DNA of 64,000 nt, from the IMG/VR virus record IMGVR_UViG_3300028805_000039, positions 127,852 through 191,851 of that record; one strand, given 5' to 3'. This document shows, piece by piece, positions 1 to 64,000 of this stretch. Under the pieces are notes generated by a model. The model worked only from the letters and a program-made list of their open reading frames with translations, searched no databases and was not told the origin of the DNA. This DNA is from a virus (taxonomy: Duplodnaviria > Heunggongvirae > Uroviricota > Caudoviricetes). How positions within the stretch are numbered: position 1 is the first letter of the stretch; every line of letters begins with the position of its first letter. The translations under genes and the position numbers were made by a program.

Positions 1-28
1 TGACAAATCCGGTTTTATAGTGTATAAT
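1..28 (+). promoter_or_regulatory. sigma70-type promoter; -35 truncated at the window edge, -10 TATAAT
   Basis: tgacaaatccggttttatagtgTATAAT matches the repeated early promoter seen at 259-287. Confidence 0.5.
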
Positions 29-78
29 CCTAAGTGTAAAGGGGTTAAGGAAAGCCCCAATGGGAAGGAGAAAAAACA

Positions 79-249
79 ATGTTCTTTGAAGTTATTGAAA
101 TCACTGAAACCGCATGGGGCGATGATGATATTATCCGCGGCCGCTTTGATACTCTGGCCGAAGCTGAAACCTTTATCGCTGAAACCTATGGCGAAGATGT
201 GCCAGACGTTTATGTGCAGGATTCCACTGGAGAAGTGGTCTGGGGCTAA
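79..249 (+). CDS. small acidic hypothetical protein (56 aa), not in the ORF track
   Basis: ATG 11 nt after an AAGGAG RBS, then an open frame (MFFEVIEITETAWGDDD...) to TAA; lies between two promoters. Confidence 0.45.
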   Translation: MFFEVIEITETAWGDDDIIRGRFDTLAEAETFIAETYGEDVPDVYVQDSTGEVVWG

Positions 250-258
250 AAAAAGTCC

Positions 259-287
259 TTGACAAATCTGGATTTATAGTGTATAAT
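259..287 (+). promoter_or_regulatory. early promoter TTGACA-17-TATAAT
   Basis: ttgaca at 259-264, 17-bp spacer, tataat at 282-287. Confidence 0.7.
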
Positions 288-325
288 CCTAAGTGTAAAG
301 AAGAGATACGAAAGGAAGTAAAAAA

Positions 326-544
326 ATGAAAAAGTTTGTTTATCAGGTTGGCGGTTATGAATTTGTTGGCTTTGAGGCTTTCGGCGACGCATGGAAGCAG
401 GCCAGAGCTAAGGCCACCGAACTTCACGCAGGTGTGTATCGCCTGGTGATTAAGGGCGAAACCGTCAAACAGGAAGTGCTGGTAAACGGCGGCGTGTTCC
501 TGTCCGTGAACCGCGTACAGCCTGAGCAGGTGCTCATCTTCTGA
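326..544 (+). CDS. hypothetical protein (72 aa)
   Basis: ORF track; RBS gaaaggaag upstream; followed by a terminator. Confidence 0.6.
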   Translation: MKKFVYQVGGYEFVGFEAFGDAWKQARAKATELHAGVYRLVIKGETVKQEVLVNGGVFLSVNRVQPEQVLIF

Positions 545-572
545 GGGACTTGAATAAAGTCCCATTTTTTTT
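543..572 (+). terminator. rho-independent terminator
   Basis: gggacttgaataaagtccc hairpin followed by a T8 run. Confidence 0.75.
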
Positions 573-907
573 GGCTATTTATGCATTGTATACTCATTCA
601 TTTCCAATGAAACTTTATTCATTTCGGCGCGCCGCTCCTGGCCGACGCGGCGCGTTTTCAGTATAACACACGCTGGGCAAAAAATCAATAGGCAAAATGC
701 ACAAAATTTTAACCTCGGCTGTTTCCCGAAAATTCCTTTGTGCAAAATGACGAATCGCTCAAAAATTGAAAAAAACTCTTGCAATCTGCGTTGTAGTATG
801 GTATTATAACAGTGTCAGGAGGGGTTGACTTGTCCCCCTCGAAACCGGCCCGGGCGATTTCCGGGGATGCCGACATAAGGGCAATAAAAAAAATGGAGGT
901 ACTAACT

Positions 908-1024
908 ATGTACGCTATCTGCACCACCCGCAATGGGTTTATCACCCGCCGCTACTACGGGGTTATTAACCCCTGGATGCTTTGCCGCCACTACGGCAAG
1001 GTCATCCTGACCAACGCCCTCTAA
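908..1024 (+). CDS. small hypothetical protein (38 aa; MYAICTTRNG...)
   Basis: ATG after a ggagg RBS, downstream of a promoter at about 775-800; it is the C-terminal part of track ORF 812..1024. Confidence 0.35.
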   Translation: MYAICTTRNGFITRRYYGVINPWMLCRHYGKVILTNAL

Positions 1025-1072
1025 GGTGGCGGGCTCCCTTGAAATGATATACAGGGAGCAAAAAAGTTCTTG

Positions 1073-1105
1073 ACAAACCACTACAAATCTGATATAATCC
1101 ATAGT
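1073..1105 (+). promoter_or_regulatory. early promoter (ttgacaaaccactacaaatctgatataat)
   Basis: consensus -35 and -10; drives the GC-rich non-coding transcript downstream. Confidence 0.6.
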
Positions 1106-1600
1106 GTCAGGAGGGGTTGAGAGAATCCCCCACCCGACCCGGCGGTTCTCAAGGGTTCATCCTTAAAGCCCTTCCCCAATGGCGGTTCCCGTGAGTAGCT
1201 CCGCCCTCGGCCTTCGGGCAAACAAAAGCTAACACCCCACGCAGGCGGTGGAGTTAAAAAACAGCCGCTGGTTATGGTTCCAGAGTCAACAAAAAAACCA
1301 GCCGAGTGACTGGCGTCGATACAGCCAGCGGGCCGCTACCAGCCCGAAATCCACGGAGCGCGCGGTATGCGAAATAATCCCCCTCCCCGGTGGGAAAACC
1401 GGGACAGCCCAATGGAGCCAGCTGTAAATCGCCTGTGAGCGTCGTAAGCCTGGCAAGAGCCAAGGAGCCGCACGCCGAAGTCCTACTGTGCGGGATATAA
1501 ATGTGGAGGCAACATGCGGGGAGCTTCTGGAACCCCCAGGCTGGTAGGATGGAAGCAACGGGACGGGAACAAAAAGCCCGCCCCATTTTTATTACCCTCT
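1106..1600 (+). ncRNA. candidate structured non-coding RNA (about 0.5 kb, GC-rich) transcribed from the strong promoter
   Basis: no ORF with an RBS; the only ORFs are low-complexity antisense artefacts; many GC hairpins; begins agtgtcaggaggggttga like the short leader at about 820. Confidence 0.3.
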
Positions 1601-1642
1601 GTATAATGCAACTTTATACATTTTTAATGTATAAAGCTGCAT

Positions 1643-1680
1643 TTTCGGCGGCCCGCGAACCAGCGCTGCGGGCCGTTTTT
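1643..1680 (+). terminator. GC-rich hairpin terminator
   Basis: cggcccgcgaaccagcgctgcgggccg followed by ttttt. Confidence 0.6.
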
Positions 1681-1870
1681 CGCTTTAACACGTTAAAGCG
1701 ATAAATTATTAGCGATTTAGCACGCTAAAGTGCTACCACGCTAAATCCTAAAACCTACTGGGGTAGTATACTTTAGCACGCTAAATCATTAAACCTATAT
1801 GCCCAGTAGGTATATATACTTTAATACGTTAAATCGCTAATGTGCTAAAACCTATATGGCCAGTAGGAGA
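1680..1870. repeat. iteron-like direct and inverted repeats (ttagcacgctaaatc / cctatatgcccagtagg units)
   Basis: three imperfect units of about 45 bp; the same cgctaaatcgcta motif recurs at 25470-25540. Confidence 0.5.
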
Positions 1871-2000
1871 TTACAAAGTGGTAACAATATGGAACAATGT
1901 GTATAATTAGTATTGACATGTGCAGTATATGGTGTTATACTAATACTGTAAGCGAGAGAGAGAACAAGAAACAAAGAGATTAAAAAGGAGTTACAAAATT

Positions 2001-2453
2001 ATGACAACTATGCCCGTTCCTGACATTTTTACCACCATTAAAAATAAGGGTATCCGCGCGCAGGCTAATATGACCGCCGCTTGTGGACAAAAGTACATTG
2101 CCCACGACGGCAAGGCATATAACCATGCTTCTGACATTGAGTATATGGGCTATCATATTAGCGTTAAGGCGTACCACTTCACCCTTATGAGCGGTACGCT
2201 GTGCGAAGGTAAAGACACTATCAACGACATATGGGATGTATATGCTCGCACCACCCACAGCGACCGCTTCGCATATGTTCTCGGTGAGACAGCATATGTC
2301 ATGAATATTGTTGAATTTGAGAAGTTTGTCAAGCTGTTCTGTGAGATTGAGCGTGAAAGCAATCATAGCGACAGACAGCATACTGGTAGTTTCAAGGTTC
2401 GCGCCAAGCGTTGCGAAGGCAATATGGCAAAGTGGTTTGCCTCTATGCTGTAA
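2001..2453 (+). CDS. hypothetical protein (150 aa)
   Basis: ORF track; promoter at about 1908 and RBS aaaaggag. Confidence 0.6.
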   Translation: MTTMPVPDIFTTIKNKGIRAQANMTAACGQKYIAHDGKAYNHASDIEYMGYHISVKAYHFTLMSGTLCEGKDTINDIWDVYARTTHSDRFAYVLGETAYVMNIVEFEKFVKLFCEIERESNHSDRQHTGSFKVRAKRCEGNMAKWFASML

Positions 2454-2578
2454 TCATATGCCCGGGCGGCAATATATACAAAGCCGCCCGCTCTAATTTG
2501 TATAATATGCTGACTTGACAAATATAAAAAAATTTGGTAAAATATATATACAAAAGATGAAGAAAGGAATTGATGAAA

Positions 2579-3013
2579 ATGACGATTTGGTTTGATATGG
2601 ATGGTACTCTGGCTGACCTTTATGGTGTTGAAAATTGGCTCCCCATGGTTCGAGCAAGCGACCCTACTCCCTATATAATTGCCCGTCCCCTTGTAAATCT
2701 GTCAGCTCTTGCGCGTATCCTCAATCGGCTTCGCCGCGAGGGCTACGAAATCGGCGTAATTAGCTGGACTTCTAAGACTGGCACTCCTGATTATAACGCC
2801 GCTGTGACTGCCGCCAAGTATGCATGGCTGTCTAAGCACCTGCCATCTGTGGATTTTGATGAAATCCATGTTGTCCCCTACGGCACTCCCAAGCAGGTCT
2901 TTGCCCACTCTGACGATGATATTTTGTTCGATGATGAAGCAAAAAACCGTGAAAATTGGACTGGACTGGCTCTGGATGTTACCGATATTATCGGTGCTTT
3001 GAAAGCCCTTTAA
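2579..3013 (+). CDS. HAD-superfamily hydrolase, 5'(3')-deoxyribonucleotidase-like
   Basis: N-terminal FDMDGTLAD (HAD motif I, DxDGT) plus a conserved K and a DD in motif-like positions; start refined to the ATG of MTIWFDMDG. Confidence 0.6.
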   Translation: MTIWFDMDGTLADLYGVENWLPMVRASDPTPYIIARPLVNLSALARILNRLRREGYEIGVISWTSKTGTPDYNAAVTAAKYAWLSKHLPSVDFDEIHVVPYGTPKQVFAHSDDDILFDDEAKNRENWTGLALDVTDIIGALKAL

Positions 3014-3108
3014 ATAGGGCTGAAAAGCCCGGGCATTTTTGTGCATTTTGACTAATTGACAAATCCCAAGAGTAAGAGTATAATAGAGGACAGAAAGGGG
3101 ATAGAGCA

Positions 3109-3489
3109 ATGAATAAAGAAATGCAGATTTTGAATTACATGTGGAAACTCGGTCTTTCTCGTGAAGAAGCAGAACAGCTTTATAAAGATGAAGAAGAAGA
3201 TAATCTTCCTGAATTGACTGCTGAACAAAAGAAAGTCGAAAAGGAAATGCGGCAAGCTGACCGCAAGAAAGAAACTGTCCCGCGCAAGCGTGAACGTGAA
3301 CCCGATGGGGCAAAACTTTTATTGCTTTCTATCTTGTATCACAGTATAGATGATTATTTTGAAGATACTTTACATCACGATGGATTGAATTTGACTGTTA
3401 TAAATCCTGAAAGAGAATTTGAATTCATTTTTGAGAATGTTAAATATAGAATAACACTTTCAAAACCAAGAAAGGAAAAAGAAAAATGA
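3109..3489 (+). CDS. hypothetical protein; paralog of the 19798..20217 product
   Basis: shares LTxEQKKV...RKxxxKKxT..KRERxP with the ORF at 19798. Confidence 0.55.
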   Translation: MNKEMQILNYMWKLGLSREEAEQLYKDEEEDNLPELTAEQKKVEKEMRQADRKKETVPRKREREPDGAKLLLLSILYHSIDDYFEDTLHHDGLNLTVINPEREFEFIFENVKYRITLSKPRKEKEK

Positions 3490-3752
3490 AAGTTGTTGAA
3501 GTAAGTAAAAAAGTCCGAGAAGTACCACTTTCTTCTCTAAAATTAGGAGATACATTCATTTTTGATTCGAGAATTGGTATGGTTGCTTCTCGTAATGGGC
3601 ATGATTTTCCATTGGATTTAGTTTTGGGTCGGGAATTCTGTTTGCCCTCCGAAGTAAGGCAATGGATGCCACATGATCAGTCCGCTATGCTCTCTCCTTC
3701 TACAATGGTAATCCCTGTCGATTGTGAATTACAGTATCGGCTTAAATACTAA
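3486..3752 (+). CDS. hypothetical protein (88 aa)
   Basis: ORF track; start codon overlaps the upstream stop (ATGA). Confidence 0.45.
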   Translation: MKVVEVSKKVREVPLSSLKLGDTFIFDSRIGMVASRNGHDFPLDLVLGREFCLPSEVRQWMPHDQSAMLSPSTMVIPVDCELQYRLKY

Positions 3753-3885
3753 GCCGATACATTATTTAATAAATAAAAAAAGTTAACATAATAAAGTTTT
3801 CATTTTATTATTGACAAAGCCATTTTCTTATGTTATAATTTAAATGTTCCAAAAGGAAATGAATTTTTGAAAGGAGTTTTTGAAA

Positions 3886-3960
3886 TGGATATTTGGCTGT
3901 GGGGAATCGCGGGTGGAGTTGTTTTTATTCTTCTCTATATGTGGTTGGGCGATAAGTAAG
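3886..3960 (+). CDS. small hydrophobic peptide (24 aa)
   Basis: aaaggag RBS then ATG; MDIWLWGIAGGVVFILLYMWLGDK. Confidence 0.3.
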
Positions 3961-4296
3961 CCCAGCCTAACTGCCCGGGCGATTTGTTAAGAAATTATCA
4001 AATGATTTTTTAAAATACCCCATTGACATTTTCTAAATCATTTGCTATAATATAATTGTTCCAAGGGAAAGCGAAGAGAAGCAAGAAGCCCACAGAAGCC
4101 GGCGAGATGGGTGATGCAGTCGCCATACCACTACTCTATGGAGCCAAGGGGGATTCTCTTGAATCGCGAGTCAAGCGGAGAGAGGGAAGAATGTTCCCGC
4201 CGATAAAAAGAAACCCCCTTGTTTTTCAAATGAAATTCAAAATACCCTCTTGACAGAATAAGTCAAGTATGGTATAATGAATATAGTCAAGAGAGC

Positions 4297-4372
4297 AGAG
4301 CCACCGAATCTGGTTGAAATAACCCAGTAGTTAGAGAGACTTTGAGATTGACCGAATCTGGTTGAAATAACC
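4297..4372 (+). repeat. tandem direct repeat of two units (ccgaatctggttgaaataacccagtagttagaga), each holding a small hairpin
   Basis: two near-identical copies downstream of the promoter at 4251-4290. Confidence 0.6.
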
Positions 4373-4453
4373 CAGTAGTTAGAGAATAAAAAATCAATCA
4401 AATGCTCTCTTGACAAGCCCCAAAAAGTATGCTATAATGTAAATGTAAATAAG

Positions 4454-4530
4454 GAACGATAGAAGTTAAGTGGAAAGACAGTTGAAGTGTGCGAAGCACA
4501 TAGAAGCAGTGGGCGGTTCAAGTCCCCCTC
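4454..4530 (+). ncRNA. tRNA-like element (acceptor ggaacga/tcgttcc, T-loop ggttcaagtcc; no canonical anticodon arm, no CCA)
   Basis: perfect 7-bp acceptor complementarity and a T-arm, but a GTGC-gaa-GCAC hairpin replaces the anticodon arm. Confidence 0.3.
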
Positions 4531-4726
4531 GTTCCAGTCCAACAGGAATGATTCTTCTGCCTGAAAATGTCAAAAAAGAGAAGCGAGCCCTACGTTGAAA
4601 AAGTGGGTGACTTGTGTGTGGAATACGTAACACTCGTTCAGTTGTGGGCTGAAAACAACGGAGTGCCGAGCTGACGGCCTGCCTGACATAGAGCCTTGAT
4701 GACAAGAGGCATCAGCAATTAAATAT

Positions 4727-4813
4727 GCGGGTATGGTGGAATAGGCAGACACCACAGACTTAAAATCTGTTGGCCGCAAGGCCGTGCCGGTTCAAGTCCG
4801 GCTACCCGCACCA
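4727..4813 (+). tRNA. tRNA-Leu(TAA), class II
   Basis: acceptor gcgggta/tacccgc; anticodon stem acaga/tctgt with loop cttaaaa; long variable arm ggccgcaaggcc; T-loop ttcaagt; CCA encoded. Confidence 0.8.
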
Positions 4814-4959
4814 ATAACATCCTCTCTTCTTTCTTTCTTTCTCTTTTTGTGCGGTTCCTACCCTATGGGTAGGAATTGCGCCCGGGCAAAGAAATTGTTA
4901 AATAAATAACTTTTGAAAAAGGTATTGACTTTTCGTTAAAAAAGCGTATAATAATAATT

Positions 4960-5070
4960 GTCAAGAGGACGAGCGATAATCCGCCAGCCGTAGGGCAATA
5001 GCCAACAAGCGATACAGCGTGAGAAATCAACCGACAAAATTTTCAAAGAAATTTGAAAATCCTCTTGACA
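4960..5070 (+). ncRNA. promoter-driven small RNA unit; 5' end (gtcaagagg) pairs with its 3' end (cctcttgac), which is also the -35 of the next promoter
   Basis: aattgtcaagagg ... tttcaaagaaatttgaaa ... cctcttgacaa; no ORF. Confidence 0.4.
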
Positions 5071-5249
5071 AGACCACAAATCTGTGGTACAATAAAGATG
5101 TTGATAGGGAAGAGCCGAGCAAGGACGCAATTAGGACGGTGCGCGCGTGAAAAGCTACTGCCTATGGCTCAATAAAAAAAATAAAAATATTTCCTAAACC
5201 CTATTGACAAATCCACAGATTTGTGGTATAATAAATATAGTTGAAAGGG

Positions 5250-5830
5250 AGATGGAGAAGGGCGAGGTCACGCCGCCATCATAAAAAAATCCCAATGTGA
5301 GCGCTTTGCGGGAAAACCCTTTTGACATAAATGTAAGTGTAAGGATGATAAAGACCTGTGTACACCCCAACACAAGTTGGGCCGAGGCACAAAAACTACT
5401 GGCACGAGTGTACATTAAGTGCGTAGCCGAGAGTGGTTAGGGGCTACACTAATAATTATGCCATCTACCCATCTGCGTTGGGTAGTGAGGGGGACGCAGA
5501 CCCCAAAAAGTGAGCAACTACTTTAATGAGAGTCGCTGGACACCTCGCCCATTGAGGAGGGAAGTGCTGGTAGGTTCCCACCATAACACCAGACGCCAGA
5601 ACGTAAGGGCATACGGAATGGCAACAATTGTGGGATATTTATTTGTAGGTACTGAGAAAAACCTTCCGCAGTTTTAGACTATTATAAGTTCTGCGTAAAT
5701 AAAAACTTGCATGTAATTTTTATAAAATGGGTAAAGGCGTTGAGCGTGTATGTCTACCCCATTAAAAACGCTACAAAGGGTTTTACGGCAGGAGACCTAT
5801 ATAGGGGTGAGAAACCTATTCCCCTAATTT
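5250..5830 (+). ncRNA. about 0.55-kb GC-rich non-coding transcript region between the promoter (5204-5240) and the tRNA-Lys
   Basis: no ORFs; many hairpins; ends at the tRNA 5' end. Confidence 0.25.
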
Positions 5831-5834
5831 ATAA

Positions 5835-5909
5835 GCGCGTGTAACTCAGTGGTAGAGTAATCGCCTTTTAAGCGATAAGTCGCGGGTTCAAGCCCCGCCA
5901 TGCGCACCA
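5835..5909 (+). tRNA. tRNA-Lys(TTT)
   Basis: acceptor gcgcgtg/catgcgc (one G.U); anticodon stem atcgc/gcgat with loop cttttaa; T-arm gcgggttcaagccccgc; CCA. Confidence 0.8.
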
Positions 5910-6093
5910 ATACTTTTCCTTTCTCTCTTTTCTTTCTCTTTTGGTAATTCCTACTTTTATAGGTAGGAATTACGCCCGGGCGCAAAAATAATTTTTAAAA
6001 AAGTATTGACTTTTCACAAAAAAAGAGTATAATAATAAGTGTCAAGAGGAAAAATATAATCTAAAAAAATATTATAATAAAAGGTGATAAAAA

Positions 6094-6378
6094 ATGAATA
6101 TTATTGGTGGAATTTGGCTTATGACGACAGTTTTGGCTTTCTCTTTATTTGTTTCTGTATATTTTACAGCAAGAGAGAAATTCAAAAATAGACATCCAAC
6201 AGCAAAAATAGAAAAAAGTCTACTCGGAGAAAAAATCTATGGATATGTAATGGGTTTTGTTATTATAACTATACCAATTTTTCATTTTCTTACTTTATTC
6301 ATTTTAGCTACTCAGTATGATGATATTGTAGAAAGCACGATTTCCAAAATAGAAAATAAAATTATTTCAGAGGAATAA
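6094..6378 (+). CDS. membrane protein (94 aa, 2-3 TM segments)
   Basis: ORF track; hydrophobic segments; followed by the terminator at 6381-6410. Confidence 0.55.
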   Translation: MNIIGGIWLMTTVLAFSLFVSVYFTAREKFKNRHPTAKIEKSLLGEKIYGYVMGFVIITIPIFHFLTLFILATQYDDIVESTISKIENKIISEE

Positions 6379-6380
6379 GG

Positions 6381-6410
6381 ACTATTTTATTAGTCCTTAT
6401 TCTTTTTTAT
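6381..6410 (+). terminator. rho-independent terminator
   Basis: ggactattttattagtcc followed by a T-rich run. Confidence 0.7.
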
Positions 6411-6412
6411 TT

Positions 6413-6470
6413 GAAAATTTTAAAAAAATATTATATAATTATTATAGAAAATTAAAGAAAAGGAATTGAT
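6413..6470 (+). promoter_or_regulatory. late-type AT-rich promoter (TTGAAA-17-TATAAT) located inside the early module
   Basis: tatttgaaaattttaaaaaaatattatataat, identical to the module-2 promoters. Confidence 0.55.
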
Positions 6471-6475
6471 AAAAA

Positions 6476-6727
6476 ATGATTATGACTATTATTGACCAGA
6501 AGAAAGAATTTAATGCTCACATTGATAATCTTGTGGCAAAGTGCCCGGGCGACAAGACTAAGGCTGAACTTTTTCACGAGTTTATGGCTGATGGAATGTT
6601 CAATTGCTCTGTTGATGAGAACTATTTTTATGAATTTACTCTTGCTTTTGAAGAGTTTCTGTATTTTACTTATCGTATGGATGCCGCAAATTTTAAATAT
6701 TTTGATTTGAATAGATTTTACTTCTAA
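6476..6727 (+). CDS. hypothetical protein (83 aa)
   Basis: ORF track. Confidence 0.5.
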   Translation: MIMTIIDQKKEFNAHIDNLVAKCPGDKTKAELFHEFMADGMFNCSVDENYFYEFTLAFEEFLYFTYRMDAANFKYFDLNRFYF

Positions 6728-6784
6728 AAAGACTTGACAGATACCTTTCAGTATGCTATACTATAATTGTCAGGAGGGATATTG

Positions 6785-7045
6785 ATGGAATTAAAAGAAA
6801 TGATTGAAAAACTTACTAATGCGCTTGACAAAGAAAGCGATTATTGGTGTAATTTTGCGGTAGCGAATACCACCAATCCGGATAAAATGATGTATGGTGC
6901 GGCTGTTGGCCGAGGAGCAACATATAGTGAGGTTGCAATGCTGCTTAAATTTATCCTTAATAATGATACCGATAAATTTGAAGATTTTCTGACTTGTTAT
7001 AATGATATTAAAGAAAAATATCAGAAAATAAATGAAGGGAGATAA
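6785..7045 (+). CDS. hypothetical protein
   Basis: ORF track 6767..7045, start refined to MELKEM behind a gaggga RBS. Confidence 0.5.
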   Translation: MELKEMIEKLTNALDKESDYWCNFAVANTTNPDKMMYGAAVGRGATYSEVAMLLKFILNNDTDKFEDFLTCYNDIKEKYQKINEGR

Positions 7046-7049
7046 TAAA

Positions 7050-7379
7050 ATGGATATTAGAAATGTGCCTGCGGAAGCGGCAAACTATGAATTCGTTGTG
7101 GTGATTCCTAATGCTGACCATTACACTTTCCTCGGGATGTATGCAGATTGGCACGAAGCAGAAAAGGTAGCTCTTGAATACGGCGGGATTGTAATTCACA
7201 ATGTACGTATTCATGGATACCAGCCGCCCAAACCTAAAAAGAAGCATTATGTTTTTAGCGGAGTATGGTCTTGGGATTGCTGGGCTACTAATGAAGAAGA
7301 AGCCCGCAAACAGTTCGATGATGATTTTGTGTATGTTGATCTTGACCTTGACCACATCGAAATTGAGGTAGATGAATAA
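7050..7379 (+). CDS. hypothetical protein
   Basis: ORF track 7032..7379, start refined to MDIRNV behind a gaaggga RBS. Confidence 0.55.
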   Translation: MDIRNVPAEAANYEFVVVIPNADHYTFLGMYADWHEAEKVALEYGGIVIHNVRIHGYQPPKPKKKHYVFSGVWSWDCWATNEEEARKQFDDDFVYVDLDLDHIEIEVDE

Positions 7380-7387
7380 TTTACCTC

Positions 7388-7478
7388 AGTTGCCCGGGCG
7401 CGCGTTTATAAAAAGTTCATAATTTTTTGGCAAATATCTATTGACATTCATCCCACTATCTGCTATACTATAATTGTT
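7388..7478 (+). promoter_or_regulatory. early cassette: GCCCGGGC hairpin, A/T element, TTGACA (7441-7446) -17- TATACT (7464-7469), leader aattgttccaagagg
   Basis: one of roughly 50 near-identical cassettes in module 1. Confidence 0.7.
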
Positions 7479-7511
7479 CCAAGAGGAAAACAAAAAAAGG
7501 AGAATAAAATA

Positions 7512-7742
7512 ATGAATACGCCTGACTTTAATTTACGACGCCCAGCTATTTTTTCTGAAGACGAAAAAGCTTTGCTTAAAGAAGTAACTACAAAAGTTGA
7601 AAAAGCTTGTATAAATTGTAAAGATTGTGATTGGTGTATTTTCACTAAATTTTGTAGGCAAGTAAGTCTTAATGAAGATACTACAAGCCCCGGTGAACTT
7701 CTTACAGAGATATTTTCTATGCTTGGAGTTGATTTTAATTAA
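7512..7742 (+). CDS. hypothetical Cys-containing protein (76 aa)
   Basis: ORF track; aaaaggag RBS. Confidence 0.5.
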   Translation: MNTPDFNLRRPAIFSEDEKALLKEVTTKVEKACINCKDCDWCIFTKFCRQVSLNEDTTSPGELLTEIFSMLGVDFN

Positions 7743-7851
7743 TTCCAAGCGCCCGGGCGATTTGTTAAATAAATAACTATTAAAAAAGTCTTGACATTTG
7801 CGCGCCTATCTGCTATACTATAATTGTTCCAAGAGGAAAGGAGAAAATAAA

Positions 7852-8061
7852 ATGAATAGAATGAACTATAAGGAAGTTTGTGTTTCTCTCCAGTGCCCTT
7901 TCTGCGGCAGAGGGCACGAGGTTGAAGTCAATGAAATGGACTATCTTGATTGGAAAGATGGCACTCTCGCGCAGGACGCTTTCCCATATCTTTCAGCTAC
8001 TGAGCGTGAGCAGTTGATTAGTCAGTTGTGCCCTACTTGCCAGCACAAATTTTTTGATTAA
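7852..8061 (+). CDS. zinc-ribbon protein (CPFCG...CPTCQ)
   Basis: two CxxC pairs; start refined from track ORF 7798..8061. Confidence 0.55.
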   Translation: MNRMNYKEVCVSLQCPFCGRGHEVEVNEMDYLDWKDGTLAQDAFPYLSATEREQLISQLCPTCQHKFFD

Positions 8062-8073
8062 GGAGGAATAAAA

Positions 8074-8355
8074 ATGAAAGCAACTGGAATTGTGCGACGT
8101 GTGGATGACCTTGGTCGTATCGTTATCCCTAAAGAGATTCGGCGTACTCTCCACATTAAAGAAGGCGACCCCCTTGAAATCTATGTTGATGACAACATGG
8201 TGTGCTTTAGGAACTATAAGTATCAGGCGGTTGAAGATGCTTGTAAACAAGTTCTTGCCGCTTCCGCTGAATTAGTTAATCCTGAACAGTGTAACGCTAT
8301 TGATGCACACCTTAACGCCATCCGTAAACTGGTATTTGAGTTAGCCGAGAGTTAA
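8074..8355 (+). CDS. AbrB/SpoVT-family (swapped-hairpin) DNA-binding protein
   Basis: N-terminal GIVRRVDDLGRIVIPKEIRRTLHIKEGDPLEIYVDD closely resembles the AbrB N-domain. Confidence 0.7.
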   Translation: MKATGIVRRVDDLGRIVIPKEIRRTLHIKEGDPLEIYVDDNMVCFRNYKYQAVEDACKQVLAASAELVNPEQCNAIDAHLNAIRKLVFELAES

Positions 8356-8360
8356 TCTTG

Positions 8361-8450
8361 GCTAACCGCCCGGGCGGATTGTTAAATAAATAATTATTAA
8401 AAAAGTCTTGACATTTAACTCCTTATCTGCTATACTATAATTGTTCCAAG
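8361..8450 (+). promoter_or_regulatory. early cassette: ccgcccgggcgg hairpin, gattgttaaataaataa, TTGACA (8408-8413) -17- TATACT (8431-8436)
   Basis: direct read of the sequence. Confidence 0.7.
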
Positions 8451-8478
8451 GGAAGAATAAAAAAAGGAGATAAAAAAA

Positions 8479-8784
8479 ATGAAAGTACACATTGAACATT
8501 TTGCCACTTCTTACAGCATCACTTTCCACGGCACTATCAGTTATGATGTTGAGAGCTTTAGTTCTCTTGATGACGCTCTTGCTTTTGCTGAGGAAGAGAT
8601 TGATGTACGTCAGCAGGCTACTTCTGCTACTATCTGGGATAGCAATACTGGTGAGGTCTATGCTACTTGCTCTTGGGATGATGAATCTGTCCCTGAAGAG
8701 GACTATGGAGCATGGGAAGATTGGGATTATAATGAGGATGAGGGTTTTGACCCCTATGCTGGTGAATATACTTGGGATTGCTGA
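8479..8784 (+). CDS. acidic hypothetical protein (101 aa)
   Basis: ORF track. Confidence 0.55.
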   Translation: MKVHIEHFATSYSITFHGTISYDVESFSSLDDALAFAEEEIDVRQQATSATIWDSNTGEVYATCSWDDESVPEEDYGAWEDWDYNEDEGFDPYAGEYTWDC

Positions 8785-8978
8785 AAAGTAGTCCCAACTT
8801 TTTTTGTATTCCCAGAGAATTCCAGAACGCCCGGGCGAAAAGATTGTTAGAAAAATAACTTTCTCATCATTGAAAAATAATCTTGACAAATTCGATTAGG
8901 TGTGTTATTATAATAATGCCAAGAGGAAAGAACCACTTGACAGAAAACAAAAAAATTTATAAAGGAGTAAAAAAATTA

Positions 8979-9116
8979 TGATGATGGTGTTTGGTGTGTG
9001 CGATAATGCTGTTGATGCTTACCGTATGATGGAGTATGCGATGGAGCTGATTGCCGCGTATGGTGGCGGCATTTATGATGACGATGATGATGACGATTGG
9101 AGATGCGGCACCTGAG
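8979..9116 (+). CDS. small acidic protein (45 aa) with a poly-Asp tail
   Basis: RBS aaaggag then ATG; ...GGGIYDDDDDDDW. Confidence 0.35.
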
Positions 9117-9259
9117 TCTGACGCGTGGCAAATTACCTCAAAAACTTGAGGTAATTTGCCCGGGCGGATTGTTAAAGAAATAACTTACAAAAAAGGTATT
9201 GACTAATACTGTATAATGTGTTATTATAATAATGCCAAGAGGAAAGGAGAACATGAGAA

Positions 9260-9460
9260 ATGATTGAAAGAATTACTGGCTATCACATTCATAATGATAC
9301 TAATAAAGCATGGAATATTATTGATAATGAAATTAGTTGCGTTACAAACGATATTTATATTGTAGGACAAAACTTATCTACACTCGGAGAAATCCCTGCC
9401 GATATACAATTAAGATTAAAAAATTTGATTAGAACAGCGGAGAAAGTTCTTGATAAGTAA
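9260..9460 (+). CDS. hypothetical protein (66 aa)
   Basis: ORF track. Confidence 0.45.
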   Translation: MIERITGYHIHNDTNKAWNIIDNEISCVTNDIYIVGQNLSTLGEIPADIQLRLKNLIRTAEKVLDK

Positions 9461-9475
9461 AAGGAGATAAAAAAA

Positions 9476-9655
9476 ATGGATTATGTGTACTTAATCTGGG
9501 AAGACGTTGACGATTGGCCCGAAGATGGCGGCGGCACTTATCTTGAAGCTATCTTTGCTAATAAAGAAGATGCTGATAAAGAATGTGAAAGGCTCAATAA
9601 AAATCGTCCTACTAAAGAGACCAGTTATTTTGTAGATAAAGGAGTTGTAAGATAA
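9476..9655 (+). CDS. hypothetical protein (59 aa)
   Basis: aaaggag RBS; MDYVYLIWEDVDDWPEDGGG... Confidence 0.4.
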   Translation: MDYVYLIWEDVDDWPEDGGGTYLEAIFANKEDADKECERLNKNRPTKETSYFVDKGVVR

Positions 9656-9835
9656 TGGATTTAATTTGTCCTTATTGCATTAAGCCCCTTGAATGGGATA
9701 ACACAATAGATTATGATGTTGGCATTGATCATGCTGATACTAAGGACACAGGCCATTGTCCTAAGTGTAATAGGCACTTCCACTGGTATACACATTATAT
9801 ATTTTCTCATTATGAAGACTTGACAGAAGATTAAA
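9656..9835 (+). CDS. zinc-ribbon protein (59 aa)
   Basis: CPYC...CPKC; ATG overlaps the upstream stop. Confidence 0.4.
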
Positions 9836-9880
9836 TCTATGCTATAATAAATACAGAAAATAAGAAAGGAAGTAAAAAAA

Positions 9881-10090
9881 ATGATGATTGTAATTGGACT
9901 TTTGGTTGCGTATGCTATCAGTTTTCTCATTAATGCTGGCCTTGTGTGGCTGCTGTGCTGGGGCCTGAAAGCAGTTGGTATTACCACTATCTGTGGTTGG
10001 ACTGTGGCTTTTAGTTGGCCGCTGGTGTTGATTTTCACCGTTGCCTATGTAATTCTTCATAGTATCTTCGGTGGGCAGAGTAAGAAGTAA
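9881..10090 (+). CDS. small membrane protein
   Basis: ORF track; two hydrophobic helices. Confidence 0.5.
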   Translation: MMIVIGLLVAYAISFLINAGLVWLLCWGLKAVGITTICGWTVAFSWPLVLIFTVAYVILHSIFGGQSKK

Positions 10091-10102
10091 GGAGGAATAG
10101 TT

Positions 10103-10321
10103 ATGAAAGATAAGATTACTTATAATATTGTTGAGGAAATTGCTGTTCTCTCTGTCCGTGGCGGTTGGGCTCTTGAACTTAACCGCGTAGCATGGAATGG
10201 CGGCCCGCCTAAGTATGACATCCGCTCATGGAATGAAGACCACAGCCGAATGGGCAAAGGAGTTACTCTCAATGATAATGAGATGGAAGCCCTGCTCGAT
10301 GCGATGGCGGCAAGGAATTAA
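10103..10321 (+). CDS. hypothetical protein (72 aa)
   Basis: ORF track; ggagg RBS. Confidence 0.5.
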   Translation: MKDKITYNIVEEIAVLSVRGGWALELNRVAWNGGPPKYDIRSWNEDHSRMGKGVTLNDNEMEALLDAMAARN

Positions 10322-10431
10322 CCTTGCCCAATCGCCCGGGCAGATTGTTAAATAAATAACGATTAAAATGGTATTGACAAATTTAATTAAGTATGTTATT
10401 ATAATAGTACCAAAAGGGAAGGAGATAAAAA

Positions 10432-10671
10432 ATGCGTGACCCTGAAAGAATTGATGATTTTATGTACCATCTGGCCTATTTGTGGGAAAAGTATTGCCCT
10501 GACTGGCGATTTGCACAGTTGATGTCTAACTTTTTTTCCTATTACCGATGTGACCTCTTTTATAATGAAGAAGACCTATTTATGGAAAAGTTTGAATGCT
10601 ACATTTATAATGAAGTAGCAAACAAGCCTGACCCTGATGATTTTTGTTATTACGAACCGAAGGAGGATTAA
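10432..10671 (+). CDS. hypothetical protein (79 aa)
   Basis: ORF track. Confidence 0.5.
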   Translation: MRDPERIDDFMYHLAYLWEKYCPDWRFAQLMSNFFSYYRCDLFYNEEDLFMEKFECYIYNEVANKPDPDDFCYYEPKED

Positions 10672-10676
10672 AAAAA

Positions 10677-10898
10677 ATGGATTTCACAAATATGACTATG
10701 GAAGAACTCAATCAGATAAAAGCCGAAATTTATAATGAAATAGACCGCCGTGTTAAAGCCGAAGAACAAGAAGCAATTAAAGAATTTATAAAGGCTTTTA
10801 CTAAACTTAATGAAATGGCAGTAACCGTCACTTATGAAGATTGGGAAGATACCTATACTTTAATAAACCCTGAAAGATTCCACTTTACATCTCTTTAA
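10677..10898 (+). CDS. hypothetical protein
   Basis: track ORF 10644..10898, start refined to MDFTNM after an aggagg RBS. Confidence 0.5.
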   Translation: MDFTNMTMEELNQIKAEIYNEIDRRVKAEEQEAIKEFIKAFTKLNEMAVTVTYEDWEDTYTLINPERFHFTSL

Positions 10899-10996
10899 CT
10901 CTTTCAGGGTTAAAGCCCGGGCGCGCAAAAAGGGTATTGACAAATAAAATATTGTATGTTATAATGTAGCTACAAAAAGAAAAGGAGAATAAAAAA

Positions 10997-11197
10997 ATGG
11001 ACTGGAAAGAAAAAATTGCGGCAGGCATGAAGATGATTATGGAAGGTTGCGACCAAGAAGGACTTTGGTTTGGTTGTAAAGGATGTCCTTTTGGGTCTAT
11101 TTGTGACGCAATTCTCCGTGATGAAGAAAGTATTTATACTACTCCTGACCATTGGGAAGAAGAAGGAATTTTCAAAACACCTCTTGACACATTATAA
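10997..11197 (+). CDS. Cys-rich hypothetical protein (66 aa)
   Basis: ORF track. Confidence 0.5.
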   Translation: MDWKEKIAAGMKMIMEGCDQEGLWFGCKGCPFGSICDAILRDEESIYTTPDHWEEEGIFKTPLDTL

Positions 11198-11244
11198 ATT
11201 ATGTGCTATACTATAATCACAAAGAACGAAAGGGGAACTTAAAA

Positions 11245-11391
11245 ATGGAGAACTTTGATAAACGTATGAACAAAAAGACTGGCGAGGAACTCCAGCAGTA
11301 TCTCGCTTTCCGCCGCAAGGCTGGTCGTGTGCCCGCCAAAAAGGGCAAAGGGTCGTATGACCGCAAATCTTTTAAGAAAGAGGTGGCGTAG
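11245..11391 (+). CDS. basic small protein (48 aa) that terminates at TAG
   Basis: MENFDKRMNKKTGEEL...KKEVA then TAG; the next gene starts immediately. Confidence 0.45.
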   Translation: MENFDKRMNKKTGEELQQYLAFRRKAGRVPAKKGKGSYDRKSFKKEVA

Positions 11392-11392
11392 A

Positions 11393-11581
11393 ATGAAGAG
11401 CCCAAGATGGCAGATTGAATACCATTGGATAAACGATGAGGGCATCTGTGAGACTTATCGTTTTACTAAGATTTATACTAATCTGGATGAGGCTATCAAG
11501 TCTTATGAAGATTATGTAAGACTTGAAGGCGGTGGCTGGTATAGCCTGATTGAGATTACCGAAAGAGTAATTTCTATTTAA
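11393..11581 (+). CDS. hypothetical protein
   Basis: ATG right after the TAG stop; C-terminal part of track ORF 11327..11581. Confidence 0.45.
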   Translation: MKSPRWQIEYHWINDEGICETYRFTKIYTNLDEAIKSYEDYVRLEGGGWYSLIEITERVISI

Positions 11582-11596
11582 GAAGGAGGAAAAATT

Positions 11597-11887
11597 ATGA
11601 ATGAAATGATTAAACTTGTTGCTCTTTTAGAGCAGTCCCATGTCCCCTATGAAGTGCGTGACCATTGGTCTAATACCAAGCAGATTTGTTATCCGAACTG
11701 CGAAAATGTAGTTTGTGATGCCGTCTGCTTCCCCGGCTCCTATGGTTATTCAGATGGACTTCTGGAAATTATGGGGCTTGTAGATGAAGAGGAAGTTGGC
11801 GATACTGTTGAGGGCTGGCTTACTGCCGTTGAAGTCTTCCAGCGTATCTATAAGCATTACAGATACGAATTATATAGCATGATTTAA
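11597..11887 (+). CDS. hypothetical protein (96 aa)
   Basis: ORF track; aaggagg RBS. Confidence 0.55.
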   Translation: MNEMIKLVALLEQSHVPYEVRDHWSNTKQICYPNCENVVCDAVCFPGSYGYSDGLLEIMGLVDEEEVGDTVEGWLTAVEVFQRIYKHYRYELYSMI

Positions 11888-11981
11888 GCCCTACGGGGCT
11901 TAATCGCCCGGGCGAATTGTTAAATAAATAACTTTTGAAAAAGGTATTGACTTTTCCGCAAAAGAGAGTATAATAATAATT

Positions 11982-12076
11982 GTCAAGGGGAGAAAGAAAA
12001 CAACCTCTCTCAGGCGCGTAACCTGATGTAAGTAAAATCAAATCTCTTCAAAAAAATGGAAAAAACCCCTTGACAA
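11982..12076 (+). ncRNA. small RNA unit whose 5' (gtcaagggg) and 3' (ccccttgac, also the next -35) ends are complementary
   Basis: same architecture as 4960-5070. Confidence 0.4.
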
Positions 12077-12099
12077 ATCGCTCAACCTATGTTATAATA

Positions 12100-12190
12100 A
12101 GTATGTAAGATAAAGGAAAAGAAACGGAGCCTTGTCCTACTAAAAGGCTTTAGAATCTGGTAGGTAAATCTTTTGAAAGAGGTAGATACT
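12100..12190 (+). promoter_or_regulatory. conserved structured 5' leader of the family-X genes (ggagccttgtcctactaaaaggc...agaatctggtag...gaaagaggtagatactATG)
   Basis: near-identical leaders precede 12191, 18258 and 21521. Confidence 0.5.
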
Positions 12191-12595
12191 ATGTCTCGTA
12201 AGCTGTCCTATGTTTCCGCGATTGATTTCGCTCTGTCCATCCTGTCCCAGATTGATGCTGCTCAGGTGGCTATCCCCGCCGCCAAGGAAGAGGACACTCC
12301 GGTGTCTGTCGGTGAGGTTGTGGAGAAGCTGACCGCTCTCCGTGAGAAGCAGGCCGCTCGTTCGGCTACTAAGGCCGAGGGGCCGACCAAGGCCCAGCTT
12401 GAGCGTGCCGCCCTTGCCTCCCGCATCGGTGATGCTATGGAGCCGGGTGTGACCTACGGCAACGCCGAGATTGCCGCCCTCCTGCCGGAGCTGGCTGGTG
12501 CTACTCCCCAGCGTCTGTCTCCCCTCATGGCTCTGCTCGGTGAGCGGATTGTGACCTCTAAGGTCAAGGGCAAGAACTACTACACTCTTGCCTGA
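12191..12595 (+). CDS. family-X protein (paralog 1 of 4; C-terminus ...KGKNYYTLA)
   Basis: paralogs at 18258, 21521 and 41486 share the C-terminal block and leader; start refined to MSRKLSY. Confidence 0.6.
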   Translation: MSRKLSYVSAIDFALSILSQIDAAQVAIPAAKEEDTPVSVGEVVEKLTALREKQAARSATKAEGPTKAQLERAALASRIGDAMEPGVTYGNAEIAALLPELAGATPQRLSPLMALLGERIVTSKVKGKNYYTLA

Positions 12596-12852
12596 CCTAA
12601 AGGCTCCTAAGGGGTCGAGCCTTTCGGCCTCTTTCCAGTCAGTTTCTGGCTTTTCTGAGACAAAAAGGGCCACATAATAAAAGGTGGATAAAGGGCTTCG
12701 GCTCTCCACTATTTTTTCCTTGCGGACTGGGCCCTCTGCAAGGTTTTTTATTTATCTTCAATTAGCAAAGGCTAACCGCCCGGGCACTTTGTTAAAGAAA
12801 TAACTTTCAAAAACCTCTTGACTTTTTGCCAAAAGAGAGTATAATAATAATT

Positions 12853-12956
12853 GTCAAGGGGCAAGAGAACTGATAAAGTAGGGACAGCCCCAATGTGAGG
12901 ATTGCTGAATGACCTTGCTTGAAAAAATTTCAAAGAAATTTGAAATCCCCCTTGAC
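12853..12956 (+). ncRNA. small RNA unit with complementary ends and the tttcaaagaaatttgaaa palindrome
   Basis: gtcaagggg ... tttcaaagaaatttgaaatcccccttgacaag. Confidence 0.4.
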
Positions 12957-13015
12957 AAGAAAGAAAAAGCATGATATAATAAAATCACAAAGAAAGAAAA
13001 AAGGAGATAAAACAA

Positions 13016-14128
13016 ATGGCTACTTCTTACTCTGTCTGCAAAGACCGCAACATGATTTACTTCACCAATGATGAGGGCAAGGTGTGGAGTTTTGATGTGA
13101 ACACTGGCATTTTCCTTTCCCCCAAGGGCAATGCCGTCAAGTCTTTCCCGACTGGACTGGGCAGTTTCATTGACGGGCATGATACCAGAAATGATATTCC
13201 CGCTGTTCGTCTGATGGCCTTTATCCGCAATAACCCCTATAACTATGGCGTGCGTGATTATAAAAATTACCATATGCTGAGAAATCCCAGTTATTATGCG
13301 AAGTTGGCTGTCCTGTTTCAGGCTATTGACAAAATGGCAAGTCTGGGCTGTTCTCCTGACCGTTGGAACGCTACTGCTTCTAACCTGACTTTCATCAATG
13401 ACCATTTCAAGGCTTTTGCCAAGTGGTACAAGGATAATCAGTCTAATGAAGTTGAAGAATTTGTCCGCCGTTATGGTGTTGAAATGTATTGCCATGAACA
13501 CCACATTGACCCCGAACACCTGAGTGCAGATACTATTTCTTTCATTCAGTTTTATCTGATTAGAAATAATGCCAAATGGGCATCTCCGGAATATCTCCCC
13601 TATGTTATGTATTATCTGTCACGTGGTCTGGTTGATTTTGTTGGCGTAAATGTCGCAAGTAACCTGCTTACCAATTTCTTTGACTGGTGTGAAACCACTG
13701 GTATCAAGCCGCAGAAGTCCGACTTTTATCGGCAGTATCTTGATGTAAAGCATACTTATATTGCTAATAAAAAGCAGTATGACATGATGGCACTTGCCAA
13801 CAACTACGCAGAAAAGAAAAACGCTCTGCTGTTTGAGGATGATACTTTTAAGGTTATTATCCCCACCACTGTTGAGGAATTTCAGGCAGAGGGTGATGCA
13901 CAGCACAACTGTGTGTACAGTATGTATCTTGAAAAGTGCATTAAAAATACTACTCATGTAGTATTTGTTCGCCGCAAGGACGCACTTAATAAGAGTTACA
14001 TTACTTGCGAAGTTGACAAGCGGGGCAACATTGTCCAGTATCTCGGACAGTATAACAACTGGGTATCTGACCCTGACGCAATCGCTTTCAAAAAGCATTA
14101 CATGGAGTGGCTTGCCAATAACTGGTAA
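13016..14128 (+). CDS. PcfJ-like domain protein (370 aa)
   Basis: C-terminal ...EGDAQHNCVYSMYLEKC... resembles the PcfJ-family E-G-x-x-M-H-H-C-V core; largest early gene. Confidence 0.45.
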   Translation: MATSYSVCKDRNMIYFTNDEGKVWSFDVNTGIFLSPKGNAVKSFPTGLGSFIDGHDTRNDIPAVRLMAFIRNNPYNYGVRDYKNYHMLRNPSYYAKLAVLFQAIDKMASLGCSPDRWNATASNLTFINDHFKAFAKWYKDNQSNEVEEFVRRYGVEMYCHEHHIDPEHLSADTISFIQFYLIRNNAKWASPEYLPYVMYYLSRGLVDFVGVNVASNLLTNFFDWCETTGIKPQKSDFYRQYLDVKHTYIANKKQYDMMALANNYAEKKNALLFEDDTFKVIIPTTVEEFQAEGDAQHNCVYSMYLEKCIKNTTHVVFVRRKDALNKSYITCEVDKRGNIVQYLGQYNNWVSDPDAIAFKKHYMEWLANNW

Positions 14129-14430
14129 GCCCTCCCAAGGGGTAGGTAATTACCTACCCCTAACCGCCCGGGCGATTTGTTAAATAAATAACTTTTATTT
14201 TTCTATTGACTTTTCTAAAACATGTGCTATAATAATACTTGTAAATGAGATAACGCGGAGGGAGCCGCAAGGCGTTATGACCTCTATCTACATAAACCCT
14301 TTGCCCTTTGGGGAGAGCCTTTCGGGTTATAATAGAAAAATCTCCCCAAAATAAATTTATTTTATTCTCTTGACAAGGCACCAAGAGTATGTTATAATTA
14401 AAGTACAAAAGAGGAAAGGAAGTATAATCA

Positions 14431-14640
14431 ATGGATGAACAGCTTATAAGAGATTGCCTGCGGATGTTTCGAGACCGCAAAAATTATTATCAGAATACTA
14501 TTAAAAATGGTAAAAGTCTTAATCTTGATGCTGACTATGCCGCCGCTGGAGCTTATAGCTCTGCCGCAACTATGTTAGAGTATGCTATTAAAAAAGATAA
14601 AGAAATCCTTGCTCAATTTGACTATTATAAGGAGAACTAA
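14431..14640 (+). CDS. hypothetical protein; paralog of 14976..15188
   Basis: MDEQLIRDCLRMFRDR.. versus MNEQLIRDCLRMYRER.. Confidence 0.55.
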   Translation: MDEQLIRDCLRMFRDRKNYYQNTIKNGKSLNLDADYAAAGAYSSAATMLEYAIKKDKEILAQFDYYKEN

Positions 14641-14641
14641 A

Positions 14642-14863
14642 ATGGCAGATGTTTTAGTAGAGTATTCCACAGTTGTCAGACGCACTATCGACATCCCTGA
14701 TGAGATTTATAATCTCGCATTAAATGGTGATTATTCTGACAAAGTGGCTAATTATTTTTGGGATGAACTTTTTTGGAAGCGTGTTGCTGAAAGCGACCCA
14801 AATTTTATTGAGCCGTATGGTGTTTATACCACAGATTATCAAAATGCATTAGCCGAGTATTAA
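14642..14863 (+). CDS. hypothetical protein
   Basis: track ORF 14582..14863, start refined to MADVLVEY. Confidence 0.5.
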   Translation: MADVLVEYSTVVRRTIDIPDEIYNLALNGDYSDKVANYFWDELFWKRVAESDPNFIEPYGVYTTDYQNALAEY

Positions 14864-14975
14864 CCTCGGCTAACCGCCCGGGCGGATTGTTAAATAAATA
14901 ACTATTAAAAAACTCTTGACATTTTTCTTATCCAGTAGTATAATAAAATCACAAAAGGAAAGGGGAATAACAAAA

Positions 14976-15188
14976 ATGAATGAACAGCTTATACGCGACT
15001 GCCTTAGAATGTATCGTGAGCGCGCCGCCTATTTTGAGGAAAAATGGGCTAATACTCATGGAGCTGAATGTTTGAAGGCTATAAGCTCTTGTACTGCTTA
15101 TGAGACAGCAGCAATTATGTTAGAATATGCTTTATCAGATAATGCTGAATTATTGGCACAGTTTGATTATTATGGGGAGGAGAAATAA
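14976..15188 (+). CDS. hypothetical protein; paralog of 14431..14640
   Basis: start refined inside track ORF 14916..15188. Confidence 0.55.
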   Translation: MNEQLIRDCLRMYRERAAYFEEKWANTHGAECLKAISSCTAYETAAIMLEYALSDNAELLAQFDYYGEEK

Positions 15189-15656
15189 ATGAAAGTTTAC
15201 CTTGCGGCTCCGTTTTTTACTGATAAACAGAAGAATGAAAAGTCTACTGTTAAGGCGGCTCTCAGTTTTCGCAATGATGTAGAAATCATTGACCCACAGG
15301 ATTTTGATTTAGGGCTTTCTGGCTGGGAAATGACTAACCATCAGTGGGGAAAAAAGGTTTTTGACGCTGATGTTGAAGCTTTATTAAAAGCGGATGCGGT
15401 AGTTGCCATTGATTATGGTCTGTATAGCGACACTGGTACAGCTTGGGAAATTGGTTTTGCCTATGGGGCTTGTATTCCTACAGTTATTCTTGTACCTGAT
15501 GAAACTATTTCCACTCAGCATTCTCTCATGATAGGTAGTTCAAGTACAATCTTTTGTTCTATTAAAAGATTTTGTAATGAACTTACAGCTCAAACCTTTG
15601 AAGAGTTCCTTAAAACTGGTAATAAATATAATCTGCTTGGGGTAGAACTTAAATAA
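15189..15656 (+). CDS. nucleoside 2-deoxyribosyltransferase / Rcl (DNPH1)-like protein
   Basis: MKVYLAAPFF N-terminus and a DTGTAWEIGFAYG motif typical of the N-deoxyribosyltransferase fold. Confidence 0.55.
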   Translation: MKVYLAAPFFTDKQKNEKSTVKAALSFRNDVEIIDPQDFDLGLSGWEMTNHQWGKKVFDADVEALLKADAVVAIDYGLYSDTGTAWEIGFAYGACIPTVILVPDETISTQHSLMIGSSSTIFCSIKRFCNELTAQTFEEFLKTGNKYNLLGVELK

Positions 15657-15770
15657 GGGCTACCCCAGCCCGCCCGGGCGGATTGTTAAATAAATAACTT
15701 TCAAAAATCTATTGACATTCTCTTAATCAAGTAGTATAATAAAATCACAAAAGGAAAGGGGAATAAAAAA

Positions 15771-15959
15771 ATGACTACTTTGGAAAACAATTTTGATGAT
15801 AAAATGGTTCGTATGTTAATCATTAAAATGGGAGAACTTGCTAAAAATTATCAGATTCAATACGATGATAGAGACATGGAAGCTTATAAAAACAATGCAG
15901 AATTAAAGGCTCGCTGGAAAGTTTATGGTGAGCTTTTGGAAGAGTTAATGGAGGAATAA
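15771..15959 (+). CDS. hypothetical protein (62 aa)
   Basis: ORF track. Confidence 0.5.
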   Translation: MTTLENNFDDKMVRMLIIKMGELAKNYQIQYDDRDMEAYKNNAELKARWKVYGELLEELMEE

Positions 15960-15963
15960 AAAA

Positions 15964-16278
15964 ATGATTACAGCAAAGGACATCCGTGAAGCAGAGCAGC
16001 ACCTTATTGATGAATGGGGTGCCGAAGTTGGCGGGAAGGTTGCCAATGAAGCCTGTCTTGTGCGACATGTTGCTCCATTTGGTGGCGGTACAAAAGAATT
16101 TCTTGACCATTGCGTATGCTGTGGCGGGAACTGGTGCGGTATGTTTCTTTCTGGTATAGAGAAATTATACCCTGCCGTGTATGCGGCTATCCCTGACAGT
16201 ATGGGAGCAACTGGAAACGAAGCATTTATCAATATTATTTATGTTATGATGCTGTGCGGCGTGGACACCTCTCGGTAA
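15964..16278 (+). CDS. hypothetical protein (104 aa)
   Basis: ORF track; ggaggaataaaaaaATG. Confidence 0.5.
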   Translation: MITAKDIREAEQHLIDEWGAEVGGKVANEACLVRHVAPFGGGTKEFLDHCVCCGGNWCGMFLSGIEKLYPAVYAAIPDSMGATGNEAFINIIYVMMLCGVDTSR

Positions 16279-16427
16279 GCCACGCCTTACCGCCCGGGCG
16301 CAAGATTGTTAAATAAATAACATTGAAAACCCTTCTTGACTTTTCCAAAATTTATGCTATACTATAATTGTTGATGCGGGAAAAGAAGTTAAACCCCATC
16401 ACAGAAAGGAATAAATATATGGAAAAA

Positions 16428-17129
16428 ATGTATGTGCTTGTTCTTGATGTTGAAACCGCTGGCGATGTTGAAAGTAATCCCCTTGTTTATGATGTTGGAG
16501 CTCAGATCGTTGACCTTAATGGTAATGTTATTGAGCGTGGCAGTTGGGTGATTTATGATATTTATACCCAGCGTGACCTGATGACTTCTGCTTACTATGC
16601 CGCGAAACTGCCGCAGTATGAACACGATATGGCAAATGGCACTCGCAAAATGGCACGACTTGAAACTGTCCGTAAAATTCTTTGGAAGTGGATGTTCAAA
16701 TATAATACTTTTCTTGTCGCCGCCTATAATGCTTCTTTCGACCGCAGAGCATTAAACAACACTGTTCGCACTCTTGGCATTGGCAATTATTTCTTTCCTT
16801 TTAAGACTAAGTTTATTGACATTTGGCGAATGGCTTGTTTGTCTATCTGCATGATGAAAAGTTATCACCAGATGGCGTATGAAAATGGCTGGTATAGTAA
16901 TGCTGGTAATATCCGCACTAATGCCGAAACTGTGTACAGTTTTCTTACAAATTCGCCCAATTTTGAGGAATCGCATACCGCCCTTGAAGATGTTGACATT
17001 GAAACAGAAATTATGCTTTACTGTTGGAAAAAGGTAAAAGCCGAAGATAGAGGCATTATCGGTTTTCCGTGGCGCATCCCGCAAAAAGAATGGATTTTCC
17101 ACGAAGCAAAATTTGATGAAATTATTTAA
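16428..17129 (+). CDS. DEDD-family (DnaQ-like) 3'-5' exonuclease
   Basis: LVLDVETAGD (exo I), AYNASFD (exo II), HTALEDVDIE (exo III); start refined to MEKMYV. Confidence 0.65.
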   Translation: MYVLVLDVETAGDVESNPLVYDVGAQIVDLNGNVIERGSWVIYDIYTQRDLMTSAYYAAKLPQYEHDMANGTRKMARLETVRKILWKWMFKYNTFLVAAYNASFDRRALNNTVRTLGIGNYFFPFKTKFIDIWRMACLSICMMKSYHQMAYENGWYSNAGNIRTNAETVYSFLTNSPNFEESHTALEDVDIETEIMLYCWKKVKAEDRGIIGFPWRIPQKEWIFHEAKFDEII

Positions 17130-17160
17130 TAAAATCGCAGGGATTTTTCCCTGCGATTTT

Positions 17161-17215
17161 TTATTTGAAAATTTAAAAAAAATATTATAAAATATTTATA
17201 GAAAATAAAAAATAA
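17161..17215 (+). promoter_or_regulatory. late-type AT-rich promoter copy inside the early module
   Basis: ttatttgaaaatttaaaaaaaatattataaaatatttatagaaaataaaaaa. Confidence 0.45.
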
Positions 17216-17328
17216 ATACTGCCGAATAAATATTCACCGCCCGGGCAATCTTTTCTTAAAAATCCTATTGACAAATTCCAATAGAGGGTGTATAATAAAA
17301 GCACAAAAGGAAAAGGAGATAACACAAA

Positions 17329-17871
17329 ATGATTACTGCTAATGAACTGATGAAGATTGAAATGAACAGACAGGCCGCAATTGAAAAAAGAAAGATGGAG
17401 CGTGAGCAGTCTGCCGAAGCAACTAAGGCCGCAAGGCTTGAACGTGCGAAAATTAACTATGAGCAGGCAAAGGAAAATGTAGTTAAACTGTGCGAAGACC
17501 GCATTGGTACTTTGATTGAAGAAACCATCGAGCGGCAGGGCGTCAAAGATTTTTCTCTGCGGTTGCTGGTATCTCTTTTTACCGATGAGCTGGGTAATAG
17601 ACTTTTTAGGGTTGCAACTAAGGATGAGTTTGTTCCTGAGAAGACACAAAAGCGGAGCAGATTCAGAAATGACAACCGTGAATATTTTGTTATCAATAGC
17701 TCTGATTTTTGCTATAAGACCTTTCAGCAGTATTTAAGAAAACACGGCTTTCGAGTTGTACAAGAACGGAACAAAGAAACTGTCCCGTCGAGATGGTCTC
17801 TTAATCCTTCTATTATCTGTAATGTTATTACTATTACTTTGCTGGATTCCCCGACTAAGGATGAGAGTTAA
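17329..17871 (+). CDS. hypothetical protein (180 aa)
   Basis: ORF track; cassette promoter upstream. Confidence 0.55.
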   Translation: MITANELMKIEMNRQAAIEKRKMEREQSAEATKAARLERAKINYEQAKENVVKLCEDRIGTLIEETIERQGVKDFSLRLLVSLFTDELGNRLFRVATKDEFVPEKTQKRSRFRNDNREYFVINSSDFCYKTFQQYLRKHGFRVVQERNKETVPSRWSLNPSIICNVITITLLDSPTKDES

Positions 17872-17959
17872 TCTCTCATCCAATGCCCGGGCGGATTGTT
17901 AAATAAATAACTATTAAAAAAGGTATTGACTTTTTCGCAAAAAAGAGTATAATAATAAT

Positions 17960-18052
17960 TGTCAAGAGGGGCACACCGTTCGCGTGGCTCGCAAGAGTAA
18001 ACTCAAATAGAACAAGGAAACCACATTGAGGGTGTGAAAAACCCTCTTGACA
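17960..18052 (+). ncRNA. small RNA unit with complementary ends (gtcaagagggg / ccctcttgac)
   Basis: same architecture as 4960-5070. Confidence 0.4.
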
Positions 18053-18257
18053 AACTTTATAAAGTGTGATACAATGTAAGTGTAGTAAGGAAGAGGACAG
18101 AGGAATCAAGAACGAAATAAAAAAAATAAAATTTCCTCTTGACAAATCGCTCAACCTATGCTATAATAAGTATGTAAGGTAAAGGGAAACGAACGGAGCC
18201 TTGTCCTACTAAAAGGCGTAAGAATCTGGTAGGTAAAAAACGAAAGAGGTAGATACT

Positions 18258-18650
18258 ATGGCTAATTCTGTTGCTACTACTGACCGCAAGCCCACCAAGC
18301 GTGACCGCTTTAATCGGCTTTACACCATTGTGCAGGAGGGTTCTTACCACGATGCTGACGAGCTGATGGAGTTTATTGAGCACGAGCTGGAACTGCTCGA
18401 TAAGAAGAATACCGCTGAGCGTAAGCCCACCGCCAAGCAGGTCGCCAACGAGGGCTACAAGCAGAACATCCTTAACTGGATGGAGCCTGACCGCCTGTAC
18501 CTTGCGGCTGAGATTGCCAAGGGTGTGCCTGAGATTGTTGCCAATGGCGTGACTGCCGGCACTGTCACCGCTCTGCTGACCCAGCTTTATAAGGCGGGTA
18601 GCCTGACCCGCACTGAGGACAAGCGCAAGAACTATTACGCCCTCGCGTAA
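18258..18650 (+). CDS. family-X protein (paralog 2)
   Basis: C-terminus GVTAGTVTALLTQLYKAG..KRKNYYALA; conserved leader upstream. Confidence 0.6.
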   Translation: MANSVATTDRKPTKRDRFNRLYTIVQEGSYHDADELMEFIEHELELLDKKNTAERKPTAKQVANEGYKQNILNWMEPDRLYLAAEIAKGVPEIVANGVTAGTVTALLTQLYKAGSLTRTEDKRKNYYALA

Positions 18651-18691
18651 TCCCTACGGCTTCGGGGGTGAGCCAATCACCCCCATACTAT

Positions 18692-18767
18692 GCGGGCATA
18701 GCTCAGATGGAAGAGCACTTGACTTTTAATCAAGGGGTCGGGGGTTCAAATCCCCCTGCCCGCACCA
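18692..18767 (+). tRNA. tRNA-Lys(TTT), second copy with a different sequence
   Basis: acceptor gcgggca/tgcccgc; anticodon stem cttga/tcaag with loop cttttaa; T-arm gggggttcaaatccccc; CCA. Confidence 0.8.
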
Positions 18768-18922
18768 ATAACATCCTCTCTCCTTTCTTTCTCTCCTTTC
18801 TCTTTCGGGCTCTATCACTTTAATGTGGTAGAGTTCCCGCCCGGGCGATTTTTTATAAATAACTATTGACATTTTTAGAATTTATGTTATAATAAAATTA
18901 CCAAAAGAAAGGAAATAAAGTT

Positions 18923-19453
18923 ATGAAACAGAAAGAAATGAAGTGCATTCATCCGCGCAAGATGGTAAAAATTATGGAACGCTTTATTTATCTCGCAGGA
19001 AATGAGAAATGCGAAATTCATCGTGCGGATTCTTTTGGCACCTATGCCGCTTTTGAGGATTTTATTATTGATTATGACCCCAAAAAACTTCCTTATTGCC
19101 ATGATTACTTTACCAAAAATTTTCATAAGCGCAGTTCTATCTCTAAAGGATTCGCGGGTGTTACTATTTCTTTATTACACGAACTGGGGCATCGTAAAAC
19201 ATACGAACAATTTATCATAACTTACCCTAACTGGGATAGAATATTAGAAAGTTTGAAACTTCGTAAAAAATATCATTTCTTTGATGACCCTACTGAGCGT
19301 GATATAGAACAGGCGAATGAAGAATATTTTACTTGGCCTGAAGAAGCTATGGCTACTGAATGGGCTATAGAATGGTTGAATGACCCGGCTAATCGTAAAA
19401 TTGCAAAAAAATTTGAAAAAGAATTTTTTGCTTGTTTTGCCGCCGCTAAATAG
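18923..19453 (+). CDS. HExxH zinc-metallopeptidase-like protein; terminates at TAG
   Basis: ISLLHELGHRK motif; stop codon TAG at 19451-19453 sits inside the gccgct...agcggc terminator hairpin. Confidence 0.5.
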   Translation: MKQKEMKCIHPRKMVKIMERFIYLAGNEKCEIHRADSFGTYAAFEDFIIDYDPKKLPYCHDYFTKNFHKRSSISKGFAGVTISLLHELGHRKTYEQFIITYPNWDRILESLKLRKKYHFFDDPTERDIEQANEEYFTWPEEAMATEWAIEWLNDPANRKIAKKFEKEFFACFAAAK

Positions 19454-19549
19454 AGCGGCAAAACGCCCGGGCGCGCAAATTTACTATTGACAAGTAAAGT
19501 AATTAGTGTTATAATAATTGTGAAACCAAAAGGAAAGGAATTAAATAAA

Positions 19550-19780
19550 ATGAAGGAAAAAATTTTGGCTTGCCTTAATCGTTGGCCTGGAGCGCGCAAG
19601 CGTGAAGTTGCTACAGAAATTCATTGTCCTGTGAATGGAGCATTTCTTCATAACTTTAGCGAATTGGAAGATATTGGCTTTATTCACCGTGTCACAGTTA
19701 ATGACCCGGCTAATATGGAATTTTATGATAAATGGTACTTGACAGATGTTGGGTATCGTGCTATAATGAATGTAGATTAA
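19550..19780 (+). CDS. hypothetical protein
   Basis: start refined inside track ORF 19487..19780 (MKEKILACLN). Confidence 0.5.
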   Translation: MKEKILACLNRWPGARKREVATEIHCPVNGAFLHNFSELEDIGFIHRVTVNDPANMEFYDKWYLTDVGYRAIMNVD

Positions 19781-19797
19781 GGAAAGGAGTGTAGCAC

Positions 19798-20217
19798 ATG
19801 GCCAAGCCTGCTTTGAATGAAAAGACTATCGCGGATTACATGAAGCGTAATAAGTGTACCCGTGAAGATGCAATCGACCTTATCAAATACGATATTGCGG
19901 TTGAAGATGGCGAAGAAACCGAGTATGACCTGACCGAAGAACAGAAAAAGGTTGTACAGGATATGAACCGCAAGATTGACCACAAAAAGCCCACCACTAA
20001 GGTCAAGAGAGAACGCAAGCCGAATGAACTGAAAGAAGCCCTTGTCGCCGCTCTTGCAGATTATTTGGAAAATGTCTGTGAAATTGATATTGCTGAAAGC
20101 GGTCTTATTTACTGCGGAGATGTGGAAATTACCAATAAAAATCGTATGATTCACTTCACCTGCAAAGACAAGGAATTTGACCTGCAGCTCATTGAAAAGC
20201 GGCCCAAAAAGTCCTAA
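19798..20217 (+). CDS. hypothetical protein; paralog of 3109..3489
   Basis: shared LTEEQKKV..KRERKP block. Confidence 0.55.
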   Translation: MAKPALNEKTIADYMKRNKCTREDAIDLIKYDIAVEDGEETEYDLTEEQKKVVQDMNRKIDHKKPTTKVKRERKPNELKEALVAALADYLENVCEIDIAESGLIYCGDVEITNKNRMIHFTCKDKEFDLQLIEKRPKKS

Positions 20218-20730
20218 ACAAGCGAAACCCCGAACTTTTCGGGGCAATTCGCCCGGGCGGATTGTTAAATAAATAACTTATAAATAGATATTGACAACTA
20301 CCATCAATCCTGTTATAATATAATTGTTCCAAGGGAAAGCAAGAAAGTGACTGAGCCTGTTAAAGTCGCATCTGCGGGTGGGTGCGCAACACCTCTGAGT
20401 AGACCTTCAGCCAGTCGGTCAACCTTGTGGAAGCTTCTTACCAAGGAACATTCTCTGGGTAGGATTAGCTACCCTACTCATACAAATTTAATATAGGGAA
20501 GACAAAAGAAAGGAAATAGTAAAGCTATGGTTTTACTACTGCGGCTACCGCATCTTTAACACTTTTGCGGTAATATAAATTTTAAGACACTACCCGCCTA
20601 TTGGTACGGCGGGTGAGTGCCCGGGCGCGCATTTTTTTTTAGAAAAAACTATTGACAAACAACAAAAAGTCTGCTATAATAACAACTGTAAGGAACCAAG
20701 AGATAGATTAAAAAGAAAGGGGATAAAAAA

Positions 20731-20949
20731 ATGTTTCTTTGCGATGTACCCCGCGGGACTATTATATGTTTTGATGAGATACCCAATTATTATATCAAAG
20801 TCAAAAGATTAGATGGAGTATCTGGTGTTGTCAATTTAGAAACTGGTATATTCTATGAAGCAAAAGACTTGCGCGAGCAGGGTGTTGATCCTGATCATTT
20901 CTCTTATGTAGCGCCAAATTTTTATTCTTTTACAACAAATTGGCAGTAA
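20731..20949 (+). CDS. hypothetical protein (72 aa)
   Basis: ORF track. Confidence 0.5.
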   Translation: MFLCDVPRGTIICFDEIPNYYIKVKRLDGVSGVVNLETGIFYEAKDLREQGVDPDHFSYVAPNFYSFTTNWQ

Positions 20950-21295
20950 GTAAGCTGCCCGGGCGGATTGTTAAATAAATAACTTTTGAAAAAGGTATTG
21001 ACTTTTAGAAGAAAAAGAGTATAATAATAATTGTTAAGGGGAGGGGCTCCCAAAAAAACAAAATCGCCTGTGGGATTTAACTGGCGACCTGATAAAAAAA
21101 ATTCTTGAAACAAAGAAAAACCCCTTGACAAATTCCACTTAATGTGGTATAATGAATACAGTTAAGAGGGCGGTGGAAACCACGATACGCACCGTTTGTG
21201 CTGATGAAAGAAACAAGCCCGAAAAAAATTTCAAAGAAATTTGAAATCCCTCTTGACAAACACCACAAGCTGTGGTATAATAAGTATGTAAATAA

Positions 21296-21364
21296 GGGCG
21301 AGCAGGTTGAGTAGCCCCTCTATGGGGCAAAGTTAAATGGGGGGTTCGATTCCCCCCACGCCCC
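21296..21364 (+). tRNA. irregular tRNA-like gene with a CUA anticodon loop; candidate amber-suppressor tRNA
   Basis: own promoter (tataataagtatgtaa); acceptor gggcgag/cacgccc (6 of 7 bp); T-arm ggggg-ttcgatt-ccccc; anticodon arm gccc-cUCUAug-gggc with CTA at 21320-21322; D-arm truncated; no encoded CCA. Confidence 0.35.
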
Positions 21365-21520
21365 CAAAAAAAATAAAAAGGGTCTTGACAAAAGCCTGAA
21401 CCTATGATATAATAAGTATGTAAGCAAGAGGGAGTTGAAAATCCCCTGCTGATAAATGCCTTGCCGCTACTAAAAGGCATAAGAATCTGGTAGCACAAAT
21501 TTTAGAAAGAGGTAGATACT

Positions 21521-21898
21521 ATGGCTAATTCTGTTGAGAAGAAGGTTACTAAGCGTGACCGCTTTAACGAACTGCTCGGCATCCCCGCCGTGGCTGAGAA
21601 TGAGGGTCTGGTTGAGTTTATCAATCACGAGATTGAGCTGCTCGACAAGAAGAATACCGCGGAGCGGAAGCCCACTGCAAAGCAGGTTGCCAATGAGGGT
21701 TATAAGGAAGCCATTGTTGGCTGGATGGAGCCTGACCGCCTGTATCTGGCGGCTGAGATTGCCAAGGGCTGTCCCGCTATCGTGGAGAACGGTGTCACCG
21801 CTGGCACTGTGACCGCCCTGCTGACCCAGCTTTACAAGGCTGGCAAGATTGTCCGCACTGAGGACAAGCGGAAGAATTATTACTCCCTCGCGGAGTAA
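21521..21898 (+). CDS. family-X protein (paralog 3)
   Basis: C-terminus KAGKIVRTEDKRKNYYSLAE; conserved leader. Confidence 0.6.
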   Translation: MANSVEKKVTKRDRFNELLGIPAVAENEGLVEFINHEIELLDKKNTAERKPTAKQVANEGYKEAIVGWMEPDRLYLAAEIAKGCPAIVENGVTAGTVTALLTQLYKAGKIVRTEDKRKNYYSLAE

Positions 21899-21941
21899 TA
21901 ATTCCCCCATGGGGGATGGGTAAATCCCCCGCCCCTAAAAT

Positions 21942-22018
21942 GGCCCCTTCTACTAATTGGATAGGTAATCAGGCTTTCAACCTGAAAATGGTGAGTTCAA
22001 ACCTCCCAGGGGTCACCA
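21942..22018 (+). tRNA. tRNA-Glu(TTC)
   Basis: acceptor ggcccct/aggggtc; anticodon stem tcagg/cctga with loop ctttcaa; T-loop ttcaaac; CCA. Confidence 0.65.
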
Positions 22019-22200
22019 ATACTTTTCTTATATCTCCTTTCTTTCTCTCCTTTCTTTTTTCCCTTTGTGGGGCTCTACCACTTTAATGTGGTAGAGTTCC
22101 TGCCCGGGCAATTTGTTAAAACCTTAACAAAATAAACTACTTGACATAATTCCAATAGCGTGATATAATTTTTATAGTAAAAGATAAGGAGTGTTAAATA

Positions 22201-22407
22201 ATGGCGGATAACCCTGTATCATGGTTTTTTCTTACTGTAATTGGTATTTATTTTATTTGTCGTTTTTTCAAAAAGGTAATTGATGAAAGCGAACGCCTAA
22301 AAGCGGAAAGAGAAAAAGCCTGTCAAGAAATTTTCTTTGAAAATTCTCTTGACAAAACAAATACTATGGCGTATAATAGATACATAAACAGGAGGGAAAA
22401 CAAATGA
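22201..22407 (+). CDS. small membrane protein (68 aa)
   Basis: ORF track; N-terminal TM helix. Confidence 0.45.
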   Translation: MADNPVSWFFLTVIGIYFICRFFKKVIDESERLKAEREKACQEIFFENSLDKTNTMAYNRYINRRENK

Positions 22408-23108
22408 ATTACATGATGATTGATACTGAGACTACTAATAGTCTTGATGACCCTTTTGCCTATGATGTAGGTTTTGAAGTTTTTGACCGTGACGGCAATA
22501 CTATTGAAATTGCGTCTTTAACTAATAAGGATTTGTTCCTTGATAAAAATTTTATGTCCACTGCTTACTATGCTGAAAAAATCCCTAACTATTGGAAAGA
22601 GATTTGGGCAAAAGAGCGTGAACTTTTAACTTGGCGGGAAATCAAGTGGAGAGTGTTCGATGCTTGTAAGCGAAACGATTGTCAGATTGTAGCGGCCCAC
22701 AATGCTATGTTTGACAATCGGGCATTAAACTTAACCCAGCGTTATATTACTACCAGTCAGTACCGTTATTTTCTGCCGTATGGTGTGACTTGGTGGGACA
22801 CTTTGAAAATGGCTCGTGAAGTTCTCGGCAAAGATGAAACTTATGCACGATTTTGTGAATACTTTGGATATACTACCGTAAGGGGCAAGCCTCGCTTTAC
22901 CGCTGAGATTGTATATAAATACATTAGTGGGGATATAGATTTTGAGGAACGGCATACTGGCCTTGAAGATGTAAAGATAGAAAAAGATATTTTTCTTTAT
23001 TGTCTTGACCGCGCCCCCGACATAGATGGGCGGCTTTGGAAACCTAAGCCGGAGCCGCCCCGTAAAATGGAACCTTGGGAAATCGAATTACAAGAATTAC
23101 TTGCTTAA
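22404..23108 (+). CDS. DEDD-family 3'-5' exonuclease (second paralog)
   Basis: MMIDTETT, AAHNAMFD, HTGLEDVKIE motifs. Confidence 0.6.
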   Translation: MNYMMIDTETTNSLDDPFAYDVGFEVFDRDGNTIEIASLTNKDLFLDKNFMSTAYYAEKIPNYWKEIWAKERELLTWREIKWRVFDACKRNDCQIVAAHNAMFDNRALNLTQRYITTSQYRYFLPYGVTWWDTLKMAREVLGKDETYARFCEYFGYTTVRGKPRFTAEIVYKYISGDIDFEERHTGLEDVKIEKDIFLYCLDRAPDIDGRLWKPKPEPPRKMEPWEIELQELLA

Positions 23109-23120
23109 AGGAGAATAAAA

Positions 23121-23269
23121 AATGAAATATTCTGTAACTCTTGGTTATGAAGTTGAAGTGGAAGCCAATACCCGTGAAGAGGCCATGGACGCCGCTGTCT
23201 TGGCTTTTAGTGAAGACACGCACCCCGATGTGTATATCGCATTCATCGAGCAGCTGGAAAATGAATAAT
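23121..23269 (+). CDS. small hypothetical protein (49 aa)
   Basis: aaggaga RBS then ATG. Confidence 0.35.
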
Positions 23270-23389
23270 TTTCCAGTCGCCCGGGCGTTTTATTTCAAAA
23301 ATTTTAAATAATTTTGGCACTTGACAAATAACTCCTCTTGTGCTATACTATAATTGTTCCAAGAGATAAGAAGAAAGGAAGTAAATAAA

Positions 23390-23560
23390 ATGACACGTAA
23401 AGAAATTATTAGTTATCTGTGCGGGCATCCTGGCTCTCCTCTTGATGATTCTCCAGTTGTAAGGGAACTGGAGAAAGATGAGATGATTGAGTGTCGTAAT
23501 GGAAAATTTTATCTTACTCCTATAGGTTGGAGAATTGCTATGTGGAAATGGGAGGTATAA
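23390..23560 (+). CDS. hypothetical protein
   Basis: inside track ORF 23354..23560; RBS aaaggaag. Confidence 0.5.
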   Translation: MTRKEIISYLCGHPGSPLDDSPVVRELEKDEMIECRNGKFYLTPIGWRIAMWKWEV

Positions 23561-23565
23561 AACAA

Positions 23566-23741
23566 TGGATAAAAATAATTATCTTTTTGTTTGCGTTTTG
23601 AAGATTCTCAAGCATCGTATTGAAGTTGCTCATTCTGCGCAGACAAAGAGCGCCTTGATTTTTGCTCATAACCTTTTGGTTTATGCGCTTCGTAATGACA
23701 CCGCAGCTATTGATGCGGCAATGAAGAAAGAAGGTCTGTAA
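23566..23741 (+). CDS. hypothetical protein
   Basis: inside track ORF 23535..23741. Confidence 0.45.
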
Positions 23742-23742
23742 A

Positions 23743-24024
23743 ATGTTTATTCGTGATTGGGATGGAATGAAATTTGAATCTGAAAATGAAGCATTTGGAA
23801 ATGCTTGTACTGATATGCTTACCGATGGAGCGATTGGTGATTATCTTAAACCTTGGGTAAGCTATGATACTCTTCTTGATTGGGCGATGAAGCAAGACGG
23901 CTTTTTTGATTATTTCGCAGATGAATTTTATAAAGCCCAGCAAGATTATTTCAATGATTTCTATTTTGAAATGGAGGATGATGAAGATGAAAACAGTGAA
24001 TGTGAGGGCGAGAGTAACTTATGA
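23743..24024 (+). CDS. acidic hypothetical protein
   Basis: ORF track. Confidence 0.5.
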   Translation: MFIRDWDGMKFESENEAFGNACTDMLTDGAIGDYLKPWVSYDTLLDWAMKQDGFFDYFADEFYKAQQDYFNDFYFEMEDDEDENSECEGESNL

Positions 24025-24214
24025 TTATCAGGTAGAAATTCCTGATGATGAAGAAGAGTGTGCTATGACTGACATTGCGAGTTATTGCGATGGAAGTGAT
24101 CCAGTATATTCTGCTATGTGTAAGTTAATGGAAAATACAGGTATCCAATGGGAAGGTGAGCTTCTTTCTATTGTTGATGAGAATACTGATGAGGTATTAT
24201 GGTGCGGCGAGTAA
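23987..24214 (+). CDS. hypothetical protein
   Basis: start refined inside track ORF 23906..24214 (MKTVNVRARV). Confidence 0.45.
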   Translation: MKTVNVRARVTYDYQVEIPDDEEECAMTDIASYCDGSDPVYSAMCKLMENTGIQWEGELLSIVDENTDEVLWCGE

Positions 24215-24308
24215 GTCGCACCTAACTGCCCGGGCGCAAAATAGGTATTGACAAGTAAAATAAAATATGTTATAATCATTACAGAAAACAGAAAAGGAGA
24301 AATAAAAA

Positions 24309-24496
24309 TGGAAAAATTAACTTTGGCAAGAATGTGTGAAATTTATGATAATTGTAAAATAAATGATTGCGATAATTGTCCATTAGCTTTAGCTATGGAC
24401 ATTGATGGGAATAGTGCTTGTTCACTTATTGGGCTTCTTCAGGAGGCTATGGAAAATTATAATGATTTTATAATAAATATCTTGACAAATAGTTAA
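24309..24496 (+). CDS. Cys-rich small protein
   Basis: inside track ORF 24248..24496. Confidence 0.45.
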
Positions 24497-24542
24497 ATTT
24501 GTGATATACTAATTCCAGAAACAAAGAAAAGGAGAATAAAAA

Positions 24543-24740
24543 ATGAAAATGTACGACTTCCTTTTTGAATTTACCGAAGATAGCGATAACGAGGGTGAGC
24601 AGATTCTTGTCGAAGCATCAAGTCTTGATAGTGCTTGGGCTTGTCTGGTATTTGACAATGGCTTTGAGTTTAAGGAACTGCGTTTCATCGAGCAGATGGA
24701 GACTTGGGAAGGCGAACTTCTTGGTCTTGATACTTATTAA
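24543..24740 (+). CDS. acidic hypothetical protein
   Basis: ORF track. Confidence 0.5.
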   Translation: MKMYDFLFEFTEDSDNEGEQILVEASSLDSAWACLVFDNGFEFKELRFIEQMETWEGELLGLDTY

Positions 24741-24753
24741 GGAGAATAAAAAA

Positions 24754-24957
24754 ATGGAACCAACACCATCTTGTTCTTATTGTGGTTGTGATTTAACTCT
24801 TTTTGACCACTATGATTGTTATGACACTGAGGACAAAGTGCTTTGTTTTGCTAATGGGTATTGCCCAAAGTGTCGGCGCGAATATCGTTGGACTGATGTT
24901 TATACATTAACTGATTTTGAAGATTTGGAGGAAGTTAATAAAAATGAAAATTGTTGA
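24754..24957 (+). CDS. zinc-ribbon protein (CSYCGC...CPKC)
   Basis: start refined inside track ORF 24565..24957. Confidence 0.45.
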   Translation: MEPTPSCSYCGCDLTLFDHYDCYDTEDKVLCFANGYCPKCRREYRWTDVYTLTDFEDLEEVNKNENC

Positions 24958-25068
24958 ACGGTTTGAAGATGCTAATAAAGTTTGGCGGCTTAATTACGAT
25001 TTCTTTCAATTGCCTTGGTGGGTGTGCGTAGAAGCATACATTAGAAATTTGATAATGGGGGTTAAATA

Positions 25069-25311
25069 ATGAAAGAATACTGGATTGATTTTTCTGGCTA
25101 TGTAAAAGTAGAAGCAGAAAATGCTGATGAAGCAGAACGCAAATTTTGGGATGCCGTTAATACTAAATGTCCTTTCCTTGCTAAAGATGGATTCAATGAT
25201 GATGTGTGGGATTTGGACGCCACAGAGGAAGTGACTAATTTTCCCAGTGCTATTAACAATCCCAATGCTCCTAACTTACAGGATATAGAGGACTTTTGGA
25301 ATGACAAATAA
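25069..25311 (+). CDS. acidic hypothetical protein (80 aa)
   Basis: ORF track. Confidence 0.5.
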   Translation: MKEYWIDFSGYVKVEAENADEAERKFWDAVNTKCPFLAKDGFNDDVWDLDATEEVTNFPSAINNPNAPNLQDIEDFWNDK

Positions 25312-25329
25312 GGGGTGTATAATAATACA

Positions 25330-26400
25330 CCCCTATGAATAATGCCCGGGCAAATCGGCCCGGAGACGCTAGCGTAGGGCCGAACTTCCATTATATCATA
25401 TTTCAGGAAAATTGTCAAGTAAAATATTGCACAAAAATTGGTTTACATAATATCCCGAAACTGTGCACTTTGCTACGCTAAATCGCTAACACTTTAGCAC
25501 GCTAAATCGCTAAATCGCTACTGCGTTAAAGTCCGGCCGCTATGTCTTGACAAAAATATCACAATGTCTGGAAAAAATCTCCATATGCGGCTCGATTTTA
25601 AACAAAAGTGGGCCTAATTTTACCGGTCGGTGGCTTTCGCTAGTCACATATGCGATTGATTTTAAAACAAAAGTGGCTTTAAAACCAGTATATAAAAAAT
25701 TTTAACTAGTTTTTTATCAAAAAAAACTAGTTTTTTTGCGTTTTTAAGTAGTTTTAACTCGTTTTTACTTAGTTTTGCGGCGTTTTTGGCTAGTTTTATC
25801 TCGAAAAAATACCACTTTTTTTGCCTATTTTTGGCGAAAAAAGCCGGTCGGAAACTTGACTTTTAAAAAAAAATTTGATATAATATCAAAAAAAACCATT
25901 TTTTTTTAGGCCGCACGCCCGGATAATAGCATCATTTTATCCTATTCCAGAAGCCAAAATTAAAGGTCAAATTGCCTCACATCAAAAAAAATTAACACGA
26001 ATTCACGTTTCTACTTTTAAAAGTAGTGCGGAGGACAAGAATTATGCCTGGCATACGAGTTCCAAGAGGAACAGAGAAAGGAAAAGTAGGCATATGCGGC
26101 CTTATATTTTATTTAATAATTGACAAATATAAAATAATATGATATAATATAAAAAAAACATACTTTAAATGAGGAGCCACGGATTTAATTCTATTTGCCT
26201 CGCACAAAAATTTTCATTCTCATTTTAACACCTTTATTTTTAACTTTCATAGATAAAACAAGACTATAACTGGCAATACGACTCCAGAGCAAACGAAAAA
26301 ATTTTTGAAGCCGGTCGGTTTAACTATGTATAAAAAGTATTAATTTGAATTTTTTAAAAAAATATTATATAATATATATAGAAAATAAATAAAGGAGAAT
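25330..26400. other. about 1.1-kb non-coding control region at the boundary between modules: short iterons, gccggtcgg x3, catatgcg x3, gattttaaacaaaagtgg x2, phased A/T tracts
   Basis: no ORFs; repeats listed; '(a)ctagtttt' tracts at a 10-11 bp period over 25690-25815; two promoter-like elements. Confidence 0.5.
25470..25540. repeat. cgctaaatcgcta iterons shared with 1680-1870
   Basis: ctacgctaaatcgctaacactttagcacgctaaatcgctaaatcgctact. Confidence 0.5.
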
Positions 26401-26407
26401 TTCTTAA

Positions 26408-26800
26408 ATGAATTATAATTTTAATGATGTAGAGAAGTATCTACGTAATGGTGGAGATGCTGTTGAGTTGGCTCAGGCTTTTGCTGATACTTTGAATAAT
26501 GCACTTGCTAAGTTCCAGAAGGAAAGCAAGTTGGATGAAAAAGCTAATGGGCTTGCCGCGGCTTGGAATGCTTATATTGACGAATATTTTAAGAATCATG
26601 ATGTCCCTGAGAATTATGTCGTGGCCGATATGTATCTCAATACTAAGGATGTCAATTATGTGATGGAGCAGGTGTTGAAGTTTATTCCTCTACTTGATAA
26701 GTTGAATGGATTCTTTGAGATTGGTGCGGAACAGGTGTCCAAGAGCAAGAATAAGGTAGAAGATACAGTAGATAAGTTCTTTGATAAGTTTGGTATCTAA
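26408..26800 (+). CDS. hypothetical protein (130 aa), first gene of the AT-rich module
   Basis: ORF track; late-type promoter at 26340-26395. Confidence 0.55.
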   Translation: MNYNFNDVEKYLRNGGDAVELAQAFADTLNNALAKFQKESKLDEKANGLAAAWNAYIDEYFKNHDVPENYVVADMYLNTKDVNYVMEQVLKFIPLLDKLNGFFEIGAEQVSKSKNKVEDTVDKFFDKFGI

Positions 26801-27229
26801 TAAGTGCCGGAATTAATTTTAATTGTGTACCTTGAAATTTGACAAATTTACTTGCCGTTAAATAAGAAACGAAGATGAACTCGTATTTCTACTTATAATT
26901 GTCGTAGAGTTGAGTTGGATAAAGTGGGAATACGAGTTTTTTAGAAACGGTTGACGGCAACGATGAAAATTAAAAGTCAAGATAAACCGGGCGGAGGCCA
27001 GACCTGTAACGCAATCCAGTGTTATAACGTAACGCAATCCAACCCAACACAATACAAATATAACGTCATAATATACCATTCCAAAAACAATATTTCCTTT
27101 CACTATCTAAAAAGTGAAAGGATTTTTTATTTTCATTTCATTTTTTAAAACACCCTCCCGCCAATTTTTCATTCCATTTTCCAAAACCTCTATTTCCCCT
27201 ATTCCCAGTGGACCACTCGCCGCCAATAC

Positions 27230-27362
27230 TCCCCATTCACAAATATGATTTATAATTATAGATTTATATTACTATCTATTATATATATTATTATATACTA
27301 TATATTATATAATTAAAAATATATATTATATAATATATCTATATAAAAATATATATATTATA
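27230..27362. repeat. pure A/T low-complexity tract (candidate DNA-unwinding element)
   Basis: about 130 bp containing only A and T. Confidence 0.6.
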
Positions 27363-27364
27363 TT

Positions 27365-27840
27365 TCTCCGGAAAAATTTACCGAATCTTGGTGAAAATGC
27401 CTGTTCCAACGACCGCATCTACTAATTCCAGACCAACTTTCGGTAAATTTTACCGTTTCTCCGGTCGTAAATTCGATAAAAATTACCGTTTTTGTGATAC
27501 GTAAATGCGGTAAAATTTACCGCTTTTCCGAGTGTAAATTCGGTAAAATTTACCGAATCTAAATAAAAATGCTAAAACGGTAAAAATTACCGCTTTTACG
27601 GTCGCAAATTCGGTAAAATTTACCGAATTAATACTTTTATCACAAAAATTTAGGAAGATTCATTTAATTCGGTAAAATTTACCGTTTTTCCGTTCGTAAA
27701 TGCGGTAAAATTTACCACTTTTAATATTAACTTTCGGTAAAATTTACCGCATTTACGGTCGCAGTTTCGGTAAAAATTACCGTTTTTCCGTTCGTATAAA
27801 ACGGTAAAAATTACCGTATTTACGACCGCCCCATCTTTTA
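27365..27840. repeat. iteron array: about 14 copies of the near-palindromic 15-mer CGGTAAAATTTACCG
   Basis: units separated by ccgttcgtaaat/gcggt spacers; adjacent to an initiator-like gene; candidate replication origin. Confidence 0.65.
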
Positions 27841-27858
27841 ATAAATTACCATAATTTA

Positions 27859-28293
27859 TTAAAATGTCTAAACTCGTCTTAACTCTCCATCGCTAAGCCG
27901 CACGACATCTTTTTCTATCCATTCAGCATCTTTGTCAACCTCATAACTCAATATGACTTTCAACTTATCCTTTTCATAAGTCTGCGGCACTTCATCAAAT
28001 CTATATCCATTACCAGAAATCTAAACGAGATATCCCTTATTCTCTAATCCCTATCTGGCTTCACGCCAACTTTTATCACTACCCCCAAATTCCTCAATTA
28101 AAGCCTATGGACTAAAAGCCCAACTATCTTTAATCCTATGACAATAAATCCATAAATAAACTTCAAAAGGCTTGCACTCTTTCACAACTTTCTCAAATGC
28201 TGCCGCACTTAATCTATAATAATGATGCGTCGTATCTTTTAAAGCCTCATATCCAGGATAAATAATCTTTGAATTTCTATAAGTCGTTGCCAA
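27859..28293 (-). CDS. replication-initiator / replisome-organiser-like HTH protein; recoded, with 4 in-frame TAG and a TTG start
   Basis: minus-strand frame reads ...WAFSP-TAG-ALIEEFGG...EAR-TAG-GLENKGYLV-TAG-ISGNGYRFDEV...RRV-TAG-TF then TAA; next to the iterons. Confidence 0.45.
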
Positions 28294-28298
28294 GATTA

Positions 28299-28472
28299 TT
28301 ACCCCCTTTGCGCAAGGACTTCCGCAAATGCTTCTTCAAGAGCATCACTTTCTTCAAAAGCCCAAGCCAAATACTTTGGATTAGTAGGATTCGGGAATGA
28401 CTCTATTGGACGAAATCCTTTCTCCAATAGACCTAACATAATTTGTTTTGAAAATATAATCTTTTGTTTCAT
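28299..28472 (-). CDS. small hypothetical protein (57 aa)
   Basis: minus strand: ATG MKQKIIFSKQ... to TAA; no internal TAG. Confidence 0.4.
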   Translation of the reverse strand: MKQKIIFSKQIMLGLLEKGFRPIESFPNPTNPKYLAWAFEESDALEEAFAEVLAQRG

Positions 28473-28494
28473 TTGTTATTTGTTCTCTCTTCCT

Positions 28495-28728
28495 TTACTA
28501 CTATTTGTTAGTAGTTTTACTATTTTTACTTACTGCGGTTCTATACATACGGAAACCTTTTCTAATTATACTAGCCATAGATACATCGTGTTTATCACAA
28601 TATCGCACTAACCAGCCATACTCTTCCGTAGTTAATTTCACCGATATCTAATGCACTTTCTTATCTTCCAAAAATATTTCAATCCTTTCCATTGCGGATT
28701 TAGGTATGTCTTTAAAGGTCTTTGACAT
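28495..28728 (-). CDS. ribbon-helix-helix-like small protein; recoded (TAG at codon 27; tail TAG TAG TAA)
   Basis: MSKTFKDIPKSAMERIEIFLEDKKVH-TAG-ISVKLTTEEYGWLVRYCDKHDVSMASIIRKGF... Confidence 0.4.
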
Positions 28729-28878
28729 ACCAAAAAAGATAGGCATTTAAACTTGCCTAAAAAGTTGTAAAATTTTAATATATTTTATTTTAACAAAAAT
28801 ATACAGATTTTCATATTGAATTTTATAAAAAAATATTATATAATATATATAGAAAAAATAATAAAGGAGTAATTTATA

Positions 28879-29097
28879 ATGAATAAAAATTATAAGAGTT
28901 TTTCGCTACCCGGTGGTGGTGTTCTCCGCATTAACAAAGACAAAATTGTCGCAACAATTAGTTCCGCAACTAATAACACTATTGAAATTTATTGCAGCGA
29001 CACTGCAATTCCTTTCCGCGTTGAAGCAACTAAACACACTCCCCAGGAAATTATAGATTGTATCTGGGATAATCATGATATTGATGGAGGCATGTGA
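28879..29097 (+). CDS. hypothetical protein (72 aa)
   Basis: ORF track; late-type promoter at 28810-28865. Confidence 0.5.
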   Translation: MNKNYKSFSLPGGGVLRINKDKIVATISSATNNTIEIYCSDTAIPFRVEATKHTPQEIIDCIWDNHDIDGGM

Positions 29098-29343
29098 ATG
29101 AAACTTTTTTATTGTGAGCTTACATGGTATGATAGCTATGCTGATAAAGAGCAAGAAGATAAATTATTTATTTTTGCTCATACTTGTGAAGAGGCTTGCC
29201 GCCAGGTAAGCGTTCATTTTAATGAAATTGTAAAAATTAATCTTGAAGTAGTAAATGATAATACTGGTAATACTAGTGTTCTCTTTATCGAGGGAAATGA
29301 TGAAGACGTGGTTCAGTCAATTAAAAATTCCAATACATACTGA
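29098..29343 (+). CDS. hypothetical protein (81 aa)
   Basis: ORF track; start overlaps the upstream stop (TGAATG). Confidence 0.5.
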   Translation: MKLFYCELTWYDSYADKEQEDKLFIFAHTCEEACRQVSVHFNEIVKINLEVVNDNTGNTSVLFIEGNDEDVVQSIKNSNTY

Positions 29344-39636: not shown

Positions 39637-41277
39637 TTGTTAGAATTAATTAATGATGCAGAACAAGAACTTATTCAATACTATATTTCATCTTTTGGAC
39701 CGATTAATAATGATAGTTTAAATCGTCCAATGGCTTCTTTGGATACAATTTTTGCCGAATGGGAAAATTCAAAAACTACTCTCTTTAATATGCTCGGTAA
39801 CTAGTTAATTGTACGACGTCCATATACCTATGTTATTCCAGAACAAAATTTAATTAATACTTTTACTAGTAAAAAATATGAGAATGATTGTTGGGTATTT
39901 CTTTGTTGGTGGAATAGAGAAATTATTGCTCCTTTAACTAATCAAAAAGATATAGACCCTGATTTTCTTCAATTATGTTATGATATTGTTAAACCAGCTA
40001 CATTAGCAGAAAATAAATATTTAAATAATACCAAAGTATTCTATTTGCCGCCTGATAATGAGTCTTTTAAAGTTTCAAAAGGTATGCGGCCTATGAGAAT
40101 TATCACTAAATTAGCTCAAAAATATGGTTGTAAAGAAGAAGTGCTAGAAAAATTTCGTATTTGGCATTCTCAAATTTTAAATAATAAACATATGGATGGA
40201 GAATTGTGCTTATCAATTCACCCACTAGACTTTATGACTATGAGCGATAATGATAATGATTGGCAAAGTTGTATGAATTGGATGAATCATGGAGATTATC
40301 GCGCTGGTACTATTGAATGTATGAATTCTCCTTACGTATTGATGGCTTATTTACATAATCCTAAGCATAAAATGACATTCGGTTCTTAGAATGAATATGA
40401 GTGGAATAGTAAACATTGGCGTGAATTATTTATCATTTATCCAGAAATGATCACTGAAGTAAAAGGATACTGTTTTTAGGATGAAAATTTAACTAATACT
40501 GTTCTAATGTGGATTAAAGAATTGGCTCATAATAATTTAAATTGGGATTATGATGATGATGAAATTAATCTACAAGATAGTAATCCTATACCTTTTAACG
40601 AAGGAGATTTATATTTTCGCGTATATCCTGAAGGATATATGTATAATGATATTGGGACATTAGATAAGCATAGAGCCCGAATTAATCGAGAAAAAATTGG
40701 TAAATATGAAAATATTACTCACTGGTTTGTCCCAAATGAAGAAAAATGGCATTATATGCTTGAACTTCCTTATGGCGGTAAAGCGACTTGTATGTGGTGT
40801 GGTAGAGAATATAGTGAGCCAGATAGAGAAGAATTTGTGTTTTGCGAAAATTGTGATCCATCTACTCGTTGTTGTTATTGTGGAAATTATATAAGAGAAG
40901 AAGATGGATATTATATTGATGATTATGATGGATTAATTTGCATTGATTGTTTAGATTATGAATGTGGTATTGATGATTTAACAGATGAAACTCATATTAA
41001 TAGTAATTTAGATTATATTGAATGGTTAATTGGATATAATGAAGATAACGATCCTATCTTTTATGATGAAGGAATTTGGGTTTATCATCCAAAAGAGAAT
41101 GATAAATATAAAGAATTGTTTTCTAATCCGCCTAAAACTATGAACAATCATTATAGACATCATCAATATATTACAGTAGATGATATTATTAATAAAAGCG
41201 AGTTTGAAGATGTATTTAACTTAAATAATAATATTGAAAATATTATAGCTGAATACATGCAAAAAAATAATAACTGA
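39637..41277 (+). CDS. large hypothetical protein (about 546 aa) with a C-terminal Cys-rich zinc-finger region; recoded (TAG at 39802, 40387 and 40477)
   Basis: track ORFs 40045..40389 and 40507..41277 plus the upstream segment share frame 1 and are separated only by TAG codons; probable TTG start after an aaggaag RBS. Confidence 0.5.
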
Positions 41278-41485
41278 ATAAACTCTTAATTGATTTTTTT
41301 AAAAAAAAATTATATAATATATATGTAAGATAAAGAAAAGAAAAAAACGTCTTACAAAAGAAACAGACATACTTATTAAGAAAAAACGAAATTTAATTTG
41401 AAAATTTAAAAAAAATATTATATAATAAGTATGTAAGAAAGACAAAAATAAATAAAAAAATTAAAAAATGAAAGGTGAATGAATT

Positions 41486-41893
41486 ATGTCTGATTCTGTT
41501 GTTAAGGTTACTAAGCGTGAGCGGTATGAGGCTATTAAGACTCTTTGTAGTATGGCTGAGAATGTTGGAGATCTTGATATTGATGGAATTATCGCTTTTT
41601 GTGATAAGGAAATTGAGACTCTTGATGCTAGAGCGGAAAAGGCTAAAGAGCGTGCTGCTATTAAGCGTGCCGAGGGTGATGAACTTTTGGAGATTGTCTA
41701 TAATGCTCTTACTGATGAATTTGAAACTCGTGATGCCATTACTGAGCGCATTGGCAATGAGAATATTTCTGTTGCAAAGGTCACTTATCGTTTGACTTCT
41801 CTTGTTAAGGCTGGTCGAGCTGTAAAAGACGAGACAAATGTCACTGGGGCTGACGGAAAGAATCATCGAGTTTCAGTTTATAAGTTAGCATAA
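41486..41893 (+). CDS. family-X protein (paralog 4, in the late module)
   Basis: ...VTYRLTSLVKAGRAV...VYKLA C-terminus. Confidence 0.55.
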   Translation: MSDSVVKVTKRERYEAIKTLCSMAENVGDLDIDGIIAFCDKEIETLDARAEKAKERAAIKRAEGDELLEIVYNALTDEFETRDAITERIGNENISVAKVTYRLTSLVKAGRAVKDETNVTGADGKNHRVSVYKLA

Positions 41894-41895
41894 AA

Positions 41896-41940
41896 TAGTT
41901 AAAAATAAAAACCATCTAATTTTAGATGGTTTTTATTTTT
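41896..41940 (+). terminator. rho-independent terminator
   Basis: aaaaccatctaattttagatggttttt followed by a T run. Confidence 0.7.
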
Positions 41941-41996
41941 ATTGACATATTTAAAAAAAAATGGTAAAATAAAAAAAGAAAGAGGTGAAAATAAAT

Positions 41997-42785
41997 ATGC
42001 GTTTTTGTTTAAGTGGACGATAGACTAATGAATATTTAAAAAAAGCCAATGAACTTATGATAAATTATTTAGATCATAATTTTATTTATGATGCTGTTAA
42101 AATTAATCCAAATGCAATTATTACTTTAATAATTGATACAAATGATAATATTAATTGGGATATTTTATCTCAATATAAAATAATATGTAAATCTGGATTT
42201 AGAATTGCTAGTAATAATACTTCTATTTTATTAGACGCAAAAGAAAAAGGATATAAATTTTTCAATTTAATTCCAGCCAGATATGGATATCAATTAAATG
42301 CTTTAATAAATTTTGGAGTATGCGCTGTTCGAATAGGCGGTTAGTTAGCTCATGAAATGGATTTTTTAAGTAAAATTGATATTGAAAAAAGAATGATTGT
42401 CAATTCAACAGATTCATATTTAAATTTTAACCCTTTAATTGGTGCATGGATCCGTCCAGAAGATTTATCTTTATTAGAATCTATTGATGTTTGCGAATTT
42501 CAATACATCAATCAAAAATAGGAATAGGCTTTATATAGAATTTATGCAGAATAGAAAGAATGGCCTGGACGATTATCTGAATTAATTATTGGAATTAAAG
42601 ATAATGATATAATGAATAGAATGTTGCCTCCAGAATTTACCAAACAAAGACTAAATTGTAAATAGTCTTGTATGAATGGGGGAAGCTGTAAATATTGTGA
42701 GCATGTGTGCGATGCAGCAAAAATAGATTTCATAAAAAAATATAAAATTTTACAAGCAAAAAAAATTATTATGGAGAATAAAGTA
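41997..42785 (+). CDS. hypothetical protein of about 262 aa; recoded (6 in-frame TAG), ends at TGA
   Basis: ATG 41997 is in frame with track ORF 42057..42344 and continues through TAGs to gtaTGA at about 42783. Confidence 0.4.
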
Positions 42786-43153
42786 TGAGTAGTCCTTCAA
42801 CAGCTTTTCTTGGTTATGGTTTTATTATCAATAAATATGAAGATGCTCCTATGCCTAATCATTTAGGAGAAGATTGGGAGCCTAATCCAGAATGGGAAAA
42901 ATGGGCTGATGATTTTTGTGATAGTGAATTTTGTTGGCCTATTTATTCTTATGATGATGATGCACGATTTTTTGGTATTAAATTAACTGATAGCATTGAC
43001 CCAGGAGAATATGTAGAATTTGGAAATGATCTTCCTCATTTCGATAAAGAATGTATTCCTAAATGGAATAATTTTATGACAGAATTTGAAAAATTTTTTC
43101 CTAATTCTGATAAAAAACCGCAATATGTTTTTATAAATATATATTGGTGTTAA
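42785..43153 (+). CDS. hypothetical protein (122 aa)
   Basis: ORF track. Confidence 0.55.
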   Translation: MSSPSTAFLGYGFIINKYEDAPMPNHLGEDWEPNPEWEKWADDFCDSEFCWPIYSYDDDARFFGIKLTDSIDPGEYVEFGNDLPHFDKECIPKWNNFMTEFEKFFPNSDKKPQYVFINIYWC

Positions 43154-43167
43154 AGGAGAGATAAAAT

Positions 43168-43473
43168 ATGGCAAAAGGTGCTATTGCAAAAACAGAAGTA
43201 GAAAATAAAATTCGTAATGCTTTTGGAAAAGATTTCATTGGCGTAGATACTAGTAATAAAAAATTATACGTTTAGGCAGAAGAAGATGGCGAAATGATTC
43301 AAGTAGCAATTACTATGACTTGTCCAAAAACGCCTTTTATGCCAGAAAATGGCTTAAATTTTAATAATAATAATAGTAATTTTGGCGAACCAGATACATT
43401 TTAGCCAGCTGAAGTTTCTAGCGTAGAACTTAATAATATTCGCAAAATGATACAAGAATTAGGAATATAATAA
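43168..43473 (+). CDS. hypothetical protein (about 100 aa); recoded (2 in-frame TAG)
   Basis: aaaggagag RBS; MAKGAIAKTEVENKIR...LYV-TAG-AEEDGEMIQ...DTF-TAG-PAEVSS...ELGI then TAA. Confidence 0.5.
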
Positions 43474-43490
43474 AAAGGAGAATTTTCATT

Positions 43491-43709
43491 ATGGAAAATT
43501 TTTATATGGTATTATTTGAAGGTGATGGAGCTACTTATTTTTTCCATAATAAAAACAATGCTATAAAATTTCTTGAGGAATCATACAAAGATGATTATGG
43601 CAATAATAATAATGATGAAGCATATATTGCGGATATGACTACATTAAAGCAAGAAGGATATATTGAAGATTATGCCTGGATTGATGAGGTAAATTTTGAA
43701 GATGAATGA
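43491..43709 (+). CDS. acidic small protein
   Basis: ORF track. Confidence 0.5.
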   Translation: MENFYMVLFEGDGATYFFHNKNNAIKFLEESYKDDYGNNNNDEAYIADMTTLKQEGYIEDYAWIDEVNFEDE

Positions 43710-43947
43710 TGAAGTGTATATTGTTTATAATATGGATTCTGGAGAAATTATTAGTGTATCTAGATCTTATAATTATGCTCAAGAAATTTTAATGGATGAA
43801 TATATGGATGCTTTTTATTATCAATTTTTATGGAATATAAATTATTTTGGAATGAATGCTGCTGACGGATATTCAATGGCAAAACGAGAAATTAAAGAGT
43901 GGTTTAGAAATTATATGATGGTAACGAAAATTAGTATTGATCATTAA
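43696..43947 (+). CDS. small protein related to the LLQEI family (AQEILMDEYMDAFYY)
   Basis: ORF track. Confidence 0.5.
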   Translation: MKMNDEVYIVYNMDSGEIISVSRSYNYAQEILMDEYMDAFYYQFLWNINYFGMNAADGYSMAKREIKEWFRNYMMVTKISIDH

Positions 43948-43960
43948 GAGGTATTTAAAA

Positions 43961-44152
43961 ATGAGTTATTCTATAAATATTTATTTTGAAGACTGGAATG
44001 GCGGTCGAAATTTTGGAGTTTCTAAGAATGATGAAGATAATATTCTTCTTTCTGAGTTTAGAGACTTTTGCCGTGATGCTGGGATTGCTTATGGTTTTAC
44101 TGAAAATCAAATGAATAGTATTTTTAATTGGGATTTAACTGATGAAAACTAA
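43961..44152 (+). CDS. hypothetical protein
   Basis: inside track ORF 43937..44152. Confidence 0.45.
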   Translation: MSYSINIYFEDWNGGRNFGVSKNDEDNILLSEFRDFCRDAGIAYGFTENQMNSIFNWDLTDEN

Positions 44153-44177
44153 AATAAATTAGAAAAGAGAATTAAAT

Positions 44178-44357
44178 ATGGATTAGAAAACTAGATTTGA
44201 ATAGATTAAAGAATTTGATATTGATGATATGGCTGCTTTTTTAAGTTGGTATTTTAATTGTGATGGTTGTCCAGCAAAACGACCCAACTGTTATGATAAT
44301 GATGCTATGTGTATAGATGCCATGAAAGAATGTCTTAATGGAAAAGGGCAATTATGA
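44178..44357 (+). CDS. Cys-rich small protein; recoded (2 in-frame TAG), ends at TGA
   Basis: MD-TAG-KTRFE-TAG-IKEFDIDDMAAFLSWYFNCDGCPAKRPNCYDND... Confidence 0.4.
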
Positions 44358-44521
44358 TACCAATTAATAATATAGATGATGCTATTGAAAAATTAGAATA
44401 TGTTTTAGAGGCAGATCCTAGAACTTTTTCTAATCAAACTTGTGAAAATAAAGAAGTTTTTGATGAAGTTTATGAAGCATTAAAGCATCTCAAAAGAGCA
44501 AGATCAAAATCTTTTATTTGA
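44354..44521 (+). CDS. small hypothetical protein (55 aa)
   Basis: ATG overlaps the upstream TGA; MIPINNIDDAIEKLEY... Confidence 0.4.
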   Translation: MIPINNIDDAIEKLEYVLEADPRTFSNQTCENKEVFDEVYEALKHLKRARSKSFI

Positions 44522-44609
44522 AAATTTATAAAAAATATTATATAATATATATAGAAAATAGATAAAAGATATTTTCTATATATATTTTTTTTATAGGAGA
44601 AAATTTATA

Positions 44610-44897
44610 ATGTTTTGTAGCAGAGTGAAATATGTTGCCGTAACTGATAATTGGCATCCCAATTTCCACGATAATTTAATTAAAATTACTTTAGGTATGT
44701 ATTCTTATGATGGTGATTGTTATGTAAAACTAATGGCTTGGGGTGCTGATGATTTTGGTCTTGAAATTTGTAAAGAAAATTTAACTTTTCAGGAAGCTAT
44801 TAAACTTTATAATAATGAAATGAATATATTGTATGAATCTATCCCTAATAGAACTAATAAAGATTGGTTCTTCGATCATGGATTTGAAAGGTTTTAA
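44610..44897 (+). CDS. hypothetical protein (95 aa)
   Basis: ORF track. Confidence 0.55.
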   Translation: MFCSRVKYVAVTDNWHPNFHDNLIKITLGMYSYDGDCYVKLMAWGADDFGLEICKENLTFQEAIKLYNNEMNILYESIPNRTNKDWFFDHGFERF

Positions 44898-44899
44898 TT

Positions 44900-45214
44900 A
44901 TGGCTTGTTATATTGATCAGAGTATTTTAGAAAAAGAAATTATTGATAACCATTGTAGTTTTTGTCGTCGTCGTAAAAATTTTAATAATATCGAATGTCT
45001 TGATTGTAAAATTAGATCTATTCTTCTTCTTATAGATGATATTCCTTGTTTCGATAATTTTGTTCCAAAAGAAAAAGTAAATGGATTGGTAAATTTTTGC
45101 GCGGATCAATTAAAAAAGAATTGTCCTTTTCCCATTGGGAGTTGCCCTGATGATGATGATTGGGATTGTGAAGATTGTTGGAAAATATTTTTAGAAGGAA
45201 ATTTCCTTAGTTGA
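44900..45214 (+). CDS. Cys-rich hypothetical protein (104 aa)
   Basis: ORF track. Confidence 0.55.
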   Translation: MACYIDQSILEKEIIDNHCSFCRRRKNFNNIECLDCKIRSILLLIDDIPCFDNFVPKEKVNGLVNFCADQLKKNCPFPIGSCPDDDDWDCEDCWKIFLEGNFLS

Positions 45215-45274
45215 AAATTTTAAAAAAATATTATATAATATTTATAGAAAAATAAGAAATGAGGTTTTTAAAAA

Positions 45275-45537
45275 TGACTGTTGTTCTTGTTCACGAAGAA
45301 AATCACGGCCTTATTACTGTGGCAAAAGATTATAAATCTGCCATTAAATTTCTTATTAATAATAGATGGATTACAGAATCTATGGAAGTTTGGAATGAAG
45401 ATGACACCTATAGTCGTCTTAATGAACTTCTTGGAGAAGATGCTTTTGATATTATAACTGAAAAATGGGATATTGATTCTTTTAATGCATTTTGGAATGG
45501 AAGTTTCTTTCTTAATGAGGTAGAAGTATATGAATAA
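45275..45537 (+). CDS. hypothetical protein
   Basis: inside track ORF 45259..45537. Confidence 0.5.
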
Positions 45538-45784
45538 GTCAATTTATACTTTAATTAATACAGAAGACTTTTATCCAGAAGCACAGTATAGTTCTTATGA
45601 CAAATCTCTTTTGGAAGAGATTATGTGTGATGAATTTATGCTTGATGTTATGTATGAATTTAATTCAAGAATGAATGGAGCATTTACTACAGGAGAACCT
45701 TGTAAAATTGCGAAAGAGTCTTGGAATGATGTTCTTGATTATTATAATGCTTATGTAAATATTATAATGAGTGATATAATTTAA
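45530..45784 (+). CDS. small protein related to the LLQEI family (KSLLEEIMCDEFM)
   Basis: ORF track. Confidence 0.5.
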   Translation: MNKSIYTLINTEDFYPEAQYSSYDKSLLEEIMCDEFMLDVMYEFNSRMNGAFTTGEPCKIAKESWNDVLDYYNAYVNIIMSDII

Positions 45785-45859
45785 AGAATTTCTTATTTGA
45801 AAATTTTAAAAAAATATTATATAATATTTATAGAAAAATAAAAAAAGGAATTTTTAAAA

Positions 45860-46048
45860 ATGACTGTAAGAGAATTTATTCATAATATTTTGCTTGAAGC
45901 ACATGATTTAGATGCTACTATTTATATTAGTCATACTATTAATGAAGATACAGAAGAAATAGAATCTTTTGATGTTGACAAAATTACTTCTTGGGGAAAT
46001 AATGACATGGTTGATATTGTTCTTCGTAAATGGGAAGGCGGTCAGTAA
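45860..46048 (+). CDS. hypothetical protein
   Basis: ORF track. Confidence 0.5.
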   Translation: MTVREFIHNILLEAHDLDATIYISHTINEDTEEIESFDVDKITSWGNNDMVDIVLRKWEGGQ

Positions 46049-46233
46049 TGCATAGTTTTGATGCTGGTAATGGTTATCGTTTTCATTTTAATAGTGATTA
46101 TTCTGGAGACATAATTATCACTCATCCTGATAAAGAAGAATATGAAATTGATGGAGATGCTTTTATGGCATTTGCTCGATATGCTTTATCCGATGAGTTG
46201 GTTGAACATTTGGCAAGATTTTGGGATAGATAA
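46048..46233 (+). CDS. hypothetical protein
   Basis: inside track ORF 46030..46233 (MHSFDAGNGYRF..). Confidence 0.45.
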   Translation: MHSFDAGNGYRFHFNSDYSGDIIITHPDKEEYEIDGDAFMAFARYALSDELVEHLARFWDR

Positions 46234-46312
46234 ATAAATCTTTTATTTGAAAATTTAAAAAAAATATTATATAATATATATGTAAGATAAATAAAGATAA
46301 GGAATTTAAAAA

Positions 46313-46474
46313 ATGACTGCTTATATTATTGTTGCTCTTCAATCATTTGGTACAGATTGGGATATTCATCCTACTATTTTTCTTAATAAAGAAGAAGCTT
46401 TAGAAGAGTGTGCTAAATTAAATAATAAAATTAGCGGTTATGAATATTTTGTAAAAGAAAGAGAGCTTGTGTAA
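46313..46474 (+). CDS. small hypothetical protein (53 aa)
   Basis: late promoter then aaggaat then ATG; MTAYIIVALQSFGTDWD... Confidence 0.4.
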   Translation: MTAYIIVALQSFGTDWDIHPTIFLNKEEALEECAKLNNKISGYEYFVKERELV

Positions 46475-46479
46475 GTTTT

Positions 46480-47580
46480 CTTACTTTTCATAAAAAATCA
46501 AATGACTACTGGTTCGAGTCCTTAGTAACGGCGGCTCCGAAAGGAAAGAAGCGTAATTGCCCTTCGCCGTAGCAGTTGGTGCTTAGTATTTGATTTTTTA
46601 TGAAAGGCAAGAAAGAAAATTTATGGAAGTCGCGCTCCATAGAGAAGTATTGTCTCCTTATGCGTCCGCACTATCAAGTTCAATCGACGATAAAAACCAG
46701 GAACTTGTGACTTTTGAGATTGTTATATAGCCCTCACTGGTTTCAAGAGGAAACCAAAGATGTCCTATATTGTTGTCGTTTAGGCGTGGTTAGTCCCTAC
46801 ATTAAAAGGAAGAAAACCAGCAACTTAGCTAAGCAGTTTCGCTTAACTGCCCTGCGGGGAAATAAGCAATTTAAAATTAAGGGATGCTTTTCCTTATGAC
46901 TAATCGAGGACGTGTGCGGTGGGAATGTTTGAGAATCCAAAAGTTGGCAATGTAGATTAGTCGCTGATGTAGGTTTTATAGGCCTACGGTCGGCATGGAG
47001 ACGATAAACTCATGCAATTGAGTTGCCACCTCTCTAAAAGTGTGGATATGGTGGAAATCCTTATATCTGTGCTGGTAAGCCATAGGAGACATCCTTAAAG
47101 AGTCCCGTGCATACACGATGCCTATTTTGTTGTATGACGAATATAAACATAGGACAAAGAGATATGGCATTGAGACGTGAGGGGATGCCCGAAGTAGACG
47201 AGATGCTAAGGCCAGAGTCTTCAAGAAGTTGATAGCCTAGACTTCTATTAGTCGGTAGACAAGTATTAAAAGTCGAAAAGAAAATAAAGTCTTAATCTGG
47301 AACACATTGAGGTCCAACTCAACAGGGTGAAAAGCTGAGTCCCAGTAATAAAGGAGATAATGAAATCCAGATAGAATGCGTGTGATTGCGGCGAAGCACT
47401 CGTGGTTAAACGAGGTTAGCCTAGTTTACTGCACACCCGATTATGGGCGCCTCACCGCCCATCAAGGTGAGATTGGTGCCTAAATGACAATGGCGTAATG
47501 CAAACTCTTTAAGTCTTTGATGGTTTAAGAGAGAAAGTCCAAAGTAAGAATAGGTTAAATGGAGTTTGAAGAACAGCCAA
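46480..47580 (+). ncRNA. GC-enriched non-coding island of about 1.1 kb (large structured RNA candidate) at the head of the tRNA array
   Basis: no plausible ORFs; dense hairpins such as cataaaaaatcaaat...atttgattttttatg, ggtttcaagaggaaacc and gcaattgagttgc; flanked by tRNAs. Confidence 0.3.
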
Positions 47581-47586
47581 AAAATA

Positions 47587-47662
47587 TGCCGTTCTAGCTC
47601 AATTGGTAGAGCCCGCGACTTATAATCGCGAGGTTCCGGGTTCAATCCCCGGGGGCGGCACC
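47587..47662 (+). tRNA. tRNA-Ile(TAT)
   Basis: acceptor gccgttc/gggcggc; anticodon stem cgcga/tcgcg with loop cttataa; T-arm ccgggttcaatccccgg; CCA. Confidence 0.7.
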
Positions 47663-47752
47663 ATTAAGAAAAAAATTTTTTAGGACAAAGAAAGAAAATG
47701 TATTAAAAATTTTTTTCTTTAAAAGTAAATACCAGAAGAAAGGATGAAAGAT

Positions 47753-47872
47753 ATGGCTAATTTTTTATCTAATGTAAAAAAGGCTCTTCTTATGTATGCG
47801 GTTAGCACTAATCCTACAATGCTACGTTATATGAGCCAAGATGAAATTAGAGATATTTATGACATTCGATAA
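47753..47872 (+). CDS. small hypothetical protein (39 aa)
   Basis: aaaggatgaaagat then ATG; terminator hairpin after it. Confidence 0.3.
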   Translation: MANFLSNVKKALLMYAVSTNPTMLRYMSQDEIRDIYDIR

Positions 47873-48007
47873 GAAGTAAAAATACTTCTTATCAAAGTTG
47901 GTTGGTATTTAATTTGAAAATTTTAAAAATAATTTGAAATTTATAAAAAAATATTATATAATATATATGTAAGATAAATAAAGACAGAAACAGCAATTTT
48001 AATTTAA

Positions 48008-48115
48008 AAATGTTATGATTTGAGGAATCCGGTGTCACGGGTTCAAGTCCCGTCAATAACAAGTGAAAATCTTGCTATTGTAGCTCAGTCGGTAGAGCAC
48101 GAAAAAACTTTTTAA
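48008..48115 (+). pseudogene. degenerate or split tRNA-like fragments (T-arm/acceptor-3' piece followed by a 5' acceptor/D-arm piece)
   Basis: cacgggttcaagtcccgtc as in tRNA-Asp at 50140, then gctattgtagctcagtcggtagagcac without a matching 3' half; preceded by the conserved cagcaattt leader. Confidence 0.3.
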
Positions 48116-48144
48116 ACTGTCTTGTTTTTTAATGGAGAAAAAAT

Positions 48145-48357
48145 ATGCCAAGAGTAAGAGATGATAAATATCATTGGACACCAGAAGCAGATGAATATAT
48201 TTCAATTATTAAACCTTATATTAGTAATATGATACAATTAGGTGAGCATATGGGGTTTGATGAAGCTCAAGTATTTTATCTTATCATGTCTGAATTAGAT
48301 GACGCACAATTAATAAATATATTGAAAAAGAAAGAAAATCAATATAAAAATAAATAA
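48145..48357 (+). CDS. hypothetical protein (70 aa)
   Basis: ORF track. Confidence 0.5.
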   Translation: MPRVRDDKYHWTPEADEYISIIKPYISNMIQLGEHMGFDEAQVFYLIMSELDDAQLINILKKKENQYKNK

Positions 48358-48360
48358 TAT

Positions 48361-48437
48361 GGCCCGTTCGCCCAATTGGTTAGAGCGCTTGACTGTTAAT
48401 CAAGAGGTTCTGGGTTCAAGTCCCAGGCGGGCCGCCA
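48361..48437 (+). tRNA. tRNA-Asn(GTT)
   Basis: acceptor ggcccgt/gcgggcc; anticodon stem cttga/tcaag with loop ctgttaa; T-arm ctgggttcaagtcccag; CCA. Confidence 0.8.
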
Positions 48438-48439
48438 TA

Positions 48440-49510
48440 AGAAATAATGGTAGTAGGCTTAGAAGTAGCCATCTTTAATGAGTAGTGATATGCCGTATGT
48501 GAGTATAGATAGTTTGTTAGTAAAGCTACTATGAATGGATAGAGAGAGTCAATTCCAAAGAAAACTAACCTTAAATTAGTCAGTTAAAAACGGGAACGCG
48601 GGGAGAAGCGGCTGTATATCAACCTGCGCTACGTGAAGCTATGGAGCTAATGAAGTTATGCTTGCAAGGACGGGGCCGACCTAAATGACCAATATACTTT
48701 TAGTGTAATAACACGCCATTATATTAGGTTGCCAGTTTACCAATACATTAAAAACTGATTTTATTAGGTTTTCAGTTTACCAATACATTAAAAAACTGGC
48801 CGGTAGTATAACCGTAAGCAAGGTGCAATACTTGCGGGAAACCGCAAAAGGGTGTCGTAGGTAACGACAGCAAGGCGAGTGCAAATCCACCCTAAAATTA
48901 AAAAATGGGTCAGGTCCTATCGCCCGATTAGGTAGGCGAGGAAAGTGAGGTAGGTTTTTATTCATAATGAATAATGTAAAATCCTTCGCCTTGTAAGCGT
49001 CCAAGTGAAATATATTGGCTACCTAATCTTTTTATCTATCTATCAAGAGTAGAAAAGATTGAGGCCGATTTAAATGCGGCGGTCGTATAAAATACCGCAT
49101 ACAACGAGACCTAACTTAGGATAAGTTATGGTGTTATTTATGATTTGCGCGCAGGTCATCTTAGTGTGTAAAGCCACATTAAATTGAAGGAATCCTTCGC
49201 CCCAGCTTAGGGGAGGAATATAAGCAAAAAGATTTGGCTCTTATTGCCAATTGTCAAAAGTATAAGTATTGTAGTATGCTACACGATAGGGAACCCTAAA
49301 ACACTCGTTAGGTGGGAAGGTGAATTGAGAGTGTAATATATAACTCTATGTGGTGCCCAACATGAAGGTGGCAATGTCGAGCTGACGGCTACAGTAAAGG
49401 GTGACGCCTATCAGTTAGCAGAATATGAAAATTGAGGAGCTATGATGCCTCCGGGGCCATTAGGCTGTCTGGCCACGAAACTCAAGGAAGTTATTTCCAC
49501 CAGTCTTTTT
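48440..49510 (+). ncRNA. GC-enriched non-coding island of about 1.07 kb (large structured RNA candidate) containing a 2 x 38-bp tandem repeat
   Basis: no ORFs with RBS; stems such as gcgggaaaccgc; tandem attaggtt(g/t)(c/t)cagtttaccaatacattaaaaa(a)ctg at 48719-48797. Confidence 0.3.
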
Positions 49511-49514
49511 ATAT

Positions 49515-49604
49515 GCACGAGTGGTGGAATGGTAGACACTGCAGTTTGAGGGACTGTTGCGAAATAATAGTAGCGTGCGGGTTCAAGTCCCGCCTCGTGT
49601 ACCA
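49515..49604 (+). tRNA. tRNA-Leu(GAG), class II
   Basis: acceptor gcacgag/ctcgtgt; anticodon stem gcagt/actgt with loop ttgaggg; long variable arm; T-arm gcgggttcaagtcccgc; CCA. Confidence 0.55.
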
Positions 49605-49677
49605 TAAGAGTTCAAGACATGGTCAGTACATGTTACACCGGTTATTAGTGTAATGGTAAGCACGGAACTCTTTATAT

Positions 49678-49761
49678 GTCGATGTGGTGGAATGGTAGAC
49701 ACGCGACACCTAGGATGTCGTGTCTGATGGCGTGCAGGTTCAAGTCCTGTCATCGACACCA
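49678..49761 (+). tRNA. tRNA-Leu(TAG), class II, with an unusual C33 (loop CCUAGGA)
   Basis: acceptor gtcgatg/catcgac; anticodon stem cgaca/tgtcg; long variable arm; T-loop ttcaagt; CCA. Confidence 0.6.
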
Positions 49762-49817
49762 GCACCTGGCAAGGTGGCAAAGTCAGCCCGTTAGACTTTA
49801 AATGGCGGGACACTTAT

Positions 49818-49902
49818 GCTGAAATGATGGAATGGTAGACATGTCACACTCAAAATGTGATGCCATCACGGCGTGTGGGTTCAAGTCCCACTTTCAGTAC
49901 CA
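49818..49902 (+). tRNA. tRNA-Leu(CAA), class II
   Basis: acceptor gctgaaa/tttcagt; anticodon stem tcaca/tgtga with loop ctcaaaa; long variable arm; CCA. Confidence 0.7.
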
Positions 49903-50139
49903 GGGCTTTATGCCTTTACGATACTACAACAATTATTTCAGTAATGTATTTACTATGGTGGCTTTGAAGATTTCCCATCTAATTACTTAAAAGTAATAAA
50001 CATAAATGAAATCTTCTCTTATTTGAAAATTTAAAAAAAATATTATATAATATATATGTAAGATAAATAAAGACACAAACAGCAATTTGTTATATAACTC
50101 TTGCCGTATTGAGGGAAAATATACGTGTCTTGATTATAT

Positions 50140-50215
50140 GGCTCCGTGATGCAGATGGTTACCATGACGGCCTGTCACGCCGTATACACGGGTTCAAGTC
50201 CCGTCGGAGTCGCCA
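50140..50215 (+). tRNA. tRNA-Asp(GTC)
   Basis: acceptor ggctccg/cggagtc; anticodon stem acggc/gccgt with loop ctgtcac; T-arm acgggttcaagtcccgt; CCA; preceded by a late promoter and the cagcaattt leader. Confidence 0.75.
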
Positions 50216-50219
50216 GCCA

Positions 50220-50570
50220 CTTACTTATGCTGGGATAAGTAAGAGGAAGAAAATATAATACCAGCCGGTTGGTTTTGAAATCCTCCCGTAATTGTAGATG
50301 GAGGGAACCCACCTAGGAAAAACACATCCTAAAGTGAACGCGAGTGGGTTACCGCGTTATCTCTAGCCACAGGTAGGAGTCCTGTGATTAAAACTCCTTA
50401 AATATAATATAGTGCTACGAAGTTATATAGAAATGCGCTGGCCGAAACCAGAAGGCAGTCATATAAATTAAAGAAGCAGTAGTAAATGGAATGAAATAAA
50501 CAGCTATATTATAAACGGAGTTATGAGTTGCAAATGCTTTATCCGTATTTAATACAAAGCGGTAGACTAT
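50220..50570 (+). ncRNA. structured non-coding spacer of about 350 nt
   Basis: hairpins cacttacttatgctgggataagtaag and cctcccgtaattgtagatggagggaa; no ORF. Confidence 0.25.
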
Positions 50571-50649
50571 GGGGCACGGGACTGCTTGGAGTGGTCGCCT
50601 CCCTTGCAAGGAGGATATCAGATGGGTTCGATGCCCATGTGTTCCACCA
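50571..50649 (+). tRNA. tRNA-Ala(TGC), with a non-canonical D-arm
   Basis: acceptor ggggcac/gtgttcc with G3.U70 (the Ala identity pair); anticodon stem cctcc/ggagg with loop cttgcaa; T-arm atgggttcgatgcccat; CCA. Confidence 0.55.
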
Positions 50650-50654
50650 AGAAA

Positions 50655-51255
50655 CTTATTGGTATGGGGTTTATGTGTTTGTCTCCGCCAATAAGAAAAG
50701 AAACACTTTACGCTATAGGTTCGGTTCAAAAATTCCTAGCAAATAAACAATAGAAATCTCGCATAGTGAAAGCGTTCTAATAAGATGTTCAGCGTATAAT
50801 TTATATGGGTAGGTAGCACTCGGTAGTGCGGGACGAAGTCCACCGCGGGAAGTCAGTTCAACTCTGGCCTTATCCACCATAGGTCTACTGTTTATTAGTT
50901 TTATACGACCTCATAAACTGAATAGAAACTATAATTATATGTAGTGGCGGAATAGGTAAACGCTGCGTCGTGAGGCTAAGCTAAAAACTTAATGATTGAT
51001 TGAGGGAAACCATTGAAAATCACAAATATAGCAGAGAATTTGTAAAAGTCAGAGCGAGAAGACTTAGTCATGATAGGTGCAAATCCTATTCTACATATAA
51101 AAATGGGTAGATTCCAGATACCTCGTAGCGGGAAAATCTGGCGTGGGATAGCGAATCCGAGAGTTCACGCTTACTTTAGCTATTTAGTTCGTAGGGATGA
51201 ACAATAGCGTATGCCTGACATATGTGTGCAAAGACTAGCTGGTCAATATGTCATT
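50655..51255 (+). ncRNA. GC-enriched non-coding island of about 0.6 kb containing a tRNA-like piece (gggtagg-ta-gcactcggtagtgc...)
   Basis: no ORF; D-arm-like and acceptor-like segments without a complete cloverleaf. Confidence 0.25.
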
Positions 51256-51260
51256 TATAT

Positions 51261-51347
51261 GGGTCGGTATGCCTAGCGGCGAGGGCAGGGGACTGTAAAT
51301 CCCTAACAATGGAAACACCGGTGGTTCGAGTCCACCCCGGCCCACCA
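51261..51347 (+). tRNA. tRNA-Tyr(GTA), class II
   Basis: acceptor gggtcgg/ccggccc; anticodon stem gggga/tccct with loop ctgtaaa; long variable arm; T-arm ggtggttcgagtccacc; CCA. Confidence 0.65.
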
Positions 51348-51439
51348 AATTATCTAGTTCAATGGTAGTGCATTAATAAATTTAGAACACTGGCAGGTCT
51401 AAGTCAGAGATTCTTGTTCGATTCAAGAGATAATTGCCA
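51348..51439 (+). tRNA. irregular tRNA whose anticodon loop contains U-CUA-A (8-nt loop AGGUCUAA); candidate amber-suppressor tRNA
   Basis: acceptor aattatc/gataatt (7 of 7 bp), discriminator G, CCA; T-arm tcttg-ttcgatt-caaga; anticodon stem ctggc/gtcag; CTA at 51399-51401; oversized or degenerate D region. Confidence 0.4.
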
Positions 51440-51463
51440 TAAGACATATACAGCAATTTAATT

Positions 51464-51536
51464 TCCAGAATAGTCAAATGGTTAAGACATTTTCCTACAA
51501 AGAAAAATAATGTGCGTTCAAATCGCACTTCCGGAC
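51464..51536 (+). tRNA. tRNA-Cys(ACA)-like with A34, no encoded CCA and one acceptor mismatch
   Basis: acceptor tccagaa/ttccgga; D-arm gtc-aaatggttaa-gac; anticodon stem ttttc/gaaaa with loop ctacaaa; T-arm gtgcgttcaaatcgcac; preceded by the cagcaattt leader. Confidence 0.45.
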
Positions 51537-51572
51537 AAAAATATGTCTTGAAATTTAAATGAGGTTAAATAT

Positions 51573-52094
51573 ATGAATCCTTTAAATGTATTTAATAATC
51601 AATATTACAGTTGGAAATATCCAGAATGTTGGCATAAAAATATTCGTATGTTTTTTAGAAGTATTAAATATGCTTATCAACGAATAACAAAAGGTTTCGC
51701 TTATTGCGATACTTGGGATTTAGATGATTATTATACTCATCTTTTTGTTGATAGTCTTAAAATGTATTCAGAACATATGAATGGTTGGCCGCAAAGTAAA
51801 GAGTTTCCAGAATTTGAAGATTATAAAAAGTATATTGATAAAATAATTTATCTTTTTGATCAATCTATTGAAGGCCATGAAGATATTAAGAATAAATATG
51901 CGGAAGAATATGAAGCTAAAATTCTTAATAAGCCAGATTTTTTGGAAAATATAAATAAAGAAAGAAAACCAGAAGAAAAAGCGTTAATAGATAAATATTT
52001 TAAACGCGAAGATGAACTTTATCATTACCGTAAAGCTTGCCGAAATGAAGCATTAGATATGATGAAACATATTTATGACAGCTTATGGTGGTAA
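51573..52094 (+). CDS. hypothetical protein (173 aa)
   Basis: ORF track; RBS tgaggt. Confidence 0.55.
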   Translation: MNPLNVFNNQYYSWKYPECWHKNIRMFFRSIKYAYQRITKGFAYCDTWDLDDYYTHLFVDSLKMYSEHMNGWPQSKEFPEFEDYKKYIDKIIYLFDQSIEGHEDIKNKYAEEYEAKILNKPDFLENINKERKPEEKALIDKYFKREDELYHYRKACRNEALDMMKHIYDSLWW

Positions 52095-52099
52095 TTGTT

Positions 52100-53160
52100 T
52101 AGTTTAAGATACCTTACAGCAAAAAATGTAATAAAAAAATATGTGGGTGGTTTGGTATCTTGTTTGACAATTCAAAAAAAATTTGATATAATATATTTAG
52201 ACAGTTAGACAGCAATATAATTTAAATAACAAGTTTTATTCAAATATAAAAAGACATGTTTTATTCTCCTTATTTGATATAAAAGAGATTTGATTTTATT
52301 GTGATTCTAATTTCATCAAATCTGCCAGTTATGGAATTATAAAGAAAAGGAATTAACTGTCTAGTTTATTTAAAATTTAAATTATATATAATAAAGACAC
52401 ATGCAGCAATTGATTTACAAAAGGTTGAAATTGTAGGCTGTATACCCACGGTGAAATGGTTCGAATCCATTAAATATTAAAGTGTCTTGTTATTATTAAG
52501 TCTTAAAATATAAATACAAGTTTTGATAACTCAGTGCAGACTATAAGCGACTTATAGGCTGAGAAATACCGAAGTGAGGCTCGGCACGGAACGAAACAAG
52601 GATACTTGTGGATAGTGGACCGCACTTTATATCGTGAGATATAAAGCGAACCCATGCGGGGAAAGGAAAGGTATTGTGCTAAAGTTATCGCAATTTAAAA
52701 TACCCGAGGGCGGGCAGAGTAATAGAAAGCTTTGTTGATAAGACAAAGCCGAATCCAGAAAACCGCGACCGGTGGCACGGCGTGAGAGTCTGGAAAAGCC
52801 AAACAATCTGTTGAATGTAGTTGAATAGGAGAAATCCTAGTATAACGCCTAACCAGGGTGCGAGTAGGGGAAATCTACAAAGGCTCAAATCTTAAAGACT
52901 TGAAGATATTATATTATTGATTGGTAAATATAATTAACAATACAATTTCTGAAAGTCCCCTGAAAGTTGTGGGTAAGCAATCCCACCAAGACGAAAGTTA
53001 GCTGTAAGCTAATGTCATAGGAAGCGTCATATCGACGGGTATGAGCTCAGACCTATGGTAGCTTGTGATTGAAAAAAATTGAAGGTAATTAGTAGTAGGG
53101 GGAAGCCCCATCAAAAAATCTGTATTTATATTTTAGGACTTAAAGTTCTTATTAAGAGAA
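52100..53160 (+). ncRNA. non-coding island of about 1 kb: an AT-rich promoter zone followed by a GC-enriched structured core (52500-53100)
   Basis: no ORFs; an isolated T-arm-like atggttcgaatccat at about 52460; stems such as cccgagggcgggc, ccgcgaccggtggcacggcg and ctacaaaggctc. Confidence 0.3.
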
Positions 53161-53168
53161 AGAAAGAG

Positions 53169-53351
53169 ATGAATATGAGAATTTTATGGATTATTCCTAT
53201 TATGGGAATATTTCTTTATCTTGCTTTATTCATCGTTAATTTAAAAGTTTAGTATGAAATATATAAATTAGAAAAACATCTAAAAAAAACAGAGCAAGAT
53301 AAACCAATGTATGAAATATGGTTAGAAGAAATTGAATCTTTAAATAAATAA
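53169..53351 (+). CDS. small membrane peptide (60 aa); recoded (in-frame TAG at 53250)
   Basis: MNMRILWIIPIMGIFLYLALFIVNLKV-TAG-YEIYKLEKHLKKTEQDKPMYEIWLEEIESLNK then TAA. Confidence 0.45.
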
Positions 53352-53388
53352 CTATATTTCATCAAAAGGAGAAAAAGGTGTTTTATAT

Positions 53389-53464
53389 GCGAGCGTAATT
53401 CAGTTGGTGGAATGCACGACTGATAATCGTGTCGTCACTGGTTCAAGTCCAGTCGTTCGCACCA
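53389..53464 (+). tRNA. tRNA-Ile(GAT)
   Basis: acceptor gcgagcg/cgttcgc; anticodon stem cacga/tcgtg with loop ctgataa; T-arm ctggttcaagtccag; CCA. Confidence 0.8.
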
Positions 53465-53467
53465 TAT

Positions 53468-53543
53468 GCCGCGGTAGCTCAGTTGGTAGAGCGGAGGCCT
53501 GAAGAGCCTCGCGTCGGGGGTTCGAAGCCCTCCTGCGGCACCA
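53468..53543 (+). tRNA. tRNA-Phe(GAA)
   Basis: acceptor gccgcgg/ctgcggc; anticodon stem gaggc/gcctc with loop ctgaaga; T-arm gggggttcgaagccctc; CCA. Confidence 0.8.
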
Positions 53544-53871
53544 AGGAGTAATATCTCCGTAGAGCCGGGAGCCAGGCTCGATAATGAACAGGCTAACTGG
53601 TTGCCAAACCAATGAAAACTATGGTAGTCAATACTGCTCAGGACTAATGAGATTAGAAGCGGCGGTAGGTCTCCCAGTGCCGAAAGTGAAATTTACTAGT
53701 GATTTCCTGGATTTTTATATGGGTGAGTATCCAAATAGTAAAGGAACCGGACCGATAACTGAATCTAGTTTTAGGTTTGAGAACAGCAGCACGGACGTAA
53801 AATCCGGCGCTCAATGAGCTTCGCAGGTGCAAATCCTGTCCTCGCCCACCAAAAGAAAGGAATGGTAATTA

Positions 53872-54068
53872 TGACTTTTGAACTTAAAGATAAAGATTTA
53901 GAAAGTATAACTGGTGGTTCAATTCTTCCTTATCTTGTTGAAGCTGGAGATACTTTAGCAATGATTGCAAAGAAATTTAACTGTACTGTTGAAGAGCTTC
54001 AAAGATGGAATAAAATTGAAAATGTTGATAAGATTGACGTAGGTCAAAAATTGATAATTAAATTTTAA
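53872..54068 (+). CDS. LysM-domain protein (65 aa)
   Basis: YLVEAGDTLAMIAKKFNCTVEELQRWNKI...IDVGQKLII matches the LysM consensus; RBS aaaggaatgg. Confidence 0.65.
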
Positions 54069-54069
54069 A

Positions 54070-54480
54070 AAAAAATTGGCTTTGGTAAGAGGACCCTGTA
54101 AGTAGTTGATAGTGGAACAATAACCAATTTTTATATTACCAACAAGCTACCTGTTGAGACGACGAGGATTGGAGCAACGTCGTTATAAAAATAAATAAAG
54201 ACCCCAATATATTTGGCGGGAATAGAACAAACCGCACGGAGAGGGAAGAGTTTGTAGGTCGCTGCCTTTCGCGTAGCAATAGAGAGGACACGGTAATGAC
54301 TAGTTCGGAAATCCCTTGAAAGAACGAAAACCTACATTAAATAGAATAGTAGGGAATTGCTTTGTGGATTACTGCAAACGCATAAAAATAGCGTGACCCT
54401 ACACGCGGTGCCCCGGTTTATTGTATCGCACAGAGACACGTATAATTTATTCACCTGATGGAATATTAATTTACTGGGGC
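54070..54480 (+). ncRNA. non-coding GC-enriched island of about 0.4 kb
   Basis: no ORF; stems ggcgggaatagaacaaaccgc and gaggacacggtaatgac. Confidence 0.25.
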
Positions 54481-54557
54481 ATTTAATTTCTTATTTGAAA
54501 ATTTTAAAAAAATATTATATAATATTTATAGAAAATAAGAAATGAGGTTTTTTAAAT

Positions 54558-54809
54558 ATGTTTGGTTATCATGATAGTAATAGATGTGCTTTTGACCTTT
54601 GGGCACCTGTTCAGTATGATGATACTGCAGTACAAAACCGAGCTTTTTCTTCTTATTGTTATCATAGCCAAGAGATAGAAGATGCTATTATTGCTATTGG
54701 AAATGGTATTGATTCTCTTGATTTTGATATGGAAATGACTGATGATGATATGCGATATATTGAAGAAGAAGTAAAAAAGAGATATGGTATGACAATTCAT
54801 GTATCTTAA
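54558..54809 (+). CDS. acidic hypothetical protein (83 aa)
   Basis: ORF track; late promoter upstream. Confidence 0.55.
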   Translation: MFGYHDSNRCAFDLWAPVQYDDTAVQNRAFSSYCYHSQEIEDAIIAIGNGIDSLDFDMEMTDDDMRYIEEEVKKRYGMTIHVS

Positions 54810-54882
54810 ATAAAAGATTTCTTATTTGAAAATTTTAAAAAAATATTATATAATATTTATAGAAAAGTGAGGGGAATAAAAA

Positions 54883-55016
54883 ATGAATGATAAATTTGAT
54901 GATTTTGATATTGGCCCTCAAAGTGATGAAAATCATTTAACAGAAATTTGGGAAGAATATCAAAGAAGTATTGAATAGACTTCTGAATGGGTTAAACAGT
55001 ATTAGAAAAATAATTA
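54883..55016 (+). CDS. small acidic protein; recoded (2 in-frame TAG)
   Basis: MNDKFDDFDIGPQSDENHLTEIWEEYQRSIE-TAG-TSEWVKQY-TAG-KNN then TAA. Confidence 0.4.
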
Positions 55017-55019
55017 ATT

Positions 55020-55097
55020 GGCCTGTTCGTCTAAATAGGCAAGGATATTAGACTCTCAATCTGATGATGCTAGGTTCAAATCCTGCACAGGTCACCA
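55020..55097 (+). tRNA. tRNA-Glu(CTC)
   Basis: acceptor ggcctgt/acaggtc; anticodon stem ttaga/tctga with loop ctctcaa; T-loop ttcaaat; CCA. Confidence 0.55.
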
Positions 55098-55099
55098 GC

Positions 55100-55500
55100 A
55101 GGTAATGGCTACTCCTGGGTAAAAAAAGTTGCTAATGGGGTAAAATAAGTTGCCTTACCGGAAAAAAGACTTAAAGGGAACATTCGTCGCACAATGGTAA
55201 AGCCCATAATACGGTGATTATAGAAACTATTCCGTATATATAAGGTTTCGCTTAACCTATTGGAATAAGCTTGTATGGTTCTAATTGAATGAAATGCGAG
55301 TTCAAGACTCGTCTCGCCGTTTGGCGGGTGGTGTAAGAGGAAACAAACACACAGAAGAAATTAATTTTGGTGAAGAAAAATTATTTTGTAGTGAGATAAA
55401 ATTTCTGTAATTCCAAAGAGAACCCTGTAAAAATGATTCACTACCATTTTTACAGTAATGCCGCAAGAGCTGGTAGTGCGGAATATAAATTAATCAGCTT
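55100..55500 (+). ncRNA. non-coding structured spacer of about 0.4 kb
   Basis: no ORF with RBS; T-arm-like gcgagttcaagactcgt without a full cloverleaf. Confidence 0.2.
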
Positions 55501-55502
55501 AT

Positions 55503-55595
55503 ATGGTCTAGTAGACGAACTGGTAAAGTCCCCGCCCTTTCAAGGCGGTGTGCCCAGCGAAAGCGGGTTATGGGTTCAAACCCCATCTAGATCAC
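55503..55595 (+). tRNA. class-II (long variable arm) tRNA with anticodon UUC; identity ambiguous
   Basis: acceptor ggtctag/ctagatc; anticodon stem ccgcc/ggcgg with loop ctttcaa; 21-nt variable arm; T-arm atgggttcaaaccccat; CCA. Confidence 0.5.
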
Positions 55596-55596
55596 C

Positions 55597-55678
55597 ATTG
55601 CGGGGTAGAGGAGTCTGGTCGTCCTCGCCTGCCTCATAAGCAGGAAATCGTTGGTTCAAATCCAACCCCACGCTACCA
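55597..55678 (+). tRNA. tRNA-Met/Ile2-type (anticodon CAT); the acceptor stem has a bulge
   Basis: D-arm gagg-agtctggtcgt-cctc; anticodon stem cctgc/gcagg with loop ctcataa; T-arm gttggttcaaatccaac. Confidence 0.5.
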
Positions 55679-55829
55679 TGTCGTCCAAGCGACAGTAAAT
55701 ATTTTGGTTGGTTAATCGCGAACCTTTAATCAAAATCGCAAAGGAGATAACAGATGATGAAACGTAATAGTAATGTCAAAAACTCCAGCGAGGATAGCCC
55801 AATTGGCTGTTTGAGGTCCTAAGCAAGAC

Positions 55830-55920
55830 CTTAAAAGGCTTAATATCGCAGAGCGAAGAAGTCTTCCATCCTGGCTCATAACCAGGACTCCGCAGGAGCG
55901 TTACCTGCCTCTGCTCCCAA
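55830..55920 (+). ncRNA. tRNA-like element with a perfect CAU anticodon arm but non-canonical D and T arms; C1xU72 mismatch
   Basis: cctgg-ctcataa-ccagg; 3' end ctctgct-c-cca pairs with cgcagag. Confidence 0.3.
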
Positions 55921-55922
55921 AT

Positions 55923-55998
55923 AGCAGGGAGGTTGTTGGTTTACCGGCGAAGTCTCATAAACCTCGTTACGTGAGTTCAATTCTCACCCTTGCTACCA
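55923..55998 (+). tRNA. tRNA with anticodon CAT (third CAU species; Met, fMet or Ile2)
   Basis: acceptor agcaggg/ccttgct; anticodon stem gaagt/acctc (one mismatch) with loop ctcataa; T-arm gtgagttcaattctcac; CCA. Confidence 0.5.
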
Positions 55999-55999
55999 T

Positions 56000-56470
56000 A
56001 GGTTGACACTACCCTCAAAAGTGCCAGTGTGCGGAAAGGATGGATTCCCACTAACCTACCCTAGTTTCGTAGAGGGCTTAGTCATTTAGTAGCACGCTTT
56101 AATAAAAAAGACAACGAAAGCAAGTGGAAAAATAATAATCTTAACCAAATATCCAGAACGTATTTGAAGTCGTTTCTAAGTAGCCCGTCTGGAGGCGTAA
56201 GATTTTAAAGACCCGCCTATAGGGAACCGTATAACTGATAGCGATAGCTGAAAGGCTTGGCTTCGGGGGTGAATATGGCTAGCGGGGAGAAGCCGATATA
56301 TGAAGTTTTTAATACTAGTTATATGAGAATAATTATATATTGGCGCACTACCTTTTCTCATATATTTAAATGTATGGGAAACAAAAGAAGATTTACTATG
56401 AGGTTTCTTTTACATCCCAAGCCAAAGTATTTTGTTTGGTTTTGTTTTTCTTACCTCATATTTTTTTATA
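56000..56470 (+). ncRNA. non-coding spacer of about 0.47 kb (GC-enriched 5' part)
   Basis: only spurious short ORFs without RBS. Confidence 0.2.
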
Positions 56471-56475
56471 TGCTT

Positions 56476-56571
56476 GGTGCTCTAAGCCTAATCGGTAAGG
56501 CAGATGCCTGCTAAGCATCGAGTAAGTCGGTTTTTCCGGCTGTCCCAGTTCAAGTCTGGGGAGCATCGCCA
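56476..56571 (+). tRNA. tRNA-Ser(GCT), class II
   Basis: acceptor ggtgctc/gagcatc; anticodon stem gatgc/gcatc with loop ctgctaa; long variable arm; T-arm cccagttcaagtctggg; CCA. Confidence 0.8.
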
Positions 56572-56717
56572 TTCAAGTAGCAAGGTTTAAGCGAAAAGGG
56601 AAACGGAAAATCCCCCTTGATTTAATCAGGGCTAAATCCGAGATAACCGTGAGCCTTAATCGTAGAAAGGCATAAAGAGATACCAATAGAGATAAAATGT
56701 AATTTATCTTTTATTAT

Positions 56718-56807
56718 GGCAGCGTACTGTAATGGTAACAGCCCTGACTTGAAATCAGAGAGTAGGTCGCGAGGTCTATGCGGGTTCGAATCCTGCCGCT
56801 GTCGCCA
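56718..56807 (+). tRNA. tRNA-Ser(TGA), class II
   Basis: acceptor ggcagcg/cgctgtc; anticodon loop cttgaaa; long variable arm; T-arm gcgggttcgaatcctgc; CCA. Confidence 0.7.
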
Positions 56808-56811
56808 ATAT

Positions 56812-56894
56812 GGCCGGCTAAGCCTAATGGTAAGGCAGTGGTCTAGAAAACCGCCAGTAAGGGTGATGAGCCCTGTCTCCGTTCAAGTCGGAGG
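56812..56894 (+). tRNA. tRNA-Ser paralog with anticodon loop CUAGAAA (anticodon AGA, A34)
   Basis: D-arm almost identical to Ser(GCT); anticodon stem gtggt/accgc; long variable arm; T-arm ctccgttcaagtcggag; CCA. Confidence 0.55.
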
Positions 56895-56941
56895 CCGGTC
56901 GCCAATTTATTTTAAAAATAAGTAATAAGGAAAATGGAAAA

Positions 56942-57136
56942 ATGAAACATTCTGATAAAGAAAAAGAAATGCACGAAGCTTATGAACGGTATATTAATCA
57001 AATTGCTTATAATTATGCTGATGGAGAAGGATATTATGATTATGGTGGCATAGGAATGAAGCAAAATGCTAGGCGTGCACATCCTTTTGAAGATTATTGG
57101 CCTGGTAAAGAAGAATTTAGCCATTGGAAAGATTAA
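56942..57136 (+). CDS. hypothetical protein (64 aa)
   Basis: ORF track; RBS aaggaaaatggaaaa. Confidence 0.5.
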   Translation: MKHSDKEKEMHEAYERYINQIAYNYADGEGYYDYGGIGMKQNARRAHPFEDYWPGKEEFSHWKD

Positions 57137-57154
57137 AAAATTTAATTAAAAATA

Positions 57155-57496
57155 ATGGATGAACATGTTATTCCTCTTGTTAATTATTTTAATACACATG
57201 GATTAAAAACAGAAATGTCTTGTGAAGGGCATAATAAAACAAATATGTCAATGTTTTGGATTAGTTTTACTAATTCAGTTCAAGAACAAGATATTATAAA
57301 TTTCCAAAAGAAACATATTAATAAATATGGAAATTTTTGTTCTTGCGGTAGATTTGCTCAAAGATTATATGTTTGTGCTGTTACTAATGAAAAATATTGG
57401 TGTTATTTTGCAGCAACAATAGAAGCAGCAAATGAAGATTTAAAAAGGTGGCAACAAGATGATTCAAAATATTGTAATAGGGAAACCGCTGGTTGA
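57155..57496 (+). CDS. Cys/His-containing hypothetical protein (113 aa)
   Basis: ORF track. Confidence 0.5.
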   Translation: MDEHVIPLVNYFNTHGLKTEMSCEGHNKTNMSMFWISFTNSVQEQDIINFQKKHINKYGNFCSCGRFAQRLYVCAVTNEKYWCYFAATIEAANEDLKRWQQDDSKYCNRETAG

Positions 57497-57740
57497 GCCT
57501 TGGAGTTTAATTTCTTATAATAAAGAAGATTTTGAAAAAAACGATAAAAAATATACAATGTTTACTGAAGAAAGATTTCTTCCTACTCTTTTGGTAAATG
57601 CTGGTATTGTTAAATCCAAGAGTGAAATAAAAAGAAATAAACCTGAATTGTGGATTACGCTTGATACATTAGATTGTCTTTGGGTCAAATGGGGCAAAAA
57701 TAAAATCTACATTATTGTAGGAGAAAAATATGAATTTTAA
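57459..57740 (+). CDS. hypothetical protein (93 aa)
   Basis: ORF track. Confidence 0.5.
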   Translation: MIQNIVIGKPLVEPWSLISYNKEDFEKNDKKYTMFTEERFLPTLLVNAGIVKSKSEIKRNKPELWITLDTLDCLWVKWGKNKIYIIVGEKYEF

Positions 57741-57939
57741 TGATAAATATAATGGTGATAAGAACGCTGCATTGCGGGATGGATTGCTAATTAGCAAAGA
57801 AATTGGCCTTTGTGCTTGCGGGAAACCTACAAGATATATTGATATTTATTCCGAAAGTTATTTTTGTTCAGAAGAATGTTATAATAAATTTTATGATGAA
57901 ATGAATGAATGGGTAAATAAAAACGATGAAATATATTGA
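57730..57939 (+). CDS. zinc-ribbon small protein (CACGKPTRYIDIYSESYFCSEEC)
   Basis: ORF track. Confidence 0.5.
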   Translation: MNFNDKYNGDKNAALRDGLLISKEIGLCACGKPTRYIDIYSESYFCSEECYNKFYDEMNEWVNKNDEIY

Positions 57940-58133
57940 TATATATTAGAATTTACGACCTTTTGAACCCAAAGACGAAATAAATAATATTATTTGTGTA
58001 TCAAAATTTCAACCTTGTTGTGTATGCGGACATCCTACTTGCTATGTTGAAATTAATTATGAAGGTTATTTTTGTAGTGAAGAATGTTTGCGGCAATTTG
58101 AGGATAGTATTGACAATTTAAAAAATTTTTAAT
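57933..58133 (+). CDS. paralog of 57730 (CVCGHPTCYVEINYEGYFCSEEC); recoded (1 in-frame TAG)
   Basis: MKYIDIY-TAG-NLRPFEPKDEINNIICVSKFQPCCVCGH... Confidence 0.4.
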
Positions 58134-58174
58134 ATAATATATATGTAAAAAATAAAAAAATGGAGGTTATCCTA

Positions 58175-58798
58175 ATGGTTGGTAATTGGAATGTAAATAT
58201 TAATACTAATGGTATGCCTTAGAAGATTGCTTCTGCATTTGCAGGACTTGCTGATACTCTTATTGGGGCAGAGTATGATTTTGTTGCTTATCTCGGTTCT
58301 CAGGTTGTAAATGGCACAAATCATGCAGTTCTTGCTAAACAAACTGTTCTTTCTGGCAAGGATACAAAGAATCTTGTTGTTCTTATTTTTAATGAGAAAC
58401 CTAATGATACAGTAGCAACTCTTGTAAGTATTGAACGTGTCGTTGAAGGTGGAGAACCTTTGGGCGGCACTCAGGTAAATGTCGAGTTTGAGATTCCTGC
58501 TGAAGCTCAAAAGGCTTTTGATGATGCCTTCGATGGTCGTCTTGGTGCAAAGTGGACTCCTATGGCTCTTCTTGCTACAAAAGTAACTAAGGGTACTAAT
58601 TATGTATATCTTGTTGAAGAGACTCCTGTTGTTTGTGACCCAGTTAAAACTGCTATGCTTGTTACTGTAAATGGAATGACCCATGATGTTGCTTTCGCAG
58701 ATTTGCTTGCTAGTAAGCATGAAATGTCTCTTGGCTATGCCTTTACTTGGTTGAAGAAACCTGGCTTTGGTACTCCTCTTGGCGAGTGGCCCTAATTT
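58175..58798 (+). CDS. hypothetical protein of about 207 aa with an internal duplication; recoded (TAG at codon 15)
   Basis: ATG 58175 (RBS ggaggttatcctaATG) is in frame with track ORF 58460..58795; MVGNWNVNINTNGMP-TAG-KIASAF...; the two halves are similar (NGTNHAVLAKQ.. / KGTNYVYLVEE..). Confidence 0.5.
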
Positions 58799-58829
58799 AA
58801 AATAAAGTGAGGATTTATTCCTCACATAT

Positions 58830-58904
58830 GCTCCTATAGTATAAAGGTTATTACAAGGCACTTGTAATGCTTAGATCTCCGTTCGACTCGGAGTAGGAGC
58901 TCCA
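58830..58904 (+). tRNA. tRNA-Thr(TGT)
   Basis: acceptor gctccta/taggagc; anticodon stem aggca/tgctt with loop cttgtaa; T-arm ctccgttcgactcggag; CCA. Confidence 0.75.
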
Positions 58905-59023
58905 TTAAAAAAGCGATGAAGTGTCTATGACAAAGAGCCTTCAAAAAAATTATACTAGTCCCGCCACTTTGTCTGTATAAGGGAGATAGGTAATAAAAAG
59001 GTTTAGACGTTTTCCTTTTAAAT

Positions 59024-59099
59024 GCCAACTTAGCTCAGTTGGTAGAGCAATACACTAGTAATGTATAGGTCGTGAGTTCGAGTCTCACAGTTGGCTCCA
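59024..59099 (+). tRNA. tRNA-Thr(AGT), A34
   Basis: clean cloverleaf: acceptor gccaact/agttggc; anticodon stem ataca/tgtat with loop ctagtaa; T-arm gtgagttcgagtctcac; CCA. Confidence 0.7.
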
Positions 59100-59103
59100 A
59101 CAT

Positions 59104-59179
59104 GCGGGTATGGTGTTAGTGGTTAGCATATGTGCTTGCCAAGCATAAGGGGAGGGTTCAAGTCCCTCTACTCGCTCCA
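59104..59179 (+). tRNA. tRNA-Gly(GCC)
   Basis: acceptor gcgggta/tactcgc; anticodon stem tgtgc/gcata with loop ttgccaa; T-arm gagggttcaagtccctc; CCA. Confidence 0.75.
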
Positions 59180-59185
59180 TAAAAT

Positions 59186-59259
59186 GCGAATATAGTTTAA
59201 TGGTAGAACGCTACGTTCCCATCGTGGAAGTGAGATTTCGATTATCTTTATTCGCTCCA
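59186..59259 (+). tRNA. tRNA-Gly(CCC)
   Basis: acceptor gcgaata/tattcgc; anticodon stem ctacg/cgtgg with loop ttcccat; T-arm gagatttcgattatctt; CCA. Confidence 0.65.

Positions 59260-64000: not shown

Follow-up and report, generated by a model that had tools for sequence, protein, structure and literature searches.

Organization of the promoter array

The window analysed here, 64,000 nucleotides of a Caudoviricetes record, opens with a dense array of promoters and mostly small genes and continues into a second module that contains tRNA arrays, a ROOL RNA and a vault-like protein but no recognisable virion genes. On the + strand of positions 1-25,400, TTGACA-N16-18-TATAAT occurs 50 times with at most one mismatch, against about 2.3 occurrences expected from Markov shuffles, while perfect matches number 32 against 0.05 expected; at the same tolerance, 19 more lie beyond 25,400 and 3 on the - strand. 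Of the 50 promoters, 38 (76%) have a TGn extended -10. The promoters are co-oriented with the genes and followed 20-36 nt downstream by start codons with Shine-Dalgarno sequences, and the AAGGAG-type ribosome-binding sites of the window are strong. Judged by their sequence, the early promoters are of sigma70/sigmaA type and near-consensus strength and, since they share the orientation of the genes and precede Shine-Dalgarno-led starts, early use of unmodified host RNA polymerase is the natural reading, in agreement with a preliminary description of this DNA. The labels 'early' and 'late' derive from promoter type only.

Our curated early-region list has 51 entries, of which 28 carry the 8-mer GCCCGGGC within 70 nt upstream (cassettes) and 23 stand alone. 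The array is truncated by the window start, where only the 3' portion of a promoter remains (bases 1-28, tgacaaatccggttttatagtgTATAAT), identical to that at 259. The roughly 50 consensus promoters of the preliminary description are present, but they are not near-identical, as the cassettes form at least five sub-families, nor is each preceded by a GCCCGGGC hairpin. The complete four-part cassette, said to precede almost every early ORF, has only about four instances, and its downstream motif AATTGTTCCAAGAGGAAAG only 6 copies at ≤3 mismatches. Neither is there one promoter per tiny gene: for 17 the next promoter or tRNA comes without a plausible ORF in between, and several more each stand at the start of a 2-4-ORF operon.

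All features given below lie on the + strand unless stated, and the targets named are putative. Stand-alone promoters preceding ORFs are found at 259-287 (TTGACA-17-TATAAT; ORF 326-544), 1913-1941 (2001-2453), 3811-3839 (30-aa ORF 3867-3959), 6734-6762 (6785-7379), 9820-9848 (in the end of ORF 9655-9834; 9881-10321), 11184-11212 (11245-11887), 12952-12980 (after a TTTCAAA-N-TTTGAAA palindrome; PcfJ-like ORF 13016-14128), 14370-14398 (14431-14863), 19739-19767 (in the end of ORF 19550-19780; 19798-20217), 22349-22377 (inside ORF 22201-22407; exonuclease-like ORF 22404-23108) and 24482-24510 (4-ORF operon 24543-25311). Conserved leaders of 86, 84 and 101 nt separate the promoters at 12070-12098, 18139-18167 and 21385-21413 from ORFs 12191-12595, 18258-18650 (then tRNA-Lys 18692-18767) and 21521-21898 (then tRNA-Glu 21942-22018), respectively. 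The remaining stand-alone promoters precede a GC-rich non-coding stretch of ~450 nt (1070-1098); non-coding units of ~125 nt with two 35-nt direct repeats (4250-4278), ~105 nt (5065-5093, again after a TTTCAAA-N-TTTGAAA palindrome), ~85 nt (5204-5232), ~58 nt (18047-18075) and ~94 nt (21125-21153); a tRNA-like element with tRNA-Leu 4727-4813 (4410-4438); a tRNA-like minihelix RNA at 21296-21365 (z -3.9; promoter 21253-21281); and, from a weaker TTGACA-16-GATGAT promoter at 5322-5349, ~480 nt of non-coding DNA and then tRNA-Lys 5835-5909.

For cassettes we give the span and, in brackets, the hairpin, the start of GCCCGGGC and the start of the -35 element. Those preceding ORFs lie at 2418-2543 (2418-2449, 2460, 2515; NT5C/HAD-like ORF 2573-3013), 3004-3084 (3004-3021, 3027, 3056; ORFs 3109-3752), 5944-6033 (5944-5973, 5974, 6006; ORF 6094-6378), 7361-7469 (7361-7391, 7392, 7441; ORF 7512-7742), 18807-18893 (18807-18836, 18839, 18866; ORF 18923-19453), 20589-20680 (20589-20618, 20619, 20652; ORF 20731-20949) and 23253-23349 (23253-23277, 23279, 23321; 4-ORF operon 23390-24214), as well as at 8829-8911, where GCCCGGGC (8829) and the -35 (8883) precede ORF 8978-9115 and a canonical terminator (8772-8797) lies further upstream. 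Short cassettes occur at 10915-10965 (GCCCGGGC 10915, then 14 nt, -35 10937; ORF 10997-11197), 17239-17296 (GCCCGGGC 17239, -35 17268; ORF 17329-17871), 19434-19515 (19434-19464, 19465, 19487; ORF 19550-19780) and 24201-24276 (24201-24222, 24228, 24248; ORF 24308-24496).

The other cassettes contain a further box between GCCCGGGC and the promoter. The four-part cassette at 7721-7819 (7721-7750, 7751, box 7762-7779, 7791, leader aattgttccaagaggaaag) precedes ORFs 7852-8355 (Zn-ribbon, AbrB/MazE-like), and those at 8340-8436 (8340-8366, 8368, 8408), 9130-9227 (9130-9157, 9158, 9199), 10309-10402 (10309-10328, 10334, 10374), 15635-15740 (15635-15669, 15672, 15712), 16254-16363 (16254-16290, 16292, 16336) and 22069-22169 (22069-22100, 22102, 22141) precede ORF 8479-8784, ORFs 9260-9834, ORFs 10432-10898, ORFs 15771-16278, the DEDD-exonuclease-like ORF 16419-17129 and ORF 22201-22407, respectively. 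Non-coding units follow the cassettes at 3943-4051 (3943-3967, 3973, 4023; ~190 nt), 4851-4952 (4851-4879, 4880, TTGACT at 4925 with a 16-nt spacer; ~105 nt), 11884-11974 (11884-11903, 11906, TTGACT at 11947; a conserved small RNA of ~90 nt, 11982-12065), 12778-12845 (GCCCGGGC 12778, -35 12818, canonical terminator 12718-12743 upstream; ~100 nt) and 14138-14233 (14138-14161, 14166, 14206; ~125 nt, structured, z -2.9).

The invariant palindrome and the hairpin are separate elements

GCCCGGGC occurs 31 times in 1-25,400 (0.06 expected) and not once in 25,401-64,000 (38.6 kb). Three copies lack a promoter: 848-855, which with hairpin 819-840 lies in a leader (819-855) with no consensus promoter downstream; 6543-6550, within ORF 6476-6727, without hairpin or assigned strand; and 25344, which with the last hairpin (25311-25334) marks the module end (25311-25351). 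The distance from GCCCGGGC to the -35 element varies from 10 to 46 nt.

The 8-mer was considered as the hairpin itself and rejected, as it is a palindrome without a loop, folds including it gave no consistent pairing partner, and 0-7 nt upstream of it ends a separate, gene-specific hairpin whose sequence varies. The hairpins are more stable than shuffles (mean dG -13.9 vs -5.6), but a T-run follows only two of those associated with GCCCGGGC (8772 and 12718); lacking a U-tract, they are not canonical intrinsic terminators and do not support the earlier view of terminator hairpins bounding strong insulated units. In another contig (L185), a canonical T-run terminator lies ~20 nt upstream of GCCCGGGC, which again marks the 8-mer as a separate element. 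At the DNA level the element shows symmetry: its flanks avoid A at position -1 and T at position +1 (14 of 546 each), and eight times two divergent cassette promoters have one GCCCGGGC between them. The palindrome probably binds a dimeric DNA-binding protein; among the window's proteins, the candidate binders are limited to one of AbrB/MazE type (8074-8355) and three paralogues with weak likeness to wHTH proteins.

A second promoter class

Strong terminators do occur with the second, 'late-type' promoter. The 41-mer TTGAAAATTTTAAAAAAATATTATATAATATWTATRKAARA is found 16 times at ≤3 mismatches (0 expected) and about 22 times under looser criteria, in line with the roughly 20 reported previously. 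Two of them indeed lie inside the early module: 6411-6451, behind a canonical hairpin and T-run terminator (6369-6406; element 6369-6451) and before ORF 6476-6727, and 17165-17205, behind a similar terminator (17131-17160; element 17131-17205) and with no ORF between it and the cassette that follows. Outside the early region the class spans 26345-60864, with strict copies at 26345, 28816, 33274, 36303, 41398, 44518, 45211, 45797, 46247, 47934, 50023, 54495, 54826 and 60824 and looser ones at 30715, 38575, 41290, 41942, 52164 and 58110. Strong hairpin and T-run terminators precede five late-type promoters (6411, 17165, 33274, 36303 and 41942).

Relatives, the Rex-like box and the host

The pattern GCCCGGGC-N12-42-TTGACA-N17-TATAAT matches at least 115 IMG/VR stretches. 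Within 965 kb of related stretches, GCCCGGGC occurs 549 times, whereas no other G+C-only 8-mer palindrome exceeds 46 occurrences and no one-mismatch variant exceeds 50. Proteins of the cassette-bearing relatives are only 35-65% identical to those of the window, and conservation of the cassette extends across a large family of phages.

The box GATTGTTAAATAAATAAC has 15 early-region copies at ≤3 mismatches (0.47 expected for the window) and, at that threshold, is found in 59% of the window's cassettes, 25% of those of relatives and <1% of shuffles. Lying 3' of GCCCGGGC, it agrees with the consensus of the clostridial Rex operator, TTGTTAA-N4-TTAACAA (PMC9600882, PMC8457756). Most window copies keep the left half-site only; the box at 22113-22130 is a perfect TTGTTAAaaccTTAACAA, and that at 3984-4001 has one mismatch. 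Rex usually represses from over the core promoter, whereas the boxes in the window lie at about -55 to -65.

GTDB contigs with multi-copy cassettes all belong to bins assigned to Clostridia, namely Acutalibacteraceae and a 'Eubacterium sp.' from yak reticulum. Together with the TGn in 76% of promoters, the strong AAGGAG-type ribosome-binding sites and the Rex-consensus box, these bins support the earlier argument against a Bacteroidota host, and a Clostridia bacterium of the gut or rumen is the most likely host. A caveat is the 780-aa vault-like protein, whose GenBank relatives are Mahaphage genomes only (40% identity). The Mahaphage clade has predicted Bacteroidetes hosts (PMC7162821).

Cassettes at strain junctions

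Strains were compared using three contigs (L150, L280 and L152) from one short-read metagenome assembly (ENA sample ERZ27256871). Relative to the window, a 99.9%-identical strain has four junctions, all inside cassettes, which make up ~6% of the region; this strain carries blocks 14,876-17,885 and 17,885-20,251 in reversed order, plus extra DNA. At cassette 14849-14944 (14849-14873, 14876, box, 14916) L150 diverges and L152 joins 20250 to 14904. At 17859-17953 (17859-17881, 17885, box, 17926; ~88 nt non-coding unit) L152 joins 17884 to 20291, and in L280 position 17893 is joined to an AbrB-like paralogue. Cassette 20228-20319 (20228-20244, 20251, box, 20291; ~290 nt non-coding unit) is used by both L152 joints, and a 95%-identical copy of cassette 20957-21025 (GCCCGGGC 20957, box, TTGACT at 20998; ~94 nt non-coding unit) lies at the L150 junction.

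Repeats are places where assemblers err, and as the three contigs come from a single short-read metagenome assembly with junctions at repeats, the junctions might be artefacts. However, the identity common to the cassettes at exchange points (GCCCGGGC plus box) extends over 28-50 nt, far below the k of 141 used last in the assembly, and some sequence of the variant strain is missing from the window. As far as these assemblies go, the strain comparison shows the cassettes to be points of gene-block exchange between near-identical strains. Among IMG/VR pairs of ≥95% identity, only 3 of 18 homology breakpoints fall near GCCCGGGC (1.1 expected). Absent from the preliminary description were these recombination junctions, the family-wide conservation and the third of promoters that would express small RNAs.

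Discussion

Promoter/stem-loop (PeSL) cassettes of T4-type phages provide a precedent, for which recombination, or excision and re-insertion of cassette circles, has been proposed (PMC2839356, PMC4122927). The likeness lies in a promoter and stem-loop at exchange points, whereas the cassettes of the window add the invariant palindrome GCCCGGGC. The region may be a hyperplastic 'early' module, transcribed by host polymerase, of an uncultivated huge phage (source contig 0.2-1 Mb). A full cassette comprises a hairpin that is built from the terminal codons of the preceding gene and lacks a U-tract, 0-7 nt, GCCCGGGC, 2-7 nt, an optional TTGTTAA-N4-TTAACAA box with A-tract, TTGACA-17-TGnTATAAT and a sub-family-specific leader. 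Host sigmaA holoenzyme would recognise the early promoters straight after infection; the transcripts would carry ORFan genes or short operons, a third of the promoters instead producing non-coding RNAs of ~60-500 nt. GCCCGGGC may be recognised, as double-stranded DNA, by a dimeric protein that acts as a global regulator or as an early-promoter boundary factor, rather than being part of a terminator. Through the adjacent box, a subset of promoters may be modulated by Rex, the redox repressor of the host, or by another protein of the same specificity. Exchange could proceed by homologous recombination or by excision and re-insertion of circles bounded by cassettes. Cumulatively, we favour, with a probability of roughly 0.6, the interpretation that these cassettes are a Bacillota-phage counterpart of T4-type PeSL cassettes, in which early promoters for host RNA polymerase would double as recombination substrates.

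Near-consensus promoters of the early module

The repeated regulatory cassette of the early module (window 1-25,400, + strand, the labels "early" and "late" being taken from promoter type) is real, highly non-random and conserved, and judging from its sequence the most fitting description is that of a Clostridia-phage variant of the promoter-early stem-loop (PeSL) cassettes of T4-type phages, one that would double as a recombination handle. When the window was scanned for TTGACA-N16-18-TATAAT with at most one mismatch, the + strand yielded 50 matches in 1-25,400 and 19 beyond it, and the - strand 3, against ~2.3 expected from Markov shuffles; the perfect form occurred 32 times (0.05 expected). 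Aligned on the -10 box, the promoters consist of TTGACA, a 17-nt spacer (16 nt in one sub-family) and TATAAT, with an A-rich, UP-like tract just upstream of the -35 box and a TGn extended -10 in 38 of 50. These are the features of sigma70/sigmaA promoters, with hexamers 17 ± 1 bp apart and with the TGn and A-rich upstream sequence in the style of Bacillota. A preliminary description made from the sequence alone had reported about 50 near-consensus promoters here, and both counts and coordinates were essentially right; its proposal that the phage may hijack the host polymerase is supported by the near-consensus sigma70/sigmaA-type promoters.

The cassettes proved less uniform than that description had them. 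Among 51 curated promoters, 28 have the GCCCGGGC palindrome within 70 nt upstream and 23 do not, three copies of GCCCGGGC lack a promoter, and at least five promoter sub-families are present in the early module. An upstream box was found 15 times and a leader motif 6 times, so that the four-part cassette previously taken as the rule is the exception. Nor is there one promoter per tiny gene: 17 promoters have no plausible ORF ahead of the next promoter or tRNA, and others head operons of up to four ORFs. With 17 of the 51 in this position, about a third of the promoters are predicted to serve small-RNA genes. In several stand-alone promoters the -35 box is immediately preceded by a further palindrome, (A)TTTCAAA-N3-4-TTTGAAA(T) (5040-5064, 12925-12951, 21226-21252 and 22320-22348).

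The late-type promoter, a 41-nt stereotyped class found mainly downstream of the early module, is present in 16 copies at up to three mismatches (0 expected) and in ~22 if looser copies are included, in agreement with the roughly 20 reported earlier; the two said to lie inside the early module are indeed there, at 6411 and 17165. The strict copies (26345-60864, plus 6411 and 17165) are conserved across all 41 nt, a stretch that takes in the A-rich spacer and extends into the first transcribed bases (ATATATAGAAAA). As such conservation exceeds what sigma contacts need, the sequences suggest that an additional factor is involved. The same promoter is common to closer relatives among the fetched contigs to which L-numbers refer (L001-L011, L022, L029), where it has TGn. 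Strong hairpin-plus-T-run terminators precede only five late-type promoters (6411, 17165, 33274, 36303 and 41942).

Conservation and nature of the 8-bp palindrome

GCCCGGGC occurs 31 times in 1-25,400 (0.06 expected) and is absent from the remaining 38.6 kb. A search of IMG/VR with the pattern GCCCGGGC-N12-42-TTGACA-N17-TATAAT matched at least 115 stretches, most of them on contigs of tens to 200 kb, some of which also encode the 780-aa vault-like protein of the window (71-78% identity). In 965 kb of fetched sequence 549 copies were counted, other G+C-only 8-mer palindromes numbering at most 46 each and one-mismatch variants at most 50 each, and at 307 unique sites a near-consensus promoter lay no more than 75 nt away on one side. 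Contigs with many cassettes from IMG/VR and GTDB include IMGVR_UViG_3300032007_000018, 3300028048_000053, 3300026549_000035 and JAGCPW010000095.1. The proteins common to the window and its relatives reach only 35-65% identity, and homologues are missing for most small ORFs; the retention of an exact 8-mer amid such divergence therefore speaks for selection and not for recent common descent.

Several properties favour recognition of GCCCGGGC as double-stranded DNA by a symmetric protein over a role at the RNA level. It lies 10 to 46 nt from the -35 box and thus is no activator site of fixed geometry; its flanks are symmetric, A at -1 and T at +1 being almost absent (14/546 each); and in eight cases two divergent cassette promoters share one copy, the boxes being mirror images in L069. 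In L185 (JAZQHA010000176.1, binned with Acutalibacteraceae), which has 20 variant cassettes in 8 kb, the order is T-run terminator, GTTAA, ~9 nt, GCCCGGGC, ~20 nt, CTTAAC and promoter. There the palindrome lies ~20 nt past each complete terminator, flanked by GTTAA...TTAAC, and is therefore a separate element between terminator and promoter, which shows that the palindrome persists even where the cassette is otherwise built differently. In relatives, GCCCGGGC is also found in non-coding regions rich in TTTAGCG-type palindromes. Based on this pattern, the invariant palindrome probably serves protein binding.

Short palindromic operators at variable distance from many promoters are known from the KorB OB sites of IncP plasmids, and the likeness extends to a single perfect palindrome upstream of many promoters, at non-fixed distance and sometimes shared by divergent ones. 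Such a pattern would imply a single dimeric regulator for the whole module. The two sequences are, however, unrelated, and no ParB/KorB-like protein was identified here. In a Pfam screen of 105 window ORFs for obvious operator-binding regulators, nothing turned up beyond an AbrB/MazE-type protein, a PC4-like protein and zinc ribbons; alongside the AbrB/MazE-type protein, the window encodes three weakly winged-helix-like paralogues. A literature search on GCCCGGGC in phages or on comparable jumbo-phage cassettes found nothing relevant. An origin of the motif in host genomes was rejected, since single-copy bacterial matches are not built like cassettes and seem to be due to chance, while L177 has its ten copies in coding DNA of 67% G+C.

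A 14-bp palindrome, TTTAGCACGCTAAA, is confined to two gene-free regions flanking the main array (1560-1900 and 25330-26330), with copies at 1716-1729, 1772-1785 and 25493-25506, and related TTTAGCG...TTAAAG repeats alternate with GCCCGGGC in the relatives L143 and L038. From its sequence and arrangement, this cluster looks like parS-, KorB-operator- or origin-type sites.

The hairpin and transcript ends

Upstream of GCCCGGGC is a gene-specific hairpin that ends 0-7 nt before the palindrome, is partly built from the last codons of the preceding gene and has a mean dG of -13.9 vs -5.6 kcal/mol for shuffles. The 8-mer had previously been taken as part of a hairpin, a notion that we rejected because its pairing partner was inconsistent in folds: GCCCGGGC is unable to fold on itself and in a wider fold pairs opportunistically with no constant partner. 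Only two cassette hairpins are followed by a T-run; elsewhere GCCCGGGC takes its place. Lacking the U-tract behind the hairpin that defines intrinsic (rho-independent) terminators, the cassettes are not terminators of this kind, and the earlier picture of insulated units is not supported, strong hairpin-plus-T-run terminators preceding the five late-type promoters instead.

It is conceivable that the cassettes are punctuation for gene expression, conserved for that function with recombination merely incidental. Hairpin and GCCCGGGC would then end or trim the upstream transcript at the RNA level, as an unusual terminator, attenuator, RNase processing site or 3'-end stabiliser, and the promoter would restart transcription. 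The hairpin is indeed tight against the palindrome (0-5 nt in most of 300+ cases) and includes the stop codon in 15 of 19 cases, as end-of-gene signals would, while the last unit, at 25311-25351, is a hairpin plus GCCCGGGC with no promoter; a precedent is the cutting of T7 early mRNAs by RNase III at inter-genic hairpins. The hairpins are nevertheless devoid of a U-tract in a genome that has canonical hairpin-plus-T-run terminators elsewhere, and a transcript-level role fits poorly with an 8-mer that has strand-symmetric flank preferences and no consistent RNA pairing partner, that is also placed between divergent promoters, out of reach of any cassette transcript, and that in L185 follows terminators that are already complete. 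Considering both sides, we find punctuation as the sole function rather improbable.

A Rex-like box in the cassettes

A perfect TTGTTAA-N4-TTAACAA box was found at window 22113-22130, and perfect copies are present in relatives too. Its 7-4-7 form is identical to the consensus of Clostridia Rex operators (TTGTTAANNNNTTAACAA), given as TTGTTAA-N4-TTAACAA in two publications (PMC9600882, PMC8457756; Ravcheev 2012 as cited there). Window cassettes have one perfect copy, one with one mismatch and 14 with two to three mismatches, and the cassettes of relatives have 4 perfect and 12 one-mismatch copies. At up to three mismatches the box is found in 59% of window cassettes and 25% of those of relatives, compared with <1% in same-segment shuffles, although most window boxes retain only the left half-site, the right being degenerate. 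It starts 2-7 nt after GCCCGGGC, with its centre 20-22 or 28-30 nt upstream of the -35 box. Rex binds its operators in an NADH-sensitive manner and these usually overlap the promoter, whereas the phage box is at about -55 to -65; Rex operators, moreover, serve fermentation genes, and the box described here is a predicted one in a phage. As a lead only, the box could be a site for Rex, for a CRP/FNR-type factor or for a phage protein of similar specificity, or alternatively it may be mainly an UP-like element.

A bolder and, in our estimate, unlikely reading is that GCCCGGGC and the hairpin form the recognition site of a dedicated phage protein that huge Clostridia phages of a large clade have in common, either a recombinase/nuclease or a global switch. 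The former may move promoter-plus-gene/sRNA cassettes, in the manner of an integron whose cassettes have their own promoters. The latter may act on ~30 early promoters in series with host Rex via the TTGTTAA-N4-TTAACAA box and, if such a Rex-wired switch were true, early gene expression would be gated by the NADH/NAD+ status of the host.

Junctions with one close strain fall in the cassettes

For comparison with a 99.9%-identical strain we used three contigs (L150, L280 and L152) from ENA sample ERZ27256871, obtained by exact-protein look-ups and belonging to one short-read metagenome assembly with a final k=141. L150 corresponds to window 3016-14925 and diverges inside a cassette at 14876; past the junction come a small-RNA unit that matches 20957-21130 at 95% identity and a gene that the window lacks. 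In L280, a paralogue of the Zn-ribbon and AbrB-like genes, 82% identical, is connected by a cassette to window 17893 onward; the contig overlaps L152 by 141 nt. The order in L152 is window 18950-20278, then 14875-17930, then 20251-33108, with GCCCGGGCGGATTGTTAAATAAATAACT as the only sequence shared at each of the two joints. Relative to the window, the variant strain has blocks 14,876-17,885 and 17,885-20,251 swapped and extra DNA inserted. In this one metagenome assembly all four junctions fall in cassettes, though cassettes make up only ~6% of the region; the identity at the joints spans 28-50 nt, a stretch within which the crossover position cannot be placed. A coarser, family-level test on breakpoints between IMG/VR pairs put 3 of 18 near GCCCGGGC vs 1.1 expected. 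Excision of a cassette-bounded circle and its re-insertion at another cassette would yield the observed block swap.

Could these junctions be the work of a site-specific system, in which gene-plus-promoter cassettes are excised and inserted precisely by a dedicated phage recombinase or nuclease, with GCCCGGGC as crossover core and the variable hairpin as structural part, functionally comparable to integron attC sites? All four junctions start exactly at GCCCGGGC, the 8-mer is kept exactly while its surroundings drift, the variable hairpin overlaps the gene end as in attC, and 8-bp palindromes of this kind are cut by type II enzymes such as SrfI. However, homologous exchange within the 28-50 nt of identity explains the junctions equally well. 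Homology necessarily begins at GCCCGGGC, the hairpin to the left being gene-specific, and the Pfam screen of the 105 ORFs of the window, which covers <25% of the genome, returned no recombinase, integrase, transposase or nuclease domain. The resemblance to attC is that of a recombination-associated element at the cassette 3' end, with a stem of variable sequence and length directly beside a short conserved core and, in many cases, over the stop codon. In contrast to attC, the conserved core GCCCGGGC is self-complementary and outside the stem. Neither the R''-L''...L'-R' architecture nor the GTTRRRY core nor an adjacent intI (IntI integrase) was found, and each cassette has its own promoter where integron gene cassettes are promoterless; for these reasons the cassettes are not attC sites. 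We regard a site-specific system as decidedly unlikely.

The cassettes might also be paralogous debris, copies of an ancestral intergenic region spread by tandem or segmental duplication, in which descent or gene conversion preserved GCCCGGGC, and the apparent rearrangements between strains would stem from an assembly mis-joined at repeats. Larger super-modules do repeat (cassette, 1-3 RNA units, 130-aa paralogue, tRNA, CU tract), and the variant-strain contigs end at or near cassettes, as expected of branch points in an assembly graph. Mis-joining, on the other hand, is hard to reconcile with joint repeats far shorter than k=141 and with unique sequence in the variant strain (the novel gene and the 82%-identical AbrB-like paralogue), while mere descent does not fit an exact 8-mer in relatives with 35-65% identical proteins and unalignable cassette flanks, nor one-mismatch variants at least 10 times rarer, which indicate selection. 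We consider this explanation very improbable.

Non-coding units and tRNA-linked elements

Tandem arrays of strong promoters, each ORF-free over 58-480 nt and often with no terminator before the next -35 box, are located at 4023-5834, 11947-12190, 12818-12950, 14206-14366, 17926-18257, 20291-20618 and 20998-21520; several end in a 130-aa paralogue and/or a tRNA. Most of their units occur in this genome only; they may encode sRNAs, decoys or anti-defence RNAs. A search of Rfam (E<=1) over 1-26,500 matched none of the non-coding units apart from tRNAs and a T-arm fragment. That all units are structured RNAs is unsupported, as most folding energies are unremarkable (z of 0 to -1.7, with exceptions at 21289, -3.9; 14241, -2.9; and 4960, -2.8).

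The units are nonetheless not junk sequence. One predicted promoter-driven small RNA of ~90 nt, at 11982-12065, is present at 89-95% identity in five other phage contigs (L036, L052, L277, L278 and L279) whose surrounding DNA cannot be aligned. The transcribed portion hardly varies, in contrast to the promoter spacer and the region upstream. Its central stem occurs in three fully compensatory versions, CAGG/CCTG, CAAG/CTTG and CGGG/CCCG, and shows 2 compensatory pairs. In L036 (14 kb) it is the only clear nucleotide similarity besides weak (~73%) cassette-to-cassette matches, and the short piece L052 matches the window only here and at the 20327 unit. The RNA belongs to no Rfam family; its 5' end is purine-rich and Shine-Dalgarno-like and its 3' part CU-rich.

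Other elements have their own character. At 4286-4405, two identical 35-nt direct repeats (ACCGAATCTGGTTGAAATAACCCAGTAGTTAGAGA), 13 nt apart and with their own promoter, are reminiscent of repeat-RNA antitoxins or solitary CRISPR-repeat-like RNAs. The segments 4455-4545 and 21296-21365 form tRNA-like minihelices with an acceptor-like stem and a GGTTCGATTCC-type T-arm, one ending in CCA; ARAGORN did not call either as a tRNA, and the second matches a tmRNA 3' end (E 0.005; fold z -3.9). All four tRNA genes of the early module are followed by a ~35-50-nt CU-rich tract with CTCCTTTCT (4814-4850, 5910-5943, 18768-18806 and 22019-22068) and then by a hairpin and GCCCGGGC. CTCCTTTCT resembles the anti-Shine-Dalgarno 3' end of 16S rRNA, and the tracts show complementarity to the purine-rich cassette leaders. 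Three paralogous genes (12191, 18258 and 21521), unusually G+C-rich and encoding 125-134 aa with weak C-terminal winged-helix similarity, have a common 85-100-nt 5' leader, 82-86% identical (12106-12190, 18175-18257 and 21421-21520), that is possibly a cis-regulatory RNA.

Genome setting and host

The window is a single strand-coherent segment from a phage-like genome of very large size, and an exact-protein look-up located its genes also on a contig of 0.2-1 Mb. Its G+C content is ~40% in 1-25,400, 26-36% over most of the rest and 40% again around the tRNA arrays. It has 29 tRNA genes and, amid tRNA arrays, a ROOL RNA (52506-53129, 292 bits) with a perfect TTGACA-17-TATAAT promoter ~340 nt upstream (52164) that has the A-rich spacer of the second promoter class. 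Stop-codon recoding brought no region-specific gain in ORF coverage, and the standard genetic code was therefore kept. A nucleoside 2-deoxyribosyltransferase (15189-15656) and a radical-SAM protein (62828-63697) are encoded, hinting at nucleotide or DNA-base modification by the phage.

Neither a near-identical nor a cultured relative came to light: 9 kb of the window drew no megablast match among GenBank phages, the sole hit to a 115-nt cassette searched in distant mode was due to chance, an exact 27-mer of the cassette was absent from IMG/VR and a locus search built on the exonuclease had no result. The largest protein, of 780 aa (30884-33226), has Major Vault Protein shoulder and repeat domains (E 7e-19) and is 50-81% conserved in 33 IMG/VR contigs in which the gene neighbourhood is not; the 33 loci were not syntenic with the window and did not contain GCCCGGGC.

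The nearest GenBank relatives of this protein, at 40% identity, are the 735-kb Mahaphage genomes LR756501/LR756503, from a clade with Bacteroidetes as predicted hosts (PMC7162821), and this is the sole contrary hint regarding the host. Four lines of sequence evidence agree that the host is probably a member of the Bacillota, class Clostridia: extended -10 promoters, strong Shine-Dalgarno sites, the clostridial Rex-type box and contig binning, multi-copy cassette contigs being binned with Acutalibacteraceae and with a 'Eubacterium sp.' MAG from yak reticulum. The argument against a Bacteroidota host, made earlier from the promoter consensus, is thereby supported.

Relation to known systems and significance

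PeSLs of T4-type phages number ~50 composite units per genome, each with a strong sigma70-like promoter, an A/T-rich upstream region and a stem-loop; they concentrate in hyperplastic regions before ORFans, and recombination between them gives indels between close relatives and mini-circles (Arbiol et al. 2010, PMC2839356; Comeau et al. 2014, PMC4122927). The present cassettes agree with them in sequence features and in what strain comparison shows. Twenty-eight combine promoter, A/T-rich upstream region and stable stem-loop, among ~50 near-consensus promoters before small ORFans, and all 31 copies of GCCCGGGC are in 1-25,400, a hyperplastic region in which most ORFs have no Pfam match and few or no homologues in relatives. 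Differences from the close relative (indels, replacements and moved blocks) break in cassettes, at four of four junctions in the one assembly compared. Unlike in PeSLs, the phage is not recognisably a T4-type myovirus, no T4-like gene being recognised among the 105 window ORFs, and the host is probably Gram-positive. The stem-loop is gene-specific and placed upstream of the promoter over the preceding stop codon, whereas that of PeSLs is usually between or over the -35/-10 boxes and often polyG/polyC, although a position upstream of the promoter is among the arrangements listed for them (PMC2839356). Neither the invariant 8-bp GCCCGGGC nor the Rex-operator-like box has a PeSL counterpart, and a third of the units here would carry non-coding RNAs.

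SPO1-like and T5-like host-takeover or pre-early modules likewise have dense, strong host-sigma promoters before small early genes at one end of a large virulent phage genome, and our module shares with them the very strong promoters, the many small early genes and the large phage genome. It differs in its palindrome, recombination junctions and RNA-gene arrays; to our knowledge, those modules have ordinary terminators, no conserved terminator-promoter palindrome, no RNA-gene arrays and no described recombination role.

The pattern GCCCGGGC-N12-42-TTGACA-N17-TATAAT is a searchable signature that recovers well over 100 contigs and can be used to delimit early modules, group uncultivated phages and support host prediction; it points to Clostridia for a lineage with no GenBank relatives other than those assigned to Bacteroidetes. 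The promoters, compact and by their sequence very strong, could be useful parts for engineering Clostridia. Our findings also draw attention to the binding partner of the 8-bp palindrome, to a possible link between host redox (Rex) and early transcription and to promoter-driven small-RNA arrays, at least one member of which is conserved with compensatory base changes. If the PeSL-type description is correct, regulatory cassettes serving as recombination handles would not be peculiar to T4-like coliphages but would be a convergent solution in huge phages of anaerobic Gram-positive gut bacteria, and would help explain how ORFans accumulate and are reshuffled, by the hundreds, in huge phage genomes.

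Follow-up and report, generated by a model that had tools for sequence, protein, structure and literature searches.

A large phage from the rumen or gut poses, in its early region, the question of why transcripts from closely spaced promoters begin with a sequence complementary to the promoter that follows. We examined a window of 64,000 nucleotides (positions 127,852 to 191,851 of IMG/VR record IMGVR_UViG_3300028805_000039), in which strong promoters alternate with structured RNAs of about 100 nt whose 5′ bases are complementary to the following -35 box as transcribed into RNA. The phage is apparently a large phage of Bacillota, and these units would lie in its early region and be transcribed early in infection. 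The original prediction proposed seven such units and suggested coupling of tandem promoters at the RNA or cruciform level, a decoy or the precursor of a processed small RNA; the last two are possible.

Anatomy of the units

Units in the window open at a G about 6-8 nt past a consensus -10 element, and this G begins a helix of 9-12 bp with CCYCTTGAC, the -35 of the next promoter. The end of the helix coincides exactly with the opening G in units with differing flanks, and the opening G is the likely +1. The motif TTGTCAAGRGG or its complement, with at most one mismatch, has 22 matches against 1.8 expected. Six of the seven proposed units were confirmed (unit 1, U2, U3, U4, U5 and U5b in Table 1); all six have a near-consensus sigma-70-type promoter upstream, and their 3′ arms end in TTGAC, the -35 of a second promoter with 17 bp spacing. 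Folding of the RNAs, which had been suggested as a check, closed the terminal helix in all six (z = -4.4 to -5.4 relative to shuffled sequences), with a predicted pairing probability of about 0.9-1.0 for nucleotides 1-9. The remaining candidate, at 18080-18150, has only an internal 7-bp match that does not covary in the related locus L038, and its fold is no better than that of shuffled sequences (z = -0.3). Conversely, three clear units and one degenerate unit had been overlooked. TTGACA is found at the 3′ arm of all nine clear units of the window (helix of at least 9 bp), followed at 17 bp by a -10 element with at most one mismatch in eight of them and by GATGAT at 16 bp in the ninth (5240-5326). 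With -35 and -10 elements 16-18 bp apart, the 3′ arms are thus predicted to belong to promoters of the sigma-70/sigma-A type.

Table 1. Promoters, units and associated elements of the window; z-scores compare each fold with shuffled sequences.
Feature	Position	Strand	Terminal helix or score	Interior and downstream context
Consensus promoter TTGACA-17-TATAAT, starts unit 4286-4414	4250..4278	+		
Unit, newly recognised	4286..4414	+	12 bp, GTCAAGAGAGCA (4286-4297) with TGCTCTCTTGAC (4403-4414); z -4.4	exact direct repeat of 35 nt
P1-type promoter cassette TTGACT-16-TATAAT	4925..4952	+		GCCCGGGC and ATTGTTAAATAAATAAC upstream
Unit 1	4960..5069	+	GTCAAGAGGA (4960-4969) with TCCTCTTGAC (5060-5069); z -5.4	AU hairpin 5043-5062; 3′ arm is -35 of promoter 5065-5093
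Unit, newly recognised	5100..5208	+	GTTGATAGGG with CCCTATTGAC, two G.U pairs	3′ arm is -35 of promoter 5204-5232
Unit, newly recognised	5240..5326	+	GTTGAAAGGG with CCCTTTTGAC	TTGACA in 3′ arm, then weak -10; interior conserved in L037
P1-type promoter of U2	11947..11974	+		
Unit U2, conserved structured RNA family	11982..12074	+	9-bp closing helix; 112.9 bits	second helix; hairpin CAGG-CGCGTAA-CCTG; 3′ arm is -35 of promoter 12070-12098
P1-type promoter of U3	12818..12845	+		
Unit U3	12853..12956	+	GTCAAGGGG with CCCCTTGAC; z -4.7	AU hairpin 12928-12947; 3′ arm is -35 of promoter 12952-12980, which drives PcfJ-like ORF 13016-14128
Degenerate unit between promoters 14206 and 14370, newly recognised	14238..14378	+	5 + 4 bp with internal loop between; z -3.4	
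P1-type promoter of U4	17926..17953	+		
Unit U4	17961..18051	+	GTCAAGAGGG with CCCTCTTGAC; z -5.1	3′ arm is -35 of promoter 18047-18075
Slot between promoters 18047 and 18139 (fifth unit of the original prediction)	18082..18143	+	no terminal helix; z -0.3	
P1-type promoter of U5	20998..21025	+		
Unit U5, second conserved RNA family	21033..21129	+	GTTAAGGGG with CCCCTTGAC, one U.G pair; z -4.6	inner hairpin; loop-to-upstream pseudoknot pairing; hairpin TTCTT-GAAACA-AAGAA; 3′ arm is -35 of promoter 21125-21153
Unit U5b	21161..21257	+	GTTAAGAGGG with CCCTCTTGAC; z -4.8	AU hairpin 21228-21247; 3′ arm is -35 of promoter 21253-21281
tRNA-like element, slot between promoters 21253 and 21385	21296..21366	+		acceptor-like stem, T-arm, encoded CCA
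Last promoter of four-promoter array	21385..21413	+		upstream of ORF 21521-21898

The contiguous helix, 9-12 bp in the window, reaches at most 14 bp in the register analysis and 16-19 bp in a few relatives. Units are about 50-200 nt long (median 98). Their arms lie 84-103 bp apart in the window and 51-198 bp apart overall, with no helical phasing. The palindrome TTTCAAA-GAAA-TTTGAAA was located in three units, as originally described (5044-5061, 12929-12946 and 21229-21246), and the statement that the units lack ORFs holds in that no credible ORF lies inside them. Terminator prediction on the + strand of the window gave no intrinsic terminator at the 3′ arms, which are followed there by the AAxxx promoter spacer. 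The arrays stand upstream of few genes, namely a PcfJ-like ORF and three paralogs encoding small winged-helix proteins (12191-12595, 18258-18650 and 21521-21898). At other early promoters of the window, the predicted transcripts open with a local hairpin (GUUCC-AAGR-GGAA) or a polypurine SD-like leader.

Covariation of the arms in related phages

The same design was found in 36 IMG/VR loci and 23 MAG contigs. The pairing recurs and covaries across 68 non-identical units drawn from 38 contigs of phages and MAGs, so that the conservation in related genomes on which the original prediction depended is present, and in 60 of these units a -10 element follows the 3′ arm at 16-18 bp. At the variable pair of the helix the larger set contains 42 A-U, 24 G-C, 12 G.U and one A.C combination (Fisher 2e-10). 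The same bias is seen when units are chosen by their 5′ side alone (A/T 21, G/C 15, G.T 2, A/C 0; Fisher 9e-9) and in a fixed-register alignment (AU 19, GC 15, GU 2). With both G.U and A.C allowed, 19 G.U pairs but only 2 A.C pairs occur on the promoter-sense strand. Since the non-Watson-Crick pairs are almost all sense-strand G.U, the pairing acts in RNA and not in DNA, and the RNA-level complementarity that had been proposed is therefore under selection. The extended 3′ arm is a specific feature of promoters in pairs. Of 60 promoters with an upstream GTCAA-type start, 45 have CCTC or CCCC ahead of the -35, compared with 54 of 687 promoters without a tandem partner.

Conserved RNA families and turnover of unit interiors

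At least two of the unit interiors are themselves structured RNAs. Across phages with only 30-50% protein identity, the U2 and U5 families are 84-89% identical (the range for U2) or near-invariant. The 19 pairs of the U2 family are 99.3% paired, with compensatory changes at eight of them, a result matched by none of 500 shuffles, and a covariance-model search for U2 gave 11 matches above 100 bits. U2 is found ahead of different downstream partners in different phages, and in L073 it forms a stand-alone gene running from promoter to terminator, in which the arms AUCAAAAGG/CCUUUUGAU are altered yet complementary. The 3′ arm of this copy is not a -35 and is followed by an intrinsic terminator, making it the sole copy with a true terminator. 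The U5 family is likewise conserved, with covariation in both its hairpin and its pseudoknot pairings. That these two families are better conserved than the phage proteins points to important targets.

Other interiors turn over between close relatives. At 21171-21225 the window has an interior wholly different from those of L037 and L038, which also differ from each other. L038 in addition has a shortened U3 and has lost one whole unit from arm to arm, the deletion being flanked by direct repeats, as expected from homologous recombination. Because interiors are conserved in some units and fully replaced in others, the units are best regarded as modules, each a small RNA with a terminal helix superimposed on the promoter that follows.

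Searches with Rfam 15 at the gathering threshold matched none of the units and returned only tRNAs in and around them; nothing credible lay over a unit either in the window (E <= 1) or in 10 related loci (gathering score). Elsewhere in the window, at 52506, a ROOL match was found. None of the units was called as a tRNA by ARAGORN or the Rfam tRNA model, a T-arm with CCA being confined to 21296-21366. The unit RNAs are unknown to Rfam, and the phages form a widespread group with many uncatalogued RNAs. In these uncultured large rumen and gut Bacillota phages, with contigs of up to about 240 kb, the earliest and strongest promoters appear to serve small RNAs in addition to proteins.

Function of the units and comparison with known systems

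The complementarity might be a by-product, either of two independent consensuses (the initial transcribed sequence and the extended -35) or of shared ancestry among duplicated cassettes; the P1 cassette is common to many units, and the 5′ sequence TTGTCAAGAGGAAAGGAG also runs straight into ORFs in L019 and L036. This is hardly credible, as it is contradicted by the counts at the variable pair, by rare arm variants that are matched on both sides (TAGGG/CCCTA, AAGGG/CCCTT, AGAGAGCA/TGCTCTCT and the arms of the L073 gene) and by the specificity of the pyrimidine extension for promoters with an upstream partner. The cassette-like turnover, the arm-to-arm deletion and the small winged-helix proteins encoded directly downstream could instead suggest a DNA feature, whether cruciform arms, half-sites for a looping protein or recombination sites for cassette exchange, but we regard this as very improbable. 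A DNA duplex or protein site would not discriminate between sense-strand G.T and A.C; the strand-symmetric complementarity expected of a DNA palindrome is not observed (G.T 12 versus A.C 1 at the covarying position); loops of 50-200 nt disfavour the cruciforms originally suggested; the arm sequence changes on both sides, unlike a fixed protein site; inverted sites invert a segment rather than exchange it; and the direct repeats flanking the L038 deletion fit homologous recombination. Coupling of promoters, in which the 5′ end of the RNA from promoter n would tune promoter n+1 through pairing with the -35 DNA or through altered traversal by upstream polymerases, draws on the very regular overlap between 3′ arm and -35, the promoter looking functional in 60 of 68 units. 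It too is improbable, given that compensatory changes preserve the helix even at sites free of an overlapping promoter (the terminator in L073, a separate promoter 19 nt downstream in L067/L068, no -10 in L010/L016), that the -35 stays unmelted in open complexes and that the arms are separated by a wide, unphased range of distances.

A more serious alternative, although still unlikely, is that the units are structured spacers without a function of their own, about 100 bp being needed for independent occupancy of tandem promoters and the transcribed spacer being selected to collapse closed, thereby sparing the ribosome-binding site and avoiding RNases and Rho. The small number of genes downstream of the arrays, the outright replacement of the 21171-21225 interior, the shortening of U3 and the loss of an entire unit are all in keeping with spacers, whereas the conservation of U2 and U5, long unpaired stretches included, far exceeds that of the promoters' spacers and of the proteins, and neither the stand-alone gene nor the varied downstream partners of U2 are expected of a spacer. 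On balance, the anatomy of the units, their RNA-level covariation, the two conserved cargo families, the terminator-ended copy and the cassette-like turnover lead us to favour the view that the units are probably small structured non-coding RNAs lying between close host-type promoters, each closed by a helix whose 3′ strand is overlaid on the next -35.

In such RNA modules, transcription would begin with G at +1, followed by UCAAGRGG or a variant that G.U pairing can accommodate, and these nucleotides would pair with CCYCUUGAC at the 3′ side. In arrays this 3′ strand would coincide with positions -41 to -31 of the following promoter, giving the same bases two roles, the -35 box of promoter n+1 in DNA and the closing strand of RNA n once transcribed. 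Promoter function would fix TTGAC, with the 5′ arm keeping pace by changes that G.U pairing tolerates and with free covariation ahead of the -35. This dual use would constrain the co-evolution of promoters and transcript starts, and the initial transcribed sequence would mirror the -35 because the same bases serve both roles. The terminal helix may let each module fold independently within a longer read-through transcript and may remove the single-stranded 5′ end that RppH and RNase J1 need in Bacillota. The enclosed cargo would consist of distinct RNAs, some highly conserved (a pseudoknot, tRNA-like pieces) and some swapped between close relatives. A helix of 9-12 bp closing about 100 nt is modest, neighbouring units could mispair since their arms are shared, about a quarter of the sites chosen by their 5′ side have no 9-bp helix, and protection of the end leaves unexplained why nearly all arrays place the 3′ arm on the -35 rather than beside it. 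Stacked promoters with seemingly insulated transcript segments are a natural design of practical interest for synthetic biology and for expression in Gram-positive hosts.

Tandem strong early promoters are known from other lytic phages, such as T7 (A1-A3) and the host-takeover module of the Bacillus phage SPO1. Like these, the arrays are near-consensus clusters of host-polymerase promoters, spaced by about 100-130 bp at the presumed early end of the genome and serving small, presumably early genes; we know of no terminal helix between +1 and the next -35, nor of a conserved inter-promoter RNA, in arrays of the T7 or SPO1 type. Phages also deploy small structured RNAs against host systems, including pseudo-ToxI antitoxin mimics, RNA anti-CRISPRs and sets of tRNAs. 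The units resemble these in being short, structured, presumably highly expressed and phage-borne, with some cargo turning over fast, and tRNAs and tRNA-like pieces occur in the same arrays, but no similarity of the units to any of these RNAs was found and none matches Rfam. This raises the tentative possibility that the arrays are a platform for expression and exchange, in which a fixed frame of promoter and helix would deliver an RNA repertoire within minutes of infection and recombination would quickly swap RNAs serving host takeover or acting as decoys against RNA- or tRNA-directed defences. The repertoire concerned comprises pseudoknots, tRNA-like pieces and repeat-bearing RNAs. If true, such a platform would do with RNA what the 'host-takeover modules' of large lytic phages do with protein.

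Integron arrays with attC sites likewise frame interchangeable cargo in serial slots with conserved flanks, although the pairing of the units is selected in RNA, their arms are inverted around the cargo and no integrase was seen; unlike in integrons, turnover would fit homologous recombination between repeated promoters and arms. A retron ncRNA with a1/a2 terminal repeats was rejected, as the adjacent ORFs (the PcfJ-like and winged-helix ORFs 12191-12595, 13016-14128, 18258-18650 and 21521-21898) contain no reverse transcriptase domain. As in the processing stalks of rRNA precursors and the acceptor stems of tRNAs, paired 5′ and 3′ ends define an autonomous module in a longer transcript, and a tRNA-like element with an acceptor-like closing stem occupies one array slot. 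Typical RNase III stalks are longer than the unit helix, the unit arms are followed by neither CCA nor RNase P features, and RNase III sites of the T7 or SP82 type, with about two turns (some 20 bp) of double-stranded RNA, exceed the 9-12 bp of contiguous helix in the window. The B. subtilis RppH requires at least two unpaired 5′ nucleotides, and a paired 5′ end is expected to block both RppH and RNase J1 (PMC3997798). With a helix that starts at the likely +1, the units have the predicted structure of a 5′-terminal stem-loop mRNA stabilizer. They share with the stem-loop and polypurine 5′ stabilizers of Bacillota (the aprE leader, ermC and the early RNA of phage SP82) a transcript that would be made by the host sigma-A polymerase and be paired at its very 5′ end, and differ from them in that the helix is long-range and closes a whole RNA of 50-200 nt, its 3′ strand is the -35 of a promoter and it encloses conserved RNAs.

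Promoter arrays and units of the early region

The window carries 29 tRNA genes and one ROOL RNA and comes from a large phage whose near-identical relatives are found on 241-kb contigs of rumen-type metagenomes. Its early region (positions 1-26 kb) is dense in promoters: a scan of 3.6-23.5 kb detected 24 perfect TTGACA-N16-17-TATAAT sites and about 18 with one mismatch, all on the plus strand, and the Gram-positive TRTG -16 motif is present in many early-region promoters. Exact matches to the promoter plus start motif were found in GTDB genomes, on rumen and gut contigs of which most are binned as Bacillota, and a megablast of 4700-13000 against INPHARED returned no cultured-phage relatives.

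The motif on which the original prediction built its seven small RNA units is real, since it occurs 22 times against 1.8 expected. Reading of the sequence together with an in-register scan identified nine clear units and one degenerate unit, which lie between the closely spaced promoters of arrays. All nine clear units start at a G located 7-8 nt past the -10 hexamer, the expected +1 position. This G opens a terminal helix of 9-12 bp between a 5' and a 3' arm, the latter ending in TTGAC, which in every case lies within a TTGACA hexamer. A -10 element with at most one mismatch is found 17 bp after TTGACA in eight of the nine; in unit 5240-5326 the only candidate is a weak one, GATGAT, at 16 bp. 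Folding of the unit RNAs closes the terminal helix, with energies 4-5 sd below those of shuffled sequences. The proposed unit at 18080-18150 (z = -0.3) departs from this design and was dropped as a member, as was a weak covariance-model match at 4170-4254 that has only 6 bp, away from the transcript start. As no terminator is predicted at the 3' arms in the window, the suggestion that the transcripts end there is not supported.

Units and other features of the window
Feature	Positions	Remark
Clear unit	4286-4414	
Clear unit	4960-5069	
Clear unit	5100-5208	
Clear unit	5240-5326	
Clear unit	11982-12074	U2
Clear unit	12853-12956	U3
Clear unit	17961-18051	
Clear unit	21033-21129	U5
Clear unit	21161-21257	
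Degenerate unit	14238-14378	
Paralogous early protein	12191-12595	driven by promoter array
Paralogous early protein	18258-18650	driven by promoter array
Paralogous early protein	21521-21898	driven by promoter array
780-aa ORF	30884-33226	major-vault-protein shoulder and repeat domains; nearest relatives (~40% identity) are ORFs of 462-735 kb uncultured phages
ROOL RNA	52506-53129	292 bits
Palindrome array CGGTAAAATTTACCG	27441-27818	~33-nt spacing, both strands; conserved in related locus L038; looks like an iteron or origin

An AU palindrome is enriched beside the 3' arm, being present in 37 of 66 units compared with 13 +/- 3 in shuffles, and shifted complementary variants occur. It may be either an RNA hairpin or a DNA element, and its T-run followed by an A-run also resembles a promoter UP element. 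An exact 35-nt direct repeat, ACCGAATCTGGTTGAAATAACCCAGTAGTTAGAGA, is located inside unit 4286-4414 (4303-4337 and 4351-4385). In several downstream promoters the spacer has a CCACA-N3-4-TGTGG that abuts the -10 (5072-5088, 5211-5227, 21133-21148 and 21260-21276); because its TGTG is the -16 motif, a second promoter element would be paired within the upstream transcript, and a protein site could be the alternative to RNA pairing.

For the remaining early promoters, predicted 5' ends belong to two classes, one with a local hairpin, GUUCC-AAGR-GGAA, and one with unpaired, polypurine SD-like leaders. The 8-bp palindrome GCCCGGGC is present in 31 copies (0.14 expected), all in the early region (848-25351; for example 4880, 11906, 12778, 17885 and 20957), each about 40 nt upstream of a transcription unit's first promoter and usually with a hairpin before and ATTGTTAAATAAATAAC after it; it may serve as a regulatory site or mark a boundary. 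A second promoter class, TTGAAAattttaaaaaaatattaTATAATatttatagaaaa, is almost invariant and has at least 14 copies across 6411-60852, mostly beyond the early region (for example 33274, 36303, 45211 and 54495).

Covariation of the terminal helix and the molecule in which it forms

Searching with TATAATAATAATTGTCAAGRGG as the pattern yielded 36 IMG/VR loci and 23 MAG contigs, across which the variable pair of the unit helix covaries; the complementarity noted in the window is conserved in related genomes. When sites were chosen by their 5' side alone and the partner was taken as the first downstream TTGAC, the purine at helix position 7 was matched as A/T in 21 cases, G/C in 15, G.T in 2 and A/C in none (Fisher 9e-9). 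A fixed-register count gave AU 19, GC 15, GU 2 and other 2 at this position, and the helix stops after 11 bp. All sources together provided 87-90 non-identical sites, 66-68 of them with at least nine contiguous pairs, and position 7 was AT in 42, GC in 24, GT in 12 and AC in 1 (Fisher 2e-10). Rarer arms, too, are matched on both sides (TAGGG/CCCTA, AAGGG/CCCTT and AGAGAGCA/TGCTCTCT), and in one and the same slot the arms are GTTGATAGGG/CCCTATTGAC in the window and GTCAAGAGGG/CCCTCTTGAC in the related locus L037.

Complementary arms of this kind might act as a DNA duplex, a cruciform or a protein site, or in the transcript. A search that tolerated both kinds of mismatch found 19 G.U and 2 A.C, an asymmetry that fits none of the three DNA-level readings and argues for pairing in RNA of the promoter sense strand. 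The pyrimidine extension upstream of the -35 is no general promoter feature, since CCTC or CCCC is found there in 45 of 60 promoters that have a GTCAA-type start upstream and in 54 of 687 without a tandem partner.

Helices also exist without an overlapping promoter. Related locus L073 encodes the U2 RNA as a stand-alone gene, with a promoter, arms AUCAAAAGG/CCUUUUGAU that include three compensated pairs, and then a terminator (GAGGAT-GAATA-ATCCTC-T7); here the 3' arm has ceased to be a -35. L067 and L068 contain a unit with arms GUCAGAGGGAAG/CUUCCCUCUGAU, followed 19 nt downstream by a separate promoter. L010, L016 and L018 share a longer RNA (136-198 nt) that starts from the same promoter cassette and has a closing helix of 14-19 bp with no -10 after it (L010 10915-11050; L016 4307-4504, minus strand). 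The helix is therefore a property of the RNA; its overlap with a -35 is the usual case but not an obligatory one. Coupling between tandem promoters, the main idea of the original prediction, need not be invoked for any observation, and the promoter-less copies contradict the view that it is required.

Conserved families, cargo and turnover

U2 is 84-89% identical in several IMG/VR relatives whose proteins have only 26-55% identity to those of the window, and its flanking promoter spacers are unalignable. Eight distinct members define a structure of three helices and 19 pairs, 99.3% paired, with compensatory changes in 8 of the 19 pairs, a level that no shuffle reaches. With the U2 covariance model, 11 copies score more than 100 bits; the match ranked after them, at 42 bits, is to other units via the shared arms only. 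In a search for antisense targets of the units inside the window, the sole notable match was between 16 nt of U2 and 52283-52298; we took it as chance because it lies in a part of U2 that varies between homologues.

U5 shows almost no variation in L037 and L038 and recurs in L063, L065, L068 and L075. Alignment by eye indicates covariation in its hairpin (UCGCC/GGCGA, GUCGC/GCGAC, CCGC/GCGG), in a loop-to-upstream pairing (UCCCA/UGGGA, CCCCA/UGGGG, CCCAA/UUGGG) and in an AU hairpin (UUCUU/AAGAA, UUUCU/AGAAA). A pattern scan for U5 returned 11 loci, of which L075 is a true homologue; the other ten (L076-L085), eight of which were read, look like chance matches.

Some of the cargo contains tRNA-like T-arms (L066-L069 and window 21296-21366). 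The tRNA-like element at 21296-21366 occupies a unit slot between two promoters and comprises a 5-bp acceptor-like stem, a small hairpin, a T-arm (GGGGGG-TTCGATT-CCCCCC) and an encoded CCA; ARAGORN made no call, and the sole match was a weak one to the T-arm part of tmRNA. Another tRNA-like RNA, recognised by eye at 4453-4536 directly after promoter 4410, has GGAACGA paired with TCGTTCC around the T-arm GGCGG-TTCAAGT-CCCCC. Upstream of the ROOL RNA, at 52164-52363, a consensus promoter precedes an RNA that repeats the terminal-helix idea with unrelated arms, its initial 11 nt pairing with 52353-52363.

Comparison of genomes that are 80-90% identical reveals turnover of units. The interior of 21161-21257 is wholly different in the window, L037 and L038, with both promoters and both arms kept. 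L038 has lost one unit by deletion between two 5' arms, has an additional unit upstream of the 134-aa gene and has a shorter U3, and whole arrays have been swapped among paralogous downstream genes.

Downstream genes and a model for the units

Three paralogous proteins of 125-134 aa are encoded downstream of arrays of 2-4 promoters, each gene preceded by a conserved leader, GGAGCCTTGTCCTACTAAAAGGC..TCTGGTAGGTAAA. The proteins are modelled as a small winged-helix fold (pLDDT 86.6), to which the nearest solved folds, with weak E-values, are TubR, ArsR/SmtB, PadR and Zalpha. Pfam and PHROGs gave no function, none of 781 metagenome homologues is named, and a related-locus search with the 134-aa protein yielded no confirmed locus. 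A PcfJ-like ORF likewise has arrays in front of it, as do tRNA genes further along. A G+C-rich stretch (5330-5835, about 500 nt), located between the third unit and tRNA-Lys, has no convincing ORF; it is 87% identical in L038 and may represent a larger non-coding RNA.

The reading best supported by these sequence comparisons is that each unit would be a small RNA module whose terminal helix begins at +1, the 3' strand being superimposed, in arrays, on the next promoter. Because the promoter fixes TTGAC, the transcript start would be forced to GUCAA or one of its wobble variants, GUUAA and GUUGA, and bases -36 to -41 covary with +6 to +11. The helix may allow each module to fold independently in read-through transcripts, and may provide a fully paired triphosphate end resistant to B. 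subtilis RppH, which needs two or more unpaired nucleotides (PMC3997798), and to RNase J1.

Rfam contains no family for the units, as judged with gathering and E-value thresholds for the window and with the gathering score for ten related loci, and literature searches on the motif, on tandem promoters with a terminal stem and on phage early-region small RNAs found no description of the design. On this evidence the design appears to include at least two new conserved RNA families, U2 and U5, neither with an Rfam match. The dual use of the -35 as promoter element and helix strand is not described before, within the literature searched; the known kinds involved are phage small RNAs and 5'-paired leaders.

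Follow-up and report, generated by a model that had tools for sequence, protein, structure and literature searches.

A conserved gene-free region with predicted divergent and tandem promoters and a phased T-tract array at a module boundary of a large phage genome

Described boundary and promoter regions and the locus compared with them

The early/late switch of phage phi29 involves promoters A2c/A2b versus A3, together with p4 and p6. Upstream curved DNA or UP elements are found at Bacillus phage SP82 Alu156, Clostridium perfringens plc, and E. coli rrnB P1. At replication origins, iterons typically have a period of ~21 bp, and DNA bends are frequent. Phage T5 contains the untranslated Repeat Region 3, a 1.2-kb stretch that closes the pre-early DNA on its inner side (Davison, bioRxiv 10.1101/866236). 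The RK2 KorB operator OB is a 13-bp palindrome TTTAGC-S-GCTAAA bound by a ParB-family protein; its spacer is 1 nt, and that of KorA operator OA is 0 nt (PMC11790492).

The locus analysed here was located in a 64,000-nt window (positions 127,852 to 191,851 of IMG/VR record IMGVR_UViG_3300028805_000039; all coordinates below are those of this window) of a phage genome of ~240 kb (source contig 239,565 bp), which decoded TAG as a sense codon and probably belonged to a phage of a Gram-positive host (AbrB-like gene at 8074-8355). A gene-free gap of ~1.1 kb (25312-26407) was flanked by an 80-aa ORF (25069-25311) and a 130-aa ORF (26408-26800) and contained no conserved ORF; comparable gaps of ~1.09 to 1.13 kb were present in six closer relatives (L160: ~1.36 kb, counted from the last plus-strand gene). 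One small ORF at 26045-26142 (GGAGG followed by ATG) was rejected: its Shine-Dalgarno sequence varied, its C-terminus was unconserved, and a 24-nt insertion brought in a stop in relatives. The earlier note had placed a composition shift and a promoter switch at this gap, and both were recovered: the best GC change point of the window fell at 24250-25700 (GC 0.401 to its left, 0.324 to its right), and ~50 plus-strand TTGACA-17-TGnTATAAT promoters (first class) were distributed from 259 to 24482, while the second class, a 45-nt conserved block, had its first member at 26345; the labels 'early', 'late', and 'first-expressed' are used here according to these promoter classes only. The following features were assigned in and beside the gap, with promoters, start sites, and transcripts all predicted from consensus.

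25300-25384, minus strand: predicted short leftward transcript or leader, with 5' hairpin UCGGCCC...GGGCCGA, ending at T1 (fold z = -3.58)
25311-25334, no strand: T1 hairpin GGGGTGTA-taataa-TACACCCC from a terminator scan, where the last left-module gene has its stop codon
25390-25418, minus strand: predicted promoter P(-), TTGACA-17-TG-TATAAT, the sole 12/12 minus-strand promoter in 64 kb
25466-25521, no strand: box cluster, with imperfect palindrome TTTGCTACGCTAAA (25469-25482), perfect palindrome TTTAGCACGCTAAA (25493-25506), and AAATCGCTA repeats
25582-25611 and 25647-25676, plus strand: R1 and R2, 30-nt direct repeats CATATGCG..GATTTTAAACAAAAGTGG, 65 bp apart and 80% identical
25700-25842, no strand: phased T/A-tract array of 11 T-tracts plus 2 in-phase A-tracts, ending 14 bp upstream of the P1 -35
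25844-25851, no strand: CCGRYCGG palindrome, 12 nt upstream of the P1 -35
25623 and 26311, no strand: further CCGRYCGG copies, the latter 34 nt upstream of the P3 -35
25856-25884, plus strand: predicted promoter P1, TTGACT-17-TG-TATAAT (11/12 match), with an A-rich spacer
25888-25915, plus strand: promoter-proximal element A8-CCA-T9-AGGCCGCA, read from the sequence
25891-26119, plus strand: unit 1 body, predicted P1 transcript, non-coding, with closing stem AGGCCGCA/UGCGGCCU (fold z = -2.66)
26120-26148, plus strand: predicted promoter P2, TTGACA-17-TG-TATAAT (12/12 match)
26155-26344, plus strand: unit 2 body, predicted P2 transcript, non-coding, a collinear paralog of unit 1, ending in GCCGGTCGG
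26345-26373, plus strand: predicted promoter P3, TTGAAT-17-TATAAT within the 45-nt block, with a ribosome-binding site and the start codon (ATG at 26408) after it
26408-26800, plus strand: 130-aa gene, the first gene served by predicted P1 to P3 and the anchor for all comparisons

The region was an elaborate case within a type of element already described, not a new type. Its closest overall architecture appeared to be that of the T5 untranslated repeat region/injection stop signal. The two loci resembled each other in three respects: (i) an untranslated block of ~1.1 to 1.2 kb that lay at the inner limit of the first-expressed module and combined a bend with many direct repeats and palindromes; (ii) conservation of this block above that of neighbouring ORFs, together with a possible partner of part of it, here the box echo, in a second untranslated region kilobases away (see below); and (iii) a 5'-deoxynucleotidase gene in the module plus a nuclease-like gene (argued for A1 in T5, recognised by fold here). 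They differed in that the T5 partner was a 131-bp inverted copy, instead of a box motif of ~24 nt; paired DnaA boxes were present in T5 but absent here; the region here was visibly composed of consensus promoters; and the genome here was twice as large, had TAG as a sense codon, and probably came from a phage of a Gram-positive host.

With phi29, the region shared the plan of a compact divergent early/late promoter region in which bent DNA and repeated protein sites would set the switch, but no p4/p6 homolog was found, and the region was five times longer, with tandem promoters on one side and non-coding units. With curved/UP promoters, it shared helical-turn-phased A/T-tracts before a near-consensus -35 and, in close relatives, a conserved register (proximal tracts retained at 42% protein identity), but it displayed 11 to 17 tracts over 130 to 180 bp versus the usual 3 to 6, carried the GC-rich CCGRYCGG palindrome where the proximal UP subsite normally sits, and had its array beside the opposite promoter in the branch composed of related loci L187 and L188. 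With RK2 OB/OA, it shared the identical half-site TTTAGC/GCTAAA, palindromic and present in several copies in non-coding DNA, but the spacer here was 2 nt (AC), and the boxes were linked to a restriction-endonuclease-fold gene; no ParB/KorB or KorA homolog was found among the ~27 distinct window proteins scanned.

Conservation of promoters, transcript units, repeats, and the curved array

Relatives of the 130-aa protein were collected through a protein database and a metagenome scan, giving 25 homologs at 73 to 100% identity and others at 31 to 42%; the comparison set comprised 15 related loci with the adjacent protein 31 to 95% identical. The 130-aa protein had no Pfam or PHROG family match, its search alone against IMG/VR returned nothing, BLAST of 24000-28000 against GenBank phages gave no match, and no relatives were detected among 185,579 species genomes. 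An MVP-like protein used as bait was discarded: it identified 33 IMG/VR loci, the upstream DNA of which was not syntenic with the region.

The 15 loci shared a kit composed of the leftward consensus promoter (14/15), palindromic boxes, CATATGCG...AAACAAAAGTGG repeats, and the T-tract array, followed on the right side by two to four tandem rightward promoters, CCGRYCGG 12 nt before the -35, and the 130-aa gene; the array and the tandem promoters were kept in all 15. Every element persisted even where the neighbouring protein was only 31 to 42% identical, so an objection that the repeats are not conserved in relatives does not hold. Identity in six relatives reached 97 to 100% for P2 and 93 to 100% for R1, and the values in relatives were 90 to 96% for P1, 85 to 97% for unit 2, and 75 to 93% for unit 1, compared to 80 to 95% for the 130-aa gene and 33 to 76% for the upstream gene; the non-coding region was thus conserved as much as the flanking genes or more.

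P(-) had an invariant -35 and a -10 of TATAAT or TAAAAT in seven aligned close relatives, and 14 of the 15 loci had a promoter of this type, placed at -840 to -1015 relative to the ATG. The leader hairpin was kept in seven sequences (one compensatory change and one G-U), and T1 in five of seven close relatives, with the equivalent hairpin of L187 having T-runs on both sides; T1 looked like a terminator of the leftward short transcript and possibly also of rightward early transcripts. In L160 and L168, P(-) and the leader preceded a genuine gene on the minus strand (62 or 76 aa). P1 and P2 each displayed near-consensus -35 and -10 at 17-bp spacing with the extended -10 TG, conserved in relatives. 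A TTGACA at 25547 was rejected as a promoter, its -10 being absent and the site unconserved.

The two transcript units were paralogous with z = 6.3 (5.3 with promoters left out), and they had in common a TTGCCTCRCA motif that was found only there and persisted in 14 of the 15 loci, including the 42%, 35%, and 31% relatives; the A-run/T-run/GCCGCA element followed P1-type promoters in 12 of the 15. Covariation in unit 1 was weak (3 compensatory pairs, and breaks in one sequence or another at 9 of 44 pairs), this unit was reduced to 50 to 70 nt in the 35 to 42% relatives, and unit 2 gave no significant fold. The bodies of both units were conserved like coding DNA, which promoter function alone is insufficient to explain. 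In Rfam 15, only tRNAs and ROOL reached gathering score across the whole window, and 25200-27400 gave chance-level matches only (E up to 5); no fold signal was detected in the GC-rich ORF-free stretch 1107-1592.

All the short repeats listed in the earlier note were present, but the 18-mer given there was actually part of the 30-nt direct repeat R1/R2. Likewise, its motifs were real, but 'iterons' overstated gccggtcgg and catatgcggcc, which were partly homologous ends of the two paralogous promoter-plus-transcript units. CCGRYCGG had 4 matches in the window versus 0.53 expected, 3 of which fell in the region, and it occupied the same promoter-relative positions in relatives, including the 42% ones. 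The region further contained CATATGCG three times, GCCGGTCGG twice exactly, and ACCGGTCGG once, the last of which sat between R1 and R2; R1/R2 were recognisable in L183 to L185 and L187 (35 to 42% protein identity). At least one box was kept in most relatives, with variable copy number.

The array had a 21-bp unit (nTAGTTTT..nCGTTTTT, ~5 repeats): TAGTTTT recurred every 21 bp exactly (25707, 25728, 25749, 25770, and 25791), alternating with (C/T)GTTTTT. The T-tracts started at 25700, 25710, 25731, 25741, 25752, 25762, 25773, 25783, 25794, 25816, and 25828, and the in-phase A8 and A6 at 25719 and 25804, respectively. As a window-wide word, TAGTTTT was not enriched (27 matches versus 25 expected), and only its 21-bp spacing in the array was special. 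Among 6387 sliding 130-bp windows, the best 13 for TTT periodicity all fell within 25640-25890 (period 10.4 to 11.1), and the array also ranked first across 1.86 Mb of phage loci. The bent DNA foreseen in the earlier note was borne out by curvature prediction, with the array giving the top curvature and top phasing of the 64 kb: in a wedge model, 25686-25826 ranked as the most curved of 6385 windows, with an end-to-end/contour ratio of 0.175 versus a median of 0.947 (only the ranking is meaningful).

Variation within the array was strongly partitioned, with 4 of 76 positions variable inside tracts versus 32 of 67 between tracts (Fisher 3e-9), and the sole large indel was exactly 21 bp, i.e. 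two helical turns. Close relatives kept the tract starts counted from the P1 -35 (-28, -40, -62, -73, and so on), and at 42% protein identity the -28 tract and the -19 A-tract were still in place. In L187/L188, the array adjoined P(-), with 220 bp separating it from P1, and the family as a whole therefore does not fit a simple 'UP element of P1'; the letters flanking the tracts also differed there (TTTTTGTAA/TTTTTGTCA), yet phasing was even stronger, and it is therefore the phasing and not a word that was conserved. The TAG preceding every second tract was invariant in close relatives, which exceeds the needs of curvature alone and hints at a sequence-specific binder.

The box echo and the neighbouring origin-like element

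Two further stretches of the window bore on the region: one of them 23.7 kb to its left and the other ~0.85 kb to its right.

1684-1870, no strand: echo region with four palindromic boxes (1684, 1716, 1772, and 1820), each followed by a TAAAACCTA..TAGG hairpin
2001-2453, plus strand: 150-aa protein with restriction-endonuclease (PD-(D/E)XK) fold, adjoining the echo region
2570-3013: NT5C-type 5'-deoxynucleotidase gene, after the 150-aa gene
27240-28293, no strand: origin-like element, outside the region and ~0.85 kb to its right
27859-28293, minus strand: 144-aa winged-helix gene, with TAG read as Gln

The cgctaaatcgcta echo at 1.68 to 1.87 kb, already pointed out in the earlier note, was real, and its core was the palindrome CTTTAGCACGCTAAAG; what the two places shared was the box motif of ~24 nt only. 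TTTARYACGYTAAA was found exclusively at 1684, 1716, 1772, 1820, and 25493, with an imperfect copy at 25469. Local alignment of the region with the echo scored 38 to 39 in either orientation (shuffle maximum 32). The scores were equal because the box core is a palindrome; the idea that the two box sets were inverted relative to each other was dropped, and no orientation is claimed for the echo. The echo region was placed downstream of two terminators and upstream of a promoter at 1913, and L155, L172, and L174 had this layout ahead of their homologs of the downstream gene.

A second origin within the region, one of the roles suggested in the earlier note, was not well supported: no TTATCCACA-like DnaA box (at most 1 mismatch) occurred between 13865 and 34186, no initiator gene was adjacent, and there was no skew switch, GC skew being positive through 25 to 27 kb and negative only at 27 to 29 kb. 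The 21-bp units did exist in the region, and an A+T block, palindromes, and a winged-helix gene lay 0.85 to 2 kb to its right, in the origin-like element 27240-28293, which 'second origin' appeared to fit better than the gene-free region. This element was composed of the A+T block of ~125 bp (27240-27365), 12 to 13 copies of the palindrome CGGTAAAATTTACCG (27369-27816; 26 strand-hits versus 2.4 expected), and the winged-helix gene. Palindrome spacing was identical in eight of nine loci, with two copies below threshold in L170, and the palindrome array was the second most curved stretch of the window. The 144-aa protein matched the PHROG replication initiation protein (1.3e-4) and a DnaD-like family (2e-4); its structural model was of low confidence (pLDDT 56.5) with generic winged-helix fold matches, and sequence search gave no solved relative. 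A predicted bidirectional terminator at 27095-27122, just before the A+T block, would end rightward transcription from P1, P2, and P3.

Proposed control function and alternative explanations

On balance, we lean towards reading the region, which sits where two transcriptional modules meet, as a control hub of divergent and tandem promoters in which bent DNA plays an architectural part. Of the roles listed in the earlier note, binding sites for a temporal regulator found the best support, because the region was built of consensus promoters on both strands with palindromes and the array at fixed distances to them. P(-) would yield only a short hairpin-terminated transcript here and would drive a small gene in two relatives. 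P1 and P2 would act as strong host-type promoters (TTGACW-17-TGnTATAAT) and P3 as a second-class promoter, all directed toward the 130-aa gene, so that tandem promoters of different classes could sustain expression of the downstream gene through the class change. The curved array may be an architectural element by which DNA upstream of P1 is wrapped around the RNA polymerase there, or it may bring R1/R2- and box-bound proteins to the promoters, like an IHF-type bend elsewhere. The palindromes may be operators at which regulators of the phage or the host time the passage from first- to second-class promoters, and the non-coding units behind P1 and P2 would stem from an old tandem duplication, possibly serving as leaders or small RNAs. 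Among the proteins examined, the candidate regulators amounted to an AbrB/MazE domain, a weak match of repressor-like type, and generic winged-helix folds, none of them tied to a site in the region.

The same units can also be viewed as the main products of the region, i.e. two paralogous ~200-nt small RNAs (from P1 and P2) plus an ~80-nt leftward RNA, all acting in trans, e.g. through the shared UUGCCUCRCA motif on ribosome-binding sites. The bodies were collinear paralogs, 75 to 97% identical in relatives without a conserved ORF; unit 1 had a fold signal (z = -2.66) and a conserved closing stem; the motif was exclusive to both units and present in 14/15 loci; and the ROOL RNA gene at 52164 had a promoter of the same hybrid type ahead of it. 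However, a clear terminator was absent after both units, unit 2 had no fold signal, covariation in unit 1 was weak with 9/44 pairs broken, unit 1 shrank to 50 to 70 nt in the 35 to 42% relatives, and no Rfam family was matched, leaving this a small chance in our judgement. Participation in an origin, with the 21-bp units as iterons or with the bend and promoters activating the origin-like element downstream, is unlikely: the 21-bp unit repeated five times, the bent DNA, and the A+T block, 12-palindrome array, and winged-helix gene immediately to the right (spacing conserved in 8/9 loci; palindrome array second in curvature; predicted transcription from P1, P2, and P3 ending at the 27095-27122 terminator before the A+T block) are consistent with it, but DnaA boxes and an adjoining initiator gene were absent from the region, the GC skew changed sign at 27 to 29 kb and not at 25.3 to 26.4 kb, the tract-flanking letters were unconserved in L187/L188 (against sequence-specific iterons), and the initiator assignment consisted of E-values near 1e-4 plus a generic fold. 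A parC-type partition centromere, on which a small ribbon-helix-helix protein forms a curved filament along phased 10- to 11-bp repeats, is very improbable. The phased repeats abutted a promoter, most clearly in L187, and an 83-aa repressor-like protein was encoded 2.7 kb off, but the neighbourhood contained no recognisable ParM/ParA-type NTPase, the letters beside the tracts were unconserved, there was no sign of plasmid maintenance, and the 185,579 species genomes yielded no relative.

A cis-acting DNA boundary of the T5 injection-stop type, which would pause DNA entry or mark a long terminal repeat end or processing site, is likewise an unlikely reading; the box echo at 1.7 kb would then serve as its partner site, with the nuclease-fold and 5'-deoxynucleotidase genes corresponding to T5 pre-early functions. 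The untranslated 1.1-kb boundary region was more conserved than the upstream ORF, the box echo was real and had the restriction-endonuclease-fold protein and the NT5C gene beside it, and L187 had a region-1-type unit inside the junction. On the other hand, there were no paired DnaA boxes, the defining feature of the T5 element, the region was plainly built around promoters, and contig ends of relatives did not cluster in it except at the repeated 45-nt second-class promoter, where the cluster was an assembly effect; given the probably Gram-positive host, the T5 membrane-DnaA model would not transfer. The wider idea of a T5-like 'gate', with the hub and the box echo 23.7 kb away bracketing the first-expressed 24-kb module of a jumbo phage, is quite improbable as we see it. 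Such a gate would control DNA entry, module silencing, or processing, with the bent array as a nucleoprotein stop or loading platform and the CTTTAGCACGCTAAAG boxes as sites of the co-occurring restriction-fold protein. For the packaging and partition sites suggested in the earlier note, no observation spoke in their favour, and no terminase or partition NTPase was recognised near the region; some role of its DNA in entry, replication, or packaging is conceivable. Were the T5-like reading true, phages beyond the T5 group could be tested for two-step genome delivery or module gating.

Annotation of large uncultivated phages relies almost solely on proteins, and the regulatory DNA of these phages is essentially unknown. 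For the promoter control hub preferred here, the junction offers a concrete, conserved, and testable wiring map consisting of two promoter classes, a hub, candidate operators in fixed places, and a curved array, and it points to the likely origin next door. Retention of array phase while the letters changed provides a rare clean comparative argument for selection on DNA shape. Palindromic boxes plus a restriction-fold gene formed a recurrent module common to several phage lineages.

Module boundary and anatomy of the proposed hub

The proposed hub was a gene-free region (25312-26407) between an 80-aa ORF (25069-25311) and a 130-aa gene (26408-26800). All sequence features that an earlier note had listed for it were present, and its description as non-coding held, no conserved ORF being found in 25312-26407. 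The composition shift placed here was recovered (within the window, the GC change was best placed at 24250-25700, from 0.401 to 0.324), together with the promoter switch: (i) the promoter scan gave about 50 plus-strand promoters aAAAA..TTGACA-17-TGnTATAAT in 259-24482 and (ii) a second class, the 45-nt conserved block TTTGAAAATTTTAAAAAAATATTATATAATATTTATAGAAAAT, began its right-hand run at 26345, had 15 more members up to 60824, and strayed into the left module twice. In the left module (259-24482), near-consensus promoters numbered about one per small gene, and several were near-identical repeated cassettes; in L034, a 99.99% identical strain, left-module segments were rearranged or deleted, with junctions at repeated promoters.

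Features of the hub (window coordinates)
25311-25334: hairpin T1, at the stop codon of the left module's final gene
25345-25364: second GC-rich hairpin, after T1
25418 to 25390, minus strand: leftward promoter, perfect TTGACA-17-TG-TATAAT (promoter scan)
25469 and 25493: boxes (palindrome also found at 1684-1870)
25582 and 25647: R1 and R2, 30-nt direct repeats
25700-25842: tract array
25844: CCGGTCGG, 12 nt upstream of the P1 -35
25856-25884, plus strand: promoter P1
Downstream of P1: A8-CCA-T9-AGGCCGCA
Ending at 26119: unit 1, non-coding, between P1 and P2
26120-26148, plus strand: promoter P2, then a second non-coding unit (unit 2)
26311: second CCGGTCGG site, upstream of P3
26345-26373, plus strand: promoter P3, then a ribosome-binding site and ATG at 26408

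The leftward promoter was the sole 12/12 minus-strand promoter within 64 kb, and its predicted transcript (~85 nt) had a fold z of -3.58. CCGRYCGG occurred four times in the window versus 0.53 expected, with three of the four within the hub. Units 1 and 2, the predicted P1 and P2 transcript bodies, were collinear paralogues (z = 6.3; 5.3 without promoters), and gccggtcgg and catatgcggcc are therefore homologous unit ends; the iterons of the earlier note were present as repeats, and part of the iteron impression came from these ends.

Tract array with predicted curvature, and conservation in relatives

No periodic signal in the window exceeded that of the phased tracts: of 6387 sliding windows, the 13 that ranked highest were all in 25640-25890 (period 10.4-11.1), and T-tract phasing was also the top signal among 1.86 Mb of phage loci. 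The predicted bending agreed with a wedge model, meaningful only for its ranking, in which 25686-25826 was top-ranked in curvature (0.175 vs median 0.947). The true repeat unit was 21 bp, with TAGTTTT at 25707, 25728, 25749, 25770, and 25791 alternating with (C/T)GTTTTT. Variation affected 4/76 positions in tracts versus 32/67 between them (Fisher 3e-9); the sole large indel was exactly 21 bp, equal to two turns of the helix; measured from the P1 -35, tracts started at identical positions in all close relatives; and the -28 T-tract and -19 A-tract were retained at 42% divergence. Two phage loci, L187 and L188, had even stronger arrays (periodicity power 6.5-8), with different letters flanking the tracts (TTTTTGTAA/TTTTTGTCA) and a position with the leftward promoter on one side and the R repeats on the other, away from P1. 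Because phasing was kept there with changed flanking letters, the conserved trait of the array appears to be phasing rather than a word, and because of its position there, the array seems to be part of the whole divergent promoter region, not of P1 alone. This evidence for selection on DNA phasing itself is clean and among the points most worth following.

Homologues of the 130-aa protein gave six loci (78-95% protein identity), and a metagenome scan gave further loci at 76-79%, 42%, 35%, and 31%. The ~1.1-kb gap was kept in 6/6 closer loci, and its non-coding DNA was conserved as well as or better than the flanking genes: identities to the window were 97-100% for P2, 93-100% for R1, 90-96% for P1, 85-97% for unit 2, and, one deletion aside, 83-97% for the array, versus 80-95% for the 130-aa gene and 33-76% for the upstream gene. 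In two loci (L160 and L168), a real minus-strand gene lay downstream of the leftward promoter and leader hairpin, and this hairpin showed one compensatory change; both observations argue that the leftward promoter is genuine. In the loci at 31-42% identity the kit was nearly complete: leftward promoter, R repeats, the TTGCCTCGC motif, a second-class promoter, a T-array, and between two and four promoters in tandem, with A-run/T-run/GCCGCA after them; the short L188 locus was without leftward promoter and R repeats.

Box arrays and the nuclease module

The echo noted 23.7 kb away was confirmed, and the unit common to both regions was a 16-bp palindrome CTTTAGCACGCTAAAG (core TTTARYACGYTAAA), found in the window only at 1684, 1716, 1772, 1820, and 25493, apart from one imperfect copy at 25469. 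Other phage contigs had non-coding arrays of 2-7 boxes, with different flanking DNA. The order at 1.7 kb was terminators, boxes with TAAAACCTA..TAGG hairpins, promoter, and 150-aa gene, and box-promoter-gene order was kept upstream of homologues of this gene (30-68% identity). A nuclease-family gene was present in 10/17 box-array loci versus 13/172 other loci, typically within a few hundred bp of the array; the hub boxes are a satellite set without it. The box half-site TTTAGC was identical to that of RK2 KorB and KorA operators (PMC11790492), but the half-site spacing differed; no ParB-type protein was seen among the proteins examined.

The module occurred in several phage lineages (window 1684-3013, L077, L089, L108, L128, L131, L153, L155, L172, and L173), with CTTTAGCACGCTAAAG arrays adjoining a small nuclease gene whose fold was of the restriction-endonuclease (PD-(D/E)XK) type; in the window, and for several relatives of its nuclease gene, an NT5C 5'-deoxynucleotidase came next. 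Host-regulator-like sites adjoined box arrays in other phages: (i) tandem heptads AGTCAAA-N3-AGTCAAA in L131 (241-300) and L103 (about 5850-5890), which resemble the CtsR operator, (ii) three tandem DnaA boxes TGTGGATAA in L156 (about 4700-4660, minus strand as displayed), and (iii) GAAC-N4-GTTC repeats, similar to Gram-positive LexA sites, in L115. Inverted box-array copies stood at both ends of contigs L045 (14,054 bp, with a perfect 288-bp terminal inverted repeat) and L157 (12,315 bp). This may be a genuine segment, invertible or flanked by inverted repeats, or it may be an artefact of assembly. An ORF-free GC-rich stretch (1107-1592, ~50% GC) lay between a consensus promoter at 1070 and a terminator at ~1560-1590; it matched nothing in Rfam and gave no fold signal (z = -0.13); comparable stretches lay upstream of box arrays in L174 and L103. 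Four paralogous 130-145-aa proteins (12173-12595, 18258-18650, 21461-21898, and 41486-41893) ended in ...K(R)KNYY(A/S/T)LA, or instead in ...HRVSVYKLA in the last copy; those of the four that were scanned matched no Pfam family, L106 had a homologue directly ahead of its box array, and all are possible DNA-binding proteins.

Readings of the hub, origin candidate, and phage context

The favoured reading, held at slightly better than even confidence, is a transcription-control hub in which bent DNA has an architectural role; the region would act as regulator-binding and promoter DNA. The earlier interpretation survived in this part but not as to the hub itself being the origin: DnaA box, adjacent initiator gene, and skew change were all absent, against a second origin within it. 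Small RNAs as the hub products, a reading that overlaps with the transcription hub, are unlikely: unit bodies were conserved without ORF, but structural support was weak (unit 1 z = -2.66; unit 2 no fold signal) and covariations in the units were few. A T5-like boundary is a little less probable still, the striking architectural parallel with T5 untranslated repeat regions (Davison, bioRxiv 10.1101/866236) being offset by the lack of DnaA boxes; an origin-auxiliary role is about equally doubtful. A parC-like centromere is very improbable.

From 27240, 0.85 kb right of the hub, ~125 bp of almost pure A+T preceded 12-13 palindromes CGGTAAAATTTACCG (26 strand-hits vs 2.4 expected) at ~33-bp spacing, set in a larger dyad; the spacing pattern was identical in 8/9 loci, L170 showing 10/12 copies with two below threshold. 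Beyond lay a minus-strand 144-aa gene (TAG read as Gln), whose product had weak matches to replication-initiator (1.3e-4) and DnaD-like (2e-4) phage families and a winged-helix core in a low-confidence structure model. This element (27240-28293) is a better origin candidate than the hub, and transcription from the hub may run towards it, given that the hub's rightward unit ends at a terminator at 27095-27122. The candidate and the box/nuclease module are further points most worth following.

The identical 130-aa protein was encoded on a 239,565-bp contig, and contigs bearing relatives spanned 130-241 kb; no relative was found among 185,579 species genomes. A 93-aa AbrB/SpoVT-type protein in the left module (8074-8355; MazE_antitoxin domain, 1.4e-12) suggests a Gram-positive host and is a candidate for binding bent, AT-rich DNA. 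Window genes were almost wholly on the plus strand. TAG is a sense codon across the window, most likely for Gln: four TAGs were in frame in a formate/nitrite-transporter-like gene (29547-30248, minus strand) and one in a major-vault-protein-like gene, Gln codons of the window genome aligned with TAG in relatives, and TAG served as stop in only 4/87 ORFs of at least 70 aa, in both halves of the window. Conserved minus-strand genes with in-frame TAG included 29547-30248, 27859-28293, and 28495-28746; the window's 29 tRNAs included no suppressor. The vault-like gene (30779-33226, one in-frame TAG) encoded an 815-aa protein with major-vault-protein shoulder and repeat domains (Pfam 6.7e-19 and 1.3e-8), and 33 IMG/VR contigs, the longest 200 kb, had it conserved at 49-81% identity. 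A full-length ROOL RNA (52506-53129; Rfam RF03087, 292 bits) lay within a 25-gene tRNA cluster (47.5-63 kb); a strong promoter of the hybrid type preceded it by ~340 nt, at 52164.

What the first reader, a model, noticed from the sequence alone, without database searches (positions are those of the whole stretch)
27230..28293. Replication-origin-like region: 130-bp pure A/T tract, about 14 iterons of CGGTAAAATTTACCG, and an adjacent recoded initiator-like gene
This is the classic arrangement of an unwinding element, iterons and an initiator gene. The 15-mer is nearly palindromic and is repeated with conserved ccgttcgtaaat/gcggt spacers over about 470 bp. The flanking minus-strand gene encodes an HTH/replisome-organiser-like protein and itself needs 4 TAG read-throughs.
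Basis: partly seen in the sequence, partly recalled or inferred. Interest (0 to 1): 0.65.

Follow-up and report, generated by a model that had tools for sequence, protein, structure and literature searches.

The report
Iteron array beside initiator-like gene
A large gut phage that reads the TAG stop codon as glutamine carries twelve copies of a 15-bp palindrome between an A+T-rich tract and a small DNA-binding gene, which is most likely a replication origin and its binding protein, though no replication has been demonstrated.

Summary
There are 12 copies of CGGTAAAATTTACCG, not 14. They lie at 27369-27816, mostly 33 bp apart, against 0.25 matches expected by chance, and occur nowhere else in the 64 kb. 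They abut a 125-bp tract that is 95% A+T rather than pure A/T; it is the most A+T-rich stretch of the window.

The gene, a DUF5659-like partner gene and an array of 9-16 palindromes are conserved in at least seven diverged lineages. The core GTAAWWWTTAC is invariant, and the flanking bases co-vary with the recognition helix.

Unrelated phages carry the same palindrome inside λ-O-like initiator genes, beside a DnaB-like helicase gene or DnaA boxes.

My best reading is an iteron-type replication origin (confidence about 0.55). Against it, GC skew shows no inflection, the protein lacks a helicase-recruiting domain, and three related lineages lack the A+T tract. A regulatory, partition or packaging role is not excluded.

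The parts
28495..28746 (-). First gene of the minus-strand operon. It encodes a small ribbon-helix-helix-like protein of about 85 aa, with 1 internal TAG and 2 TAG codons just before the TAA stop.
   Evidence: Translation is. It hits phrog_876 'transcriptional repressor' at 1.6e-5. The equivalent gene in L145 hits DUF6290 and NikA-like RHH families. It is conserved with the module in the window lineage, the L134 lineage and L145, but was not found in L142, L146 or L148.
28299..28472 (-). p57, a 57-aa partner gene immediately upstream of the winged-helix gene. It is a distant DUF5659 relative.
27859..28293 (-). Winged-helix protein of 144 aa, the candidate array-binding initiator. It has a TTG start, 4 in-frame TAG codons read as Gln, and a TAA stop.
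27369..27816 (.). Array of 12 palindromic 15-bp sites (CGGTAAAWTTTACCG), mostly 33 bp apart, with pseudo-symmetric spacers.
   Evidence: The array is described. It is conserved in relatives with whole-unit gains and losses, 11 versus 12 copies. The core GTAAWWWTTAC is invariant in all lineages that carry an array.
27626..27669 (.). Central 44-bp spacer between palindromes 27611 and 27670. It is inverted in some close relatives.
   Evidence: Compared with the window in gene-sense orientation, the L120 spacer is 93% identical as its reverse complement and 57% identical directly.
27357..27383 (-). Junction element: the last, degenerate palindrome (27369-27383) followed by GAGAAATATAAT (27357-27368, with TATAAT at 27357-27362 on the minus strand). 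It may be an iteron-overlapped promoter pointing into the A+T tract.
   Evidence: It occurs once per locus, always at the distal end of the array, in the window, L134, L142 and L146 lineages. L148 and L150 carry variants. It shares TATAATATATATA with the phage's canonical promoter, while the -35 position is occupied by the palindrome. Promoter activity is inferred, and the consensus scan did not call it.
27241..27365 (.). A+T-rich tract of 125 bp at 95% A+T, the candidate DNA-unwinding element. It is built from tandem TATAAT-like units.
   Evidence: It is the most A+T-rich 100-nt and 120-nt stretch of the window. TRF periods are 19-28. The same position is at least 90% A+T in the L134 lineage. 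Its length varies among close relatives, and it is absent in the L142, L146 and L148 lineages.
27130..27240 (-). G-rich block (G41/C6 on the minus strand). It contains two direct repeats of GTTTTRRAAAATGRAATGAAAA at 27130-27151 and 27166-27187.
   Evidence: See (D9). A similar G-rich stretch and repeats occur in the L120, L125, L135, L134 and L124 loci, and a related element in L142. Function is unknown.
27095..27122 (.). Ten-bp stem hairpin that closes the non-coding region. It reads as a terminator mainly for plus-strand transcription.

Best explanation
This is an iteron-type replication origin together with its origin-binding protein, in a phage of at least about 240 kb that reads TAG as glutamine.

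Proposed mechanism, in steps:
1. The 144-aa winged-helix protein binds as a dimer to each 15-bp palindrome. The dimer and the direct contact are inferred from site symmetry, fold, and co-variation between protein and site.
2. Twelve sites about three helical turns apart let bound dimers line up and interact into a large nucleoprotein complex, comparable to the λ O-some. This is inferred.
3. The strain from this complex is released in the directly abutting 125-bp, 95% A+T tract, which melts. This is inferred.
4. A helicase and primase encoded elsewhere are then recruited. Candidates for the contact are the always-linked 57-aa DUF5659-like protein and the protein's invariant C-terminal Trp...Phe tail. 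This step is speculative.
5. A conserved TATAAT at the junction between array and A+T tract, together with read-through from the operon, could send RNA into the A+T tract and the G-rich block beyond it. That would activate the origin or prime synthesis, as at T7 and T4 origins or pAMβ1. This step is also speculative.

What is shown directly: the array, its statistical significance, its conservation and linkage to the gene, the co-variation of flank with helix, and the initiator-like fold and homology.
For: 1. The array is far beyond chance and confined to this locus.
2. It abuts the most A+T-rich stretch of the window.
3. The protein looks like a replication initiator.
   - Its only PHROG hits below 1e-3 are 'replication initiation protein' and 'DnaD-like helicase loader'.
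   - The family profile finds 2057 clusters.
   - Eight of ten long members hit only PHROG replication-initiator families at 1e-6 to 1e-8.
4. The order p57, winged-helix gene, array is kept in lineages whose winged-helix proteins are only 34-44% identical to the window's: L134/L124/L140, L121, L142-144, L146/147, L148/149, L150 and L151/152. Arrays have 9-16 sites. The surrounding synteny (FNT channel gene, 81-aa gene) is also kept, so this is a core region and not a mobile insertion.
5. The core GTAAWWWTTAC is invariant while the flanks differ by lineage and track the start of the recognition helix. GGS[DE]K[ST]WR goes with CGGTAA. GGTRKTW[A/G/S] goes with GAGaGTAA, TGaGTAA or TGGGTAA.
6. In unrelated phages of 45-56% G+C, the same CGGTAAWWWTTACCG sits 2-4 times inside λ-O-like initiator genes.
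   - L122 hits phrog_678, 186 and 270, and is followed by a DnaB_C helicase gene.
   - L123, L127 and L130 have two perfect DnaA boxes about 20 bp from the palindromes.
   - L132 aligns to the family profile at E 2e-7.
7. A more distant family member (L145) has three in-gene palindromes, GGCCAAAATGGCC, just after its winged-helix coding part. A palindrome array immediately 3' of the winged-helix coding segment therefore recurs across the group.
8. The two half-site variants in L146 (GAGAG and GAGGG) occur in mixed orientations. That fits protein half-sites rather than RNA stems.
Against: - No replication data exist for this phage.
- Cumulative GC skew shows no inflection at the locus.
- There is no DnaA box within 1 kb, and no helicase, primase or polymerase gene is adjacent. 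The nearest nucleic-acid genes found are two DEDD-exonuclease-like genes 4-11 kb away.
- The protein is only 144 aa, and 113-135 aa in most relatives. It lacks the C-terminal helicase-loading domain of λ O, DnaD and RepA_N.
- It meets no curated Pfam or NCBIfam cut-off.
- Foldseek against the PDB gave nothing significant, and its weak top hits include the centromere-binding TubR and GntR-type regulators.
- The A+T tract is replaced by a conserved GC-rich hairpin in the L142, L146 and L148 lineages, so it is not a universal part of the module.
- Its length varies among close relatives as slippage-prone DNA would.
- Four of the gene's five Gln codons are TAG, so the full-length protein needs TAG suppression. 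That is awkward for an early initiator. However, replication genes are reported to be recoded in some phage clades (10.1101/2021.08.26.457843).
Confidence: 0.55

Rival explanations
1. The array is a transcriptional control region and not an origin. The winged-helix protein binds the array to switch the conserved junction promoter (TATAAT). That promoter drives a non-coding RNA: the GC-rich hairpin RNA in other lineages, or an A+T-rich then G-rich transcript here. Alternatively the protein autoregulates or insulates the operon.
For: - GAGAAATATAAT lies at the array end in the window, L134, L142 and L146 lineages, with variants in L148 and L150. The last palindrome sits where a -35 element would be.
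- In L142, L146 and L148 a conserved hairpin starts 4-5 nt after the TATAAT, as an sRNA 5' end would.
- The protein is short, like a plain regulator.
- Weak GntR and LldR-type hits exist.
Against: - Nine to sixteen sites over about 450 bp are far more than a promoter switch needs.
- No copy of the site lies in the operon's own promoter or at any other promoter in the 64 kb.
- Homology and fold point to initiators, not regulators.
- The same site lies in O-like genes beside a helicase gene or DnaA boxes.
- A promoter feeding an origin is also compatible with the main explanation.
Confidence: 0.15
2. The array is a partition or maintenance element (a centromere-like site) for an episomal phage genome. 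A small DNA-binding protein would coat the repeats and link the genome to a segregation machine or a cell structure, as in TubR-tubC, ParR-parC or EBNA1 with the family of repeats of EBV oriP.
For: - The architecture resembles centromeres and the EBV family of repeats: many evenly spaced sites for a small dimeric protein.
- TubR appears among the weak Foldseek hits, at probability 0.57-0.60 and E about 0.14.
- An RHH gene is in the operon.
- One distant relative (L145) lies next to an integrase gene, which suggests temperate lifestyles in the wider family.
Against: - No ParA, ParM or TubZ-type NTPase was found within about 10 kb (precomputed Pfam; my scans).
- The array lies downstream of the operon, not upstream.
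- Family members hit only replication PHROGs.
Confidence: 0.12
3. The array is a packaging recognition site (pac), and the winged-helix protein is a small-terminase-like DNA-recognition subunit that wraps the repeats.
For: - Small terminases are proteins of about 140-180 aa with an N-terminal HTH domain that bind repeated boxes near their own gene.
- Heavy TAG use would fit a late gene.
Against: - No terminase large-subunit gene was found among the ORFs scanned in the window.
- There are no TerS hits in Pfam or PHROGs.
- Fold and profile relationships are to initiators.
- The same site occurs within O-like genes next to a helicase gene or DnaA boxes.
Confidence: 0.04

Closest known systems
Lambdoid phage ori with the O protein (ori-λ, the O-some)
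   Same: Both have several palindromic initiator sites with A/T-rich centres lying next to an A+T-rich region. The initiator binds through an N-terminal winged helix. Family relatives give weak Phage_rep_O, phage_O_Nterm and phrog_678 matches. In L122, L123 and L132 the same palindrome sits inside the O-like gene, exactly as in λ.
   Different: Here there are 12 sites against 4 in λ, and they are non-coding, lying just downstream of a much shorter gene. There is no C-terminal domain to recruit a helicase loader. The window protein does not reach the Phage_rep_O cut-off.
DnaD and DnaB(Bsu) N-terminal winged-helix domains, and RepA_N plasmid initiators (PDB 5wtn, 2vn2, 8ojj, 4pta)
   Different: There is no sequence-level membership. 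Foldseek was not significant. The C-terminal domains of these proteins are absent.
Iteron plasmids (P1 oriR, F, RK2, R6K, pPS10, pSC101)
   Same: They share the layout of an initiator-site array, an adjacent A+T-rich unwinding region and the initiator gene in cis.
   Different: Plasmid iterons are direct repeats bound by monomers of WH1-WH2 Rep proteins, usually accompanied by DnaA boxes. Here the sites are palindromes, the protein has one winged helix, and no DnaA box is present.
pAMβ1 / Inc18 RepE origin, and the transcription-primed origins of T7 and T4 (oriF, oriG)
   Same: From general knowledge, these origins lie immediately downstream of and co-directional with the rep gene (pAMβ1), or combine a promoter with a downstream A+T-rich unwinding element whose transcript primes synthesis. 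Here the operon reads into the array, and a conserved TATAAT faces the A+T tract and the G-rich block.
   Different: Those origins have no large iteron array. No transcript has been shown here.
EBV oriP family of repeats with EBNA1; the TubR-tubC and ParR-parC centromeres
   Same: Each has many evenly spaced sites of about 30 bp for a small dimeric DNA-binding protein.
   Different: The folds or systems are unrelated. These elements act in maintenance or partition and have partner machinery, which was not found here.

Membership tests
Iteron-type replication origin (phage or plasmid) | A cluster of repeated initiator-binding sites, statistically non-random | tested here: met
   There are 12 sites against 0.25 matches expected, and none elsewhere in the 64 kb. 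The cluster is conserved in at least 7 lineages.
Iteron-type replication origin (phage or plasmid) | An A+T-rich unwinding element adjacent to the sites | tested here: inconclusive
   It is present here (125 bp, 95% A+T, the window maximum) and in the L134 lineage. In L142, L146 and L148 a GC-rich hairpin takes its place. Melting was not tested.
Iteron-type replication origin (phage or plasmid) | An initiator encoded in cis that binds the repeats | tested here: inconclusive
   Adjacency, an initiator-like fold and co-variation of site flank with recognition helix all support it. Binding itself cannot be tested with these tools.
Iteron-type replication origin (phage or plasmid) | Replication actually starts here (marker frequency, skew inflection) | tested here: inconclusive
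   Cumulative GC skew has no inflection at the locus and only a local dip from the inverted genes. Skew follows gene orientation here, so the test is not informative. Read-depth data are not available.
Iteron-type replication origin (phage or plasmid) | Host DnaA boxes (present in many origins of this type, not all) | tested here: not met
   There is no TTATCCACA with up to 1 mismatch in 26000-29500. Two perfect boxes are present in the L123-type loci.
Phage_rep_O (PF04492 / TIGR01610), λ-O-type initiators | Profile score above the curated cut-off | tested here: not met
   The window protein has no hit. Relatives score 14-26 bits against cut-offs of 28.7 and 45.5.
Phage_rep_O (PF04492 / TIGR01610), λ-O-type initiators | Iterons inside the initiator gene, and a C-terminal helicase-loader-binding domain | tested here: not met
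   The array is non-coding and downstream of the gene. The protein ends about 45 residues after the winged helix.
DnaD-like / RepA_N winged-helix initiators | The N-terminal winged-helix fold of this class | tested here: inconclusive
DnaD-like / RepA_N winged-helix initiators | Sequence-profile membership | tested here: not met
   No Pfam or NCBIfam family is met. The only hits are PHROG matches at about 1e-4. A PDB sequence search found nothing relevant.
Partition centromere systems (TubZRC, ParMRC, ParABS) | A partner NTPase gene in the same operon or neighbourhood | tested here: not met
   None was found in about 10 kb on either side or among the larger ORFs scanned.
Partition centromere systems (TubZRC, ParMRC, ParABS) | A repeat array bound by a small dimeric DNA-binding protein, usually upstream of the operon | tested here: inconclusive
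   The repeat array is present but lies downstream of the operon. TubR appears only as a weak Foldseek hit.
Small terminase with pac site | A TerS profile match and an adjacent large-terminase gene | tested here: not met
   There is no TerS hit, and no large terminase among the neighbours scanned.

The most novel reading that the evidence does not exclude
The palindrome core GTAAWWWTTAC is a widely shared origin 'word'. It would be read by a large, uncurated family of minimal winged-helix origin binders, and would mark the replication origin of a clade of large TAG-recoded gut phages. Four of the initiator's five Gln codons are TAG, three of them in or before the recognition helix. Full-length initiator could then appear only once TAG is read as Gln, so firing of this origin, or a switch to a late replication mode, would be gated by the change of genetic code. 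An iteron-controlled TATAAT would then launch an RNA through the A+T tract into the G-rich block to open or prime the origin.
Probability: 0.15. Interest if true: 0.75.

Novelty: new variant of a known kind. Interest (0 to 1): 0.52.

Why it matters
No origin of replication has been defined for large uncultivated phages with reassigned stop codons. In the study I read, skew-based methods often failed for them (10.1101/2021.08.26.457843). This locus gives a concrete, testable candidate: a short protein, a 15-bp site with lineage-specific flanks, and a neighbouring unwinding tract. It also uncovers a family of more than 2000 clusters of winged-helix proteins that have no curated annotation. The site core is conserved in phages from 31% to 68% G+C and did not appear in the searchable literature. 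If confirmed, the motif could be used to locate origins in metagenomic phage genomes, and to ask whether initiator translation is tied to the code switch.

Tried and rejected
- Single 15-mer scan of viral contigs. It returned only single chance matches. The double-site pattern was informative.
- BLAST of the region and of the winged-helix protein against GenBank phages found no relatives. The O-like proteins of L122 and L132 also have no GenBank phage match.
- Pattern scan of 185,579 species genomes gave 0 hits. Protein-guided scans of IMG/VR found no relatives.
- Rfam. There is no family for the array region, for the GC-rich hairpin of other lineages, or for the flanking conserved element. 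The only hits are sub-threshold long-hairpin miRNA models, caused by the inverted repeats.
- Palindromes as RNA hairpins or terminators. Rejected, because the L146 half-site variants occur in mixed orientations and the stems are 6 bp with 3-nt loops.
- CRISPR-like array. Rejected by inspection, because the 'spacers' are conserved and pseudo-symmetric.
- Whole-array dyad symmetry. The two halves match each other equally well in direct and in inverted orientation, so no claim is made beyond the inversion of the central spacer.
- In-gene iterons across the family. I looked for the peptide signature V[KNI][IF]T. Only 1 of 148 representatives has 2 or more motif matches, which is no enrichment.
- Function of p57. 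The fold search was uninformative.
- Literature search for the motif strings and for DUF5659 found nothing relevant.
- An apparent deletion variant, L158, turned out to be colinear with the window.
Full report
CONTEXT. The window is low in G+C and almost entirely transcribed on the plus strand. It carries 29 tRNA genes and a ROOL RNA. Many ORFs are interrupted by in-frame TAG. A 780-aa major-vault-protein-like ORF is 40% identical to ORFs in uncultured phages of 462-735 kb. Exact copies of one gene of the locus lie on contigs of up to 239.6 kb, and a close relative lies on a 241-kb contig. The finding therefore sits in a large phage that reads TAG as an amino acid. The locus is a small minus-strand island in this plus-strand landscape, and GC skew is negative only at 27-29 kb.

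THE OBSERVATION. The palindrome CGGTAAAATTTACCG, allowing up to 2 mismatches, occurs at 12 sites between 27369 and 27816. That is 23 strand-matches against 0.25 expected, and there are no copies elsewhere in the 64 kb. The 11-bp core GTAAWWWTTAC occurs 10 times, all in the array, against 0.32 expected. Eight of the eleven spacings are 32-34 bp, and the others are 37, 59 and 72 bp. The spacers are pseudo-symmetric (TTTACCG-c-ATTTACG-aa-CGGAAAA-a-CGGTAAA), so weaker half-site-like elements flank each palindrome.

The A+T tract is 27241-27365: 125 bp at 95% A+T, with a longest pure run of 40 nt. It is the most A+T-rich 100-nt and 120-nt stretch in the window. It is built of tandem TATAAT-like units.

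The minus-strand ORF 27859-28293 encodes 144 aa with four in-frame TAG codons.

TAG IS READ AS GLN. The TAG positions are conserved in relatives, and conserved residues continue after each of them. At one codon L124 has TAG where L134 has a standard Gln codon. The invariant C-terminal Phe lies beyond the fourth TAG. Four of the gene's five Gln codons are TAG.

THE PROTEIN. Pfam and NCBIfam give nothing above cut-off. The only PHROG hits below 1e-3 are 'replication initiation protein' (phrog_270, 1.3e-4) and 'DnaD-like helicase loader' (phrog_186, 2e-4).

I modelled the 93%-identical P0001 with AlphaFold2, because the TAG-containing window sequence was not accepted by the tool. The model has pLDDT 78. 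It shows an N-terminal strand, a winged helix-turn-helix at residues 30-101 and a small C-terminal β unit.

A profile of 17 homologues finds 2057 clusters at E up to 1e-3. The domain is at the N-terminus in nearly all listed hits, in proteins of about 90-480 aa. Of ten long members sampled, eight hit only PHROG replication-initiator families (186, 270, 428, 678) at 1e-6 to 1e-8, and none hit regulators, partition proteins or terminases at that threshold. The protein is thus a short member of a large uncurated family related to phage initiators. It lacks any domain that could load a helicase.

COMPARATIVE EVIDENCE. A scan of metagenome contigs for two palindromes 15-22 bp apart, together with contigs encoding homologues, gave three kinds of relatives.

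First, there are close relatives: L120, L125, L131, L135, L129, L137, L141 and L153-158. Where tested, their winged-helix proteins are 90-96% identical to the window's. The module is the same, the arrays hold 11 or 12 sites that differ by whole 33-34-bp units, and the A+T tract varies in length. The central 44-bp spacer (27626-27669) is inverted in L120 and L135 relative to the window, at 93% against 57% identity for L120.

Second, there are diverged lineages whose winged-helix proteins are 34-44% identical to the window's: L134/L124/L140, L121, L142-144, L146/147, L148/149, L150 and L151/152. All keep the order p57 homologue, winged-helix gene, array of 9-16 palindromes starting within about 40 bp of the stop codon. 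L121, a short contig, shows only the first two sites. The neighbouring FNT-channel and 81-aa genes are also syntenic in L151. This is a vertically inherited core region, not a mobile insert.

The core GTAAWWWTTAC is invariant in these lineages, but the flanks differ and track the start of the recognition helix. GGS[DE]K[ST]WR goes with CGGTAA in six lineages. GGTRKTW[A/G/S] goes with GAGaGTAA, TGaGTAA or TGGGTAA in three. The three TRKTW lineages may form one clade, so this counts as few independent events. It is still what direct recognition predicts. In L146 the two half-site variants occur in mixed orientations, which fits protein half-sites and not RNA stems.

Third, there are unrelated phages of 45-56% G+C in which the same CGGTAAWWWTTACCG occurs 2-4 times inside a gene for a λ-O-like protein, just after its winged-helix part.
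- L122 and L139 hit phrog_678 'replication initiation O-like' at 5e-10. In L122 the gene is followed by a DnaB_C helicase gene.
- L123, L127 and L130 have two perfect DnaA boxes about 20 bp from the palindromes.
- L132 aligns to the family profile at E 2e-7.

These proteins share an SEKT[AV]R, or in L123 TEKTAR, recognition-helix start with the window's SDKSWR. A more distant family member in L145 has three in-gene palindromes, GGCCAAAATGGCC, at the equivalent place. A palindrome array immediately 3' of the winged-helix coding segment is therefore recurrent. In the window's group it is non-coding, and the protein stops short of it.

THE DISTAL JUNCTION. In the window, L134, L142 and L146 lineages the array ends with a degenerate palindrome followed by GAGAAAWATAAT, once per locus. 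L148 and L150 carry variants. The window's canonical promoter, TTGAAA-N17-TATAATATATATAGAAAA, is present about 20 times on the plus strand. The junction shares TATAATATATATA with it, but the last palindrome sits where the -35 element would be.

In the window and L134 lineages an A+T tract of about 100-165 nt follows. Next comes a block that is G-rich on the gene-sense strand (G41/C6 over 27130-27240), with 2-4 direct repeats of GTTTTGRAAAATGAAATGAAAAAT. In L142, L146 and L148 a conserved GC-rich hairpin (GGATAGGCTACTCGCC...GGCCGAGTATCCTATCC) follows the TATAAT instead. It has no Rfam match. The A+T tract is therefore a lineage-specific version of whatever follows the junction. A promoter firing out of the array is plausible but unproven, and the consensus scan did not call it.

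INTERPRETATION. The best-supported reading is an iteron-type origin with its origin-binding protein. Dimers on 12 palindromes spaced about three helical turns apart would build a higher-order complex that destabilises the abutting A+T tract. The replisome would be recruited through partners encoded elsewhere. Candidates for the contact are the always-linked p57 (a DUF5659 relative) and the invariant C-terminal W...F tail. Transcription into the tract may assist or prime initiation, by analogy with T7, T4 and pAMβ1, which I cite from general knowledge. I put about 0.55 on 'origin', and much more (about 0.85) on the narrower claim that the array is the specific binding site of the adjacent protein.

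AGAINST AN ORIGIN.
- There are no replication data.
- There is no skew inflection. Skew here follows gene orientation, and a genome replicated in one direction would show no sign change at its origin. The recoded-phage survey reports unidirectional or unclear skew for several clades.
- There are no DnaA boxes.
- No helicase, primase or polymerase gene was found nearby.
- The protein is minimal.
- The A+T tract is not universal in the group.
- Expression depends on TAG suppression. The same survey notes that replication genes are variably recoded, and mostly recoded in Lak phages.

RIVALS. The rivals are control of a promoter and non-coding RNA (0.15), a partition or maintenance element (0.12) and a pac site with a TerS-like protein (0.04). 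A chance repeat, a terminator array and a CRISPR-like array are excluded.

NOVELTY. The kind of element, iterons with a winged-helix initiator gene and an A+T-rich tract, is classical. Several features are new:
- a minimal initiator-like family without curated annotation;
- a non-coding array of 9-16 palindromes just after the gene;
- an invariant core shared with unrelated phages from 31% to 68% G+C, which is absent from the searchable literature, from 185,579 reference genomes as a paired site and from GenBank phages;
- the conserved junction element;
- the setting in a large recoded phage.

Noticed in passing
window 52506-53129 (+): A full-length ROOL RNA (RF03087, 292 bits against a gathering score of 99) lies inside the tRNA-rich region of the phage.
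   Followed up: no
window 4727-62803 (+), densest at 47.5-62.8 kb: There are 29 tRNA genes, all on the plus strand, and none has a CUA anticodon. The TAG suppressor must therefore lie outside the window.
   Followed up: no
window 30884-33226 (+): A 780-aa protein has major-vault-protein shoulder and repeat domains (PF11978 at 6.7e-19, PF17795). It is 40% identical to ORFs in uncultured phages of 462-735 kb.
   Followed up: partly
window, about 20 sites, e.g. 6414, 17168, 26348, 28819, 33277, 36306, 44521, 45214, 45800, 54498, 54829, 60827: A near-identical promoter-like element, TTGAAAATTTTAAAAAAATATTATATAATATWTATAGAAAA (TTGAAA-N17-TATAAT plus a conserved downstream box), precedes many plus-strand genes and tRNA clusters. 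A variant ends in GTAAGATAAA.
   Followed up: partly
window 26832-27000 (+): A conserved non-coding element lies between the 130-aa gene and the origin-like region. An invariant TTGAAATTTGACAAATTTAC is followed by an 18-bp hairpin with a T-run, and then by a conserved GACGGCAACG...AACCGGGCGG...GCCAG segment. It is shared with the L134 lineage, with 3 compensated pairs, and could be a small RNA. No Rfam match was found.
   Followed up: partly
L142 6865-6920, L146 2412-2470, L148 about 2850: A conserved GC-rich hairpin, GGATAGGCTACTCGCC...GGCCGAGTATCCTATCC, starts 4-5 nt after the junction TATAAT, in the place of the window's A+T tract. It has no Rfam match and could be a small RNA or a structured DNA element.
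   Followed up: partly
window 27626-27669, compared with L120 1172-1215: The central 44-bp spacer of the array is inverted between close relatives. It is flanked by inverted AATTCGGTAAATTTTACCGAATT copies, which suggests recombination or hairpin-mediated flipping within the array.
   Followed up: yes
window 29547-30248 (-): A second minus-strand gene encodes a 233-aa formate/nitrite-transporter-family channel with 4 in-frame TAG codons. It is syntenic with the module in L153 and L151.
   Followed up: no
window 16368-17129 and 22377-23108 (+): Two paralogous DEDD-type exonuclease-like genes hit phrog_20187 and phrog_192 'DNA polymerase exonuclease subunit'.
   Followed up: no
window 12983-14128 (+) and 62822-63697 (+): A PcfJ-like protein (PF14284 at 1.2e-19) and a radical SAM protein are encoded here.
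   Followed up: no
window 48718-48794: A 40-bp tandem repeat, 1.9 copies at 91% identity, lies in the tRNA region.
   Followed up: no
L136 1030-1150 (68% G+C) and L126 160-310 (54% G+C): The A/T-centred palindrome CGGTAAAATTTACCG recurs 3-4 times at 31-bp spacing in contigs of 54-68% G+C. The gene context there is unresolved.
   Followed up: no

Follow-up and report, generated by a model that had tools for sequence, protein, structure and literature searches.

The GC-rich gaps in the tRNA cluster of this phage include real non-coding RNA genes, with a full-length ROOL RNA in one of them and two conserved structured domains (module A and domain B) in another. In the window (the whole 64,000-nucleotide stretch of viral DNA that was analysed), 18 + strand tRNAs lie between 47.5 and 56.9 kb (ARAGORN and Rfam), and the ORF-free stretches between tRNAs of the + strand array at 46.5–56.5 kb contain 39–46% GC, compared to 23–31% in the flanking coding DNA. 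The region is, in our view, probably an island of RNA genes in a large phage with an AT-rich genome. The original prediction of a tRNA array with six GC-enriched non-coding islands holds with respect to composition and the lack of ORFs, and its boundaries were corrected (Table 1). For example, the island at 53544–53860 and a 146-nt spacer in the array (56572–56717) had been overlooked, island 3 as drawn contains a tRNA-Ala-like gene, in island 4 the high GC content is confined to about 52400–53130 (52100–52400 has 24–28% GC and carries a predicted promoter), and island 6 is split by tRNA-Glu (55505–55597) and two tRNA-Met genes (55597–55678 and 55923–55998). When compared with one another, the islands were not paralogues. 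They had also been described as dense in stems, for which folding energy gives no support in most cases: MFE z-scores against dinucleotide shuffles were −5.0 for ROOL, −4.6 for the island 1 5′ hairpin, −3.4 for island 6a and −3.1 for island 6b, and ranged from +1.3 to −2.4 elsewhere. The picture of six single large structured RNAs is unsupported: other phages have A and B apart from each other, and islands 2, 3, and 6 are mosaic.

Table 1 Features of the tRNA array region (coordinates of the window)
Feature	Position	Strand	Description
Predicted sigma-70-type promoter	46247–46275	+	TTGAAA-17-TATAAT; heads 53-aa ORF, island 1, tRNA-Ile(tat)
Predicted sister promoters	47934–47962; 50023–50051; 52164–52192; 54495–54523; 54826–54854; 58110–58138	+	Repeat copies
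5′-edge hairpin of island 1	46477–46614	+	Inverted repeat I7; 27-nt arms, 93% complementary
Domain B	46615–46885	+	Conserved structured RNA domain; tested core 46700–46885
Insert between B and A	46886–47062	+	Lineage-specific
Module A	47063–47252	+	~190 nt, nine helices, two pseudoknots, invariant 29-nt core AGACGUGAGGGGAUGCCCGAAGUAGACGA
Island 1 3′ extension	47253–47587	+	Reaches tRNA-Ile(tat) at 47588; MFE z = −2.4
YrlA-like (bacterial Y RNA-like) permuted tRNA mimic	48006–48132	+	Directly 3′ of promoter 47934
Island 2	48438–49514	+	5′ ~800 nt lineage-variable; 3′ module C (49232–49514) abuts tRNA-Leu(gag)
Conserved spacer RNA	49602–49677	+	76 nt; between tRNA-Leu(gag) and tRNA-Leu(tag)
Island 3	50216–51260	+	Mosaic
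Island 3 patches	50263–50355; 50400–50508 (109 nt); 50708–50802; 51102–51260	+	Conserved
tRNA-Ala-like gene	50571–50649	+	Called by ARAGORN; not accepted by Rfam tRNA model
Non-decoding tRNA-like element	50807–50879	+	Cloverleaf; alifold z = −7.5
ROOL RNA (island 4)	52506–53129	+	Full length; Rfam RF03087
Unlisted island	53544–53860	+	46% GC, non-coding; module E (53544–53720) 3′ of tRNA-Phe
tRNA-like element	53722–53850	+	~50-nt anticodon-loop insertion, long variable arm, GUGCAAAUCC T-loop
Island 5	54070–54480	+	GC-rich (0.41), ORF-free, uncharacterised
Island 6	55098–56475	+	Three non-coding pieces: 55098–55504, 55679–55922, 55999–56475

Island 4 is a member of the ROOL family, one of the candidates named in the original prediction. 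The match to RF03087 covers model positions 1–574 of 574 with 292.3 bits (gathering score 99.1; E = 4e-66), and a 29-nt inverted repeat (52496–52524/53115–53143) closes the RNA. Related arrays on IMG/VR contigs (L002, L012, and L013) also carry ROOL, and the alleles of related contigs are only 65–78% identical. Between otherwise identical contigs one ROOL allele was exchanged by recombination. Among 50,697 GenBank phage records, the ROOL RNA found here had no blastn-level similarity.

We found 40 distinct copies of module A among IMG/VR phage contigs and metagenome contigs, each of them within a tRNA array. Wherever the flanking sequence is long enough, + strand tRNAs are close to the copy, and the nearest one downstream is 11–1470 nt away (11 nt, to tRNA-Ile(tat), in L062 and L027). 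Copies were gathered by an exact 19-mer, which partly builds in invariance over the search word; the invariant run reaches 10 nt past this word in 40/40 copies. The core is 100% identical among lineages in which the neighbouring 173-aa protein shares just 40–46% identity. Using an unfitted MAFFT alignment (A3), 22 pairs were 96.1% paired compared to 38–55% when slid, and 15 of the 22 were compensatory. A hand-registered alignment (A6), in which the registers of the two pseudoknots (P3/P4, and J6/5 with the P8 loop) were set manually, gave 39 pairs that were 96.8% paired, 27 of them compensatory; in the register test the pseudoknots retained 10.56/11 pairs, against 8.14 ± 0.97 in shuffles. The covariance model R1 scores module A here at 153 bits and finds one copy per locus, and folding energy is unremarkable (MFE z = −1.6).

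Domain B was analysed with an alignment of 15 distinct sequences (A5). Its core forms seven helices, including a GCUU/AAGC pseudoknot, with the conserved segments GUGACUUUUGAGAUUG and CUCACUGGUUUCAA. The 25 pairs were 95.1% paired, compared to 37–51% with partners slid; ten were compensatory, and the observed score was reached by 0/500 shuffles. As in module A, folding energy is unremarkable (MFE z = +0.2). Both A and B passed the covariation controls. Neither has an Rfam 15 match at E ≤ 10 (island 1 scan, permissive filters), neither is tRNA-like in its sequence or its fold, and neither is present in the 50,697 GenBank phages or in the literature that was searched. A and B are undescribed, covariation-supported RNA families, which makes the island 1 domains a new candidate class of phage RNA for study and bears out the suggestion that the islands might include something new. 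The remainder of island 1 is less widely shared: the 5′-edge hairpin, whose 84-nt interior includes the T-loop-like GGTTCGAGTCC, is kept in close relatives only, the insert between B and A is missing in L014, L051, and L062, where B abuts A, and in the 3′ extension 47252–47387 is also present 3′ of module A in L030 and L061. The short word GAAAGTCC, at about 47536, is RNase P-like.

The islands had been said to contain partial tRNA-like modules, and three such elements were found, at 48006–48132, 50807–50879, and 53722–53850. The YrlA-like mimic, which lies outside all six islands of the original prediction, has the layout T-arm, closed acceptor-like hairpin, D-arm, as read from its sequence; it scores 31.3 bits with RF02553 (below the gathering score of 69; E = 0.0016) and is kept in about 12 loci, with compensatory change in the T-arm. 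The element at 50807–50879 matches a tmRNA-like tRNA domain over 73 nt at 16.8 bits (47 required), and that at 53722–53850 scores a sub-threshold 20.1 bits with the Rfam tRNA model.

Islands 2, 3, and 6 and the unlisted island are mosaics, in which short conserved patches and non-decoding tRNA-like elements are set in filler specific to the lineage. The patches of islands 2, 3, and 6 measure 60–280 nt and are positioned differently in related phages. In island 2, the predicted tandem repeat is present at 48718–48794, with a period of 40 nt (1.9 copies, 91% matches; TRF) instead of two 38-bp units. The 5′ 800 nt of this island show mostly little or no diverged homology, with short patches in L048, L012, and L014; L048 carries other pieces (48794–48894 at 94% and 49029–49232 at 73%), and L024 has module C alone between tRNA-Asn and tRNA-Leu (94% identical). 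The stems of module C are preserved across its two divergent groups (alifold z = −2.8), and Rfam has no match to it. The 76-nt spacer between the tRNA-Leu genes is closed by an 8-bp stem (AAGAGTTC/GAACTCTT, read from sequence), is found in 10–20 loci, and shares 87% identity with L002 (12752–12829). Also in L002 (3055–3166) is a 95.5% identical copy of the 109-nt patch of island 3, which there separates B and A. The unlisted island is 81–89% identical to L002 and L012, and its alignment shows compensatory stems and indels of 1, 2, 4, and 6 nt. Island 6 has conserved patches at 55732–55817, 56033–56138, and 56221–56471, with little or no diverged homology in 6a. Island 5 has no diverged homologue and no Rfam match (MFE z = −0.5), and is related only to near-identical contigs and, over 58 nt, to a patch in L012/L013. 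Islands 5 and 6a and the greater part of the first 800 nt of island 2 lack diverged homologues other than short patches and may therefore be non-functional filler.

The islands do not code for protein, and the + strand is the RNA strand; G-U cells exceed A-C cells on it (41:8 in module A and 20:9 in domain B). Protein genes under a non-standard genetic code, which the original prediction named as a refuting outcome, are a highly improbable explanation of the islands. The phage lineage itself probably reads TAG as sense, judging from an in-frame TAG at codon 16 of the gene at 58175–58795 that is conserved in L024 and has coding-type substitution periodicity on both sides, and from in-frame TAGs in other long frames. 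However, the stretches between tRNAs have no ORF longer than about 100 codons in the standard code, and an ORF-length scan with TAG, TGA, or TAA as sense found no long, convincing + strand frame in any island. Substitutions by codon position are even in island 1 (40/33/46 against L048; p = 0.34) and in ROOL (75/74/72), whereas coding controls are periodic, and 14/15 island 1 indels are not multiples of three; the other islands were judged on ORF length. It is scarcely more probable that the unexplained islands are divergent versions of GOLLD, group I/II introns, RNase P RNA, or tmRNA, all put forward in the original prediction. The genomic context fits GOLLD, and there are the weak tmRNA-type match at 50807–50879 and short RNase P-like words in island 1. 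Against this, the Rfam 15 scans that had been proposed as a check, run with permissive filters (E ≤ 5 for 46000–59500, E ≤ 10 for island 1, E ≤ 3 for islands 2–3 and 4b–6), found ROOL and none of the other named families, including GOLLD (RF01998) with its conserved 3′ region model, and none of these was matched in any of 11 related loci (0/11). Intron cores were not matched, and the tRNA genes on either side of the islands are complete rather than interrupted by them; the RNase P-like words are out of CR-I to CR-V order; and ARAGORN found no tmRNA, the piece at 50807–50879 being the only one to score.

Two further explanations are possible, each with a probability well short of even. Island 1 may be a single large ornate RNA of about 0.5–1 kb on the pattern of GOLLD, in which the conserved domains B and A are combined with variable inserts and a variable 5′ part. 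This would add a third class to the giant RNAs of tRNA islands, one that may form a multimeric assembly. Consistent with this, B lies upstream of A in a fixed order in about 18 lineages and abuts it in L014, L051, and L062, the predicted promoter is found directly 5′ of B in L002, L014, and L024 and a tRNA 3′ of A, and the niche is common to ROOL and GOLLD (PMC12286853). However, about 40% of lineages, including the L015 group, have module A but no B, the gap from B to A varies from −28 to 272 nt, and GOLLD similarity is absent from the Rfam scans. Alternatively, the islands, except for ROOL, may be mostly functionless debris, namely decayed tRNA genes and recombination scars from homing-endonuclease shuffling, with a GC richness merely inherited from tRNA origin. 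Many tRNA-like fragments and orphan T-arm hairpins, the non-decoding elements at 50807–50879 and 53722–53850, the mosaic, lineage-specific content, the weak MFE z-scores, and the missing homologues of island 5, 6a, and most of island 2 all agree with such decay, and for the uncharacterised parts this reading may yet be correct. It fails to account for A and B, given their compensatory pairs (27/39 and 10/25, from the covariation analysis of related phage contigs that had been proposed), the invariance of the 29-nt core of A across lineages with 40–46% protein identity, and their lack of resemblance to tRNA.

We favour, with fairly good confidence, an RNA-gene island made of promoter-driven units of tRNAs and structured RNAs, with A and B as new families. 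The predicted promoters belong to the direct-repeat families D1/D3 (7–8 copies), and all score 11–12/12 on the + strand in a promoter scan, as consensus matches only. Together with the flanking tRNAs, they point to polycistronic operons of tRNAs and ncRNAs whose transcripts would be matured by tRNA-processing enzymes. Strong sigma-70-type promoters would drive + strand units that intersperse tRNAs with structured RNAs of other kinds: B and A in the first unit, canonical ROOL in another, and the YrlA-like mimic, non-decoding tRNA-like elements, and several conserved modules of 60–280 nt in further ones. The tRNAs would serve as punctuation, and cuts by RNase P and RNase Z would free the RNAs between them as separate, stable molecules, a route already proposed for GOLLD and ROOL. 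Recombination may have shuffled the modules among related phages, whose arrays include free-standing GIY-YIG homing endonuclease genes. An invariant-nucleotide block with a double pseudoknot is typical of a catalytic or ligand-binding core. Module A, with its core held in such a scaffold, most likely acts in trans via a specific binding or catalytic site, and a host or phage protein, a tRNA, or a translation component are candidate partners.

Among known systems, the element at 48006–48132 is reminiscent of the YrlA family (RF02553) in its permuted tRNA-like layout, as visible in the sequence, and in a weak model match, far under the gathering score. A pistol ribozyme (RF02679) match at 55679–55734, a site separate from module A, was rejected (22.6 bits against 34.5; P3 stem deleted, AU in place of the GU cleavage site). 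Module A matches no Rfam ribozyme or riboswitch model and is not in a 5′ UTR, but its size, double pseudoknot, and invariant block are like those of small pseudoknotted ribozymes and riboswitch aptamers (glmS, pistol, HDV-like). A and B gave no sequence or structure match to GOLLD at E ≤ 10, and their helices and invariant core were derived independently here; the phage tRNA-island niche, large size, multiple pseudoknots, and combination of conserved and variable parts are shared with GOLLD, which can embed tRNAs (PMC12286853). Islands 1, 2, 3, 5, and 6 are not ROOL, and the island 4 RNA, as a member of that family, is a candidate for assembly into a homo-octameric nanocage. ROOL and GOLLD are known near phage tRNA islands (PMC5737381, PMC12286853), and island 4, like other ROOL RNAs, sits in a phage, inside a tRNA array, with a closing stem (PMC5737381, PMC12286853).

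The coding parts of the window are AT-rich (about 27% GC), several of its proteins matched PHROG families, and its closest relatives were IMG/VR viral contigs; it derives from a large phage. ARAGORN identified 29 tRNAs on the + strand, 18 of them between 47.5 and 56.9 kb, and most were confirmed by Rfam. The original prediction had placed six GC-enriched non-coding islands in this array (46480–56470), and the enrichment is real: 39–46% GC between tRNAs versus 23–31% in the adjoining coding DNA. The islands also lack ORFs as proposed, with none longer than about 100 codons and no convincing + strand frame when TAG, TGA, or TAA was taken as sense. Their coordinates needed mending in islands 3, 4, and 6: a tRNA-Ala-like gene lies inside island 3, only 52400–53130 of island 4 is GC-rich, and island 6 is split by tRNAs into three pieces; one extra GC-rich non-coding stretch (53544–53860, hereafter 4b) had not been listed. 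The tandem repeat reported in island 2 is present, with a unit of 40 nt rather than 38 nt. Folding energy alone did not bear out the description of the islands as dense in stems: it did not mark most of them as unusually structured, and MFE z-scores were uninformative for most segments. No paralogy was found among the islands, which are not copies of one another. Three of the tRNAs carry a wobble-position A (Cys(ACA), Ser(AGA), and Thr(AGU)), which is unusual in bacterial-type tRNAs except Arg(ACG), and the unusually long tRNAs include Glu(UUC) and Cys(GCA) (see table).

Island 4 is ROOL, one new member of that family. The Rfam ROOL model matched at full length (292 bits versus a gathering score of 99), the molecule has a closing 29-nt inverted repeat, and ROOL is also present in related arrays; blast of the window's copy against GenBank phages gave no match. 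ROOL RNAs occur near phage tRNA islands and form octameric nanocages (PMC5737381, PMC12286853). From 53384 on, the related contig L074 matches the window at 99.9% identity, whereas its ROOL allele (591–1239) is only 78% identical to window 52493–53160, indicating that ROOL was exchanged by recombination, with a breakpoint between ROOL and tRNA-Ile(gat).

Searches of the region against GenBank phages (megablast, blastn) returned tRNA matches only, and a 173-aa ORF had no relatives in an IMG/VR scan. Homologues of its protein in a protein database (40–92% identity) pointed to contigs whose tRNA arrays are syntenic and likewise contain large gene-free gaps, and sensitive blastn showed that the islands are conserved only in patches, some of them at different places in different phages. 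Three distant arrays reached through an 83-aa ORF have promoters and tRNAs in common with the window, and not the islands. An exact-protein look-up with the LysM gene gave near-identical contigs only; diverged homologues were found neither for island 5 nor for the first piece of island 6.

The best-conserved patch (module A, in island 1) includes a 34-nt stretch that is 97% identical across lineages in which the marker protein is 46% identical. Copies were collected using an exact 19-mer from this stretch, which matched 11 contigs in IMG/VR and 42 in metagenomes (33 true, 9 by chance without the flanking core). Its three matches in GTDB species-representative genomes were all by chance, with the flanking core absent. 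A 29-nt core, AGACGTGAGGGGATGCCCGAAGTAGACGA, is invariant across the 40 distinct true copies, and a covariance model of the module gave a single hit at each locus, with no second copy in the window. In a plain MAFFT alignment of 38 sequences, in which five nested helices were tested, 96.1% of cells were paired (38–55% in a control with partners slid), 15 of 22 pairs showed compensatory change, and the covariation score was 0.369 (control: at most 0.087), a value reached by none of 500 shuffles. An H-type pseudoknot (helices P3/P4) forms between conserved AAAGAGUCCCGU and CAAAGAG segments; its helix sequences are wholly different between lineages, with pairing always kept. A generic pseudoknot finder was dropped as too noisy (11.4 bp versus 8.4 ± 3.9), and the restricted-register search used instead gave 10.56 of 11 pairs versus 8.14 ± 0.97 after shuffling. 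In a second pseudoknot, the junction that follows helix P6 pairs with the loop of the final hairpin, as GGU/ACC, GGC/GCC, or GUG/CAC depending on the lineage. On raw alignments RNAalifold missed most of the module, owing to its pseudoknots and to register shifts. The covariance-model alignment did not hold P3/P4 in common columns, and registers were therefore set by hand with gaps coded N; with both pseudoknots, this alignment had 39 pairs (96.8% paired, 27 compensatory) and a covariation score of 0.591 versus at most 0.124 in controls, numbers that are biased towards the structure because three helices were fitted by eye. An invariant core framed by two pseudoknots in this way suggests a site for catalysis or for specific binding. 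The copy in contig L005 (1–158) has a 5′ half like that of L048 (P3/P4), a 3′ half like that of L002, and poorly matched P6 strands; it looks like a recombinant with its breakpoint inside the invariant core.

Domain B, in the same island, has 15 distinct homologues and seven helices, including a GCUU/AAGC pseudoknot (95.1% paired versus 37–51% when slid; ten pairs compensatory; observed score reached in 0 of 500 shuffles). In about 18 lineages it precedes A, with a gap of −28 (abutting) to 272 nt, and A occurs without B in the L015 group of related loci and several other lineages; the two are either one RNA of 0.45–1 kb or two separate RNAs. Wherever flanking sequence sufficed, the next tRNA, most often tRNA-Ile(UAU), was 11–1470 nt 3′ of module A, and in relatives the repeated promoter is directly upstream of B. 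The window's island 1 has three extra parts: a hairpin on the 5′ side, 177 nt inserted between B and A, and an extension of 335 nt at the 3′ end. G-U cells are more frequent than A-C cells (41:8 in A, 20:9 in B), which identifies the + strand as the RNA.

Protein coding, possibly under another genetic code, was tested as a rival to structured RNA. Island 1 differs from an 88%-identical relative by 119 substitutions, which are spread over the three phases as 40/33/46 (p = 0.34), and the lengths of 14 of its 15 indels are not divisible by three, whereas coding controls were periodic (173-aa ORF: p = 0.002; gene 58175–58795: p = 1.5e-5), so island 1 is non-coding under any code; the covariation of both A and B among relatives agrees with the RNA reading. 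Among known RNA classes, the proposed GOLLD/ROOL-like or novel character applies to island 4 (ROOL) and to A and B (new), and did not extend to a GOLLD match in other islands. Group I or II introns, RNase P, and tmRNA, which had been offered as alternatives, found no support, as Rfam matched none of these and no GOLLD in islands 2, 3, 5, and 6, stretch 4b, or the tRNA mimic at 48006–48132. Rfam 15 gave no match to island 1 at E ≤ 10 and tRNAs only at 11 related loci, module A had no match in GenBank phages, and literature searches (ROOL/GOLLD, ornate phage tRNA RNAs, the invariant sequence itself) returned no description of A or B and no instance of the core sequence of A.

The other islands contain further conserved modules and tRNA mimics (see table). 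A pistol ribozyme match was sub-threshold, did not show the features of that family, and was rejected. T-loop-like hairpins with GUGCAAAUCC recur in islands 2, 3, and 4b, followed in two of three cases by an A/U-rich run and AUGGGU; the resemblance may be due to chance or reflect a shared tertiary-contact module. A 109-nt AT-rich patch in island 3 shares 95.5% identity with 3055–3166 of contig L002, although identity in the adjacent protein is as low as 46%; in L002 the patch is flanked by B and A, and it resembles a small element that was transferred recently.

Features of the tRNA array and its surroundings (window coordinates)
Feature	Position	Remarks
Domain B	46615–46885	island 1
Module A	47063–47252	island 1
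Permuted tRNA mimic	48006–48132	just 3′ of a promoter; weak similarity to YrlA
Island 2, 5′ 800 nt		variable
Module C	49232–49514	island 2, 3′ 283 nt; 94% identical in contig L024, there the sole separator of tRNA-Asn and tRNA-Leu
Island 3		string of patches
AT-rich patch	50400–50508	island 3
tRNA-like cloverleaf	50807–50879	island 3; CCA end; anticodon arm with three-base loop
T-loop-like hairpins	48879–48910, 51077–51108, 53826–53852	islands 2, 3, 4b
tRNA-Cys(ACA)	51464–51536	wobble A
173-aa ORF	51573–52094	
ROOL	52506–53129	island 4
Stretch 4b	53544–53860	conserved module, then tRNA-like element with ~50-nt insertion in anticodon loop
Island 6		three conserved patches
tRNA-Glu(UUC)	55505–55597	93 nt
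tRNA-Ser(AGA)	56812–56904	wobble A
88-nt direct repeat	57810–57897, 58018–58105	72% identity
tRNA-Thr(AGU)	59024–59099	wobble A
tRNA-Cys(GCA)	62714–62803	90 nt

A GC-rich region at 58172–58829 was rejected as a seventh RNA island: it encodes a protein, in a frame interrupted by a TAG. This gene (58175–58795, + strand), directly after the promoter at 58110, has an RBS (GGAGG), an ATG, and the TAG at codon 16 (58220), which is at the same position in L024 (2576–3200), with residues conserved on both sides and a third-position substitution bias; no Pfam domain was found in it. In-frame TAGs occur in other long frames (e.g., three in 39619–41274, six in 41973–42785), and the window contains no tRNA with a CUA anticodon. 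The pattern suggests that this phage reads TAG as sense. An 88-nt direct repeat in Cys-codon-rich small ORFs, immediately 5′ of promoter 58110, is probably a duplicated segment of a small zinc-finger-like gene.

Seven copies of a promoter family (TTGAAA/TTGACA, 17 nt, TATAAT; consensus matches) head + strand units, within which no strong + strand terminators were found. These units would yield polycistronic tRNA–ncRNA transcripts, and tRNA processing would release the intervening RNAs. Because related arrays carry GIY-YIG genes, we infer that homing endonucleases, together with recombination, may shuffle the modules. In the L002 array, three such genes are free-standing (8331–9113, 14448–15098, 18153–18890); there are none at 46–57 kb in the window.

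The finding is real, though known biology explains only part of it: the locus comprises one new ROOL, two new covariation-supported domains in the ROOL/GOLLD niche, several tRNA mimics, and some uncharacterised stretches that may be filler. Having ROOL, at least two such domains, and tRNA mimics under one putative promoter family within about 10 kb points to a functional phage RNA set, not isolated oddities. It is rather unlikely, in our judgement, that module A, alone or with B, represents a new functional class of phage RNA whose core, held by two pseudoknots, is an active site (a new ribozyme, or a specific binder of a tRNA, the ribosome, or a host-defence component). At about 190 nt, the module is small enough for cleavage assays and chemical probing, for pull-downs, and for structure determination, its 40 natural variants support mutate-and-rescue designs, and a partner or activity, if found, could open a route to the roles of tRNA-island RNAs in infection. 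GOLLD and ROOL are among biology's largest orphan RNAs, and to our knowledge neither has a known function; both adjoin phage tRNA islands and both form nanocages. If module A does represent a new class, phage tRNA arrays would in general serve as reservoirs of ornate RNAs, other than GOLLD and ROOL, that are still undiscovered.
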